A stretch of 42,325 bases of DNA from Nanobdellota archaeon (GTDB taxonomy: Archaea; Nanobdellota; Nanobdellia; CSSed11-243R1): NCBI GenBank assembly GCA_021163365.1, contig JAGGWW010000042.1:1-42325 (forward strand). Direction: 5' to 3'. The translations under genes and the position numbers were made by a program. Numbering within the stretch: position 1 is the first letter of the stretch; each line of letters begins with the position of its first letter. Positions 1 to 42,325 of this stretch are shown piece after piece. The notes beneath the pieces were generated by a model. That model had not been told where the DNA came from. It saw nothing but the letters and a program-made list of their open reading frames with translations, and searched no databases.

Positions 1-338
1 AAATCAATGCCTTGTCCTTTGACGATTTTTGGATTTTCAATAAGTTCGTGAGCTGGAATGAATCTCCAAGGATGGTTATTAAATCTAACACCATACCATG
101 GCTCGCCACCAAATTTAGCAGCGTAGGAAATAACATTAAGGACTTCTTCCTTTTTTAAATAAATAACATCCTTTTTACTTGATTTGCATTCAATTATTAA
201 AAGCTGTCTTGGCCTTCCTGCTATTATGTCTGGTGCATTTTTTGTTTTTCCAGAACCAGCTACACGAGTTGCACCCCAACCTATTTCTAAAAATTTTTTG
301 AGTAATTCTCTTTCCATATTTGCGCCTTTTCGCATCAT
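1..338 (-). CDS. hjc: Archaeal Holliday junction resolvase Hjc (3' end runs off the window; not in the ORF track)
   Basis: Manual translation MMRKGANMERELLKKFLEIGWGATRVAGSGKTKNAPDIIAGRPRQLLIIECKSSKKDVIYLKKEEV... shows the Hjc pattern (G..ERE, R..GSG, PDIIA, IECK). The ATG overlaps the pheT stop (ATGA). Confidence 0.9.
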   Translation of the reverse strand, partial: MMRKGANMERELLKKFLEIGWGATRVAGSGKTKNAPDIIAGRPRQLLIIECKSSKKDVIYLKKEEVLNVISYAAKFGGEPWYGVRFNNHPWRFIPAHELIENPKIVKGQGID

Positions 339-2005
339 AACTCATCAACATTTATTTCAAAGGCAACAACAGGATTTTCAAGGTCAAAGTTTTCAAGAAC
401 TTTTGGATGAATTTCTCCGATAATGCCAATCGCTTTTCCATTTAGTATTATTTCACCGCATCTCCCGTAGATAAAGGATTTGTGTTTTGCATGTTTAAGT
501 TTAATTTCCTTTCCCAAGTTTTTCATTAAGGTTTCAAGAACACTTTTAATCTCAGTAAAGTTTGCTTTTGAATGAGCTATTACTACACAAAGATTTGTTA
601 ATTGCTTTGCCTTGTTGTAGCTTTTCTCATCTGGCAAGATGATTGGCCCAAGCTCAAAAATCTTTTGTGGAAACTCAACTGTTTTATTCTTTTTTAAGAA
701 ATTCATTAAAATTGGGAGTATGGAATTTCTTAAAACAGAGTAGTTTCTGCTCATTGGATTCATTATTTCTATACATTTGCCCTTTGTGTTCATTTTATCA
801 AACAAAACATCTTTGCTTGTTAATGTGAATGAAAAGACTTCTTGGAATCCCATTCCTATCATAAGCTCTCTAATTAAGTCATGCTTATTTGTTTCAGGCA
901 ATAGTTTCCCTTTTGTTGAGATTCTTGGCTCAATTGGGGCTATGTTATTATATCCATAAGCAATTGCTATGTCCTCAATTATGTCAACCGCATGCATTAC
1001 ATCTTTCCTGTAAAATGGAATTTCCAAAGAAATTATGTCATTTACAGAATCTGCTCTTAAAATTTTGTAATCCATCTTCCTTAGAAGTTTTTTTATTTCT
1101 GTTAATGTTAAACCCAACCCAAGCATTTTATTAACATGACTTGGTTTTATGTTAAAGGGTGTTGGTAAAAACTTTGGAGAAACTTCAAAACCACATTCTG
1201 CAGGATAGTTATATTTTATTCTAACAGAATAAAGTTTTCCACCTCTTTCAGCAATTGCCATAACAAATAAGTTTAGCATATTCATAACAGTTTGAAAATC
1301 TGTGCCAGTGACTTCAACAAAAAGATTTTTTGTGTCTAGTGTAACTTTTCCAGCTTCATTTGAATTAATAATTGGTGGCATTGAAAGAACTTTGCCATCG
1401 CTGTCAAGAATAACAGGATAATACTTTTTGTCTTTTAATAAATGGGCATACTCAATTCCTTTTGGATGTTTTTTAAGAACTTCATTAAGTGGTAGTTCTT
1501 CGTTAAAATCAAGAGGTGTGAATTTAATTGAATTTGGCTTAGCTGCCTTGTAATGAAGTCTTTTACCTTTTATTTTATCAAAGTCATAGACGCCAAGCGC
1601 AGCTTTTGCTCTTTTCCTTCCATATGTTCCACCAAGTTTTTCTTGGTATTGTATTATGCTTTTTAATATGTCGTCTGTTATTTTTACATTCTTTATTATT
1701 CCGCATGCAATATATGGCCTTATATTCTTAAGCTTTTTATCAACTTCAATTGTTATCCCAGATGGTTTAACATTATAGTGTTTTGAGCCTTTTCCAAGAA
1801 GAACTCTTAAAGCTCTTGCAATACCCTCAACACACCATAAATCAGGTCTGTTTGTATCTTCTAATTTTATTGTTAAAATATCTCCTTTTACATCCTCAAC
1901 ATCTGCTTTAAGATATTCTAACAAGATGTCTTTTAACTTAGCAAAACTTATTTTTATGCCAGTTAAGTTCATTAAATCCTTTTTCGAAACCTCTATCTTA
2001 GGCAT
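335..2005 (-). CDS. pheT: Phenylalanyl-tRNA synthetase beta subunit (archaeal type)
   Basis: NRPDLWCVEGIARAL, SMPPIINS, RKDVMHAVDIIEDIAIAYGYNN, GEIHPKVL motifs; directly downstream of pheS. Confidence 0.97.
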   Translation of the reverse strand: MPKIEVSKKDLMNLTGIKISFAKLKDILLEYLKADVEDVKGDILTIKLEDTNRPDLWCVEGIARALRVLLGKGSKHYNVKPSGITIEVDKKLKNIRPYIACGIIKNVKITDDILKSIIQYQEKLGGTYGRKRAKAALGVYDFDKIKGKRLHYKAAKPNSIKFTPLDFNEELPLNEVLKKHPKGIEYAHLLKDKKYYPVILDSDGKVLSMPPIINSNEAGKVTLDTKNLFVEVTGTDFQTVMNMLNLFVMAIAERGGKLYSVRIKYNYPAECGFEVSPKFLPTPFNIKPSHVNKMLGLGLTLTEIKKLLRKMDYKILRADSVNDIISLEIPFYRKDVMHAVDIIEDIAIAYGYNNIAPIEPRISTKGKLLPETNKHDLIRELMIGMGFQEVFSFTLTSKDVLFDKMNTKGKCIEIMNPMSRNYSVLRNSILPILMNFLKKNKTVEFPQKIFELGPIILPDEKSYNKAKQLTNLCVVIAHSKANFTEIKSVLETLMKNLGKEIKLKHAKHKSFIYGRCGEIILNGKAIGIIGEIHPKVLENFDLENPVVAFEINVDEL

Positions 2006-3515
2006 TTTCCCACCTAAAGTTTCTAAGCCATCTTAAATCATTTGAAAAAACATACCTCATATCATTCACATTGTGCTTTGTCATAAATAATCTTAATATT
2101 CCAAGACCCCATGCAATTACAGGAACTTCTATTCCCAAGGGCAAAGTTACTTCTGGCCTAAATATGCCAGCGCCACCTATCTCAATCCAACCTTTTCCTT
2201 TCATATAAACATGAAGCTCTACTGAAGGTTCTGTAAAAGGAAAGTAACCTGGGACGAATTTAAGCTTTTTAACACCACCAACTTCTAATGCAAACATTTT
2301 TAGGATTCCAAGCAACTCTCTGAATGTTATTTCTTCTCCAAGGATTATACCTTCTACTTGGTCAAACTCTGTTAAATGTTTCCAATCAATAACATCTGGT
2401 CTATAAACTCTGTCTATTGTGAAATATTTTCCTGGAATTTTCAAATCTTTTGAAAGAAGCTTTCTAATAGAAACAGGGGTTGTATGGCTTCTTAAGATAA
2501 TGTCAGCTGATTTCTTTTTGTCAAATGGGTAATGCCATCCTTTTGACCCTGTTTCCCAACCATCTTCATGAACTTTTTCTATCTTATCCAAGAGGGCTTT
2601 ATACTTGCTTAAATCACCAGCTCCTTTTTTAACAAAGTAAATATCATGAATTTCTCTTGCGGGGTGGTCTTGTGGCATGAACAACAAATCATTATTGAAA
2701 AAAGCCAGCTCAACAATAGGCCCTTTCATCTCCTCAAATCCAAATGCAATTAATTTTTTCTTTAGCTCATCTACAAACCTTAAGTAAGGTTGTTTTTTTC
2801 CAAGGAAAATTGGTGGGGCTGGTGCAGAAATATCATACTTTCTAAATTTTTTATTTTTCCAAGATTTATTTAAAATTATTTCTGGTGTTAAAATATCAAT
2901 TGTTTCTTCTATTTTAACTTTTGGAAGAATTTGCTTTCCTTCTTTTGTGAGATAAACTTGTTTTATTTTTTCTTCATCTATCTCTATTAAACCTCTCTCT
3001 CTTAAAAATGGAATTGCTTGTCTTAAACCCTCTGGGATTTCTTCTAAAAGTTTCGGGGTTTGAAGCTCTTTTAAAAGTTCTTCACTTATCCATTCTGAAT
3101 TTAGTTTTAACAAGCCAATATCAGTAATTTTAATTAATCCATTTTTTATTTCAATGCAATTCTCGTCTTTTAGAAAACCTATTGCTGCATTGAATTCGTT
3201 TTTATCTAAATTTGCCTCTTTTATTACATCTTTAAATGTCTTTGGTGATTTTTCAATGACTTTTAAAAATCTTTTTTCTGGCATTCCAATTTTTGCATAC
3301 TTTAATCCAAGCTCAGTTGCTTTAAATCTTTGCTTAATGTCTTCTAATATGTGAATAAGCCCCTTTGCTTTAAGCCATTCTATTGCTCTATTAATCTCAT
3401 CTTCTCCAAGACTTGTTTTTTCCATCAATGCTTTTTGCGAAATTCCTTCTCCTAATTCTTTTAATGCCAATAGAACTTTTTTCTCAAGATTGTGAAGTGT
3501 TTCAACATCAATCAT
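1998..3515 (-). CDS. pheS: Phenylalanyl-tRNA synthetase alpha subunit (long archaeal type)
   Basis: FMPQDHPAREIHD, LRSHTT, VYRPDVIDWKHLTEFDQVEG, YFPFTEPS, EIGGAGIFRPE motifs. Confidence 0.97.
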   Translation of the reverse strand: MIDVETLHNLEKKVLLALKELGEGISQKALMEKTSLGEDEINRAIEWLKAKGLIHILEDIKQRFKATELGLKYAKIGMPEKRFLKVIEKSPKTFKDVIKEANLDKNEFNAAIGFLKDENCIEIKNGLIKITDIGLLKLNSEWISEELLKELQTPKLLEEIPEGLRQAIPFLRERGLIEIDEEKIKQVYLTKEGKQILPKVKIEETIDILTPEIILNKSWKNKKFRKYDISAPAPPIFLGKKQPYLRFVDELKKKLIAFGFEEMKGPIVELAFFNNDLLFMPQDHPAREIHDIYFVKKGAGDLSKYKALLDKIEKVHEDGWETGSKGWHYPFDKKKSADIILRSHTTPVSIRKLLSKDLKIPGKYFTIDRVYRPDVIDWKHLTEFDQVEGIILGEEITFRELLGILKMFALEVGGVKKLKFVPGYFPFTEPSVELHVYMKGKGWIEIGGAGIFRPEVTLPLGIEVPVIAWGLGILRLFMTKHNVNDMRYVFSNDLRWLRNFRWENA

Positions 3516-3551
3516 GTTAAAAAGAAAACAAGAAATTAATTTAAAACTTTG

Positions 3552-3752
3552 CTATTTTTCTTTAACAAGGTGTTTTAAAAAGAACTCTTTTTCCTTGTCC
3601 TTTGTTATTATCTTGCAAGAAATTAAAACCTTTGGCTTGCTGCAGCTTTCTAATTTATCTCCAACCTTTCTATACCACATTCCATTTATTTCGTAATATG
3701 TTTCTCCATCTTCGCCCATGCATTCTTTCATAAAAAGAAAGAGAAAGTTCAA
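3552..3752 (-). CDS. Small hypothetical protein (start uncertain)
   Basis: Fills the gap between glyS and pheS on the same strand; no recognisable motif. Confidence 0.4.
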   Translation of the reverse strand: MNFLFLFMKECMGEDGETYYEINGMWYRKVGDKLESCSKPKVLISCKIITKDKEKEFFLKHLVKEK

Positions 3753-5227
3753 CTATATAAGCTTTTATAAATCTCATCTAAAAGTTTATCTATTTTTACT
3801 CTTTTTTGTTGCATAGTATCCCTATCTCTTACTGTAACTGTGTTGTCCTCTAAGGTTTGATAATCTATTGTTATACAAAATGGTGTTCCAATCTCGTCCA
3901 TTCTCCTGTATCTTCTCCCAATAGAGCCTTTATCATCATAAAAGCAAGGAAAACAACCTTTTACAAACTTGTAAACTTCTTTTGCTTTTTCTTGAAGCCC
4001 ATCTTTGTTAACTAATGGGAAAACAGCAGCTTTATATGCTGCAAGCCTTGGATGAAGTTTTAAAACAACTCTTTTTTCTCCTTTTACTTTTTCTTCATGA
4101 TAAGAATCTATTATAAAAGTAAGAAATGCCCTATCTAAACCAACAGAGGGTTCAGCAACAACATAAGGTAAGAATTTTCTTTTTGTTTCCTCATCATAAT
4201 ATTTAAGTTCTTCTCCAGAAAATTTTTCATGTTGCTTTAAATCAAAATCTGTTCTATTTGCAATTCCTTCAAGCTCTTTCCATCCAAATGGATAGTTGTA
4301 TTCTATATCAAATGTTGAGGTTGAATAATGGGATAGCTCATCTTTCAAATGCTCACGTATTCTTAATTTTTCTTTGTTTATTCCAAGGTCTAAAAACCAT
4401 TTGTATCTATAACCTATCCAAAATGCTTGCCATTTTGATTTAATTATTCCTTTTTCATACAAATCTTTGATTTTCATCTTTTTTGCTTCTTCTCCTTTTT
4501 CTTGAGCTTCAGCTGTTAAAATATTAACTTCAACATCTTTAACTTCGTCAAATAAATGACATTTCTCATTTTTAGGGTCTGCAAAGAACTCAACTTCCAT
4601 TTGCTCAAATTCCCTCATTCTAAAAAGAAAGTTTCTTGGAGAGATTTCATTTCTAAAAACTTTTCCAATTTGAGCAATTCCAAATGGAAGTTTTAAGCGA
4701 GTTGTGTCTAAAACGTTTTTAAAATTGATGAAGATTAGTTGTGCTGTTTCTGGCCTTAAATATGTTTTTTCTCCTTCACCAGGACCGACTTTTGTTTCAA
4801 ACATTAGATTAAATTCTGTAACCTCTTTTAATTCTCCTTTACAATTTGGACATTTTACTTTTTTTATGAGCTTGTTTAGTTCTTCTTTTTTCATTCCTTC
4901 TGTTTTAATCTTTAGTTGTTCTTCGATTAAGTGGTCTGCTCTAAACTTTGTTTTACATTTCTTGCACTCAGTTATAAAATCAATAAACTCCTTTGTATGT
5001 CCAGATGCTTCCCAAACCTTTCTATGTGTAATAATAGAACCAGAAATACCAACAACATTGTCAAGTTTTCTAACAACAGAATCCCACCATTCTTTTTTTA
5101 TGTTATTAATTATTTCTACTCCAATTGGTCCGTAATCATAAAAACCAGCTAATCCGCCATATATTTCTGAATTTTGATAAACCAATCCTCTTCTTTTACA
5201 AAAAGCCATAAAGTCGTCTATTTTCAT
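3749..5227 (-). CDS. glyS: Glycyl-tRNA synthetase (homodimeric, archaeal/eukaryote-like)
   Basis: EIYGGLAGFYDYGP, YLRPETAQLIF, FRNEISPR, REFEQMEVEFF, GSIGRRYRRMDEIGTP motifs. Confidence 0.97.
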   Translation of the reverse strand: MKIDDFMAFCKRRGLVYQNSEIYGGLAGFYDYGPIGVEIINNIKKEWWDSVVRKLDNVVGISGSIITHRKVWEASGHTKEFIDFITECKKCKTKFRADHLIEEQLKIKTEGMKKEELNKLIKKVKCPNCKGELKEVTEFNLMFETKVGPGEGEKTYLRPETAQLIFINFKNVLDTTRLKLPFGIAQIGKVFRNEISPRNFLFRMREFEQMEVEFFADPKNEKCHLFDEVKDVEVNILTAEAQEKGEEAKKMKIKDLYEKGIIKSKWQAFWIGYRYKWFLDLGINKEKLRIREHLKDELSHYSTSTFDIEYNYPFGWKELEGIANRTDFDLKQHEKFSGEELKYYDEETKRKFLPYVVAEPSVGLDRAFLTFIIDSYHEEKVKGEKRVVLKLHPRLAAYKAAVFPLVNKDGLQEKAKEVYKFVKGCFPCFYDDKGSIGRRYRRMDEIGTPFCITIDYQTLEDNTVTVRDRDTMQQKRVKIDKLLDEIYKSLYS

Positions 5228-5301
5228 AGATTAATTCAGCCAGTTTTCAAATTTAAATATTTGTTTTAAAGTTTATAATTTGGGAAAACACTATATATAG
5301 T

Positions 5302-6291
5302 ATGCTCATAAGAATAAACGAACCAATTCCTTTAATTGGGGCTATATACTTTGGAATAATTGATAGAGGAACAAATCTTCTGCAGGTAAGAGCGTATTGT
5401 GGGTGTAATCTTAATTGTCCTTTCTGTTCTGTTGATGCTGGCCCATTTTCAAGAACAAGGGTTAATCAATATATTGTTGACTTAGATTATCTTGTTAGAT
5501 ATGTAAAAGAAATCATTAAATTTAAAGGAATAGATGATATAGAATGTCATCTTGATTCTACTGGTGAGCCAATGCTTTATCCAAAGATTGTTGAGCTTGT
5601 TAAGAGATTAAGAGAGATACCTGAAGTTGGGATAATATCTCTTCAAACAAATGGAACTTTGTTAACAAAGGAAAAAATAAAACAATTTGAAAAAGCAGGT
5701 TTAACAAGAATTAATTTATCCTTAAGTTCTATGAATCCCGAATTAGCAAAAAAACTTGCTGGTGTTCCATGGTATGATGTTGAAAAAATAAAAGAGATTG
5801 CAAAAGAAATAGCAAAAAGTAAAATTGATTTATTAATTGCGCCAGTTTATCTACCAAGAATTAATGATGAAGAGATTCCTAAGGTAATTAGATTTGCGCT
5901 TGAAATTGGTGCTGGAAAAAATTGTCCGCCTTTGGGTGTACAAAAATTTGAAAGATACAAGCTTGGTAGAAAGCCAAGTGGGATAAGAATTCAAACATGG
6001 TGGCAGTTTTACAATAAATATCTTAAATCTCTTGAAAAAGAGTTTGGTGTAAAATTAATTTTGAAGCCAAAAGATTTTGGAATTCATAAAGCAAAAATGC
6101 TTCCAATAGTGATGGAAAAAGGAGAAAAAGTTAAGGTTGACATAATAGCTCCTGGATGGCTTAGGAATGAGATGCTTGGTGTTGCAAGAAATAGATGTGT
6201 GTCAATTGTTGATTGCAATAAACAAAAAGGAAGAGTTAAAGTAAAAATTGTATCAAATAAACACAATATTTACGTTGGTGTTCCTGTTTAG
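5302..6291 (+). CDS. Radical SAM protein with a probable C-terminal TRAM-like domain (conserved archaeal family, function unknown)
   Basis: CNLNCPFC (CxxxCxxC), GEP, QTNG motifs; C-terminal beta-rich segment GEKVKVDIIAPGW...VKVKIVSNKHNIYVG. Confidence 0.85.
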   Translation: MLIRINEPIPLIGAIYFGIIDRGTNLLQVRAYCGCNLNCPFCSVDAGPFSRTRVNQYIVDLDYLVRYVKEIIKFKGIDDIECHLDSTGEPMLYPKIVELVKRLREIPEVGIISLQTNGTLLTKEKIKQFEKAGLTRINLSLSSMNPELAKKLAGVPWYDVEKIKEIAKEIAKSKIDLLIAPVYLPRINDEEIPKVIRFALEIGAGKNCPPLGVQKFERYKLGRKPSGIRIQTWWQFYNKYLKSLEKEFGVKLILKPKDFGIHKAKMLPIVMEKGEKVKVDIIAPGWLRNEMLGVARNRCVSIVDCNKQKGRVKVKIVSNKHNIYVGVPV

Positions 6292-6672
6292 TTACCTTGC
6301 TCTCCAAGCATAAAGCTCCTGCCTAACTAAGTTATCCATATATCTATATTTTTGTAAGAAAGCCTTAGTAAAACTTCCTGCTTTTACTTCTTCTTCTTCT
6401 AATCTTTTTGCTATTTTTTCCAATTTTTTTAATATATCTTTCATATCATGTAACATAACTTCTGCTTTGCCAGGCGCCCCGCTGATTCGATAACGATAAT
6501 ATTCTCTTTCAAAATGGTCTAATTTTGAAAGATATGTCTCTATTGTTTTAATTAATTTTTCCTCTTCTTTTATTTCCTTTAATTCTTCTTTAAGAATTCT
6601 CATTTCGTTTTCATTTAATTCATGCTCTCTTATAACTTCGTCATGGATTATCTTAATTGTTGGGTTCGCCAT
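6292..6672 (-). CDS. Small helical/coiled-coil hypothetical protein
   Basis: 126-aa E/K-rich ORF with a strong SD (GGAGGTG) and an upstream TATA-like box; similar to the next gene. Confidence 0.75.
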   Translation of the reverse strand: MANPTIKIIHDEVIREHELNENEMRILKEELKEIKEEEKLIKTIETYLSKLDHFEREYYRYRISGAPGKAEVMLHDMKDILKKLEKIAKRLEEEEVKAGSFTKAFLQKYRYMDNLVRQELYAWRAR

Positions 6673-6731
6673 TCTTACACCTCCAATGTGGTAAATAATT
6701 TGATGTTTAAAAACATTTCTAGATTTTTTTC

Positions 6732-7049
6732 TTATAAATTACGTAGGACTCCAAAAAGTCTTTCATAACTAGATAAAAATATGCTTGACGCAGCGCTTAA
6801 TTCTTTTCCTTCTTTTTCTCTTAATGCCTTTAACTTAACGTAAAGATGTAAAAACCCGTTGAGTTCTTTTTTTAGTTCTTCTTTTAATTTCTTTGCTTCT
6901 TTTATCTTACCTTGTGTTCTAAGGTTAATGTATTTTTTTAAATTTTCTTCAAACTTTTTGCTATACTTCTCAAGTTCTTTTATAATCTCCTCTTCTTTTT
7001 TAATGTCTTTAAAACTTTCTTTTAATATCTCAAGCTCTTTTTCATGCAT
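6732..7049 (-). CDS. Small helical hypothetical protein, paralogue of 6292-6672 (start reassigned to ATG 7049; track gives 7130)
   Basis: A TATA-like TTATTTAAA lies about 25 bp upstream of ATG 7049, and similarity to the neighbour begins at that Met. Confidence 0.7.
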   Translation of the reverse strand: MHEKELEILKESFKDIKKEEEIIKELEKYSKKFEENLKKYINLRTQGKIKEAKKLKEELKKELNGFLHLYVKLKALREKEGKELSAASSIFLSSYERLFGVLRNL

Positions 7050-7104
7050 GCTAATAAGAAGATTGGCAGAGTTTAAATAAGTTTGGTAAGAAAAATAAAA
7101 AGAA

Positions 7105-7605
7105 TTACTCTTCAAAACCACTTTTAACATAGTCTGCTATCTTGTTATACATTTTCTTTGCTGTTTCAACAACTAATGGGAATTCTTTAAATTCATCTGA
7201 AACTTCTTTTTCTAATCCGCTTAATTCTTCATCGACAATATCTAATGCTTTTTTCATAGCCTCTTCCTCAGGTGCTCCTGATTTTTCCATTTGTGTGACT
7301 GCCTTATATGCTTTATCAAGTGCATCTTGTAGTCCAACTACAGATGCAGCACCCAATACAGACAAATAATATAGCTGTTGAGCTTCTTTTGCAATATCTT
7401 CTGAACCTGTTATTTCAATTGCTTTTTTATAAACTTCTTCTCCTGCTTGTTTAAATGCATCGTAATCTCCTGAAAATGTTGCAGACATTGTGTATTGTGC
7501 AAGTAGATAACCCAATGGTGTTGTCGTCAATTGTTCTTGGGTTATATATTCAGTTGGAACCTCAACTACAATATCAGTCCCGATCATTAAAAAGGGTTTC
7601 GCCAT
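7105..7605 (-). CDS. Acidic helical hypothetical protein
   Basis: 166-aa ORF with a GGAGGTGG SD and an upstream TATA-like box. Confidence 0.75.
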   Translation of the reverse strand: MAKPFLMIGTDIVVEVPTEYITQEQLTTTPLGYLLAQYTMSATFSGDYDAFKQAGEEVYKKAIEITGSEDIAKEAQQLYYLSVLGAASVVGLQDALDKAYKAVTQMEKSGAPEEEAMKKALDIVDEELSGLEKEVSDEFKEFPLVVETAKKMYNKIADYVKSGFEE

Positions 7606-7624
7606 TTCGAACCACCTCCTTTTT

Positions 7625-7644
7625 TTACCACTTTTTAGTGGTAA
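7625..7644. promoter_or_regulatory. Perfect inverted repeat TTACCACT-N4-AGTGGTAA; candidate operator or leader hairpin
   Basis: Lies between the TATA-like box (about 7662-7670) and the SD of 7105-7605, in the region divergent from the Lrp gene. Confidence 0.4.
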
Positions 7645-7841
7645 TTAATATATAGCATCTATTATTTAAAGACTTTTCTAAAAATTTTTCTTAAAAATTC
7701 TTCAAAAAAAGCGAAATTGGCAGAATTTTAAGCATAAGGGTTTTGACTTTAGATGGCTTTTCTGAGTTTTTCTACTGCTATGATTGAAATTCCACAAAAT
7801 ATTAGCAAAAGTTTATAAATAATCTTATTTTTTATGTTTTC

Positions 7842-8303
7842 ATGATTGAGCTTGATGAAAAGGATAAGCAGATTTTTAATATTTTGTCTGAAAATGCAAG
7901 AGAGAAACTAACAACTATTGCAAAAAGAATAGGGCTTTCAATTGATGCAACAAAAAAGAGGATAAAAAAACTTGAAAAACTTGGTGTAATAACAAAATAT
8001 ACAATTCAAGCAGACCCAGCAAAATATGGCTATTCATTAGGAACCCACATATATCTAAAGCTAAAAGGGATTAAAAAAGAAAAATTCAATGAATTTGTTA
8101 ATTTTCTTGTTAAAAAAAATAATGTTATAGATGTTTTTTCAATGATTGGAGATTATGATATATACATTGTTGCACTTGGTAAGGATGCCAGATATTTAGA
8201 TGAATTTAAATCAGAAATAAAGGAATTGTTTGGAGATATAATAACAGATTGGAAAGAGGTTATAGTTGGAAGAATATTCAAGCTTGAAGAATATAAGATT
8301 TAG
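7842..8303 (+). CDS. Lrp/AsnC family transcriptional regulator
   Basis: N-terminal LDEKDKQIFNILSENAR...IAKRIGLS...RIKKLEKLGVI HTH; C-terminal RAM domain with a GDYD motif. Confidence 0.93.
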   Translation: MIELDEKDKQIFNILSENAREKLTTIAKRIGLSIDATKKRIKKLEKLGVITKYTIQADPAKYGYSLGTHIYLKLKGIKKEKFNEFVNFLVKKNNVIDVFSMIGDYDIYIVALGKDARYLDEFKSEIKELFGDIITDWKEVIVGRIFKLEEYKI

Positions 8304-10108
8304 GTTTTTTCAAGCAAATAAAAGGATATTAAAATACCAAGCAATGCTCCTGAGATGAGTATGAGGATATCAATAATTAAATTTGTTGTTGAAAATGGTT
8401 TAACTTTAAAAACTTCTATTTCAGCACCTTTTTTAACTAATTGTTTGCCAGTTGTAGCTTCAACCAAATCTTCAGATATTAAAGCCATTTGCCTTGAATA
8501 GCTAAAGAAAACCATTGATTGAAGAGGGTCTTTTTGTCTTAAGGTTTTTCCAAACTCTAAATAGCTTAGTGCTAAGATTGGTAAAAGTCCTTTTTCTTCT
8601 GCTTTTTTAATGTAAAGCTTTGCATCATATTCTAAGTCATTTAATTTTTCTTCAATTGTTTCATTTGTTAATGCCCTAATCTCCATTGCTAAATTTGCTG
8701 TTGCTCTTGCTTTTGATGCTTCAAACAAAGCAAACACATAATTCTCAGAATTGTATGCTGTTATTGCTTTTTTAAGATGTTCTTTTGCTTGTTCAACAAC
8801 AGAATTATTAACAACAGTTTGAGCATAAACAATGGATGTTTGAGCTTGTTCTATTCTTTCTTGAGCAATGGATTTAACATTTTGAGGATTAAATGATAAA
8901 ATCATGTCACCTTTAAAATAATTAACAAGTGTAAGCCAACTGTATGCTGTATTTTCTCTAACCTTTGCAAATGCTGCTAAGTATAATGTTTTATATGTGT
9001 CATTCTCTATTTTTGCATTGTATGCTTCTTTTAAAATGTCTTCTGCTTCTTTTATCCTATCTATTACTACAGCATAAACTTCTATGTCATTTAAATTGTC
9101 TATTTTTCTATTTCTTAAAAATAAGGATTCAAATGTGCTAATATCAAGTGTAACATTCCCAAGAATCTTATTTAGCTCGTTCTCTTTTTCCTCACTTTCT
9201 TCATAGGTTAAAACATAGATAACATACTGAGAATTTATCATGGACCTCACAGAAAAGCTTGATGCAGAATAATATTCTTTTTTTGAAAAACTATCTTCTG
9301 CATTATTAATTTCTTGCTTTGCAAGATTAAGATATTCTTTAAGCTCGCTTTTAATACTATCTGATGCTATTGAAACATTAAAATTTCCTTCTGCTTTTTC
9401 ATATAGTTCTTGCGCTTGATTTAAAAGCTCATTGCTAAGTTTTTTCATTATCTCTGTATATGTTTTTGAAGCTATTTCTGAGTTTGTTATGTTTTTTCTT
9501 ACAATTTGATAACCAGTTAAATACTTGTACGCGTCTGTTATATCCCCAACATCAATAACGTCAATATCCCATTTTGACTTTGCTAAGGATTTTATGTTTT
9601 CATCTAATTCTCCTTTTGGGATTAGAAGTACTTTAGCTCCAGCAATGTATGCTGCTTGTGTTTTTTCTATTATTCCACCAACTGGACCTATGCTCCCACC
9701 AGGATTAATTGTTCCTGTTATTAACACATCTTTTTTTAAGTTAATTCCTTGCAAAGCTGCCATTGTTGCAGCTGTCATAGCTGCACCAGCACTTGGACCT
9801 CCAACCATTTGGTAATCAGAATGTATTATGTAAAAGAAGTCAAGATTCGAGCAGTTATATTCCAATATATTGCATGCAACTTCTTTAGCAAGTCGCGCAG
9901 AAGCTTGCGTATCAATTTCTGTTAAAGGTTTTGTTTCAACAAAAACTCTTCCACTTCCAGGTTTAACTTCAACTGTTAGGTTTGCAACAACACCCATAAA
10001 GTCTCCAGAATCAAGAACTCTAACTCCAAGGATTTTTGTTTGTGCAATATTTGCATGAGCAATACTAAGTGAAATTAAAAATAAAAGAGCAAATAACTTG
10101 ATTTTCAT
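8300..10108 (-). CDS. Membrane-anchored Lon-like (S16) serine protease without an ATPase domain
   Basis: Signal peptide; GGPSAGAAMT catalytic Ser; TGTINPGGSIGPVGGIIEK catalytic Lys; long helical stalk; C-terminal TM helix. Confidence 0.88.
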   Translation of the reverse strand: MKIKLFALLFLISLSIAHANIAQTKILGVRVLDSGDFMGVVANLTVEVKPGSGRVFVETKPLTEIDTQASARLAKEVACNILEYNCSNLDFFYIIHSDYQMVGGPSAGAAMTAATMAALQGINLKKDVLITGTINPGGSIGPVGGIIEKTQAAYIAGAKVLLIPKGELDENIKSLAKSKWDIDVIDVGDITDAYKYLTGYQIVRKNITNSEIASKTYTEIMKKLSNELLNQAQELYEKAEGNFNVSIASDSIKSELKEYLNLAKQEINNAEDSFSKKEYYSASSFSVRSMINSQYVIYVLTYEESEEKENELNKILGNVTLDISTFESLFLRNRKIDNLNDIEVYAVVIDRIKEAEDILKEAYNAKIENDTYKTLYLAAFAKVRENTAYSWLTLVNYFKGDMILSFNPQNVKSIAQERIEQAQTSIVYAQTVVNNSVVEQAKEHLKKAITAYNSENYVFALFEASKARATANLAMEIRALTNETIEEKLNDLEYDAKLYIKKAEEKGLLPILALSYLEFGKTLRQKDPLQSMVFFSYSRQMALISEDLVEATTGKQLVKKGAEIEVFKVKPFSTTNLIIDILILISGALLGILISFYLLEKT

Positions 10109-10144
10109 ACATGCAAAAAGATGTAGATAACTTATAAATGCTAC

Positions 10145-10356
10145 GCATGAGAACGCGGGTTCCTACATGAGAACTACGCTTCCATACCTCCCTTTTCCGT
10201 AAAGGCTTTCTTCAAACCTTTCTTAAAAAGAAAGCTTTACCAAAGAAGCCTTTTCCGTAAACGCTTTTCTTTAGAAAAGGGTTTGAAGAAAGATTTACCA
10301 AAGAAATCTTTTGTGTAAAGGCTTTTTCTAAAAGTTTGAAGAATATGGGTTCTGAT
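10145..10356. repeat. Dispersed modular hairpin element, copy 1
   Basis: 10249-10292 is identical over 44 bp to 12462-12505; contains ATGAGAAC/GGTTC units and a 13-bp perfect inverted repeat (10206-10218 / 10280-10292). Confidence 0.9.
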
Positions 10357-10377
10357 AAAAAATAAAAAAAGAAGGAT

Positions 10378-10749
10378 TTATCTTCCAAAGTGGTATATTG
10401 CTTTTAGTGCAACTACTATTGCTGCTGGTGCAACAAACGCTTGGATGTATTGTAATATTGCTACTAATGTATTACCAATAAATGGAATTAATCCCCAGAA
10501 TCCTGATGCTAACAGCAACACTAATGACGCTACTAAAAATGGTACTTCTTCTTTTAATGTTACATTAATTAATCCAACAATTAAACCAAGCACTGCTAAT
10601 ACCCAAAATATTGTTTGGTTAAGTGTTCTTGTAAGCAACCCTGCAATTATTGCTATAAATATACCAACTAAAAATATCCAGTAACCAACGTTCTTTCCGA
10701 GGTCCAATGTACTCTTCCTTGCTGACTTTCTTCTCCTTTTTGCAGCCAT
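10378..10749 (-). CDS. Small integral membrane protein (about 4 TM) with a basic N-terminus
   Basis: Hydrophobic segments; strong GGAGGTGG SD. Confidence 0.8.
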   Translation of the reverse strand: MAAKRRRKSARKSTLDLGKNVGYWIFLVGIFIAIIAGLLTRTLNQTIFWVLAVLGLIVGLINVTLKEEVPFLVASLVLLLASGFWGLIPFIGNTLVAILQYIQAFVAPAAIVVALKAIYHFGR

Positions 10750-10828
10750 CTCATCCCACCTCCTATGTGCTATTTAAAAATTCACAATATTTAAAAGCTT
10801 CTATAAAGAAGTCACTATAGTGAAGTAG

Positions 10829-11302
10829 TCACCTTGATAAAACAAGTTTTAAAACACCATTTTTAAATATCTTTTTAAATAAATTATATTCTTCTTCAAG
10901 AGGTATTACTTTAAAGTACATCTTCTTTCCAGCGTATGCTCTTATTTCTATTGACTCACTAAATTTTCTTATTATTATGTCATTAACAGAAGAAACATCT
11001 GGAAGTTCGATGCTTATTTCTAATTTTCCTAAAAATCTTTTTATATTTGTCTTAGGCTCAACAACTTTTTCAACTTCTCTTATTGGAACATGTTTCTTGA
11101 TTTGGATTTGTTTTTGGGGCTCGCTTGTTTTAAATGTTATTCTTATATTGGGAAAAAGCTCATCAAATATCTCTTTTATTTCTTCTTCAACGTCTTTTCC
11201 AAACAAGTTAAAGCTAAATTTAAACAAAGTTTTCTTTTCGCCACAATAAGGGCAGTAGTTCCATTCTTTTTTTAGCTCTCTTCCGCATCTTTTACATTTC
11301 AT
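10829..11302 (-). CDS. Zinc-ribbon plus Hsp20/alpha-crystallin-like domain protein
   Basis: CKRC...WNYCPYCG N-terminus; C-terminal EP...IELPDV...FKNGVLKL. Confidence 0.75.
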   Translation of the reverse strand: MKCKRCGRELKKEWNYCPYCGEKKTLFKFSFNLFGKDVEEEIKEIFDELFPNIRITFKTSEPQKQIQIKKHVPIREVEKVVEPKTNIKRFLGKLEISIELPDVSSVNDIIIRKFSESIEIRAYAGKKMYFKVIPLEEEYNLFKKIFKNGVLKLVLSR

Positions 11303-11582
11303 TTACTTTCAACTCCCCCATTTTTCCAACACTTACTTGTATTTCACCATTCCATTCTCTAACATAACCATTTATTACTTCTACTATGTCACCGACTTTA
11401 ACCTTTTCTATTTGTTTTCCCCAAAGTGTTAGTTTTAGCTCACCACTATCATCAAAAACTGTGGCATTTGTAACTTTTTGTTTTCCATATCTTGTTTTAA
11501 CCTCTCTTATTGGTGCGATATCCTTAACTTTTGCTTTAAAATTTACACTTGTCATTCCAGGATGGATTTCAGATATTTTCAT
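11292..11582 (-). CDS. ssb: Single-OB-fold single-stranded DNA-binding protein
   Basis: MKISEI.PGM..VN..AKV, DDSGELKLTLWG, NGYVREWNGEIQVSVGKMG. Confidence 0.9.
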   Translation of the reverse strand: MKISEIHPGMTSVNFKAKVKDIAPIREVKTRYGKQKVTNATVFDDSGELKLTLWGKQIEKVKVGDIVEVINGYVREWNGEIQVSVGKMGELKVNEM

Positions 11583-12211
11583 ATTTTCACCTTTACGATT
11601 TTTACAGGAACTTTCATAACAGAAGTTTTTAATCCATCAATGCCGTCTGCCTCTGCTTGAATACCAAGAGTAATTGAAAGCTCTTTGTTTTTGTTTAGCT
11701 CATATATGTCTTGAATTCCAAAGATATCTGGTTTTATAATAAACTTAAAAACTCCAACCTTTCCAGCTTCAACTATCTGGGATTTAATAACCTTTGTGTA
11801 GCCAAATGATTTTGCAGGGTCGTATATGATTGCTGTGTACTTTCTTCCTATTTGTTCAACACCAACCCTTATTTTAAGCATGGCTTCTGTTCTGTTAGCA
11901 ACCCTGACTTTTAAAACAGCTTTTCCATTTTTTGTTAAAATTATCTCTCTTGGTTCAATTTCAACATCAAGCAATTCCTTTAACCTTTCTTTTATTTTCA
12001 TTAAGATATTGCTTGCTTTTGTTGGATGTGTGTGTTTTTTAAGAACAAGAGCAAGTTTTTTTAGAAAATCATTTGGCTTTGCATCTTGGTTTATTAAGTC
12101 AGTTATAACAAGCTTTGCGTCCTTTTCCCTTAAATTCTTTTTAAGAACATCCATAACAATTTCATATATCTTATACGTAGCAAAAAACTCTGGAAAACTC
12201 TTAACTCTCAT
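11579..12211 (-). CDS. Hypothetical protein (helical N-terminus, beta-sandwich-like C-terminus)
   Basis: 210-aa ORF that overlaps the ssb start by 4 bp and leads a three-gene run. Confidence 0.7.
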   Translation of the reverse strand: MRVKSFPEFFATYKIYEIVMDVLKKNLREKDAKLVITDLINQDAKPNDFLKKLALVLKKHTHPTKASNILMKIKERLKELLDVEIEPREIILTKNGKAVLKVRVANRTEAMLKIRVGVEQIGRKYTAIIYDPAKSFGYTKVIKSQIVEAGKVGVFKFIIKPDIFGIQDIYELNKNKELSITLGIQAEADGIDGLKTSVMKVPVKIVKVKI

Positions 12212-12248
12212 TTTATCACCAAATTATCCAATATCTTTTTATTTAAAT

Positions 12249-12515
12249 AACCTTTCTCTTAGGAAGAGAAAGCTTAACCAAAGAGAAATGAGAACCACCA
12301 GCGGGTTCTCATCCGTTCCTGCAACCCATAGGAACCCAGGTTCCTATTACCTCCTGCATAGGAACCTCCGGCGGGTTCCTATTACCTCCAGGAACCATAG
12401 GAACCTCCAGCATGAGAACCACCAGCGGGTTCCTATATCAGAACCTACGCTTCCATACCTCCCTTTTCCGTAAACGCTTTTCTTTAGAAAAGGGTTTGAA
12501 GAAAGCTTTAAAGAG
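12249..12515. repeat. Dispersed modular hairpin element, copy 2 (longest)
   Basis: Tandem ATGAGAACC..GGTTCTCAT and ATAGGAACC..GGTTCCTAT hairpins plus AT-rich modules; 12288-12326 is identical to 29654-29692. Confidence 0.92.
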
Positions 12516-12544
12516 TTTGAAATTATCTGAGAAGTTAGATAAAA

Positions 12545-13660
12545 ATGGCTGAATTCAAAGTAACGCCATGGGAAGTTGAAGGAAAAATAGATTATGATAA
12601 GCTTGTTAAGCAATTTGGGGTGTCTTTGATAGATGAAAGTATCTTAAAGAAATTTAAGAAAATAACAGGAGAAGTCCATTTCATGCTTAGAAGGAAAATC
12701 TTTTTTGCCCACAGAGACTTAGATTTTATCTTAAATGAGTATGAAAAAGGGAACAAATTTTATCTTTACACTGGAAGGGGTCCTTCTGAAAATCTTCACT
12801 TAGGTCATTTGCTTCCACTAACATTCACAAAGTATCTTCAAGAGAAATTTAAAGTTAAATGTTACATTCAGTTGACTGATGATGAGAAGTTTTTGTTTAA
12901 AAGAAATCTAACAATTGAGCAAGCAAATAAGATTGCTTATGAAAATGCATTAGATATAATTGCGCTTGGGTTCAATAAAAAACTCACAAAGATAATTGTT
13001 GATACAGACTATGCAAAAACACTTTACAAACAAGCAATAAGGGTTGCAAAACACATAACTTTTTCAACTGCTAAGGCTGTTTTTGGATTTGAAAATTCTT
13101 CAAACATAGGACAAATATTTTACACAAGCATGCAGGCAGTTCCTGCTTTTCTTGAATCTGTTTTTCAAGGGAAAAATGTTCCTTGCCTAATTCCACATGG
13201 AATAGACCAAGACCCACATTTTAGGATTGCAAGAGATGTTTTGCCAAAACTTGGATATTTAAAACCAGCGTCGATTCAAAGCAAACTCTTGCCTGGTTTG
13301 TTGGAAGGAGGAAAAATGTCAGCATCTATTCCGAATTCAGCAATTTTTACAACAGATACACCTAAAGAAATTGAAAAGAAGATAAAAAATGCTTTTTCAG
13401 GAGGAAGAGAAACAATTGAGGCTCATAGAAAATATGGTGGAAATCCTGATATTGACATACCTTTTCAATATTTAAAGTACTTTTTTGAGCCAGACGATAA
13501 AAAATTAAAGAAAATCGAAGAAGACTATCGCTCTGGGAAGCTCTTAACTGGTGAATTAAAGCAGATAGTTATTGAAAAAATAACAAAGTTCATATTAGAA
13601 CATCAAGAAAAAAGAGAGAAAGCAAAAGATGTAATTGAGGAATTTATTTTAAGAGATTAA
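12545..13660 (+). CDS. trpS: Tryptophanyl-tRNA synthetase (archaeal/eukaryotic type)
   Basis: VTPWEVEG, YTGRGPS..LHLGH, IDQDPHFR, KMSAS motifs. Confidence 0.97.
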   Translation: MAEFKVTPWEVEGKIDYDKLVKQFGVSLIDESILKKFKKITGEVHFMLRRKIFFAHRDLDFILNEYEKGNKFYLYTGRGPSENLHLGHLLPLTFTKYLQEKFKVKCYIQLTDDEKFLFKRNLTIEQANKIAYENALDIIALGFNKKLTKIIVDTDYAKTLYKQAIRVAKHITFSTAKAVFGFENSSNIGQIFYTSMQAVPAFLESVFQGKNVPCLIPHGIDQDPHFRIARDVLPKLGYLKPASIQSKLLPGLLEGGKMSASIPNSAIFTTDTPKEIEKKIKNAFSGGRETIEAHRKYGGNPDIDIPFQYLKYFFEPDDKKLKKIEEDYRSGKLLTGELKQIVIEKITKFILEHQEKREKAKDVIEEFILRD

Positions 13661-14190
13661 GGTCTTGTCCATCTAACTTCATAGTATGTTACATCTCCTT
13701 CATCATCCACTATTCCAATTAAAAGCTTTTTTCTAACAGAATGCGCGACTCTCATCATTGCTGCAAACTTCCTCCAATCAAAAATTTCTGTTTCATGCAC
13801 TGCAAATAAAACCCATTTTGCATGCTCCTGTCCTGGTGTTGTTCCTCTTTCATAAACTCTAAAATCAGCACCATATTTTAAAGCTGTTTTTGTTATATAT
13901 CCTCTTTTCCTTATATCAGCATAAACAGTATATCTTGTATAAAACCTTGGGTCAACTTTTGTTGCTTCTTTTATAAACCTTTTTAAATCCATAAGTCTGC
14001 CTTTCTGGCTTTTAATAACAATTGTTCCTTTTTGCATTAAGAATAATGCTTCTACTAAAGCAAGTTCTAATTTATCTCTAACTATTTGTCCATACCATCC
14101 TTTGTTAAAAATTCTATTTGATGCTTCTTTATCTAATATAATAACCTTGTCTCCTGTTAAAATTGCTTCAGCTGGTGGTTCTTTAGCCAT
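13657..14190 (-). CDS. endA: tRNA-splicing endonuclease, catalytic alpha-type subunit
   Basis: VYADIRKRGY..KTALKYGADFRVYERG..PGQEHAKW...RVAHSVRKK with the Tyr-His-Lys triad. Confidence 0.95.
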   Translation of the reverse strand: MAKEPPAEAILTGDKVIILDKEASNRIFNKGWYGQIVRDKLELALVEALFLMQKGTIVIKSQKGRLMDLKRFIKEATKVDPRFYTRYTVYADIRKRGYITKTALKYGADFRVYERGTTPGQEHAKWVLFAVHETEIFDWRKFAAMMRVAHSVRKKLLIGIVDDEGDVTYYEVRWTRP

Positions 14191-14213
14191 AAGATAAAAT
14201 TAAAAGAATGGGA

Positions 14214-16073
14214 TTAATAAGTATTGCGATATCTTGTTAAATCTTGTGGATGCTTTCTTGTATATTCTAAAACCTTTTCTCTCCAAACTATTTGTGAAAA
14301 ATGCTTGTATCCAAAGTAAATTAAAACTGCTATGCCAATTATTGCCAATGCAATTAGTCCAGGCACATAAACATCCTTTACTTCTGTTATAAACATTCCT
14401 GTAATACCGAATTCATTTTCCTCTTCTTTATAAGTAAGTGTTATCTCTTTTGTAAATACATCCTCACCATTTACACTAATAACAACAAAAGCTGTATAAT
14501 TAGTTTCATTTGTTGGGATTAAATTAAAGGTAATCTCTTTTGTTTCATCAACATCAAGTGTGATTGTTTCATTTTCCATAGTATAGTTTAATCCAGCTTC
14601 TGGAACAATCTCTATTGTGTATGTCTTTTGTTCAGCTCCAATGTTTGTTATATTAAACTTAAATTCAATTGGTTCTAAATTTGAAAAATTTACTTCTGGT
14701 TGAATGTCCCATGATATTACTACTTGTTCTTCTTCTGGCTTTAAAACGTTAAAGTTTAAGGTTTTTGTAACACATTTGTTTTCTGTGTTACAAACAGTTA
14801 CATTTAATTGATATCCCCCAACTCTTGTTTCATTTGGCACCGTAAGTATCAATGGTATTTCGATAGATTTTGATGCATTAAGGGAAACAAGAGTGCTGTT
14901 TATCTTAATATGTTCCCAACCACTAGTTGAAATCTTATAAACATCATCCATGTTTCCAATGTTATATATTTTAATCTTGTATTCTTTTGATTCTCCTGCG
15001 TTTATCTCATCGTTGTATTTATTAATACTAAACAAGAAGTTCTTTTCTCTTTGAGATATAATAAAGCTCTTTTTAAGCTCATAGTATGTTAATTCATTGT
15101 ATGCCTTAAATGTAACCTCTATGTTGCTTTTGTCTGGTATTTCCAAAAGGAATTTTTCTTCTTTTGTTTCTCCTGGTTGAACACAACTTGTGTGTCCTTT
15201 TTTAAACACATTGTTGTCATAAACATACTCAAATTGATATTGAACTAAAGAAGTTCCTTTGTTTTTTATTAAAGCAGTACCTTCAACTATTTCTCCTGGA
15301 AAAATTGTGCTTTTTTCAAGTGAAACATCAACTATTTCTATATCTTCTTTGTGATACGTTTTATCTTCTTTTAATCCACTAACTGATAAATAACTTGGAT
15401 TACTAATTAATCCATCTGAGTATGCTTGAGCAGCAATTAAGAAATTAGATTCTCCAAATTCATCAACCGGAAGTTCAACTTCTTTTGTTTTAACATCATT
15501 TGCTGGAACTTCTATTTTTACAGTTTCTGGGTTTTCAAAATTCTTTTCTCCTTTTAAATATATTTTAACTTCATGGTTTTGTGTATCTTTGTTTTCAATT
15601 CTTATCCCTATTTTTAAAATGTTGTTGTTAATTGAGTAATCCAATAAGTTAAGTTGAAGTTCTTTATCCCCCATGTCTTCAACTTTTACAACCTTAAACT
15701 CTTTTGCTAAGTCACCTATTTTAACTCTAACAACATATTCTCCTTCATCTGATATATCAATTGTTTTGTAAAAGTATCCATCAAAAACATAATCATCAGA
15801 AGGGCCAATGTATGTTGGAGAGTATGTGGCAACAAGATTTCCTTCATCATCTAACACTTGGATTTTTAATTCTGATGTTTTAAGAGCTTGTGTGTCATCG
15901 TTAATATAAATATATCCAAAAACCAAGAATTCTTCATCTTCATTTAAAACTAACTCATCATTGTCTGGATTAAATGGAAATATATCCATCTTAATATCAT
16001 AAACAGACGCATTTGCTATGCTTAAAGCAAGGATAAAAGCAAGTATTCCGAGTAAAAATTTACTACTCTTCAA
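14214..16073 (-). CDS. Surface protein with tandem Ig-like (CARDB/NEW3-like) domains and a C-terminal TM anchor; S-layer-like
   Basis: Signal peptide (TTG start, GGGTGGTG SD), repeated I.N.G beta-sandwich motifs, many NxS/T sequons, GITGMF before the TM helix. Confidence 0.75.
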   Translation of the reverse strand: MKSSKFLLGILAFILALSIANASVYDIKMDIFPFNPDNDELVLNEDEEFLVFGYIYINDDTQALKTSELKIQVLDDEGNLVATYSPTYIGPSDDYVFDGYFYKTIDISDEGEYVVRVKIGDLAKEFKVVKVEDMGDKELQLNLLDYSINNNILKIGIRIENKDTQNHEVKIYLKGEKNFENPETVKIEVPANDVKTKEVELPVDEFGESNFLIAAQAYSDGLISNPSYLSVSGLKEDKTYHKEDIEIVDVSLEKSTIFPGEIVEGTALIKNKGTSLVQYQFEYVYDNNVFKKGHTSCVQPGETKEEKFLLEIPDKSNIEVTFKAYNELTYYELKKSFIISQREKNFLFSINKYNDEINAGESKEYKIKIYNIGNMDDVYKISTSGWEHIKINSTLVSLNASKSIEIPLILTVPNETRVGGYQLNVTVCNTENKCVTKTLNFNVLKPEEEQVVISWDIQPEVNFSNLEPIEFKFNITNIGAEQKTYTIEIVPEAGLNYTMENETITLDVDETKEITFNLIPTNETNYTAFVVISVNGEDVFTKEITLTYKEEENEFGITGMFITEVKDVYVPGLIALAIIGIAVLIYFGYKHFSQIVWREKVLEYTRKHPQDLTRYRNTY

Positions 16074-16100
16074 TTACACCACCCCTATAGAATTAGAAAA

Positions 16101-16940
16101 CTACTGTGTATTTATAAACCTTTCTATTTTTGAATTTACCTTGTCTATAAAAACAGAGATTGGTTTAGTAAACCTGCTTTTTGAAAAAACATATGCTAAG
16201 AAACCAAGCAAAAGCCCACCAATTATGTCAATGCCCCAATGTATGCCTAAAAATAGGATTGCAAAAGCTGTTAAAATTAATATTTTTAATGTGAGTATAA
16301 AAGACCTTTTGTGCCTCATTTCAAATGAAAGCAAAAGCAAAGAAAATGGCACACTTATATGTCCACTTGGAAAACAATCATCTAATCTATCAACAAGCAT
16401 TACTAAGCTTAGATAAACAGGATTGCTGTATAGTAAGGGTTTAACAGGTGTGTTTTCTGGATACAAAGATGTTACTTTTACATTAAAGAACAAATAAGAA
16501 GGCACTAAGATAGCATAGCTGAATGCAAGTATGTATGTATATCTTCTTAAAAGCTGTTTTTCACCTGTTAAAATGAAATATAATGGGAATGCAACTAAGA
16601 GACCCATAAAGAAAAGCAAGTAAAAAATTGAAATAAAATTTGTAAATATGCTTGAATGTATGAGTGATTGAAGAAACACTATGTGCTTGTTTCCTTCTAA
16701 GTTATAGAAAACAGGTGTGAAATCAATTCCAAAAGAAGAAATGTCTTGTAATTTGTTTTCTAATTTTATAAATAATAAGATTAATAAAAGGACAATTAGA
16801 TTTCCTGGAGCTTCGCTTAAACCTTTTTTTAATGATTCATAATTTATTCTTTTATCATGGTCCAATATCTTTACACTTACGATTAGAAAAATCACTAGTG
16901 CAGGGATATACCAACTCAATCCTAAAACAACTGGATTCAT
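16101..16940 (-). CDS. PAP2-superfamily membrane phosphoesterase/phosphotransferase
   Basis: CFPSGHIS and LGIHWGIDIIGG motifs; multiple TM helices. Confidence 0.85.
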   Translation of the reverse strand: MNPVVLGLSWYIPALVIFLIVSVKILDHDKRINYESLKKGLSEAPGNLIVLLLILLFIKLENKLQDISSFGIDFTPVFYNLEGNKHIVFLQSLIHSSIFTNFISIFYLLFFMGLLVAFPLYFILTGEKQLLRRYTYILAFSYAILVPSYLFFNVKVTSLYPENTPVKPLLYSNPVYLSLVMLVDRLDDCFPSGHISVPFSLLLLSFEMRHKRSFILTLKILILTAFAILFLGIHWGIDIIGGLLLGFLAYVFSKSRFTKPISVFIDKVNSKIERFINTQ

Positions 16941-17008
16941 GTTTCAAGAAAGTTAAAATCCATTTAAAAATTTTTAGAAATAGAAATATTTAAAACTTGG
17001 TGTCACTT

Positions 17009-18754
17009 ATGAGTAGTTGGGGTGATTTTTTGGATATAAATGCATTGTTTAGCAGAGAGACAAGATTGGAAACATTGGTTGATGGCTGGTATTTGGATAA
17101 AGAAAATAAAGTAATTTATGATTTTAAATGTGGAAGATATCCTTATTCTAAGATTGAAAAATTAGCAAAAGGGTGTAGAGTTATCAATGATGATTGGGCT
17201 GGTTTTATTTTTCCAAATACACCTGGAGTTTTTAAAATAAAAGAAGAAAAAGAGGGTTATGCAATTGTTGAAAATAACGGTTTGCATGTAATTAATTTGG
17301 AAACAATGGTTGTTAGTAGTAGTAGCGTCGATGAAATAATACTTAACTTCAAAGAGCATGATGAAATACAATGTAAAGATGGAATTGTTGCTTTTGTTGG
17401 AGTAGAAAATAATAAAGAGAGAGTTATACTTTTAAAAAATGAAGAAGCAAAAAGCAGAGAATATAATCATATTCCTTTTTTGTGTTTACACAAAGGTATT
17501 GCTTATTTCACAATTAGAGATGAGGAGCGTAGTAGAATTGCATTATTTGATGGAAAAGAAGAAATAATGGGCGTGTCATATAAATACGCTATTCCAGAAG
17601 TTGAAGGAAATAAAGTATTATTCCATATACCGTATGCAAGAAGAGTTTTGCTTTCTAAAGATAAATTAGGTGCAAAGTTAAGCTATTTTAATCATAAGAA
17701 TGAGCTTAAGGGTGTAGGATATTTAATTAAAGAAGGAGATAAAGAAAAAATTTTGCTTGAAAAAGATGGTAAGTTGTTTGAAAGCAAATTACACAATAGA
17801 ATAGTTGAACTAGTTGTAGAAAATGGAACAGCTGGTTTTATTGATAAAAATGAGAATGGGGAGATGGCAATAATATTTGATGGAAGTGAAGAGTTGAAAA
17901 CCAAGCAGTATTTTAAAATTCTTGACTTTGAATTTGAAGATGGTGTTGCATACTTTAGGGCTGTAAGGTTTGACAATGTTAACTATTTTGTTGTTATATT
18001 TGATGGAGATAATGAAATAAAGAGCAAAGAACGTGCTTTTATTAAAGATATTATTTGTGAAAATGGTTTTATAACATTTGCAGCTGAAGACAAAGATGGT
18101 TATAGGGCTGTTGTATTCAATAAAGAAAAAGAAATAGAAAGCGGTGTTCATAAAGATATTGGCAGAGTTAGATACAAAGATGGATATCTTGCTTTTTCAG
18201 CTAAGGATGAAGATAAATGGAGAATAATCTTATTTGATTTGAAAAAAGAAATGGAAGGAGACAGATTGTATGATAAAATTTCTTCTTTGATTGTTGATAA
18301 CGGAGCTGTTGCTTTTGGAGGGCTAGAAGGATATAAGAAAAGGATTATTATATTTAATGGAAAAAGAGAAATGGAAAGCAGTTTATATCCTAAGTGTTAT
18401 CTTGTTGATTTTGAAAATGGCATTGCTTATTTTGTAACTGGAGAAGAAGATAAATGGCGTATGTATTTATTTGATGGGGAAATAGAAATAGGAAGCAAGA
18501 GGTTGTATAATAGAATTGGAAAGATAAAAAGCAAGCATGGTATTGCTTTTGTAGGAACAGAAGGGGATAAGAAAAGGATTGTTGTATTAAATAAAAAAGA
18601 AGAAGTAGAAACTGAGCTGTTTGATGATGTAGATATCTTGGAATTTAAGAATGGTGTTGTTAGATTTAAATATAAAAAAGATGATGTTTGGAAAGAAGGT
18701 TCTATATCAACAAATAGATTTAATCCTTTTAAAAATCTAAGAAAAGTCTTCTAA
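17009..18754 (+). CDS. Beta-strand repeat protein with about 40-aa repeats (track start 16997; ATG 17009 with GGTG SD is more likely)
   Basis: About 10 imperfect repeats of the form (N/D)G..xF.....K.RIILFDG..E..S..Y..I; no signal peptide. Confidence 0.75.
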   Translation: MSSWGDFLDINALFSRETRLETLVDGWYLDKENKVIYDFKCGRYPYSKIEKLAKGCRVINDDWAGFIFPNTPGVFKIKEEKEGYAIVENNGLHVINLETMVVSSSSVDEIILNFKEHDEIQCKDGIVAFVGVENNKERVILLKNEEAKSREYNHIPFLCLHKGIAYFTIRDEERSRIALFDGKEEIMGVSYKYAIPEVEGNKVLFHIPYARRVLLSKDKLGAKLSYFNHKNELKGVGYLIKEGDKEKILLEKDGKLFESKLHNRIVELVVENGTAGFIDKNENGEMAIIFDGSEELKTKQYFKILDFEFEDGVAYFRAVRFDNVNYFVVIFDGDNEIKSKERAFIKDIICENGFITFAAEDKDGYRAVVFNKEKEIESGVHKDIGRVRYKDGYLAFSAKDEDKWRIILFDLKKEMEGDRLYDKISSLIVDNGAVAFGGLEGYKKRIIIFNGKREMESSLYPKCYLVDFENGIAYFVTGEEDKWRMYLFDGEIEIGSKRLYNRIGKIKSKHGIAFVGTEGDKKRIVVLNKKEEVETELFDDVDILEFKNGVVRFKYKKDDVWKEGSISTNRFNPFKNLRKVF

Positions 18755-18762
18755 AAGTTTAG

Positions 18763-18910
18763 TGGGGCGGCAGGGATTTGAAATCCGGCAACCTTCTTTG
18801 AAGGCTGTCCCCGATCAACAGGTCTCTTCAGACCTCTTGCATATCATCCCCAAAGGGTCATCGCTCCATCTTCTGGAGCCTGCCGTTCTGCCTGGTTAAA
18901 CTACCGCCCC
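18763..18910 (-). tRNA. tRNA-Trp(CCA) with two introns: 18824-18872 (49 nt, 37/38) and 18783-18808 (26 nt, 53/54)
   Basis: Acceptor GGGGCGG/CCGCCCC-A, anticodon arm GCAGG-CTCCAG|A-CCTGT, T arm CGGGG|TTCAAAT-CCCTG after removing both introns; both junctions fold as BHB motifs; no encoded CCA end. Confidence 0.93.
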
Positions 18911-18945
18911 ACAGAAAAAACAAAAAAGAAAGTATTAATAAATGT

Positions 18946-19638
18946 TTACATGTAGTCCCTGTAGATTTCTGCAAAAATCCTTGCTGAAAATAAAAGAGAA
19001 TAAAACATAAAGCCAAAGCCAATGAAATACCCAATTAATGGTATTGTTAACAAAGCAAATGAGACAAAAAATAAAACTAAGGATATTACATACGCTTTTA
19101 AGTATGGGATAAGTGCTCTTTTAATCCTTGGCAACATCTCATTTGGAGAGATTGCAAAATGAATGTTTTCACTTGCAGCATACAAAATAATTGAAATTGG
19201 AAGTAAAAATAATGAAATTAATAAAAAGATAAAGCTAATTATACTTAAAGACAAACCAAGGGCATTAAACTTTGGTGTTGTTCCTTCAGCTAATGCTTCT
19301 AAAGGATTGCCAAGTATTGTTGTGCTTGCTGCAGATATAACAATTGGTGGAAGAAGAAAAATAGCAAGTATCGCAAATACACTAATGCCATGCTTAAAAA
19401 ATCTTTTCCAGTTATGGAAAGTAAACCAATGGGGCAATAGGTTGCTTTGCTTTATTGTTTCCCTAATAACTTCAACCATGTAGCCAAATACAAAAATCAC
19501 TGGGATTATTAAGAACCATAAATAATTTAGAATTACCCCAATAAAAAAACTCTTTAAATCAAGAAAAGGGTATTTTGTAGATTCAACATAATCAACCATA
19601 GGTAAATTTATGACAGAAACAAATAAATAATTTTCCAC
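18946..19638 (-). CDS. DUF4013-like multi-pass membrane protein (start uncertain)
   Basis: KYPF..., IIPVIFVFGYMVEVIR, LPHW...W..FFKHG pattern; 4-5 TM helices. Confidence 0.75.
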   Translation of the reverse strand: MENYLFVSVINLPMVDYVESTKYPFLDLKSFFIGVILNYLWFLIIPVIFVFGYMVEVIRETIKQSNLLPHWFTFHNWKRFFKHGISVFAILAIFLLPPIVISAASTTILGNPLEALAEGTTPKFNALGLSLSIISFIFLLISLFLLPISIILYAASENIHFAISPNEMLPRIKRALIPYLKAYVISLVLFFVSFALLTIPLIGYFIGFGFMFYSLLFSARIFAEIYRDYM

Positions 19639-19672
19639 AAAAGATTAAAACAAAAGAGTTCTTTAAAATTAC

Positions 19673-20854
19673 ATGGATGTTTTGGTTGTTGTATTAATAT
19701 GTTTAAGTGCTTCTTTCATAGTTAAAGAGATATTTAAAAAATTTAATTTGCCAGAAGCAATAGGGCAAATAGTTGCTGGGATGATTTTAGGATTACCTTT
19801 TATAAGCAAGCTTATATTTAACTACAGCACTCTTTCTGTTGTTAATTTCTTGTCTGAAATTGGTATAATATTCTTGCTTTTCTTAGCTGGGATACATATT
19901 GATTTTAAAAAACTTAAGGAAACAACAAAAGATGCAACATTGATTGCAATGTTCTCAGCTGCAGTTCCATTTGTGTTGGGTTTTGCGTTTATAAAATTAT
20001 TTGGATATAGCGATATTGTTGCTTTAATTTTTGGTATTGCTCTTTCTGTAACAGCAGAGGGAACAAAAACAAAGGTTCTTATGGATTTAAAAGCACTTAA
20101 CACAAAACTTGGCACAATAATGATAAGTGCAGGAGCAATAGACGATATTATAGAACTTTTTGGTTTAGCAATTGTTGCTGCTCTTTCGCAAAGCACTTTT
20201 AAGAATTTATTTTATATCCCAGTCAATATAATAATTTTTGCAATTTTAACATTTTTAATGTTTAAGTTAATTCCAAGAATAGCAAAGTACATAAAAAGGG
20301 AACCCTCACAAGTTAATGTTTTAACAATTATGTTGATTTTATTGCTTATACTTGCAGTAATATCTGAAATGTTAGAAATAGGTTATTTAATTGGTGCTTT
20401 AATTGCAGGATTTTTAATTCAAATAGCAATAAAGAACTTTAAAGGGGGATATGTTAAAAAAAGCATATTAAGTGCTTTTGAGATTACAGCAATGTCATTT
20501 ATTATTCCATTCTTTTTTGTAAACATAGGGCTTACATTTGGATTTAAGGCTCTTGTTCTTGACCCATATTTACTCATTGGAACAGTTTTCATTGCAATAA
20601 TTGGAAAGATACTTGGAACAATGGCTGTTAAACCATTTAGTTCTTTAAGCTTAAAGCAACTTTATTTAATTGGTTGGGCTATGAATTCAAGAGGCGCTGT
20701 TGAACTTATAATTGCTTTAACAGCATTAAAATTAAAATTAATACCAGCTGAGGTTTTTTCAATGCTTGTAATAACCTCTGTTTTAACAACATTAATGTTC
20801 CCAATTATACTGCAAAAACACATAAAAGAAGATCCAAAGATAATGGATAGGTGA
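19673..20854 (+). CDS. Cation:proton antiporter (CPA2/KefB-like)
   Basis: GQIVAGMILG, LSEIGIIFLLFLAG, GAIDDI, PFFFVNIG, NSRGAVELII; about 12 TM helices. Confidence 0.92.
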   Translation: MDVLVVVLICLSASFIVKEIFKKFNLPEAIGQIVAGMILGLPFISKLIFNYSTLSVVNFLSEIGIIFLLFLAGIHIDFKKLKETTKDATLIAMFSAAVPFVLGFAFIKLFGYSDIVALIFGIALSVTAEGTKTKVLMDLKALNTKLGTIMISAGAIDDIIELFGLAIVAALSQSTFKNLFYIPVNIIIFAILTFLMFKLIPRIAKYIKREPSQVNVLTIMLILLLILAVISEMLEIGYLIGALIAGFLIQIAIKNFKGGYVKKSILSAFEITAMSFIIPFFFVNIGLTFGFKALVLDPYLLIGTVFIAIIGKILGTMAVKPFSSLSLKQLYLIGWAMNSRGAVELIIALTALKLKLIPAEVFSMLVITSVLTTLMFPIILQKHIKEDPKIMDR

Positions 20855-23496
20855 GAATTTTGTGGCACAGCATTAACATTAAAGAGGTTTTTAAGAAATT
20901 AAATTCAAGTGAAAATGGGTTAAGCGAAGATGAAGTAAAAAAAAGATTAAAAGAATTTGGAGAAAACACTATTGAATTAAAAGAAAGAATTTCAGCATTT
21001 AAAATATTCATAAGTCAATTTACAGATTTCTTAATAATCATATTAATAATTGCTGCAATAATATCGTATTTAATTGGGTTTCTTCCAGGAAGAGAACCAA
21101 ATGTTGTTGATTCCTTGCTGATTTTATGTATTGTAATCGCAAATGGAATATTTGGATTTATTCAAGATTACAAAGCAGAAAAAAGTATCCTTGAACTTAA
21201 AAAGCTTTCAACACCATACGCAAAGGTTGTGCGTAATGGAAAAATAAAAGTAATTAACAGCAGGTATATTGTTCCTGGAGACATAATAATTCTTAATCAA
21301 GGAGATATTGTACCTGCAGATGCAAGATTGATTGAAGTTGAGAACCTAAAGGTTGATGAATCAATGCTAACTGGAGAAAGTGTAAGTGTTGATAAATGTG
21401 TTTGTGATTTACCAAAGGATGTAAATCTTGCTGAAAGAAAAAATATGGTTTTTATGAATACTATTGTAACAAAAGGTGGTGCTAAAGCAATTGTTGTTAA
21501 AACAGGTTTAGACACAGAGTTTGGTAAAATTGCGCACTCAATGCAAAAAGCAGAGAAAAAAGAAGCGCCTTTTACAAAAGAAATAAACAAACTTGGAAAG
21601 AAAATTGGTATATTCATTTTAATTTTAATTGCGTTTGTTGCTGGTGTTCAAATTTTACAAGGTAAGTTGGATTTAATTGTTGTTTTTTTAACTTCAATTG
21701 CACTTGCAGTAGCAGCTATTCCTGAAGGGCTTCCAGCAATTATAACTCTTTCACTTGCTATAGGAACAAAAAAGATGTTAAAAAGAAAATCTCTTGTAAG
21801 AAGACTTTCTGTAATTGAAAGTTTGGGTTCTGTTGATGTTATTTGCACAGATAAAACAGGGACATTAACTGAAAATAAGATGACTGTTAAGAAAATTTTC
21901 TTTGATAATCTTGAAGTGGATGTTAGTGGTGTTGGTTATGAAACAAAAGGGAAGTTTACTTCTAATGGAAAAGAAATAAACATTCAAAAAATAAAGCCAT
22001 TGCTTGAAGCAGGACTAATTTGTAATGATACCATTATAACAAAAGAAAATGGAAAAGAAAAGTTCATTGGAGACCCAACAGAAATAGCTTTAGTTGTTTG
22101 TGCAAAGAAAGCAAATATTTTAACTAAATGTAAAAGAGATGGTGTTGTGGAGTTTTCATCTGAAAGAAAGATGATGAGTGTTGCTTGTGTAAAAGATGGA
22201 AAAAGAGTTTTGTATTCTAAGGGTGCGCCAGAGGTAATTATTGAAAAATGTAAATATAAATGGGAAGGTAGGCTTATTAAGAAATTAACCAAAAAAGATA
22301 AAGAGATAATTTTAAACAAAGTAAGTGAATTTGCTTCTCAAGGATTAAGGGTTTTGGCTTTTGCTTATAAGTTGCTAAGGAAAAGCGATAAAGTAAATGA
22401 AGATGTTGAAAAGGATTTAATATTTCTTGGTTTGCAAGCAATGATAGACCCACCAAGAAAAGAGGTTAAAGGAGCAATAGAACTTTGTGAAAAAGCAGGA
22501 ATTAAAGTAAAGATGGTGACAGGGGATAATGTAATAACTGCTAAAGCAATTGCAAAAGAAATTGGAATTGGTACAAAAGCAATTCAAGGAAAAGATTTAG
22601 ATAAATTAAGTGAAGAAAAATTAAAGAAAATTGTTGAAGAATATGATATTTTTGCAAGGGTTTCTCCAGAGCATAAGGTAAGGATATTAAAAGCACTGCA
22701 GTCAAATGAACATATTGTTGCAATAACTGGAGATGGTGTAAATGATGCTCCTGCTTTAAAAAGAGCAGATGTTGGAATATCAATGGGGATTAGAGGAACT
22801 GATGTTGCAAGGCAAGCAAGTGACATGGTTTTGCTTGATGATAATTTTGCAACAATTGTTGAGGCAATTAAACAAGGAAGAACAATTTTTGATAATATTC
22901 GCAATTTTGTAAATTATTTATTAACAAGTAATTTTGCAGAAGTTTTTGTTGTTTTCATTGCTTCTTTATTTGGATATCTTCCAATAACAGCTGTTCAAAT
23001 TCTTTGGATTAATCTATTAACAGATGGTTTTCCAGCACTTGCATTAGGTGTTGACCCACCAAGGAAAGACGTTATGCAAAGAAAGCCAAAAAGAAAAGAT
23101 GATGGGATAATAGATAAAAGGCTTACTTATTTAATTGGTGCAATTGGATTAAAGAAAACAATGATTCTTCTGATTACATTTTTAATTTGTTTAATATCAA
23201 AAGGTTTGGTTTTTGCAAGAAGTGTTGTTTTTACTGGATTTGTTTTATATGAGTTTGTTAGGATTGGTGTTATAAGATATCAAGACAAACTTTCATGGTT
23301 TTCAAATAAATGGTTGTTAATTGCATTAGCAACGTCTATTGGATTACAGCTTTTAGTAATTTACTCACCATTAAACAAAGTGTTTGGTGTTGTGCCAATA
23401 GATTTATTTGGATGGGCTGTGCTTCTAAGTGGTGTTGCAATTGGAGCAATTCTTGCTATTGTAATAACAAAGGTTATAATTAAAATAACAGAATGA
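20851..23496 (+). CDS. Type II P-type cation-transporting ATPase (Ca2+-ATPase-like)
   Basis: TGES, PEGLP, DKTGTLT, KGAPE, GDGVNDAPAL, QILWINLLTDG motifs. Confidence 0.95.
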   Translation: MRILWHSINIKEVFKKLNSSENGLSEDEVKKRLKEFGENTIELKERISAFKIFISQFTDFLIIILIIAAIISYLIGFLPGREPNVVDSLLILCIVIANGIFGFIQDYKAEKSILELKKLSTPYAKVVRNGKIKVINSRYIVPGDIIILNQGDIVPADARLIEVENLKVDESMLTGESVSVDKCVCDLPKDVNLAERKNMVFMNTIVTKGGAKAIVVKTGLDTEFGKIAHSMQKAEKKEAPFTKEINKLGKKIGIFILILIAFVAGVQILQGKLDLIVVFLTSIALAVAAIPEGLPAIITLSLAIGTKKMLKRKSLVRRLSVIESLGSVDVICTDKTGTLTENKMTVKKIFFDNLEVDVSGVGYETKGKFTSNGKEINIQKIKPLLEAGLICNDTIITKENGKEKFIGDPTEIALVVCAKKANILTKCKRDGVVEFSSERKMMSVACVKDGKRVLYSKGAPEVIIEKCKYKWEGRLIKKLTKKDKEIILNKVSEFASQGLRVLAFAYKLLRKSDKVNEDVEKDLIFLGLQAMIDPPRKEVKGAIELCEKAGIKVKMVTGDNVITAKAIAKEIGIGTKAIQGKDLDKLSEEKLKKIVEEYDIFARVSPEHKVRILKALQSNEHIVAITGDGVNDAPALKRADVGISMGIRGTDVARQASDMVLLDDNFATIVEAIKQGRTIFDNIRNFVNYLLTSNFAEVFVVFIASLFGYLPITAVQILWINLLTDGFPALALGVDPPRKDVMQRKPKRKDDGIIDKRLTYLIGAIGLKKTMILLITFLICLISKGLVFARSVVFTGFVLYEFVRIGVIRYQDKLSWFSNKWLLIALATSIGLQLLVIYSPLNKVFGVVPIDLFGWAVLLSGVAIGAILAIVITKVIIKITE

Positions 23497-23620
23497 TGGC
23501 CCCGAGGGGACTTCCCCAACCCTTTCTTTCCACAGGCTTTCTTTTTAAGAAAGGGCTGATTCGAACCCCCGACCTACTGCTTAGAAGGCAGTCGCTCTAT
23601 CCAAGCTGAGCTACGGGGCC
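23497..23620 (-). tRNA. tRNA-Arg(UCU) with a 49-nt intron in the T loop (23511-23559, 59/60)
   Basis: Acceptor GGCCCCG/CGGGGCC-A, D arm GCTC/GAGC, anticodon arm ACTGC-CTTCTAA-GCAGT, T arm GGGGG-TTCGAA|T-CCCCT; the intron ends form a 12-bp stem. Confidence 0.93.
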
Positions 23621-23682
23621 AAGATAACATTATAAATTATGTATTTATAAAGTTTTTAAACATGCTTCTCTTTTAAATTTTC

Positions 23683-26517
23683 ATGGTTAATTTTCAAGAA
23701 ATAGAAAAAAAGTGGCAAGATGCTTGGGAAAGGGAAAAGATTTTTGAAGCAAACCCAAATGAAAAGAGAAAATTCTTTGTTACTGTGCCATATCCATACA
23801 CAAGTGGGCCATTTCACATAGGGCATGGAAGGACGTATACAATTGCAGATATATTTGTTAGGTACCATAGGATGAAAGGTGAAAATGTTCTTTGGCCAAT
23901 GGCGTTTCATGTAACTGGAACACCTGTTTTGGCTATTTCAAGAAGAATAGAAAGTGAGGAAAAGGAGTTTATTAAATTGTTTGAGAGCTATGTTAAGCTT
24001 CATGAAAAAGATGAAACAAAAGTGAAGGAGATTGTTAAAAGCTTTGTTAAACCAGAGAATGTTATGCAATATTTTGCATCTACTTTTATAAAAGATTTTA
24101 AATCACTTGGTTGTTCAATTGACTGGAGAAGGAAATTTACAACAAACGACCCAGAATATAATAAATTCATAGAATGGCAATTTCAAAAGCTAAATGAGCT
24201 TGGATTTATTAAAAAAGGAGAGTATCCTGTTTTGTATTGTCCAAATTGTAAAAATGCTGTTGGAGAGGATGATATAAAAAGCGGAGACCAAATAAAAGCA
24301 GAAGTTGGTGAGTGGCTACTTTGGAAATTTCCATTTGAAGACAAATTTGTTGTTTGTGCAACTTTGCGTCCAGAAACAATTTTTGGGGTTACAAATTTAT
24401 GGATAAATCCAGATGGCGCATATGTTGAAGCAAAAGTTAATGGAGAAATTTGGATAATTAGCAAAGAGGCTGCTGAAAAACTTTTATTTCAAGGAAGGAA
24501 GGTTGAAATCTTAAGAGAATTTCTTGGAAAAGAATTGATAGATAAAAAGGTTAAGAGCCCAATTGAAGATAGGGAACTACCAATTTTAGAAGGAAAATTC
24601 GTTGATACAAAAAGTGGAAGTGGTGTTGTTTTCTCTGTACCAGCTCATGCACCATATGATTGGATTGCTTTACAAGACTTGAAAAAAATTGGTAAAGCTA
24701 AAGATGTTGAGCCGATTTCAATTATTAATATAAAAGGATATTCAGAATTTCCTGCAAAAGATGCTTGTGAAAAATTAAATGTTAAAACTCAAGAAGAAAA
24801 AGAAAAACTTGAGAAAGCAACTGAAGAGATTTACAAAGCAGAATTTTACTATGGTGTTCTAAATGAAAAATGTGGGGAGTTTGCTGGAAAAAGAATTTCT
24901 GAAGTAAAAGAAGATGTTATTAAGGTGTTTAGAAAGCAAGGAAAACTTGATGTTATGTATGATGTTTTTGCAAAAGAAAAACCAGTTTATTGCAGATGTG
25001 GAGGAGAAATCGTTGTTTCAATATTAAAGGATCAGTGGTTTATAGATTATGGTAATGAAGAATGGAAAAAACTTGCAAGAGAATGCTTGAAAAAAATGGA
25101 GGTTATTCCAGAGATTTATAGAAAGTTATTTGAAGACACAATTGAATGGTTACATGAAAGACCTGCTGCAAGAAAAAGAGGGCTTGGAACAAAACTTCCT
25201 TTTGATAAAGAATGGATAATTGAAAGCCTTTCTGATTCAACTATTTATATGGCATTTTACACAGTAATTCACCATATAAGGAAAAACAAAATACAATATG
25301 AAAAACTGACACCAGAATTTTGGGATTATGTGTTCCTTGATAAGGGAGATGTAAAAGAGTTAAGCAAGAAATTAGAAATTGATGAAGATGTTTTAAAAAA
25401 TATGCATGATGAGTTTAATTACTGGTACCCTCTTGATTTAAGACACACAGCAATAGCACATATTACAAATCATTTAACCTTCTTTATATTTAATCATGCT
25501 GCAATATTTCCAAAAAAACATTGGCCAAAGAGGATAACATTAAATGAGTTACTAATTCGAGAAGGGAGAAAGATGTCAAAAAGTTTGGGGAATGTTATCC
25601 CATTAGCAATTGTTCCAGAAAAATATGGAACTGATTTGTTTAGGATGTATATGGCTTATGGCGCTGATTTATCATCTGTTTTTGATTGGAGAGAAACAGA
25701 TGTATCCTCATTAAAAGGAAAGCTTTTGCAGTTCTTTAATATCATCGTAAGTGAAAAAGAAAGCGAATATCTTGAAGATAATGCAACAAAATGGCTTTTA
25801 TCAAGATTTAACAAAAACTTAAAGGAAGCAACAAATGCTCTTGAAAAATATTCTCCAAGACAATATGTGCAAAATGCATTTTTTAACATAATAAATGATA
25901 TAACATACTTTAAAAGAAGGACAAAAAATCGTGGGGTGTTAAAAGAAAAAATATTTCCTAAATGGGTTAAGCTTCTTTCACCTGTAATCCCACATATATG
26001 TGAAGAACTTTGGCAAATACTTGGTAACAAAAGTTTTGTTTCATTAGAAAAATGGCCAGAGTTTAATGAAAATGAAATAAACGAAGAAGCAGAAGCTGGA
26101 GAAGAGCTTGTAAAAAATTTAATTTCTGATATAAATGAAGTCATTAAGCTTGTTGGGAAAGAACCAAAGAAGATTAAGTTGTTTGTTGCTGAAAGTTGGA
26201 AGTACTTACTTTATAAAATTGTAAAAGAAAACGATAAAGAGTTTAAAACTTTGATGAAAAAAGCAATGGAAGAAGATGAGATTAAAAAACATGGCAAAGA
26301 AGCAAGCTCGCTTCTTCAAAAGATATTAAAAGATAGAAGGAAGATTCCTGAATTTTTAATTTCAAAAGAAAAAGAATTTGAGATATTAAAAGACGCAAAA
26401 GAATTTTTAGAAAGCGAGTTTGCATGTAAATTTGAGATTAGTCATAGTGAAGAAAGCAAAGAGCAAAAAGCTAAAAACGCTTTGCCAAATAAACCAGCAA
26501 TTTTGGTGGAAACATGA
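23683..26517 (+). CDS. leuS: Leucyl-tRNA synthetase (archaeal type)
   Basis: PYPYTSGPFHIGH, ATLRPET, SVPAHAPYD, ESLSDSTIY, KMSKS motifs. Confidence 0.97.
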   Translation: MVNFQEIEKKWQDAWEREKIFEANPNEKRKFFVTVPYPYTSGPFHIGHGRTYTIADIFVRYHRMKGENVLWPMAFHVTGTPVLAISRRIESEEKEFIKLFESYVKLHEKDETKVKEIVKSFVKPENVMQYFASTFIKDFKSLGCSIDWRRKFTTNDPEYNKFIEWQFQKLNELGFIKKGEYPVLYCPNCKNAVGEDDIKSGDQIKAEVGEWLLWKFPFEDKFVVCATLRPETIFGVTNLWINPDGAYVEAKVNGEIWIISKEAAEKLLFQGRKVEILREFLGKELIDKKVKSPIEDRELPILEGKFVDTKSGSGVVFSVPAHAPYDWIALQDLKKIGKAKDVEPISIINIKGYSEFPAKDACEKLNVKTQEEKEKLEKATEEIYKAEFYYGVLNEKCGEFAGKRISEVKEDVIKVFRKQGKLDVMYDVFAKEKPVYCRCGGEIVVSILKDQWFIDYGNEEWKKLARECLKKMEVIPEIYRKLFEDTIEWLHERPAARKRGLGTKLPFDKEWIIESLSDSTIYMAFYTVIHHIRKNKIQYEKLTPEFWDYVFLDKGDVKELSKKLEIDEDVLKNMHDEFNYWYPLDLRHTAIAHITNHLTFFIFNHAAIFPKKHWPKRITLNELLIREGRKMSKSLGNVIPLAIVPEKYGTDLFRMYMAYGADLSSVFDWRETDVSSLKGKLLQFFNIIVSEKESEYLEDNATKWLLSRFNKNLKEATNALEKYSPRQYVQNAFFNIINDITYFKRRTKNRGVLKEKIFPKWVKLLSPVIPHICEELWQILGNKSFVSLEKWPEFNENEINEEAEAGEELVKNLISDINEVIKLVGKEPKKIKLFVAESWKYLLYKIVKENDKEFKTLMKKAMEEDEIKKHGKEASSLLQKILKDRRKIPEFLISKEKEFEILKDAKEFLESEFACKFEISHSEESKEQKAKNALPNKPAILVET

Positions 26518-27014
26518 TTTTAACAAGGAATGAAATTTTAAAACTTGTAAAGAGTGGTGAGTTAAAGATAAAGCCATTTAATGAGAAAAATGTTGGAGCT
26601 GGTTCGATTGATTTATCGCTTGATAATAAATTTAGGATTTTTAAAGGAAACCAAAAGGTTAAGATAAGTGAAAAAGTAGATTACAAAAAATTTACAAAGT
26701 TAATTAAGGCGGAAAAAATTGTGTTAAAACCTGGTGAAATTGTTTTAGGTATAACAAGAGAAAAAATAAAATTACCAACAAATATATGTGGGTGGTTGCA
26801 AGGAAGGAGCAGGTTTGCAAGACTTGGGCTTGTTGTTCATGTTACTGCAAGTTTTGTTCAACCCGGCTCTGAAAACAAACAAGTTTTAGAAATAATAAAT
26901 CTAAGTCCAAATGAAATTGAAATCCATGCTGGAGACAAAATCTGTCAATTAATTCTTGAAAAAACAATTGGTAGGGCTAAGTTTAAAGGCAAGTTTGTTA
27001 ATCAGAAGCTTTAA
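26514..27014 (+). CDS. dcd: dCTP deaminase
   Basis: SIDLSL, GRSRFARLGL.VH.TA.FV.PG, LEI.N, GDKICQL motifs. Confidence 0.9.
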   Translation: MILTRNEILKLVKSGELKIKPFNEKNVGAGSIDLSLDNKFRIFKGNQKVKISEKVDYKKFTKLIKAEKIVLKPGEIVLGITREKIKLPTNICGWLQGRSRFARLGLVVHVTASFVQPGSENKQVLEIINLSPNEIEIHAGDKICQLILEKTIGRAKFKGKFVNQKL

Positions 27015-29619
27015 GTTTAAATCCTCTTGCTCTTTTTGGGTCTCCATCAACTTTTTCACAAAGTTTCTCTATTTCTTTTTTAACATCTATATCTGGCGTT
27101 GTTGATTCTCCATAAGCAAAGTTTTCTCCAATTAGGATTAAAGCTTTATTTTCAAGTTTAAATGATTGCCCAATTTTTGCTAATATACCAAAATCATCAA
27201 TTGGAAGCTTAACAACAGTTAATTTTTCATTTCTCTTTAATGCTTCTTCAACAATTCTTTTTGAAACTTCTTCTTTTAATTTTTTTAGCTCATTTCTTTG
27301 ATTTTTCCACTCTTCAAAAAACCTCTTTGCTGTTTTTGGTAAATCTTCAATTGAGACATTCCAAAGTGTTGTTAATTCTTTAAGGATTTTTTCCTCTTTT
27401 TGTATTCTTTCAATTGCTTTGTCTCCAACTGCCATTTCTATGCGCACCACACCATCTTTAATTCTCTCAGTAGATAATAATTTTATTATCTTTATTTCTT
27501 TTGTGTTTTTTACATGGGTTCCGCCACATGCTTGTACATCTTTACCAATTTTAACTATTCTTATTTCTCTGCCAGGAACAGCACCACCTTGGTAAATTTG
27601 CATCCCATATCTTCTTTCAGCAACCTCTCTTGGTAAAACCATTATCTCAACTTTTATTGCTTTTTTAATCATTTTGTTAGCTATTCTTTCTATCTCTTGA
27701 AATTCTTCAAATGACAAAGGTTTGTAATGAGTGATATCAAGTTTTCCCTTCTCTATTGTTTTTTCGCTACCTGCTTGATTAACATGCTCTCCCAAAACCT
27801 TTCTTGCAGCATAGCCAACAAGGTGAACTGCTGAATGTGTTATTGTTAGCTGCATTCTTCTTTCTTTATCTACTCTACACTCAACTATTTGATTTAAATC
27901 AAATTTGTGTGCTTTTTGAAGTTCGTGAAGAACGACACCATCTTTAATTAAAACAGATTTTAATTTTATACCATTTATATCTCCAAGGTCATAGTCCTGT
28001 CCGCCAGAACGTGGATAGAAATATGTTTTATCAAGAATTACAAAGTTGTCTATCTGTGCAATTACTTTTGCCTTAAATTCAAATTTATCTTGGTCTTCTC
28101 TAAACCCTAAGATTGTTTTTGGAATGCCTGAGACATCTATTGATATCTCTTCTTTCTTTTTCTTTGACTTTTTCTTAAGCTCATCTAATGCATTGTAAAA
28201 GTTAGAAGGCAATTTTATATCTGGTGCTATTTGTTTTATAAGCTCTGGTGTTATGCCATTTGATTCATAAAGTTTTAACATTGTATTAACATCTAATTTG
28301 TTGGTTTTAACAATTTTCTTAATTATTTTTTGTGCTTTTTGAAGTGTTTTGTTGTATCTTTCTCTTTCTATACTTAATAAATCTGGTAATATCTTTGGAT
28401 ATTTTAAATCCTTGTACCATTTTCCAAATTCTTTTAGATGAAGTTTAAAGATGTTTTCTAAATCAATATTCCAATTATATTTGTCAATAAAAGAAAAGCA
28501 CCTTCTAAGAATGTTTCTTAAGTTGTAACCACCACCAACATTGCTTGGAAGTTCGCCATCATTAATTGCAACAAGTAATGTTCTAGTATGGTCTGCAATT
28601 GAATACAATGCTGAAATAGGCAATATTTCTTTTTTTAATTCTTCAGATGAAAAGCCTGTTTTTTTAGAAACAATTTCCCATGCTTTTTCTACATCTTGAG
28701 TTTCATCAACATTTAAAATAGATGCCCATTGAGCAAATTTTTCCCAAATTTCTTTGTTTGGTTTTGTTCCTGTTTTTTTATATAGGTATTTCAAAACCTT
28801 TGGAAAAACAGCATCGTAAGATGTTGGCATGCCACTTGATAACCAAGCCCATCTTTCTGCTCCAGAACCCATGTCTATAATCTTTGTTTTTAGTTCTCTA
28901 TATCCACTTTCTGTTTGCTCATATTGCATGTAAACTTGATTTCCAAGTTCTAAGCCATATGCAAAGAACTCAATTGAAGGACCAAAGTTTCCGCCACCAA
29001 CCCACACATCTTCGTGTAATACAAGTTTTTCTTTTGGAACCTTTAATGCTTTTATAAAAAAGTTTGTAAATTGCTCTACTCCTTCATTTTTAAAGTAAAG
29101 AAATTTGTTTGGGGTGTTAAAAACATGATGTCCTATCATGATAAAACCTGTGTAATGGCTTCCTGTGATTCCAACGTTTTCAATGTCATTAAATCTTAAA
29201 CAAAATTGGTCTTCTAATGTTGCTTGATGTGGTGGTGGAACTTCTCCTGAAACAACATAAGGTTGGAATATATTTATACCAGCAGCCACAAAGTAAAGCT
29301 TATCATACCACCTTGCAACAACAGGATATCTTTTTATTGGTTTGTATCCAAATCTTTTCATAAACTTAACATGCAAGTCATAACCCTCTTTGTATCCAAA
29401 TTTCTTTATTGGTTTCTTGCCAATAAAAGTGTAGCCATTGTCGCAAGAAGCATCATTGCAAACATCTCTTGGTGTTGTTGACCAAAAACCCCTTCCACAT
29501 TTTTTGCAAACATATCTTTTAAAGCCAAGTTTTTCAAGTGTTTCTGTTGGATAGTATTTTCTATAATTTTTAAAAAATTCTTGCTTCATCTTCTTTTTTA
29601 ACTCTTTATCACTAAGCAT
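26998..29619 (-). CDS. alaS: Alanyl-tRNA synthetase (archaeal type)
   Basis: N-terminal CKKC..FWS..C...C, RYPVVARW, GLELGNQVYMQY, IADHTRTL, editing HSAVH and CGGTH motifs. Confidence 0.97.
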   Translation of the reverse strand: MLSDKELKKKMKQEFFKNYRKYYPTETLEKLGFKRYVCKKCGRGFWSTTPRDVCNDASCDNGYTFIGKKPIKKFGYKEGYDLHVKFMKRFGYKPIKRYPVVARWYDKLYFVAAGINIFQPYVVSGEVPPPHQATLEDQFCLRFNDIENVGITGSHYTGFIMIGHHVFNTPNKFLYFKNEGVEQFTNFFIKALKVPKEKLVLHEDVWVGGGNFGPSIEFFAYGLELGNQVYMQYEQTESGYRELKTKIIDMGSGAERWAWLSSGMPTSYDAVFPKVLKYLYKKTGTKPNKEIWEKFAQWASILNVDETQDVEKAWEIVSKKTGFSSEELKKEILPISALYSIADHTRTLLVAINDGELPSNVGGGYNLRNILRRCFSFIDKYNWNIDLENIFKLHLKEFGKWYKDLKYPKILPDLLSIERERYNKTLQKAQKIIKKIVKTNKLDVNTMLKLYESNGITPELIKQIAPDIKLPSNFYNALDELKKKSKKKKEEISIDVSGIPKTILGFREDQDKFEFKAKVIAQIDNFVILDKTYFYPRSGGQDYDLGDINGIKLKSVLIKDGVVLHELQKAHKFDLNQIVECRVDKERRMQLTITHSAVHLVGYAARKVLGEHVNQAGSEKTIEKGKLDITHYKPLSFEEFQEIERIANKMIKKAIKVEIMVLPREVAERRYGMQIYQGGAVPGREIRIVKIGKDVQACGGTHVKNTKEIKIIKLLSTERIKDGVVRIEMAVGDKAIERIQKEEKILKELTTLWNVSIEDLPKTAKRFFEEWKNQRNELKKLKEEVSKRIVEEALKRNEKLTVVKLPIDDFGILAKIGQSFKLENKALILIGENFAYGESTTPDIDVKKEIEKLCEKVDGDPKRARGFKLKASD

Positions 29620-29653
29620 GTTTTATGTAAAAAAAGATAGATTAAAATACTTT

Positions 29654-29807
29654 ATGAGAACCACCAGCGGGTTCTCATCCGTTCCTGCAACCATAGGAAC
29701 CTCCAGCATGAGAACCACCAGCGGGTTCTCATATCAGAACCTACGGTTCCGATACCTCCCTTTTCCGTAAAGGCTTTGTTACGAAAAGGGTTTGAAGAAA
29801 GCGAACC
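29654..29807. repeat. Dispersed modular hairpin element, copy 3, flanked by 24-bp direct repeats
   Basis: Colinear with copy 2 apart from a missing 70-bp block; AAAAAAGATAGATTAAAATACTTT occurs at 29630-29653 and 29808-29831. Confidence 0.92.
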
Positions 29808-29849
29808 AAAAAAGATAGATTAAAATACTTTGCTTAGCTTTCATTTTTT

Positions 29850-30251
29850 ATGAGAATAACACTAAAAGCAATCTTCATAATAATCCTTGGTTTAATTGTT
29901 GGAACTGTTGGATTAATTTTCATTATGAGTGGTTTTAGTGAAAGTGGCGAACAAACAAAAGGATTTTGGAATATAAGCAGCCATATATTTAAAAACGCTT
30001 CAGAAAAAGCACAAGAAAAAACAGAAGGCGCAAAATTATGTAAAGATTTGGGTGAACGCTGTAGTAGTACTAGTGAATGTTGCGAGGATTTAGTTTGTAG
30101 AAAAGAATCAAGCAATAGTCAAAAGTATTGTCTTAAATGCGGAACTGGAGATTTAGTAGCTGGAAAAGGGGATTACTGTGAAACAAATTCTGACTGTTGC
30201 GCTGGCTATAGTTGTCATAATGCTGGCTCTTCAAATGCTTACTGTGCATAA
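29850..30251 (+). CDS. Small membrane-anchored Cys-rich protein with two knottin-like (C-C-CC-C-C) units
   Basis: N-terminal TM helix followed by CKDLGERCSSTSECCEDLVC...C and C...GDYCETNSDCCAGYSC...C. Confidence 0.75.
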   Translation: MRITLKAIFIIILGLIVGTVGLIFIMSGFSESGEQTKGFWNISSHIFKNASEKAQEKTEGAKLCKDLGERCSSTSECCEDLVCRKESSNSQKYCLKCGTGDLVAGKGDYCETNSDCCAGYSCHNAGSSNAYCA

Positions 30252-30260
30252 AAAATAAAA

Positions 30261-30563
30261 TTAACCAAACAATCCTGCAAGTCCAGCTGCTGCTTCTTCT
30301 TCTGATTTCTTCTCTTCTTTCTTTTCTTCTTTCTTTTCTTCTGCTGGTGCTGCTGCTTGTGCTGCTGGAGCTGGTGCTGCTGCAACTGCTGATGCTTTTT
30401 CTATTATTTCATCTATGTTTGCGCCTTCTAATGCTGCAACAACTGCTTTAATCCTTCCTTCATCTGCATTTGCTCCTGCTGCTTCTAAAACTTTTTTCAT
30501 GTTCTCCTCATTTATTGGTTTTCCTGCTTTGTGCAAAAGCAAAGCTGCATACATCATTTCCAT
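30261..30563 (-). CDS. rpl12: Ribosomal stalk protein P1/L12
   Basis: YAALLLH.AG, Ala-rich hinge, [14 protein letters not shown]-terminus. Confidence 0.97.
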
Positions 30564-30575
30564 TTTATCACCCTT

Positions 30576-31436
30576 TTAACTTGATTTAGATTCAACATAT
30601 TTGTTAAGCTCAGTTGCTTGAGCTTGAGCTTTAGATAAAAATTCTCCTGCAAGTTCTTCTGTGAATATTTCCCTTTCTCTTGCAAGAGCTTTAGCTTCAT
30701 TATATGCTTTTGTAATAAGTATTGATATGTTTTCTTTTGTTGGATATGGCAATCCAATTGAAAGTTTAAATGCTTCACTTGCTGCTTTTTGTAAGTTTTC
30801 AATATATTCCTCAACATTAAATGCTAAAACATCTTCTTCAAAAACAAATCCATCTTCCCATGCGCTTATAAGCTTAAACCCTACCTTCATTGGTTGGATA
30901 CCAAGCTTTAACAAAAGCTCTGCAACTTCTTTTGATATTGGTTCCCCTTTTTTAACAATTGTTGAGTCTTTTTGAACAACTATTTTGCCTGCCTCAACTT
31001 TTACTTGAAGTCCTAGTGCTTTTAATTCTGAAAGCATTGGGCCTGGTGCAAATGGTGTTGGTCCTGCTTGGATAACAATATCTTCTGGTGCTATTTGTCC
31101 TGGCTTTGCTGCTGCAGGAGCCATGTTTTCTTGGAAAAGCTTTGCAAGCTTAAATGGTCCAAGTTCTGAAAATAATATGGCTGGCATTTCTCCGAGATTT
31201 AATTTTTCTATGTTTTTCTTTGAATTCTTTGCTTTTTCAATTGCAAATTTAAGGATTGATTTCTTAACAACTTGTATGTTCATATAGTCCCTTAATTTTC
31301 CTCTTAACCTATGAAATTGTGGAGCTGGCAACCCTTTTATATCAACAATTGCAACAGTGTGAGCATTAGCTATTTTTTCTGCTATTTCATTTACTTTTTT
31401 CTCTTTCCACTCTGGAAGTTTTTTTGTTAAAATCAT
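30576..31436 (-). CDS. rpl10: Ribosomal protein P0/uL10
   Basis: PEWK, AKPGQIAPEDIVI.AGPT.F.PGP, LL.KLGI.P motifs; position in the operon. Confidence 0.95.
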   Translation of the reverse strand: MILTKKLPEWKEKKVNEIAEKIANAHTVAIVDIKGLPAPQFHRLRGKLRDYMNIQVVKKSILKFAIEKAKNSKKNIEKLNLGEMPAILFSELGPFKLAKLFQENMAPAAAKPGQIAPEDIVIQAGPTPFAPGPMLSELKALGLQVKVEAGKIVVQKDSTIVKKGEPISKEVAELLLKLGIQPMKVGFKLISAWEDGFVFEEDVLAFNVEEYIENLQKAASEAFKLSIGLPYPTKENISILITKAYNEAKALAREREIFTEELAGEFLSKAQAQATELNKYVESKSS

Positions 31437-32089
31437 ATAACCACCGGCTTACTCATTGTAAGCTTAACATATTTTTTCTTAATTTGTTGTTCTCCTCTTG
31501 GAAGCCTTTTAACAACAAAATCATAAACAGTCTTTATATTTTCAGCTAATTTTTCATTATCCATGTTTTCCTTGCCAACAATTGTTGAAATAACTGGTTG
31601 TTTTTTTGCTTGTATTCTAACTGTTTTCTTTAGTCTTTCAACTAATGGTTTTAAATCTGCTTTTGGAGGAACAACGCATCCTGCTTTTGGATTTGGCATT
31701 TTTCCTTTAGGTCCAAAAACCTTACCAAAAGTTGCTGCAACATCAGTCATAACTGTTGCTTGAGCTATGAAGTAATCATAATCATTTGCAAGTTTTTTAA
31801 TTTCTTTCTTTTTTCCAGCATATTTTGAGAATTCGTCTTTTAATATGACTTTATCACAAACTTCTTTTGCTTGCGTAGAAAGCTCTTTATCAACAAGCGC
31901 GCATACTTTAACATCTTTTCCAATCCCATTTGGTAAGACTAAAAATTCATCTATTTTGTTTTCTGGATTTTTTAAATCAACATCTTTAAGAACAATAGAA
32001 AAATCAACAGATTGGACAAAGTTTCTTTTCTTTGCCTCTTTCCTTAGTTTTTCAAGTGCAGATATAACATCTTTTGTTTCCATTTCCAT
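31433..32089 (-). CDS. rpl1: Ribosomal protein uL1
   Basis: KKRNFVQSVD, FGKVFGPKGKMP, VKLTMSKP motifs. Confidence 0.96.
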   Translation of the reverse strand: MEMETKDVISALEKLRKEAKKRNFVQSVDFSIVLKDVDLKNPENKIDEFLVLPNGIGKDVKVCALVDKELSTQAKEVCDKVILKDEFSKYAGKKKEIKKLANDYDYFIAQATVMTDVAATFGKVFGPKGKMPNPKAGCVVPPKADLKPLVERLKKTVRIQAKKQPVISTIVGKENMDNEKLAENIKTVYDFVVKRLPRGEQQIKKKYVKLTMSKPVVI

Positions 32090-32115
32090 CTCCCACCGAA
32101 GTGGTTAAGCGATGG
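32086..32115 (-). promoter_or_regulatory. Predicted L1-binding autoregulatory mRNA structure covering the SD and start codon of rpl1
   Basis: CCAUC-GCUUAA-CCAC-UUCG-GUGG-GA-GAUGG forms two helices around a 6x2 asymmetric loop. Confidence 0.75.
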
Positions 32116-32141
32116 CGCTTGTTTTTGATAAATTTTAAGCA

Positions 32142-32149
32142 TTTATAAA
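32142..32149 (-). promoter_or_regulatory. TATA box (TTTATAAA) of an internal promoter for rpl1-rpl10-rpl12
   Basis: Consensus archaeal TATA box just after the rpl11 stop and about 27 nt upstream of the leader hairpin. Confidence 0.6.
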
Positions 32150-32151
32150 GT

Positions 32152-32652
32152 TTACTTTAATATATCATCCCACTTTCCTTCATCAACTTCTTTTTGAGCT
32201 TCTTTTGGGTTTTTTCCCTCAACTGTTATACCACAAGAAACACATGTTCCTAAAACACACTTAACAGCTGCTTTTAATGTCTTTGCACCAATTGCATCTT
32301 GTTTAAGCTTTGCTATTTTAACTATTGTCTCTCTTTTAGCATCTCCAACAACAGGTGGTTTTTCTTGATTTCCTTCTTTCCATGCACTTCCACTTCCTTT
32401 TTGTATGCCAAGCTCTTTAAACAAAAGCTGTGATGTTGGTGGGCTTCCAACATGAATTTCCCAAGTTTTTGTTTCAGTGTCTACAATTAATTCTATTGGA
32501 ACCTTTATACCTTCAAAATCTTTTGTTGCCTTGTTAATATCAGCTATTATTTGGCTTACATTAACGCCAAGTGGCCCAAGCTTTGGTCCAAGTGGAGGGC
32601 CTGCAGTTGCTTTTCCACCATCTACTAATGCTTTTATTTTTTCTTTCGCCAT
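32152..32652 (-). CDS. rpl11: Ribosomal protein uL11
   Basis: GGKATAGPPLGPKLGPLG, PPTSQLL, GTCVSCG motifs. Confidence 0.97.
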   Translation of the reverse strand: MAKEKIKALVDGGKATAGPPLGPKLGPLGVNVSQIIADINKATKDFEGIKVPIELIVDTETKTWEIHVGSPPTSQLLFKELGIQKGSGSAWKEGNQEKPPVVGDAKRETIVKIAKLKQDAIGAKTLKAAVKCVLGTCVSCGITVEGKNPKEAQKEVDEGKWDDILK

Positions 32653-32677
32653 GCTAATTCACCAAATCTTTTGATTT

Positions 32678-33145
32678 TTAAGCTTTTTCCTCTTCTTTTT
32701 CTGATTTTACAAGTCTTACAGAATCAAGTTTAACAGTAACTGGAATTGGCACTGCTGCTTCAAGGAGTTCTACAACAACTTCTTCTTTAACTTTTGTAAC
32801 TCTTTTAACCCTTGCTCTTTCTCCACGGAATGGTCCTGCAATTATTTCAACTATGTCTCCTGTATTTATCTTAATTGTTTCTGCAACTGGAATTAAGAAT
32901 TTTTTAATTTCTTCTAATTTTATTTCTCCTAAAACACCTTTTGCATGCTGAACTCTATAAATTGCTCTGTTAACATCATCTTGCTCTTCAGCTTCAACAA
33001 AGAAGTAGCCTTTAACTTCTCTTGGTTTTAGCAAAGCATAGATATCTAGTCCTTGCTGTTTTGTTCTTGCTATAACTTTGTCCATAACTTGAGATTCTCT
33101 TCCAGTTGTTGTCCTTACAACAAAAATTTTTCCCATTTTAATCAC
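32678..33145 (-). CDS. spt5: Transcription elongation factor Spt5/NusG
   Basis: RTTTGRE, KGYFFVEA and KOW motif GDIVEIIAGPFRGERARV. Confidence 0.96.
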   Translation of the reverse strand: MIKMGKIFVVRTTTGRESQVMDKVIARTKQQGLDIYALLKPREVKGYFFVEAEEQDDVNRAIYRVQHAKGVLGEIKLEEIKKFLIPVAETIKINTGDIVEIIAGPFRGERARVKRVTKVKEEVVVELLEAAVPIPVTVKLDSVRLVKSEKEEEKA

Positions 33146-33402
33146 TTAATTAAAAATCTAAATATTGTTTGCAATAAAAAACCAATAAAACCAATTACTA
33201 ATATGCCGATTCCAGATATTTTTGAAATTTCTGAAAGCTCATCTATGTCTGGTTTTTTTGAAACTATTATAACTCTTTTAAATTCTCTTAATGTGTGAAT
33301 AATTTTCTGTGGAAGACTTTTTAAATCTATTCTAATCTTTGGTAATTTAAACTTTTTTTCAAGCTTTTGTTCAACCTTTCCTTCTTCTTCCATGCTCATC
33401 AT
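33142..33402 (-). CDS. secE: Protein translocase subunit SecE/Sec61-gamma
   Basis: [13 protein letters not shown]....KISGIG...IG.IGF; conserved position between ftsZ and spt5. Confidence 0.9.
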
Positions 33403-34516
33403 CTACAAACTTTATTCCTAACTCTTTTTCAATTTCTTTTTGCCTTTTATATGTTATTGTTCTCTCTCTTCCAAAGATTTGTGGAGATTTTACTCCAGTT
33501 ACAATAAGCAATGTTCTTATTGTGTCGTGTAAATCATTTGATATTTGTGCTCCCCAATTTATTTTTGCGTCTTCATCTAATTTAGAAGCTACAACTTCTA
33601 TTACTTTTCTTGCTTCATCAAGTGACATTGATGGGCCTCCTGAAACAACAATTAATGCTCCTTTTGCTCCAGATATATCAACATCAAGAAGCGGATTGTT
33701 AATTGCTTTTTCAACTGATTCCACTGCACGGTTTTCTGAGTCTGATTCTCCAACACCAATCATTGCAACTCCACCTTCTTTCATTATGTTTTTGATGTCT
33801 GCAAAATCTCTGTTGATTAATCCTGGTTTTGTTATTAATTCTGATATTCCTTTTACAGCATTTGTTAATATCTCGTCTGCAACTTTAAATGCAGTATAAA
33901 GTGGTAAGTCTGGTGCAATTTCAAGAAGTTTGTCATTTGGTATGACTATGATGGTGTCTGTATGTTCTTGAAGTCTTTCTAAACCATCCATTGCATTTTC
34001 CATTCTTTTTTTTCCTTCCATTGTAAATGGGATTGTAACAACACCAACAGTTAATGCTCCAAGCTTTTTAGCAATCTCAGCAACAACTGGTGCAGCACCT
34101 GTACCAGTTCCTCCACCAAGCCCACATGTTATGAAAACCAAGTCTGCGCCTTTAAGTGCTTTTTTTATTTCTGCTTCTTGTTCTTTTGCTGCTTCTTCAC
34201 CAATCTTTGGATTTGAACCTGCGCCAAGCCCACCAGAAGTTTCCTTACCAATTAAGATTTTTTTATCAGCAACACAGCAAAGCAAATCTTTTGCATCTGT
34301 GTTTAAAGCAATTAATTCTGCGCCTTTTATTCCTATTTCTGCCATTCTACTTAATGTGTTGTTTCCAGCACCACCAATTCCAACAACTTTTATTGCAGCT
34401 GCTTTTTTTGCAAGAAGTTCTTCAAGTTCAGCATCTATTTCTTTTGTTCTTGATAATTCTGGTCTTGGGCCTTTTATTCCAGAAACATCTTCTTGTTTGA
34501 TATCAAAAGTAGCCAT
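33371..34516 (-). CDS. ftsZ: Cell division protein FtsZ
   Basis: [34 protein letters not shown] motifs. Confidence 0.98.
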
Positions 34517-34570
34517 TTAATATCACCCTTTTAGTTTGTGTTATATTTTATCACTTTCTAATTAATAAAT

Positions 34571-35209
34571 TTATTTCTTTTGCTCAAACTTCACTTTTTC
34601 AATACCAATGTATTTTTTAATATCCTTTAAAATAACATCTTTAACATTTTGTGAAATCTCTTTTGCTTTTATTAAAACCTCATTATCTTTTATATCTATT
34701 TCTGCGTCTTCTATGCCTGTGTATAATTCTATTAAGGCTTTTATTTTTTCTTTTTTATCTTCCACAATCTTATTTATTTTAATATCATATTCAAGCTCTT
34801 TTCCAGCAAGAGGATGATTAAAGTCAACAATTACCCTTCCGCCGCCAACAGATACGATGTTTCCAACAATTCCATCAACATTTATACTCATTCCTGGCAT
34901 TGGTGTTATTTTTTGTTCTTTGAAAATTTTTTCAGGAATTATTTTTAATAACTTTGGATTCTTTTTTCCAAATGCTTTTTCTGGTGGTACTTTTATATTA
35001 AAAGAATCTCCTGGTTTTTTTCCAATTAATGCCTCATCTATTCCTTTTATTAAATGTCCTGCGCCAACAACAATTGTTACAGGGCCGTATTTTGTTTTTT
35101 CACTATATATTCCATTTTGTTTTGCAATTTCTTCATTTGTTGTGTCAAAAACCTTGCCATTGTATTTACCTGTGTATTCAATGTTAACAAAATCTCCTTT
35201 TTTTATCAA
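34571..35209 (-). CDS. FKBP-type peptidyl-prolyl cis-trans isomerase (long archaeal SlyD-like)
   Basis: GDFV.IEYTG, VFDTT, VPPEKAFG, VDFNHPLAGK motifs. Confidence 0.93.
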   Translation of the reverse strand: MIKKGDFVNIEYTGKYNGKVFDTTNEEIAKQNGIYSEKTKYGPVTIVVGAGHLIKGIDEALIGKKPGDSFNIKVPPEKAFGKKNPKLLKIIPEKIFKEQKITPMPGMSINVDGIVGNIVSVGGGRVIVDFNHPLAGKELEYDIKINKIVEDKKEKIKALIELYTGIEDAEIDIKDNEVLIKAKEISQNVKDVILKDIKKYIGIEKVKFEQKK

Positions 35210-35213
35210 GATA

Positions 35214-35447
35214 TCACCTTGTTATCTTAATTGAAATTGTTGAAATTCTTTTTCCATCTTTTTCTTCTGTGTTTATTTTTATATCACTAACTTTAAATCC
35301 TTGTTTTTTTAGGTTTTCTGCAACATCAACTGCTTTTACAGTGTCTCTTCCATATGCTTTTAATTCAATTTCTCCATTTTCAAGAGCTTTTTTTGCTAAC
35401 TCCAAATATTCTGAAATTTCCTTTTCTTTAACTAAAATTTCTTCCAT
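35214..35447 (-). CDS. alba: Alba-family DNA/RNA-binding protein (divergent)
   Basis: EIELKAYGR...KAVDVAE and IKINTE...RISTISI patterns. Confidence 0.8.
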   Translation of the reverse strand: MEEILVKEKEISEYLELAKKALENGEIELKAYGRDTVKAVDVAENLKKQGFKVSDIKINTEEKDGKRISTISIKITR

Positions 35448-35509
35448 AAAAAAGCCTCCTTGCTATGTTATTGCTAAAAAAGCAAAAAATTGTGCTTTTA
35501 AAAAGGTTG

Positions 35510-37819
35510 TTATATACAAATTTTTCCAATTAAAAGATTTACACATGATTTAACAAATGGATTGCAATCAACTGGCACGCCTGGAGGCCATGGCGGAATT
35601 GTCCAATCAAGTGGATTATCAACACCTCCGCAAAAACCACCTGGAATGTTGCCAGTTGCTCTCACACTTATTCCATTTGTGCATGCAAGAGTTGTTGAAT
35701 CACAATAAACACTTGAATCATACAATCCCTCAATTGAGTTTTCTCCTTGTGTAATATAAGTTGGATAAATAAATATTCTAAATGCTGAATGTGCATCATA
35801 TGCATTTGTAAATTTGCAATCTCCTGGAGATTTACAAACTATTGTTCTTTGGCAAACTCCTGGATATGTTCTTATGCAATCCCATATAAATTCAAATGTT
35901 TTTGTTTCTCCTGGTAGGATTGTTGCAGAGCCTGAAAATTCTTTTGTTCCAAGTTGTATGTCAATGTCTGGGCTTGATTTTAATGTAAATGTTTCTTTCA
36001 TATCTCCTTGGTTTTTAACTGTTATCTTTGCTTTTAACCACATAGCATCTGCAACTGATTTAAAATTACAGCACCATAGTTGCTTTTGTCTCAGATATTT
36101 AACTGATTCGATAAATGTATCAGCGAGATATACGTCTGGTCTGATTTTTTCCCAAATATTCTCTGGTGCCCACGTTGGAGAATAATAGGGATCTCCTGCA
36201 AATTCGAATTGTATGTCTGTGACAATTAAACCTCTTTTAACTTCACACCTGTTTCTTAAAGCATTCCATTTTTCATTTGGTCTGCAGCAATGCCCTGGAA
36301 CAACTGTGTGTTCTTGAAGTCTTTCTTTTGGTGTTTTACCGACTCCATATTCTTTGTATACACATTTTAATCCACTTGCGCACATTGTACTGCAAGTGCA
36401 TTCTTCTCCCCATCCTTTGTATTTCTTTATACATCCCCTAACATCTGAAAATGTTAAATCTGTTGTTGGACATCTTGAACATCCAATTAAAGAGCATGAG
36501 CCATCAAATTCTGGTTTTGTACCATCAGCAGAAGCACCACAATCTTGTGGGCAGTTCCAACATCTTTCTCCACCATTGTAATCACAGACACCATCTCCGC
36601 ATATTGGTACTTCTGTGTAACATACAGAATCTCCTGAGCAGCCTCCTGTTATTTGTGTTGTTTTGCTTCCTGTTTGTGTTTGATTATATCCAAGGAACAT
36701 TGGAACATAGTCTGTTGTTGACATAACTGTTGTTGCAAGTTTGTAATTAATGCGCCATGTATATGTATATCTTATTGCTTTGTGAGTGTCATATGAACAT
36801 CCTGTTGATGATATACAAGATTGGCTGTAATATGAATTTGGAACATAACAACCTTGAGCAATTTTTCCATTTACACATCTATAGTAACTTTGTTGATTTC
36901 CAAATAACCATCTTTCAAGATTTGCATAGTTACTGTCAGAATTTATATCACAAACATAATTTGGGTCATTACAACTAACACAATCGCATTTTGGGCCATT
37001 TGGAGCAGTTCCACCATAACAGTTTATACCATATGTAAAGTTTCTATATGTTTTAGAACCACATGTTAAAGAATTTGAGTAACCAAGAATTGGATTATCT
37101 ATTTGTCCAAATGAAAAGTGCAATGGTATTGAAACTGATTTTACTTCTTTCCATCTTCTTTGTGGTGCTTTATCTGTGCAATTATCTGAGCAATCAACAG
37201 GAGTTCCATATTTATCATAACATTGTTCAAATGGTGGTCTTTTGTTTAAAGTTAATTTTGTTGATTTAATTTTTGTACTATCTATGTATAAATCAATTGT
37301 TTTTTCTCCAATTTCATCTGGTGCTTCAAACGAACAAATTGCATAGTTTTCTCTTGCATATGTTGTGCAAAGAACATCACTACCGATTTTTAATTCAACA
37401 GTTGAGCCTGTGCAATTTTTTAAACCAGTTATTTGTGCAATTATTGTGTCATTTCCACATGCAACGTTTTTTGAGAGAGTAAGTTGTGCACCACAAAAGT
37501 TACATCCAGTTGGCACATCTATAACTGTTACTCTTGCACTATCAGTAGCTGTGATTCCATTAACATCTGTTACTGTTAGTTCAACGTTATATGTTCCAGT
37601 ACTTGTGTATGTATGGGAAACAATAACACCTTCTGCACTATGTCCATCTCCAAAGTTCCAGAAATAATTTACAATGTTTCCCTTTGAAAATACTCCATTA
37701 AATATAACTGGGTAGCCAACGCATGCAGTTTGATCTGAGCCTGCTTCTGCTGTTAAAGAAAATGCTATAGGCATTGCTAACAAAATCATTGCAAACATTA
37801 TTGCGATTTTTAATTTCAT
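35510..37819 (-). CDS. Secreted Cys-rich surface protein with an N-terminal PKD domain (track start 37840; ATG 37819 is more likely)
   Basis: Signal peptide; PKD motif YFWNFGDG...SHTY...GTY.V.LTVTD; CGDGVC..GE.CWNCPQDC; CARDB-like ITVKNQG. Confidence 0.85.
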   Translation of the reverse strand: MKLKIAIMFAMILLAMPIAFSLTAEAGSDQTACVGYPVIFNGVFSKGNIVNYFWNFGDGHSAEGVIVSHTYTSTGTYNVELTVTDVNGITATDSARVTVIDVPTGCNFCGAQLTLSKNVACGNDTIIAQITGLKNCTGSTVELKIGSDVLCTTYARENYAICSFEAPDEIGEKTIDLYIDSTKIKSTKLTLNKRPPFEQCYDKYGTPVDCSDNCTDKAPQRRWKEVKSVSIPLHFSFGQIDNPILGYSNSLTCGSKTYRNFTYGINCYGGTAPNGPKCDCVSCNDPNYVCDINSDSNYANLERWLFGNQQSYYRCVNGKIAQGCYVPNSYYSQSCISSTGCSYDTHKAIRYTYTWRINYKLATTVMSTTDYVPMFLGYNQTQTGSKTTQITGGCSGDSVCYTEVPICGDGVCDYNGGERCWNCPQDCGASADGTKPEFDGSCSLIGCSRCPTTDLTFSDVRGCIKKYKGWGEECTCSTMCASGLKCVYKEYGVGKTPKERLQEHTVVPGHCCRPNEKWNALRNRCEVKRGLIVTDIQFEFAGDPYYSPTWAPENIWEKIRPDVYLADTFIESVKYLRQKQLWCCNFKSVADAMWLKAKITVKNQGDMKETFTLKSSPDIDIQLGTKEFSGSATILPGETKTFEFIWDCIRTYPGVCQRTIVCKSPGDCKFTNAYDAHSAFRIFIYPTYITQGENSIEGLYDSSVYCDSTTLACTNGISVRATGNIPGGFCGGVDNPLDWTIPPWPPGVPVDCNPFVKSCVNLLIGKICI

Positions 37820-37827
37820 TTTTATCA

Positions 37828-40800
37828 CTATGGTTTGCATTTAACTTTTGTTAGTGCTGTACCAGCGCCTTTATATTCCCCAGGTGTTTCAATCCACTTA
37901 CATAAATCATAAGTCCATCTATGGTTTGCATAATCGTAATAACATGAGTTTGTATTGGATAAGCCAGAATAACCTTTACATTTACAAAATTCATTTAACG
38001 AATAAATACTTGCAGATTGGGTAGAGCAATCTCTCCAACCAGTATCACTTACGTACACTGGGAATGGTAATTCTACCAGACCTCCATTGCAGGCAATTTT
38101 TATTAGTGCTGTACCAGCACCCATGCTTTCTCCTTTTGTTTCAAACCATTCACACATATCTGCAAAGTCCCATGGACGCGCATTATTTGATTTTTTAACA
38201 TAGCAATGTTTTGTTGTTGTTTGACTTAAGTCTATATCATAACCCTTACACTTACAGAAAATCTTAAGCTTTTGTAGTGCATTATCACCAAACACTCCTT
38301 CGCAATTTGTCCAACCAGATTTTGTTGTTGATGTGTTTATGTCAAATGATGATGGTGAAACATCTCCACTATATCCAATGAAGTTTCCATTTTTATCTAC
38401 AACATCGCAAACTATCTTTGTGACAGCCCATTGATTTGGTGCTGGTGATCCAAAACTTGAAGTATCAGCAAGATTACAATATCCAAGCTTCCACCTATCG
38501 CTTGTAGAGTAGTAATAGCACACGTTTGTATCAGCTAAGCCAGAGTATCCTTTACACTTGCAATATTCATCTAACCAATCAACTGGTGGAGATTGAGGAA
38601 TGCAATTTATCCAACCAGAAGGATTCCATGCATATAATGGGAATGGAAGAACAACAATATTTCCAGAACAGTTAACTTTTATTAGCGCTATGCCGCTACC
38701 TTTCTCGTCTTTTGGGGTATTAAACAAAGCACACATGTCTTGTTGTTTCCATCTATTATTCACAGATTCGTAATAGCATGGGTTTGTATCAGCATCAGCT
38801 AAGCCAGAGTATCCTTTGCACTTACAAAAGTCATTTAACCAGTAAATACTTTCAGGTGTGAGGGCGCAATAGTCGTCCCAACCACTACCCTTAAACGCAG
38901 TATATAATGGGAATGTCAAGCTCACTTGCACATAACTTTTAACACATTTACCATCTTCGCATGTAAGCCCGCTGTTACAAGCATTTTCATTATCGCAGCA
39001 AGGTTGATTTTCTCCTCCGCAAGCATAGCAATAATCTCCGCTGCGCACATTTCCATCATAGCAGCCATTATACATATTAGATTTCCAATCGTTATTACAT
39101 GCTGGTTCGTTGTTATCTCCGCAAGCTGTTACTGTAATAGTCTTAGAACTTGAGCCACCTTCTACTGCTGGAGAATATGCTGTTATTGTAAATGTTTTTG
39201 AGCCTGAGCTAATAGAAAATTCATCATTAACTTGGAAGACACATTCTCCTTTTCCATTATTTTGAATTGTTGCTGCGCAAAGAATCGTGTCTTCATGATA
39301 AACTCCAGAGTGCTTTCCTTCACAACCATTGCAAAAACCAGTTATTGTTGCTTTAATCCAGTCTCCTTCATAAACAGATGTTGCATTTAATGATAATGAT
39401 ATATATCCGTGACACAATGTGCCATCTTCTCCAGGGTCAATACATGTATCTTTTAATTGAGCATCTGCATAGTCAGCATCGCAGCAAATTAAGCCATGTC
39501 CACCAAAGTCTCCTGTATCATCTGAGCCACAGCATGGGCACGGGTCTCCTGGGAAATTAGAACAATATGTTTCATCTTGGCAGACCCCATCCTGGCAGTC
39601 TCTTGGGTCTGGGTTAGCTACATCTGGTGGTGCATCTCCACCTGATTGAATATCTGTTGCATTATATACTATGCTATCGGTTTTTCTTCCACCTTCGAAG
39701 GTTAAATCAAATTCTAAAAGTTCGTATCTGTAATCAATTGTTGAAAATGCTTGAAATTCAACAACATACATTCTATTGTAATTTTCTGTTGATGCTGTTG
39801 GAGTAATATTAAAGCAAAGAACTTTTGTTGGTGTTATGTTCCATTCTTCAACACCTGTGTGCCAATCATCTGTTGCATCTATAATTGTTGTCCAATTAAC
39901 ACAATTTGGAGATGCATAAATTTTATATTTATAATTGTATCCATCATAAAGATATATTTTTAAACTGCTGATTTCATAAGGTTTTTTAAGTTTAATTGTT
40001 GTTGGGCATCCAACTGGTATTAGTGAAAAGCCATATGGGTAATTAACTTCTGTTTCTCCATCAATTGCGTGATTTTTTCGCCACACGGTGCAATAACTGC
40101 TGTATATGTCAGCAGCTTCATCAAAAGAAGCAACATTTTTCTTAATTGGTTTTGTCATTAGTTGTTTGTTTATTCCATTAACAATTTTACACAAAATGTA
40201 TTTTGTATTAGAATTACAGTTTGAAGAGAAATCTTTGATTATTAATTTTCCATTGCTATTAATAACATGAACAGTACAATCATCTAATAAATTTGAACCT
40301 TTTTGATATCCACTGCAATAATTTGGACGATTTGTTGGATAAAGAGTTTCATTTGAATCAATGTAGTTTAATAACGCTTCGCCATACGAAGGTGTTGTAG
40401 AGTTATATGTAACCTCTGTTCCATCTTTATAGTGTTTTTTAATTGAAAAATCAACATCAATTACTGTTGGTATTGGAGAATTTTTGGGGTCATTTAAAAG
40501 CCAATTAAACTCATTATTTTCAACAATGTTTTTTGATTCACTATAAAGTTTTTTAAATGGTGTTTTTGTGTAAAGATGCACATAAGGTGAAAATTCATAT
40601 TCAACAACTGGGTTTTTTGGAGGATATTTTATCATATTAATTATTTGGCCAATTGGATACCATCTTGTTTGAATCACATCTTCGCTAACATCTTTTGTGT
40701 AATTGAAATCAAGATAATAATTAAAGAAAACAGGTTGCAGTGTTGCTGCGGCAATTGAATTAATTACTCTTTCATCTGGTGAGCTAAACATTGTGTCAAT

Positions 40801-41334
40801 ATAATCTCTAAAGGTTTCAAATACTTGTTCCTCTGTTGGAATACACTTATTGCCATATCTTTTCCAATTTGGAAGTTGCTTTTCTCCAAGAAAACTTATT
40901 TCAACATCAAGTTTTCCACATGCTTGGAACTTTGGATAGCAGTCTTCTGGTTCTACTGTATTGCCATCAGCATCTACGCAATAACCATAGTTTGGATTTG
41001 AAGGGTCGTCAATACAAGAAGTGTCTTGTGGGCACGTGTTTTTGCAAATTGTGCAGTTTTTGATTGGTACTAAATCTTTTGTGCTATAACCTCCAAATGC
41101 TCCTGTTATAAACAAAGCTTTATCAACAGCATATTGCCTTTCTTCATCCATTAATTTCTTTAAAAGCTCTGCATTTTTTACTGCTGAAAGAGCGCTAAAT
41201 CTGTAAAACCCTGCTTGTGATGCTGCTTCTATGTCTTTTGATAATCCAATCATTCCTATTATTAGAACTATGGCTATTGCAATTGTGTATATAAATGTGC
41301 TTACACCATATATCTGGGCTTTTACATTACGCAT
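37828..41334 (-). CDS. Large Cys-rich surface protein/adhesin with a class III (pilin-like) signal peptide, an F5/8-type-C-like domain and four C-terminal repeats
   Basis: MRNVKAQ plus hydrophobic helix; discoidin-like segment (IKLKKPYEISSLKIY...YKIYAS...NWTTII...VVEFQAF); four xCKCKGY repeats. Confidence 0.85.
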   Translation of the reverse strand: MRNVKAQIYGVSTFIYTIAIAIVLIIGMIGLSKDIEAASQAGFYRFSALSAVKNAELLKKLMDEERQYAVDKALFITGAFGGYSTKDLVPIKNCTICKNTCPQDTSCIDDPSNPNYGYCVDADGNTVEPEDCYPKFQACGKLDVEISFLGEKQLPNWKRYGNKCIPTEEQVFETFRDYIDTMFSSPDERVINSIAAATLQPVFFNYYLDFNYTKDVSEDVIQTRWYPIGQIINMIKYPPKNPVVEYEFSPYVHLYTKTPFKKLYSESKNIVENNEFNWLLNDPKNSPIPTVIDVDFSIKKHYKDGTEVTYNSTTPSYGEALLNYIDSNETLYPTNRPNYCSGYQKGSNLLDDCTVHVINSNGKLIIKDFSSNCNSNTKYILCKIVNGINKQLMTKPIKKNVASFDEAADIYSSYCTVWRKNHAIDGETEVNYPYGFSLIPVGCPTTIKLKKPYEISSLKIYLYDGYNYKYKIYASPNCVNWTTIIDATDDWHTGVEEWNITPTKVLCFNITPTASTENYNRMYVVEFQAFSTIDYRYELLEFDLTFEGGRKTDSIVYNATDIQSGGDAPPDVANPDPRDCQDGVCQDETYCSNFPGDPCPCCGSDDTGDFGGHGLICCDADYADAQLKDTCIDPGEDGTLCHGYISLSLNATSVYEGDWIKATITGFCNGCEGKHSGVYHEDTILCAATIQNNGKGECVFQVNDEFSISSGSKTFTITAYSPAVEGGSSSKTITVTACGDNNEPACNNDWKSNMYNGCYDGNVRSGDYCYACGGENQPCCDNENACNSGLTCEDGKCVKSYVQVSLTFPLYTAFKGSGWDDYCALTPESIYWLNDFCKCKGYSGLADADTNPCYYESVNNRWKQQDMCALFNTPKDEKGSGIALIKVNCSGNIVVLPFPLYAWNPSGWINCIPQSPPVDWLDEYCKCKGYSGLADTNVCYYYSTSDRWKLGYCNLADTSSFGSPAPNQWAVTKIVCDVVDKNGNFIGYSGDVSPSSFDINTSTTKSGWTNCEGVFGDNALQKLKIFCKCKGYDIDLSQTTTKHCYVKKSNNARPWDFADMCEWFETKGESMGAGTALIKIACNGGLVELPFPVYVSDTGWRDCSTQSASIYSLNEFCKCKGYSGLSNTNSCYYDYANHRWTYDLCKWIETPGEYKGAGTALTKVKCKP

Positions 41335-42026
41335 ATTCCACCACTACATGTTCCTTCTTCGCAATAATTTCCTGGGCAGCATTCTTCACCAATTTCACCA
41401 CAATCCATACAAATGTTGTTAACACATGTTAAACCGCTTTCGCATGTTGCTAATTTAAAGAAACCTTGCACTTTTCTTTCACAGCAAGGCATGTTTTCAA
41501 GTCCGCATGCTTTTTGACTTGTAAATGTAAATAATTCAGCTGAGCCAGGTTCTCCTGCTGGATTATATATTGGAATAAAACAATATGTTGATATTTGAAA
41601 GTTTTCATCTTTTAATTTTAAGATTTGATTTCTTAATTCATTTGCTTTTCTTGGTGATGCAAGATAGCCTGCTATGTATGAAAGATTGGTTCTAAATGGA
41701 TTTAGCAACATTCTTTGTGCATAGAAATTCATTTTTTGCTCAAAGTCAAATGATAAATCCATGTATTTGTTTTTACCACCAAAATAAGCAAATGTTTTGT
41801 TAAAGTATGGGTTTTTTGAAACATCATTTCCTGCTGTAACATATTCTCCTCCTGTTAAAGGAAGGATTGAGTAAAAGCATCTTTGGTCAATTTCTTGGTC
41901 AACTATTGAAATTAATGATTCTAATGATAAGCCATTAATAAATGTGTGTAAAAAGAAAACACCTCCTAAAGCTATTACTGCAAGAACAACAATTAAAAAT
42001 GCATCAATTGCAAATTGTGCTTTCAT
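41322..42026 (-). CDS. Pilin-like protein (KAQ class III signal) with a Cys-rich C-terminus
   Basis: MKAQFAIDAFLIVVLAVIALGG; C-terminal CG..N.PCC...C.SGLTC....C..CG..GE.CC. Confidence 0.8.
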   Translation of the reverse strand: MKAQFAIDAFLIVVLAVIALGGVFFLHTFINGLSLESLISIVDQEIDQRCFYSILPLTGGEYVTAGNDVSKNPYFNKTFAYFGGKNKYMDLSFDFEQKMNFYAQRMLLNPFRTNLSYIAGYLASPRKANELRNQILKLKDENFQISTYCFIPIYNPAGEPGSAELFTFTSQKACGLENMPCCERKVQGFFKLATCESGLTCVNNICMDCGEIGEECCPGNYCEEGTCSGGICVM

Positions 42027-42325
42027 TTTTTAAGCACCGCCTTATATGTTATTTCAGGCAAGGTCATTCCTTTATAGTTTTGTCCTTTTAATACGCATAC
42101 TCTTATATAAAGCAAGCCAGGGGATAGTTTTCCATTGTTATAAAGCATGACTGGGACAACGGATGCTCTTCCTTCACGGCATCTTGTTCTGCTTTGATTC
42201 CAAAGATATGGTGGATAAATCCCTAATGTTTTATTAAATTCTTCTTTTACGTTAAAAGACGGGATGTTATTAAATCTGTAAAGCGGGTCATAAACACGCC
42301 ATTGTGGGAAAACATTTTCTGGAGA
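42023..42325 (-). CDS. C-terminal part of an upstream gene in the same operon (5' end outside the window; not in the ORF track)
   Basis: Open frame SPENVFPQWRVYDPLY...SPGLLYIRVC...TYKAVLKK*; its TGA overlaps the next ATG (ATGA). Confidence 0.7.
   Translation of the reverse strand, partial: SPENVFPQWRVYDPLYRFNNIPSFNVKEEFNKTLGIYPPYLWNQSRTRCREGRASVVPVMLYNNGKLSPGLLYIRVCVLKGQNYKGMTLPEITYKAVLKK

Follow-up and report, generated by a model that had tools for sequence, protein, structure and literature searches.

Repeats that are short, palindromic, extragenic and non-autonomous, such as REP/REPIN sequences (RAYT) and MITEs, occur in clusters and inverted pairs. In algae and fungi, introner elements are repeats which carry or complete splice signals and multiply to give many near-identical spliceosomal introns in protein genes. 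Transposition of tRNA introns in the Thermoproteales was reportedly described by Sugahara in 2008 and Fujishima in 2010.

For the Thermoproteales, a preprint places 12.5% of introns in families whose members belong to different tRNA types and are at least 90% identical (bioRxiv 10.64898/2026.10.13.758758). In DPANN and Asgard archaea, tRNA genes are described as heavily disrupted with many non-canonical introns, and EndA of the alpha4 type as occurring in DPANN lineages (PMC5829648; bioRxiv 10.64898/2026.10.13.758758). In Caldiarchaeum, a 1.8-kb recombinase-bearing element is reported to disrupt a tRNA-Thr gene (PMC3293823). The bacterial PIT/BoxC/TMECO repeats, whose three tracts can form an intrastrand triplex and which are 37 nt long in E. 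coli, are described as highly conserved, multi-copy and always intergenic, with no transposon link, an unknown function and an association with local sequence variability (PMC4666352).

Here we analyse a 42,325-nt stretch of a Nanobdellota archaeon genome (contig JAGGWW010000042.1, hereafter the window) together with the whole assembly (G000, 752 kb in 44 contigs, 91% complete and with breaks at the repeats described below). Most tRNA and rRNA introns of this small archaeal genome consist of short hairpin repeats that also lie between genes. A sequence-only reading of the window had proposed that its tRNA introns and intergenic repeats form one family; this core observation holds, at a much larger scale than was noted there, and hairpin repeats shared by introns and spacers offer a concrete lead on the origin of archaeal introns.

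Results

Intergenic arrays in the window

Two modules recur. Module A is 35–48 nt long and has four parts (S1-S2-linker-S3), where S1 is a pyrimidine tract, CC(C)TTTYCTT, S2 is its Watson-Crick complement, the linker is short and often the palindrome CGTNNACG, and S3 is a second purine tract. Module G is a perfect hairpin of 21–25 nt (ATNNGAACC-loop-GGTTCNNAT). The intergenic repeats of the sequence-only reading proved real, and correspond to three arrays built of these modules.

Array 1 (10145-10345) consists of degenerate G hairpins followed by module A, is built of 58-nt tandem units and carries module A copies at 10191-10214 (minus strand), 10219-10248 (plus, including the 19-mer described below) and 10249-10291 (minus). 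It is located downstream of an ORF (10378-10749, minus) and just upstream of the start of a Lon-like gene (8300-10108, minus). The fold of 10200-10300 has a z-score of -5.07, with 0 of 200 shuffles equally stable. A contig from run X6 joins position 10174 to 10308, pointing to a strain without about two of the 58-nt units (~116 nt), a length variant of this locus.

Array 2 (12252-12515) lies between the divergent starts of an ORF (11579-12211, minus) and a Trp/Tyr-tRNA synthetase gene (12545-13660, plus), and ends directly at a TTTAAAGA box. It contains module A at 12252-12289 (plus) and 12462-12504 (minus) and G hairpins at 12288-12312, 12358-12382 and 12412-12436; positions 12264-12288 are identical (25/25) to the D-loop intron of tRNA-Pro(UGG). 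Array 3 (29650-29810) lies in the spacer from which the AlaRS gene (26998-29619, minus) and an ORF (29850-30251, plus) diverge, and has G hairpins at 29654-29678, 29708-29732 and 29733-29753 and a module A copy at 29759-29800 (minus) which matches the module-A profile (E 1.7e-10). On contig C8, tRNA-Ser(UGA) has a T-loop intron that positions 29707-29762 of this array match at 98% over 57 nt.

Interrupted tRNA genes in the window

ARAGORN detected neither of the two tRNA genes in the window and Rfam one of them. The tRNA-Arg(UCU) gene (23497-23620, minus, 124 nt; Rfam tRNA 34.9 bits over model positions 7-64, cloverleaf parse score 50.5) has one module-A intron of 49 nt at T-loop position 59/60 (23511-23559, minus), with splice sites placed by bulge-helix-bulge (BHB) geometry. 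The exact 19-nt match that had been proposed between this intron and array 1 was confirmed: CCTTTCTTAAAAAGAAAGC occurs at 10217-10235 (plus) and 23536-23554 (minus), with no further match allowing up to 2 mismatches, and two matches were reached in 0 of 100 dinucleotide shuffles. Similarity around it runs to 36 nt at 81% identity. The kinship claimed between this intron and the AT-rich module stands on architecture and BLAST, from which we place it in the family, whereas its match to the module-A sequence profile is weak (E 0.28). In the predicted BHB the T stem forms the outer helix, T54-G57 (TTCG) faces the intron tail GGGA with 3/4 nucleotides paired, AA^T and AG^T form the bulges, and the inner helix is CAGCCCTTTCTT / AAGAAAGGGTTG; in the minimum-free-energy fold, the T stem is joined to an inner helix of 13 bp through a 6x6 internal loop.

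The tRNA-Trp(CCA) gene (18763-18910, minus, 148 nt) was overlooked by ARAGORN and Rfam and has two introns in a curated parse. Intron 1 (18824-18872, minus, ~49 nt, at 37/38) is of neither the module-A nor the module-G type. By eye, its GATGA...CTGA strings resemble box C/D, a putative identity that follows the known archaeal tRNA-Trp intron, and Rfam returned no match. Intron 2 (18783-18808, minus, 26 nt, at 53/54) is the hairpin that the earlier reading had picked out, a short module-A-like structure, CAGCCTTC-AAA-GAAGGTTG, with CAGCCTTCAAAGAAGGTTG located at 18789-18807 (minus). It forms a strict BHB, with outer helix TTGA/TCAA, central helix TCGG/CCGG, bulges GG^A and AT^T and an inner helix of 8 bp.

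Distribution of modules across the genome

We curated 44 tRNA genes, 38 of which are interrupted, with 59 introns in total (hand count; the rRNA splice sites are likewise hand-curated). Modules A or G form 41 of the 59 introns and both also build intergenic arrays. This tally comprises 33 introns with module A and 8 further introns with G hairpins, one G-regex match in tRNA-Thr(UGU) having been excluded as spurious. Eighteen introns lack a module by our criteria: approximately seven that seem related on visual inspection, and the others, which are unrelated. Element-bearing introns had been taken to be a feature of the T-arm, but genome-wide the same modules also occur in introns of the D-loop, at 37/38, 53/54 and 59/60, and in rRNA.

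Iterated nhmmer and architecture scans yielded 57 copies of module A, 33 in tRNA introns (13 in the D-loop, 12 at 59/60, 6 at 37/38 and 2 at 53/54), 5 in rRNA and 19 elsewhere. The orientation is sense in 33/33 tRNA copies and 4/5 rRNA copies, and both orientations occur within arrays. Module G gave 31 regex matches, and the G hairpin with 4-nt flanks matched 27 times vs 0–3 in 20 Markov controls. Seventeen of the 44 tRNA genes match DNA outside tRNA/rRNA genes (blastn-short, E<=1e-3), the best matches being 57 nt at 98%, 34/34, 41 nt at 95% and 25/25; after dinucleotide shuffling, 19 rounds gave no gene and one round gave one.

Chance resemblance among AT-rich, low-complexity palindromes is an exceedingly improbable source of this pattern and is already ruled out by the shuffle controls. 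The tracts are indeed low in complexity, and the background of the bare architecture scan is sizeable (25–45 matches per shuffled genome vs 104 in the genome). However, shuffles in the 19-mer, G-hairpin and tRNA blastn tests fell far below the observed values, reversed-pattern controls gave zero matches, and the matches include long near-identical stretches such as 57 nt at 98% and 63/63.

Intron sharing and bulge-helix-bulge fit

Half of the tRNA genes (22/44) have a segment of 30 nt or longer that is at least 90% identical to part of a tRNA for a different amino acid. tRNA-Ser(CGA) matches both tRNA-Leu(UAG) and the tRNA-Leu gene at C30:8785 (63/63 each), the D-loop intron of tRNA-Gly(GCC) matches the 37/38 intron of tRNA-Pro(CGG) (39/39), and the D-loop intron of tRNA-Pro(GGG) matches the T-loop intron of tRNA-Thr(GGU) (35 nt at 97%). 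Judged from their sequences, near-identical introns in different tRNAs and positions are the mark of recent copying between genes and positions.

Eight T-loop introns, along with the second tRNA-Trp intron, passed a strict BHB test. The BHBs of T-loop introns use the invariant T-loop: all seven TTCA loops lie opposite a TGAR tail with 4/4 pairs, and four of nine TTCG loops lie opposite CGAG or CGGA, the remaining five having 3/4 pairs. D-loop BHBs are mostly relaxed, and a loose BHB scan gave no excess over background. When two insertions in 16S are excised at BHB sites derived by hand, GGATTAGATACCCGGG and CCGTGAGGCGTCC are restored, as judged by eye. The tRNA-splicing endonuclease EndA that had been read at 13657-14190 (minus, 177 aa) was borne out by its Pfam domains (tRNA_int_endo_N and tRNA_int_endo) and is the single match in the whole assembly. 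Its residues 9-177 align to residues 4-171 of M. jannaschii 1a79 (E 2e-38) with no inserted loop, a length and layout that appear to be of the alpha4 type ("alpha4-like"). One RtcB is encoded in the assembly. From their BHB geometry, the module introns are predicted to be spliced.

The modules could alternatively be REP-like filler which colonised pre-existing introns and spacers and created no introns. The T-loop introns of tRNA-Ser(UGA) and tRNA-Ser(GGA) (104 and 100 nt), with three hairpins each, look like short cassettes that have grown, and the existence of introns with no module (18/59) also fits such colonisation. We regard this as very unlikely, however, as T-loop introns of 46–53 nt comprise a module, 3-nt arms and a 6-nt tail and nothing else, the module stem is itself the inner helix of the BHB, and module-type introns in tRNA-Arg(UCU) go from 0 to 1 to 3 over three genera.

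Filled and empty sites

Occupancy varies among orthologous sites. tRNA-Arg(UCU) has no intron in G001, one in G000 and three in G002; the spacer upstream of AlaRS in the relative G001, the counterpart of array 3, is ~52 nt long and module-free; and a MiaB-like gene contains one in-frame G hairpin, which gives an insertion of 7–8 aa missing in 9/9 orthologues. The intergenic copies consist of the core, and site-specific intron arms are absent from them, hence they do not appear to be excised introns.

No mobilising enzyme had been visible in the window, and this extends to the whole assembly, in which Y1_Tnp, RVT_1, DDE_Tnp_1 and DDE_3 were not found and TnpB zinc-ribbon matches were sub-threshold only. 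As the assembly is 91% complete and broken at module repeats, absence of a mobiliser is not proven. Two tyrosine recombinases are present at positions unrelated to the repeats. Neither target-site duplications nor clear terminal inverted repeats were seen at module copies.

These data bear on a spread at the RNA level, in which excised (circular) BHB introns would re-enter RNAs by a reverse EndA/ligase reaction and be fixed via cDNA and recombination, with intergenic copies as by-products. Such a route would suit the sense orientation of the tRNA and rRNA copies, the identical tRNA-Ser and tRNA-Leu introns, whose identity stops at most a few nucleotides from the splice sites and does not extend to the T stems, and the presence of both EndA and RtcB. 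We nevertheless consider it distinctly unlikely, given that no reverse transcriptase was found in the 91%-complete assembly, that the intergenic copies lack the arms expected of an excised intron, that arrays hold copies in both orientations, that a G hairpin is in frame within a coding sequence, and that armless bare cores are common to different intron positions.

Module A in other archaea

A near-identical 48-nt module-A core is present in multiple copies in ANME-1/Methanophagales, Syntrophoarchaeum, Methanobacteriota and many small-genome (DPANN-type) lineages, a spread that lay beyond what the window alone could show. Four genomes have 7, 3, 2 and 3 copies, with none in reversed-pattern controls. 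S1, S2 and S3 covary, S3 being the mirror of S2 in 38 copies vs 1 against, with 24 uninformative (n = 63), and such mirror-image purine tracts in distant archaeal lineages look triplex-like. Among copies outside G000 (n = 49), for which there is no matched control, 13 begin <=12 nt from a sense-ORF stop codon, 19 are <=60 nt from the stop of a convergent ORF, and 25 have one or both arrangements. In three ANME-1-type genomes, "...YH stop" is followed directly by module A, apparently in the same gene (by eye). That module A is highly conserved in very distant archaea hints at a conserved function more than at pure selfishness.

Module A may, on these grounds, be primarily a functional structure, such as a transcript 3'-end or terminator, a protein-binding site or a triplex-forming element, which introns reuse or tolerate; the resemblance among copies would then stem from selection on the structure. 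The near-identical cores, the covariation, the placement by stop codons and the arrangement common to three genomes all speak for this, and yet as a primary explanation it is possible rather than likely. A 3'-end role does not account for the fact that four intron positions and rRNA contain sense copies, that introns and arrays have near-identical copies in common, that relatives differ in occupancy and that module G, an unrelated sequence, behaves in parallel; the stop-codon counts also have no matched control. The functional reading is also compatible with the explanation that we prefer, as a useful element can also be mobile.

Discussion

We hold it to be probable, by a modest degree, that the two tRNA introns and three arrays of the window are parts of one repeat system pervading the 0.75-Mb genome, an introner-like, DNA-level repeat family. 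The interpretation made from the window is supported overall: similarity exceeds the shuffled background, other tRNA introns carry the modules, and orthologous sites show presence/absence differences. The in-frame insertion in a coding sequence and the armless intergenic copies point towards a repeat at the DNA level as the source, which would make the direction one from repeat to intron.

Under this preferred explanation, units would be copied or inserted at the DNA level, perhaps through the action of host replication or repair on hairpins or by an enzyme in trans, and copies would be kept at harmless sites: in spacers by promoters and stop codons, at a single in-frame position within the linker of a protein, and in genes for stable RNAs. 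The latter would tolerate units because the archaeal splicing endonuclease cuts any BHB irrespective of its sequence. The element's own stem would provide the inner helix of the BHB, and the central helix would form between four host loop nucleotides (T54-R57 for site 59/60, 32-35 for site 37/38) and the element's 4-nt tail; the two sites are structurally equivalent, each a 7-nt loop on a 5-bp stem. EndA and RtcB would then take the element out of the RNA. As T54-R57 is nearly invariant, a T-loop cassette would fit any tRNA, and cassettes and bare cores could be copied between tRNA genes and positions. The sense orientation of all 33 tRNA copies counts against this explanation, since random DNA insertion does not predict such a bias; selection on RNA folding, copying from intron to intron or a route through RNA would be needed. 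The negative search for a mobilising gene, the lack of visible insertion footprints and the deep conservation of module A weigh against it as well.

Like REP/REPIN sequences and MITEs, the modules are short, palindromic, clustered, present in inverted pairs, non-autonomous and often located between genes, but no RAYT (Y1)/DDE transposase or target-site duplications were found with them, and copies are also introns. With PIT/BoxC/TMECO, module A has in common that it is short, highly conserved, multi-copy and found between genes, with no transposon link, an association with local sequence variability and three tracts predicted to be able to form an intrastrand triplex, whereas it is archaeal, has another sequence, a pyrimidine-purine-purine order and a palindromic linker, and serves as an intron body.

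As in introners, a repeated element carries or completes splice signals and multiplies into near-identical introns; unlike them, the host is archaeal and splicing is predicted to be by a protein endonuclease acting on BHBs in tRNA and rRNA. Caldiarchaeum resembles our case in that gain of a tRNA intron is tied to a mobile DNA element, there within a natural population. Its element is large and protein-coding and sits at a single locus, in contrast to the non-coding repeats of 21–48 nt at dozens of loci here.

In the Thermoproteales, highly similar BHB introns are likewise reported across tRNA identities, and the non-canonical positions that they occupy are restricted to those where a BHB can form; 12.5% of introns there compare with 22/44 genes sharing segments here, by metrics that are similar, not identical. 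Our case differs in that the same sequences also occur in arrays, at gene 3' ends, in one coding sequence and in rRNA introns, that they move between intron positions, and that the host archaeon has a small genome and a single alpha4-like EndA. Our literature search found no report of intergenic counterparts of such tRNA introns. As described for DPANN and Asgard archaea, standard tRNA finders miss genes here too; the available portions of those studies give no donor sequences, whereas G000 shows candidate donors.

Shared sequence in tRNA introns and intergenic arrays

The window spans all of contig C35 in an assembly (G000) of 752,584 bases and 44 contigs, with ~32% G+C and 91% completeness, and the sequencing runs holding window sequence do so in hydrothermal-vent and sediment metagenome contigs. 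The sequence-only reading had claimed an exact 19-nt match between a tRNA-Arg intron and an intergenic spacer. This was borne out, with copies at 10217–10235 (+) and 23536–23554 (−) and two matches in none of 100 shuffles. The second copy lies in a 49-nt T-loop insertion of tRNA-Arg(UCU) (23497–23620, −). The other tRNA gene, tRNA-Trp(CCA) (18763–18910, −), has an intron at position 37/38 and, as had been proposed, a second one, which is 26 nt long, lies at 53/54 and forms a strict bulge-helix-bulge (BHB), the motif cut by the endonuclease EndA. ARAGORN detected neither gene, and Rfam only tRNA-Arg, in part. Beside tRNA-Trp, a 585-aa ORF (16997–18754, +) carries tandem repeats of 117–120 nt at 17544–18611; a contig from sequencing run X6 fuses 16977 directly to 18761, adjoining that 3′ end, and represents a strain without the entire ORF.

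Three spacers of the window, array 1 (10145–10345), array 2 (12252–12515) and array 3 (29650–29810), are filled with two modules. Module A (35–48 nt) has an aligned core consisting of a pyrimidine tract S1 (CC(C)TTTYCTT), a loop, its complement S2, a linker (CGTKNACGG, CTNNACC or CCTKGGG) and a second purine tract S3, while module G is a perfect hairpin of 21–25 nt (ATNNGAACC-loop-GGTTCNNAT). Housekeeping genes adjoin the arrays, and TATA-like boxes abut array ends. Three arrays lie next to aminoacyl-tRNA synthetase genes (Trp/Tyr-RS, 12545–13660; AlaRS, 26998–29619; ProRS, contig C39:4926–6665), which, among the roughly ten arrays recorded, could be a chance association. An apparent T-arm-like helix (GCTTTC/GGAAGC) flanking intergenic copies was rejected as a feature, as other copies do not conserve it. 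The 133-aa ORF next to array 3 (29850–30251, +) matches Pfam Toxin_12, a cystine-knot ion-channel inhibitor family (E = 4e-9), an odd match in an archaeon; it is probably a small cysteine-rich secreted protein.

Across the genome, DNA lying outside the tRNA and rRNA genes was matched by 17 of 44 tRNA genes (E ≤ 1e-3), against no gene in 19 of 20 shuffle rounds and one gene in the remaining round, so the similarity stands clear of a shuffled background. The closest matches were between a tRNA-Ser(UGA) T-loop intron and array 3 (98% over 57 nt), tRNA-Ser/tRNA-Leu T-loop introns and C11:5104–5137 (34/34), a tRNA-Asn D-loop intron and C39:4888–4927 (95% over 41 nt), and a tRNA-Pro(UGG) D-loop intron and window 12264–12288 (25/25). 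In addition, 22 of the 44 genes form 26 pairs of different amino-acid identity that have at least 30 nt in common at ≥90% identity. Some pairs have the common segment at different intron positions, hence exon homology cannot explain these segments. The proposal that tRNA introns and intergenic repeats belong to one element family is supported by these data.

Modules in the tRNA and rRNA genes

The module A set was built by three rounds of nhmmer and an architecture scan, followed by filtering; the scan gave 104 matches against 25–45 in controls. Module G with its flanks gave 27 matches, against 0–3 in 20 Markov controls. The tRNA catalogue, curated from ARAGORN, Rfam and our own cloverleaf parser, holds 44 genes with a mean length of 139 nt, six of them intronless. 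By a hand count that may be a few off, the other 38 contain 59 introns: 17 in the D-loop, two at 30/31, 20 at 37/38, four at 53/54 and 16 at 59/60. Module A occurs in 57 copies (33 in tRNA introns, five in the 16S and 23S genes, 19 elsewhere), and all 33 tRNA copies are in sense orientation. The module G pattern matched 31 times, 18 of them outside tRNA genes; one of the 13 matches within tRNA genes was spurious and the other 12 fall in eight introns. In total, 41 of the 59 introns are built from modules, and about seven more appear related by eye. Judged by class-wide counts of pattern TTCRAAYSMRCCYTTTY, G000 is unusually rich in the T-loop cassette (10 matches versus at most two in each of the other 400 genomes, where matches are often plain T arms).

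Several contigs end in or near arrays or intron-rich tRNA genes (C2:1–152, C11:5009–5182, C18:20740–20990, C24:14043–14160, C36:11826–11988). The repeats probably break the assembly, and module copy numbers are therefore underestimates. At 12258/29653 and comparable spots, contigs appear to have been cross-linked through repeats during assembly, and in some runs parts of the window lack contig cover. An unbiased 13-mer repeat map was dropped because of high noise in this AT-rich genome. At gathering score, Rfam 15 has no family matching the arrays or the module, whether in the window or at 18 loci of other archaea, and viral contigs gave no exact match to module A or G. Our parse also returned two putative tRNA genes with anticodons unusual in archaea, TAT (Ile; C3:42733–42886, +) and AAG (Leu; C30:8785–8981, +). 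Separately, C33:44540–44780 (−), between ftsZ and another gene, holds a G+C-rich, apparently structured stretch of ~100 nt just upstream of a module A copy, which matches no Rfam family.

The rRNA genes on contig C3 are similarly enlarged, the 16S gene (45708–47356) being 1649 nt long against a 1478-position model and the 23S gene (51339–54483) 3145 nt against 2987 positions. One module A mini-intron lies within GGATTAGATACCC and one within CCGTGAGG. In the 23S gene, two copies lie head to head at 53953–54022 and a further one at 54094–54129, and the 16S leader has a copy at 45548–45577. As the mini-introns interrupt primer-target motifs, they would distort primer-based surveys. Likewise, most tRNA genes of G000 were missed by standard annotation tools.

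Predicted splicing of module introns

Removal of the insertion restores a canonical cloverleaf in 30 or more tRNA genes, including both in the window, and removal of two 16S insertions restores universal motifs (read by eye, with BHBs derived by hand). A strict scan (two 3-nt bulges, 4-bp helix) found complete BHBs in eight T-loop introns. The second tRNA-Trp intron and several introns at 37/38 or 30/31 also showed the strict motif, whereas D-loop BHBs are mostly relaxed. In the eight T-loop cases the outer helix is the T stem, the 4-bp central helix pairs T54–R57 with the intron tail, AA^C and AG^T form the bulges, and the inner helix is the module stem (3–12 bp, and 6–12 bp in seven of the eight). 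The predicted cut at 59/60 is the exact structural counterpart of that at 37/38, a simple rule for why these two positions would take a hairpin. The tail covaries with R57, with TGAR opposite TTCA loops in 7/7 cases and CGAG/CGGA opposite TTCG loops in 4/9. The tRNA-Arg intron of the window forms three of the four central pairs, and its minimum-free-energy fold has the same outline. Across the rRNA operon and the arrays, a BHB scan with loose criteria was at background (55 candidates versus 33–56 in Markov controls), hence rRNA splice sites were derived by hand.

G000 encodes a single EndA, alpha4-like and aligning end to end with 1a79, and a single RtcB (C8:21300–24068, −), whose two match pieces lie ~1.4 kb apart in one 982-aa frame, the gap looking like an intein. 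The geometry points to the module introns being EndA-dependent BHB introns, with excision predicted from their folds.

Filled and empty sites, and mobilising enzymes

Presence/absence polymorphism, raised by the sequence-only reading as a check, was detected at four sites. tRNA-Arg(UCU) has no intron in G001, one in G000 and three in G002, the first and last being relatives from other genera. A MiaB-like radical-SAM gene (C30:20868–21989, −; locus L037) carries an in-frame G hairpin plus ACCTCC, encoding 7–8 residues (TYSSDTS, ~119–126) in the linker before CxxxCxxC; all nine orthologues lack this insertion. The spacer upstream of AlaRS is ~52 nt long and module-free in G001, an AlaRS orthologue being recovered in one of five relatives, and in the X6 contig array 1 is short by about two 58-nt units. 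Relatives carry modules in tRNA introns and spacers alike, and 8 of 40 matched array 2. Loose ends at 23561 and 23581 show related tRNA genes that lack an intron at 59/60 or carry one at 37/38; as these were not assignable as orthologues, they were left out of the evidence.

No target-site duplications were seen on comparing filled with empty sites in tRNA-Arg(UCU) and the MiaB-like gene. The earlier statement that no mobilising enzyme is visible in the window extends to the whole 91%-complete assembly, in which searches detected neither Y1 nor DDE nor reverse-transcriptase genes, and no TnpB above threshold. Two tyrosine recombinases were detected, one of which (Phage_integrase match, C30:23529–23978, −) has an internal TAA and may be a remnant of an integrated element.

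Module A in other archaea

A GAAARGCGTKNACGGAAAR scan of one genome per species (596 Gb) returned at least 119 stretches, where by our arithmetic ~119 are expected by chance, and 80 loci were examined. Among the matches listed (82 in 80 loci), 30 have the full module A architecture, 28 of them archaeal. Among these listed matches, the full-architecture sources include Woese-, Aenigm-, Micr-, Iain-, Parv- and Nanoarchaeota, as well as ANME-1/Methanophagales, Syntrophoarchaeum, Thermoplasmata and Methanobacteriota. Copy numbers in four of these genomes are 7, 3, 2 and 3, and reversed-pattern controls gave none. Foreign copies serving as D-loop, 53/54 or 37/38 introns are always in sense orientation. 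Among 49 copies outside G000, 13 follow directly after a stop codon and 19 lie between convergent genes, with 25 in at least one of these placements (raw counts, without a matched control). At the ANME-1-type loci L053, L080 and L110, read by eye, module A comes immediately after a shared, conserved C-terminus (...Y-H-stop), which suggests retention at an orthologous 3′ end in three genomes.

Variants of S1, S2 and S3 change jointly. Among 63 copies outside G000, S3 is better described as a mirror of S2 in 38 and as a direct repeat in one, with 24 ties; among 50 copies in G000 the mirror is better in 15 and the direct repeat in nine, a weaker bias owing to a sub-family with Watson-Crick-type S3. 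Read on the complementary strand, the tracts run pyrimidine-pyrimidine-purine, as in the classical fold-back triplex design. By its sequence, module A has the three tracts of intrastrand triplex repeats, the triplex itself being putative. The core sequence was not found in the papers searched. A by-product of this work is a conserved three-tract element spread across archaea.

Origin and spread of the modules

We favour, by a modest measure, a DNA-level repeat turned intron by BHB formation, followed by cassette copying. Such a repeat would become an intron wherever a BHB results, and cassettes that fit would then be copied onward. Two other readings stay in play because tRNA copies are strictly in sense orientation, module A is widely conserved across distant archaea and no candidate mobilising enzyme was found. 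Module A might primarily serve a cellular function, which we consider unlikely, or the elements might have spread by an RNA-mediated route, which seems to us less probable still.

Building on the DNA-level repeat, we tentatively suggest a broader picture, itself rather doubtful, in which a triplex-type, cross-phylum repeat is the source of BHB introns (an ‘archaeal introner’, mobile at the DNA level) and is exchanged between small-genome episymbionts and the lineages living alongside them. A new tRNA or rRNA intron would arise when the stem inserts next to loop nucleotides able to complete a BHB, the partner lineages would be ANME-1, Thermoplasmata and methanogens, and such exchange would account for the near-identity of a 48-nt core in distant genomes.

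We found no report in the literature tying BHB introns to intergenic repeats. On archaeal intron gain, a preprint concludes that ‘how they arrive remains open’ (bioRxiv 10.64898/2026.10.13.758758). To earlier data G000 adds sequences outside RNA genes that could have been donors, near-identical copies across genes and positions, and filled and empty alleles among relatives.

Among known systems, MITEs differ from these elements, for which neither target-site duplications nor a related autonomous IS element were found and whose hairpins are palindromes rather than terminal-inverted-repeat elements. REP/REPIN-RAYT systems likewise form clusters of extragenic palindromes, but no Y1_Tnp gene was found in the 91%-complete assembly. 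The nearest described elements to module A are the bacterial PIT/BoxC/TMECO repeats (PMC4666352). The closest parallel for the introns is with the transposing intron families of the Thermoproteales type, recognised by at least 70–90% identity across tRNA identities within one genome, a pattern present here in the 26 tRNA pairs.

Follow-up and report, generated by a model that had tools for sequence, protein, structure and literature searches.

Arrays of short hairpins in a DPANN genome

The window considered here, meaning the whole stretch of 42,325 nucleotides that was analyzed, is contig 35 in the genome of a DPANN archaeon that occurs in hydrothermal-vent metagenomes. The host genome, with a G+C content of ~32%, comprises 752,584 bp in 44 contigs and is 91% complete with 0.5% contamination; the archaeal nature of the host is evident from its rRNAs, RNase P RNA, and EndA. 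Other contigs of this genome are referred to below as C8, C11, C18, C24, C30, and C39. Three arrays of short hairpins lie in the window, each separated by 35-45 nt from the beginning of a leftward open reading frame (start codons at 10108, 12211, and 29619; Table 1). The second array occupies the spacer between a leftward gene and the divergently transcribed gene for tryptophanyl-tRNA synthetase. At a distance of 1.1 kb from it lies the gene for EndA, the tRNA-splicing endonuclease; no other EndA-like gene was found in the host.

The window holds other features of note. A gene at 29850-30251 (+) encodes a small cysteine-rich protein with an N-terminal hydrophobic segment that matches Pfam Toxin_12 (E = 4e-9), a knottin-type ion-channel inhibitor fold and an odd match for an archaeon. 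A 117-120-nt repeat at 18072-18611, present in five tandem copies with 61-78% identity to the reference copy, probably reflects a protein with repeated units of ~39 residues, and several diverged direct repeats at 37835-38846 (families D7, D8, and D11, with spacings of 252-576 nt) are probably internal repeats of a minus-strand gene.

Table 1. Coordinates of the arrays, their modules, and associated features in the window.
Feature	Position	Strand	Description
Copy 1	about 10143-10356	+	shrunken A/T part, then B-C-B-C, inverted T-arm at end
Copy 2	about 12249-12510 (267-nt array, 12249-12515)	+	C, A units, T, B
Module C of copy 2	12249-12287	+	AT-rich hairpin module, three segments
A unit 1	12288-12326	+	hairpin 12288-12312 (9-bp arms, 7-nt loop) and C-rich tail
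A unit 2	12328-12357	+	hairpin 12328-12347 (9-bp arms, 2-nt loop) and tail
A unit 3	12358-12396	+	hairpin 12358-12382 (9-bp arms, 7-nt loop) and tail
Truncated A unit	12397-12411	+	5' arm and loop only; equals 29693-29707
Hybrid hairpin	12412-12436	+	left arm of ATGAGA type, right arm of ATAGGA type
Module T	12437-12463	+	degenerate hairpin, ATCAGAACC variant at 12437, ending ACCTCCC
Module B	12464-12510	+	AT-richer, structured; family D6 of the repeat search
EndA (tRNA-splicing endonuclease)	13657-14190	-	177 aa, N- and C-terminal domains
tRNA-Arg(UCU)	23498-23620	-	49-nt T-loop intron 23511-23559, B-like module; called by ARAGORN only without the insert
Left 24-nt direct repeat of copy 3	29630-29653		TATA-like box facing the alanyl-tRNA synthetase gene
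Copy 3	about 29654-29807	+	A, truncated A, A, T, B
Right 24-nt direct repeat of copy 3	29808-29831		18 nt upstream of the rightward ORF starting at 29850

We divided the element into four modules, named C, A (the 39-nt unit), T, and B. All composite arrays follow the order (C)-A(n)-T-B(-C-B), and their A units run head-to-tail, all on the + strand in the window, with the linkers between hairpins formed by conserved 14-nt tails. Copy 2 contains three full A units, one truncated unit, and one hybrid hairpin; in our reading of the alignment, the end of the truncated unit coincides with an internal 9-nt direct repeat of the unit. Copies 2 and 3 end in unrelated modules (A or C on the left, B on the right), and copy 1 alone ends in an inverted T-arm.

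A preliminary description of this DNA had reported three copies in a single orientation, and a repeat search and BLAST recover the same three; the hairpins that it listed, including the ATCAGAACC variant, are all present. As it had also noted, copy 3 lacks exactly the 70 nt at 12327-12396 (A unit 1 is 100% identical to 29654-29692, family D4 of the repeat search, and the truncated unit follows directly in both arrays), and copy 1 combines a shrunken A/T part with extra B and C modules. Two of its statements hold in part. The arrays do sit beside the start of a leftward gene, whereas the TATA-like box said to lie between the two has been judged by eye only; and the AT-rich module exists but comprises modules B and C, which are structured members of the family.

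The hairpin GAAC[CT]-N2-9-[AG]GTTC occurs 39 times in the genome, compared with 5-21 times in 20 shuffles, and about 30 of the 39 show the full ATNNGAACC...GGTTCNNAT form. RNA folding gives z-scores of -4.6 and -5.1 for the + and - strands of copy 3 and -7.2 for the + strand of copy 2, and none of 200 shuffles was as stable as copies 2 and 3. In keeping with the preliminary description, which recognized no named family here, the arrays have no match in Rfam 15 at the gathering score, and permissive settings returned only microRNA-like matches far below thresholds. The arrays are not CRISPR-like, because their 14-nt linkers are conserved rather than unique spacers, and no Rfam CRISPR repeat family matches at threshold. 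We also considered a coding reading, in which the 39-nt period would represent 13 codons without stops, and rejected it: units of 40 nt and 30 nt break the frame, and units also occur in tRNA introns.

The same modules form predicted introns in tRNA and rRNA genes

BLAST comparison of the three copies with the host genome returned many matches inside tRNA genes. Using nhmmer profiles seeded from the arrays, we found 75 module matches in 37 clusters genome-wide: 19 clusters fall inside tRNA genes or no more than 60 nt away from them (six of the tRNAs concerned were recognized by eye only), four lie inside 16S or 23S rRNA genes, and one lies in a protein gene, while eight are composite arrays and five are single modules without an RNA gene. 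The number of arrays is a lower bound, since four of the eight fall within about 300 nt of a contig end, and the elements explain why assemblies of such genomes break there. The tRNA and rRNA genes, ~1% of the genome, hold 23 of the 37 clusters; this excess suggests targeting to such genes or an RNA-level step, and random insertion plus filtering explains it poorly. At the three arrays of the window, Rfam found no host RNA gene.

The insertions account for a marked deficit in tRNA annotation. A tRNA model matches 33 places in the genome (20 over its cut-off) against 12 ARAGORN calls, and the intron modules explain why tRNA finders miss most tRNAs of such genomes. In a tRNA-Ser gene, for instance, an insert of 104 nt composed of A and T modules splits the T-loop after GGGTTCGAA. 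ARAGORN called none of five such loci when intact; with the T-loop insert removed in silico, it called four of the five as canonical tRNAs (Ser-UGA, Ser-GGA, Leu-AAG, and Arg-UCU). Insert boundaries were predicted from the bulge-helix-bulge (BHB) motif GG-TTCR-AA↓N...YGAG-AG↓T-CC (arrows, cuts), in which the T stem would form the outer helix, TTCR/YGAG the central helix, and the cuts would fall in two 3-nt bulges. Read by eye, this motif appears to be present at T-loop introns with A modules and relaxed at B-type introns.

Each module has its own range of contexts. Module B, which in reverse complement makes up the bodies of tRNA introns in T-loops and D-loops, occupies four D-loops and at least four T-loops; module T is found in tRNA introns and, in frame, in one protein gene; and module C occurs elsewhere, in same-family genomes, directly after stop codons or inside tRNA genes (L002, L004, L006, L007, and L011). 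The modules of the arrays are the bodies of predicted EndA-type (BHB) introns in tRNA and rRNA genes of the host.

EndA, presumed to be the enzyme that removes the intronic copies, would splice these inserts at the predicted motifs. Most host introns are at non-canonical positions, and according to an extract of PMC5829648 such introns need EndA of the (alpha-beta)2 or epsilon2 type, which makes the single gene for a protein of 177 aa of interest.

Probable insertion and turnover of the elements

The divergent gene pair flanking copy 2 is syntenic in all six same-family genomes, and none of the six carries A, T, or B modules in the orthologous spacer. In the three sister-genus genomes whose spacers were read, the intergenic region is about 100-110 nt long, one with a C module only and two with a shorter remnant. 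The 267-nt array is thus lineage-specific. Copy 2 also varies among close strains: the dominant strain of run X1, which has 23 differences in 2 kb (about 1.2% divergence), yields a contig in which position 12258 is joined directly to A units of the copy 3 type, so that its module content differs (a comparison of contigs, not reads).

One insertion lies in a coding gene. A gene for a MiaB/MtaB-like radical-SAM protein (C30:20871-21989) carries module T in frame, and five of five orthologues in the family lack 7 residues exactly at this module. Because the frame is open and no BHB motif was seen there, the insert is probably translated.

Copy 3 is bracketed by a perfect 24-nt direct repeat; at 3000 random places, no flanking repeat of at least 14 nt was found. 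The repeat contains the TATA-like box of both divergent genes, so that each gene has kept a copy of the promoter. For this copy there is no orthologous spacer to compare, as the alanyl-tRNA synthetase of the sister genus is of a different type (~30% identity). Shorter flanking repeats occur at arrays on C24 (10 nt) and C39 (11 nt), each with p ~0.01-0.02, such that one to three of the 13 free-standing and protein-gene sites have a flanking duplication, and the other 10 do not rise above the null. Among the 26 intron-associated module sites (in the 23 tRNA/rRNA clusters), none has a flanking direct repeat above the null, and the 24-nt duplication is therefore not a general signature of the family. 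As a separate observation, a tRNA D-loop intron with an antisense A unit in a Nanoarchaeota MAG (L098) is flanked by an 8-nt direct exon repeat; none of this kind was seen at the host's own introns.

The hybrid hairpin of copy 2 has a reciprocal counterpart at C11:5052-5076, and these hybrids, together with a truncated unit that ends at a 9-nt repeat, fit unequal recombination or slippage between units. The preliminary description had proposed a recently active modular family of variable unit number and conserved secondary structure that grows and shrinks by unit slippage. A recently changing family with these features is supported, and gain and loss of units by recombination or slippage fits the 70-nt difference between copies 2 and 3, the reciprocal hybrids, and the strain-level change in copy 2. 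Its further suggestion, of an orientation bias relative to promoters, has not been established. In seven of seven arrays the A end points toward the start of a gene, but for the four that are flanked by divergent genes this could hardly be otherwise, leaving only three arrays between same-direction genes as informative.

Among Logan contigs of four DNA runs, two joints are odd. A low-depth contig found in all four runs joins 28293 to 10359 with 10 other letters between; as 10359 is the right edge of copy 1, this joint suggests that a related strain has undergone rearrangement at the element. Run X1 contains a joint of 29740 to 12545 with 1.8 kb of unlike sequence. Within the host genome, C11:5150-5335 and C18:20955-21112 share an identical right flank beyond their arrays and have different left flanks, which means that the locus is duplicated or that the assembly forks at the repeat.

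Few candidate mobilizing enzymes are encoded. The 91%-complete genome has no match to PF01797, the Y1/RAYT transposase, no reverse transcriptase was found in it, and no TnpB scored above the cut-off. Only two tyrosine recombinase genes are present, and the second (C30:23529-23978; L168), ~1.5 kb from the protein gene that bears module T, carries an in-frame TAA. No terminal inverted repeats are present at copies 2 and 3.

A conserved 39-nt unit in many archaeal lineages

By BLAST, modules of the 267-nt array match all six genomes of the same family and 7 of 54 further genomes in the class, in contexts that include sites directly after stop codons, sites inside tRNA genes, and, in another family, a tandem A array. 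We also searched one genome for each prokaryote species using an exact pattern of the A unit (hairpin core, loop, and tail), in which 20 bases are fixed. At least 115 matches were found in archaeal MAGs, against a chance expectation of ~1e-4 by our own estimate, which was not computed by a tool. The 80 matches listed are all from archaeal MAGs and carry about 15 lineage labels: DHVE2/Aciduliprofundum (29), Woesearchaeota (10), Iainarchaeum (9), Pacearchaeota, Nanoarchaeota, and Thermoplasmata (5 each), Bathyarchaeia (3), Parvarchaeota and Pyrohabitans (2 each), Micrarchaeota, Aenigmatarchaeota, Altiarchaeota, Hydrothermarchaeota, and Methanobacteriota (1 each), and unlabelled archaea (5). These counts should be read with the knowledge that MAG bins can be contaminated and that related genomes are not independent samples. 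The viral contigs of IMG/VR contain no A-unit match, and hence no vector is known for spread between phyla.

Among the 86 units listed, 15 lie inside intron-containing tRNAs called by ARAGORN, 14 in sense and one in antisense orientation, many of them mutual orthologues. Another 10 fall within 60 nt of a tRNA call. The remaining 61 have no ARAGORN tRNA nearby; by visual inspection, some of them belong to T-loop or D-loop introns, in either orientation, and some to tandem arrays.

An alignment of 86 distinct A units, from about 15 lineage labels, spans 43 columns, of which 20 are invariant, most of them fixed by the search pattern itself. The arms of the hairpins had been said to co-vary, and the outer stem pairs of this alignment do show compensatory changes (e.g., columns 5:25: AU 39, GU 17, GC 16, CG 8). 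A second signal lies outside the stem. The first nucleotide of the loop and one nucleotide of the tail, in columns left free by the pattern, share 1.16 bits of mutual information and can pair in 82 of the 86 units (UA 43, AU 33, GC 6, other 4), across different stem backgrounds. The loop, NCCRG, can pair with the tail, YUCCN', by three standard pairs around two invariant C.C oppositions; the neighboring pairs (AU 76, GU 9, other 1; GC 69, GU 16, other 1) vary one-sidedly toward G.U on the forward strand, with 25 G.U against 2 unpaired cells. An alternative helix, GCGGG/CCN'GC, was rejected, as its other pairs are all invariant and the variable base forms a G.A mismatch in half of the units.

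The loop-tail helix looks like an H-type pseudoknot, or perhaps a protein-held fold of a single strand, and its pattern of change argues for a role of the forward strand as a single strand that folds. Conservation of the unit beyond that usual for selfish repeats, the G.U bias, and the 14:1 sense orientation indicate selection on RNA.

At C8:16746-16830 (L020), a leftward gene has a single A unit immediately next to its start codon. On the strand of this gene the unit provides a GGAGGTGAT motif, which is sequestered by pairing with an inverted copy of the tail in an 8-bp hairpin. The A-unit tail is identical to the 3' end of 16S rRNA over up to 10 nt, at C8:16770.

A probable intron-forming mobile repeat and its alternatives

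We judge, with somewhat more confidence than doubt, that the family is a non-autonomous, intron-forming mobile repeat. Mobile, self-expanding DNA of this kind would persist wherever its insertion is harmless. Inside stable-RNA genes, the helices of the insert would combine with neighboring exon bases to complete a BHB motif and thereby allow excision by EndA. Spacers beside promoters would tolerate it, once with the promoter duplicated, the leaders and trailers of tRNA genes would offer further harmless sites, and an in-frame insertion in a variable protein linker could be tolerated as well. The arrays of the window would be free-standing, lineage-specific insertions that expand and contract, their size changing by recombination or slippage between units. 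We infer both the mechanism by which the family inserts, no enzyme for it having been found, and the direction of transfer between introns and arrays.

Because the modules take three forms (intron bodies, free arrays, and an in-frame insertion), they offer a concrete donor/recipient system in which to study intron gain. A broader proposal, which we offer tentatively and judge less likely than not, is that of a pan-archaeal 'introner-like' element: a pseudoknot-forming unit of ~39 nt and companion modules would multiply as arrays and seed BHB introns in the tRNA and rRNA genes of DPANN, Thermoplasmatota, Bathyarchaeia, and other lineages, with the loop-tail pair marking the site for a mobilizing activity encoded by the host. 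If this were true, archaea would gain introns from the arrays, which would be the donor pool that has so far been missing. An A unit that recurs nearly letter for letter in many archaeal phyla is in any case a lead on the origin of archaeal introns, and it provides a defined 39-nt RNA or DNA unit, common to many phyla, with a testable base pair.

The alternative with most in its favor, unlikely in our estimation, is that the arrays are structured noncoding RNA genes, with the A unit as a functional RNA module made of a hairpin and a loop-tail pseudoknot. Such RNAs would be expressed from introns, released by EndA and perhaps circular, and from arrays read from the AT-rich promoter region, and they might serve the host, for example through contact with a conserved protein or through an effect on splicing or translation; the tail resembles the 16S 3' end. 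This explanation draws its main support from the apparent importance of a folded forward strand, which is hard to square with a repeat that is purely selfish duplex DNA. Covariation extends to the loop-tail columns that the search pattern left free, in an alignment whose 20 invariant columns are mostly the product of that pattern, and the outer hairpin pairs of 73 units have 29 forward-strand G.T against 14 A.C. The sense orientation of 14 of the 15 units in ARAGORN-called introns and the fixed module order of the arrays point the same way, as does a TATA-like run, identified by eye, that precedes many free units of several phyla by 0-15 nt. Yet the distance from TATA to hairpin would place the transcription start inside the first hairpin, and on the + strand of an array the A units are in sense and the B modules are the reverse complement of intron sense, so that no single transcript carries both in the 'intron' sense. 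An RNA gene would also have to be reconciled with absence of the array from the orthologous spacer in six of six relatives, with a unit number and content that vary among copies and strains, and with hybrid hairpins in which 2 of 9 pairs are broken.

It is improbable that the hairpins are instead double- or single-stranded DNA sites for a protein, such as the core sites of a tyrosine recombinase or an iteron-like array. Inverted arms of 9 bp around an asymmetric 7-bp spacer, reciprocal hybrids with a crossover within the shared core, and, in our reading of the alignment, the recurrence of the 9-nt motif ACCNCCNGC every 19-20 nt would all suit such sites, and the genome has its two tyrosine recombinase genes; moreover, the anticodon loops and T-loops of tRNAs are classic sublocations of integrase targets. 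Intron junctions, however, keep whole hairpins rather than hybrid sites, the one-sided changes to G.U alone and the lone loop-tail pair are easier to reconcile with a folded single strand than with a duplex site, and no binding protein was identified.

We give very little credence to assembly artefact or chance similarity: Logan contigs of four DNA runs do break at the elements, with no listed contig bridging a whole array, and one join of the C11 and C18 arrays, with their identical right flank, may be an assembly fork, but contigs of two runs span the left junction of copy 3, dozens of MAGs that were assembled independently contain the same units, and hairpin counts against shuffles, folding z-scores, and covariation argue against chance.

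Comparison with known mobile elements and introns

As a putative mobile repeat that forms introns, the family invites comparison with several known systems. The preliminary description had labeled it REP/BIME-like, and the resemblance to REP, BIME, and REPIN elements is real: in each case short palindromes, GC-richer than an AT-rich genome, cluster in spacers in variable number, with compensatory changes in the stems and a short imperfect palindrome as the basic unit. We nevertheless reject the label, because the units here run head-to-tail rather than in the alternating inverted pairs of BIMEs, copies also lie within genes (23 of 37 clusters in or at tRNA or rRNA genes and one in a coding gene), and no Y1/RAYT transposase was found. 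The host is also an archaeon, and, unlike in REP elements, the loop and the 3' tail are conserved. MITEs are likewise small, non-coding, and multi-copy, and copy 3 has a perfect 24-nt flanking duplication as a MITE might. This duplication is far longer than those made by known transposases, however, and there are neither terminal inverted repeats nor, as far as was found, a related autonomous element that encodes a transposase.

The closest archaeal parallel comes from the Thermoproteales, in which BHB introns have transposed among tRNA genes (Sugahara 2008; Fujishima 2010; both as cited in an extract of bioRxiv 10.64898/2026.10.13.758758), and the same extract describes the route by which introns arrive as still open. 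Direct repeats near intron borders in general are reported in an extract of PMC11782384, in whose data only four introns are archaeal. Like the elements described here, Thermoproteales introns have near-identical bodies in different tRNA types and positions of one genome, with boundaries that fit the BHB motif and EndA as the presumed processor. The bodies in our host differ in being modular, in occurring also as tandem arrays outside RNA genes, in rRNA genes, and once in a protein gene, and in sharing one unit across many phyla. Searches of full-text literature, with incomplete coverage and no sequence matching, turned up no account of intron modules that stand free as arrays, nor of the A unit. 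New here are the link between array and intron modules, the cluster census, and the empty site in relatives, as well as the coding-gene insertion, the 24-nt duplication, and the loop-tail covariation.

Eukaryotic introners are spliceosomal introns derived from transposons, non-autonomous and tolerated via host splicing, with free copies elsewhere. The archaeal family departs from them in relying on a protein endonuclease and a BHB motif rather than on the spliceosome, and it has no terminal repeats and no regular target duplication. In principle, with mobility here a matter of deduction, the two are alike: copies within genes would be tolerated through splicing, and free copies reside elsewhere in the genome.
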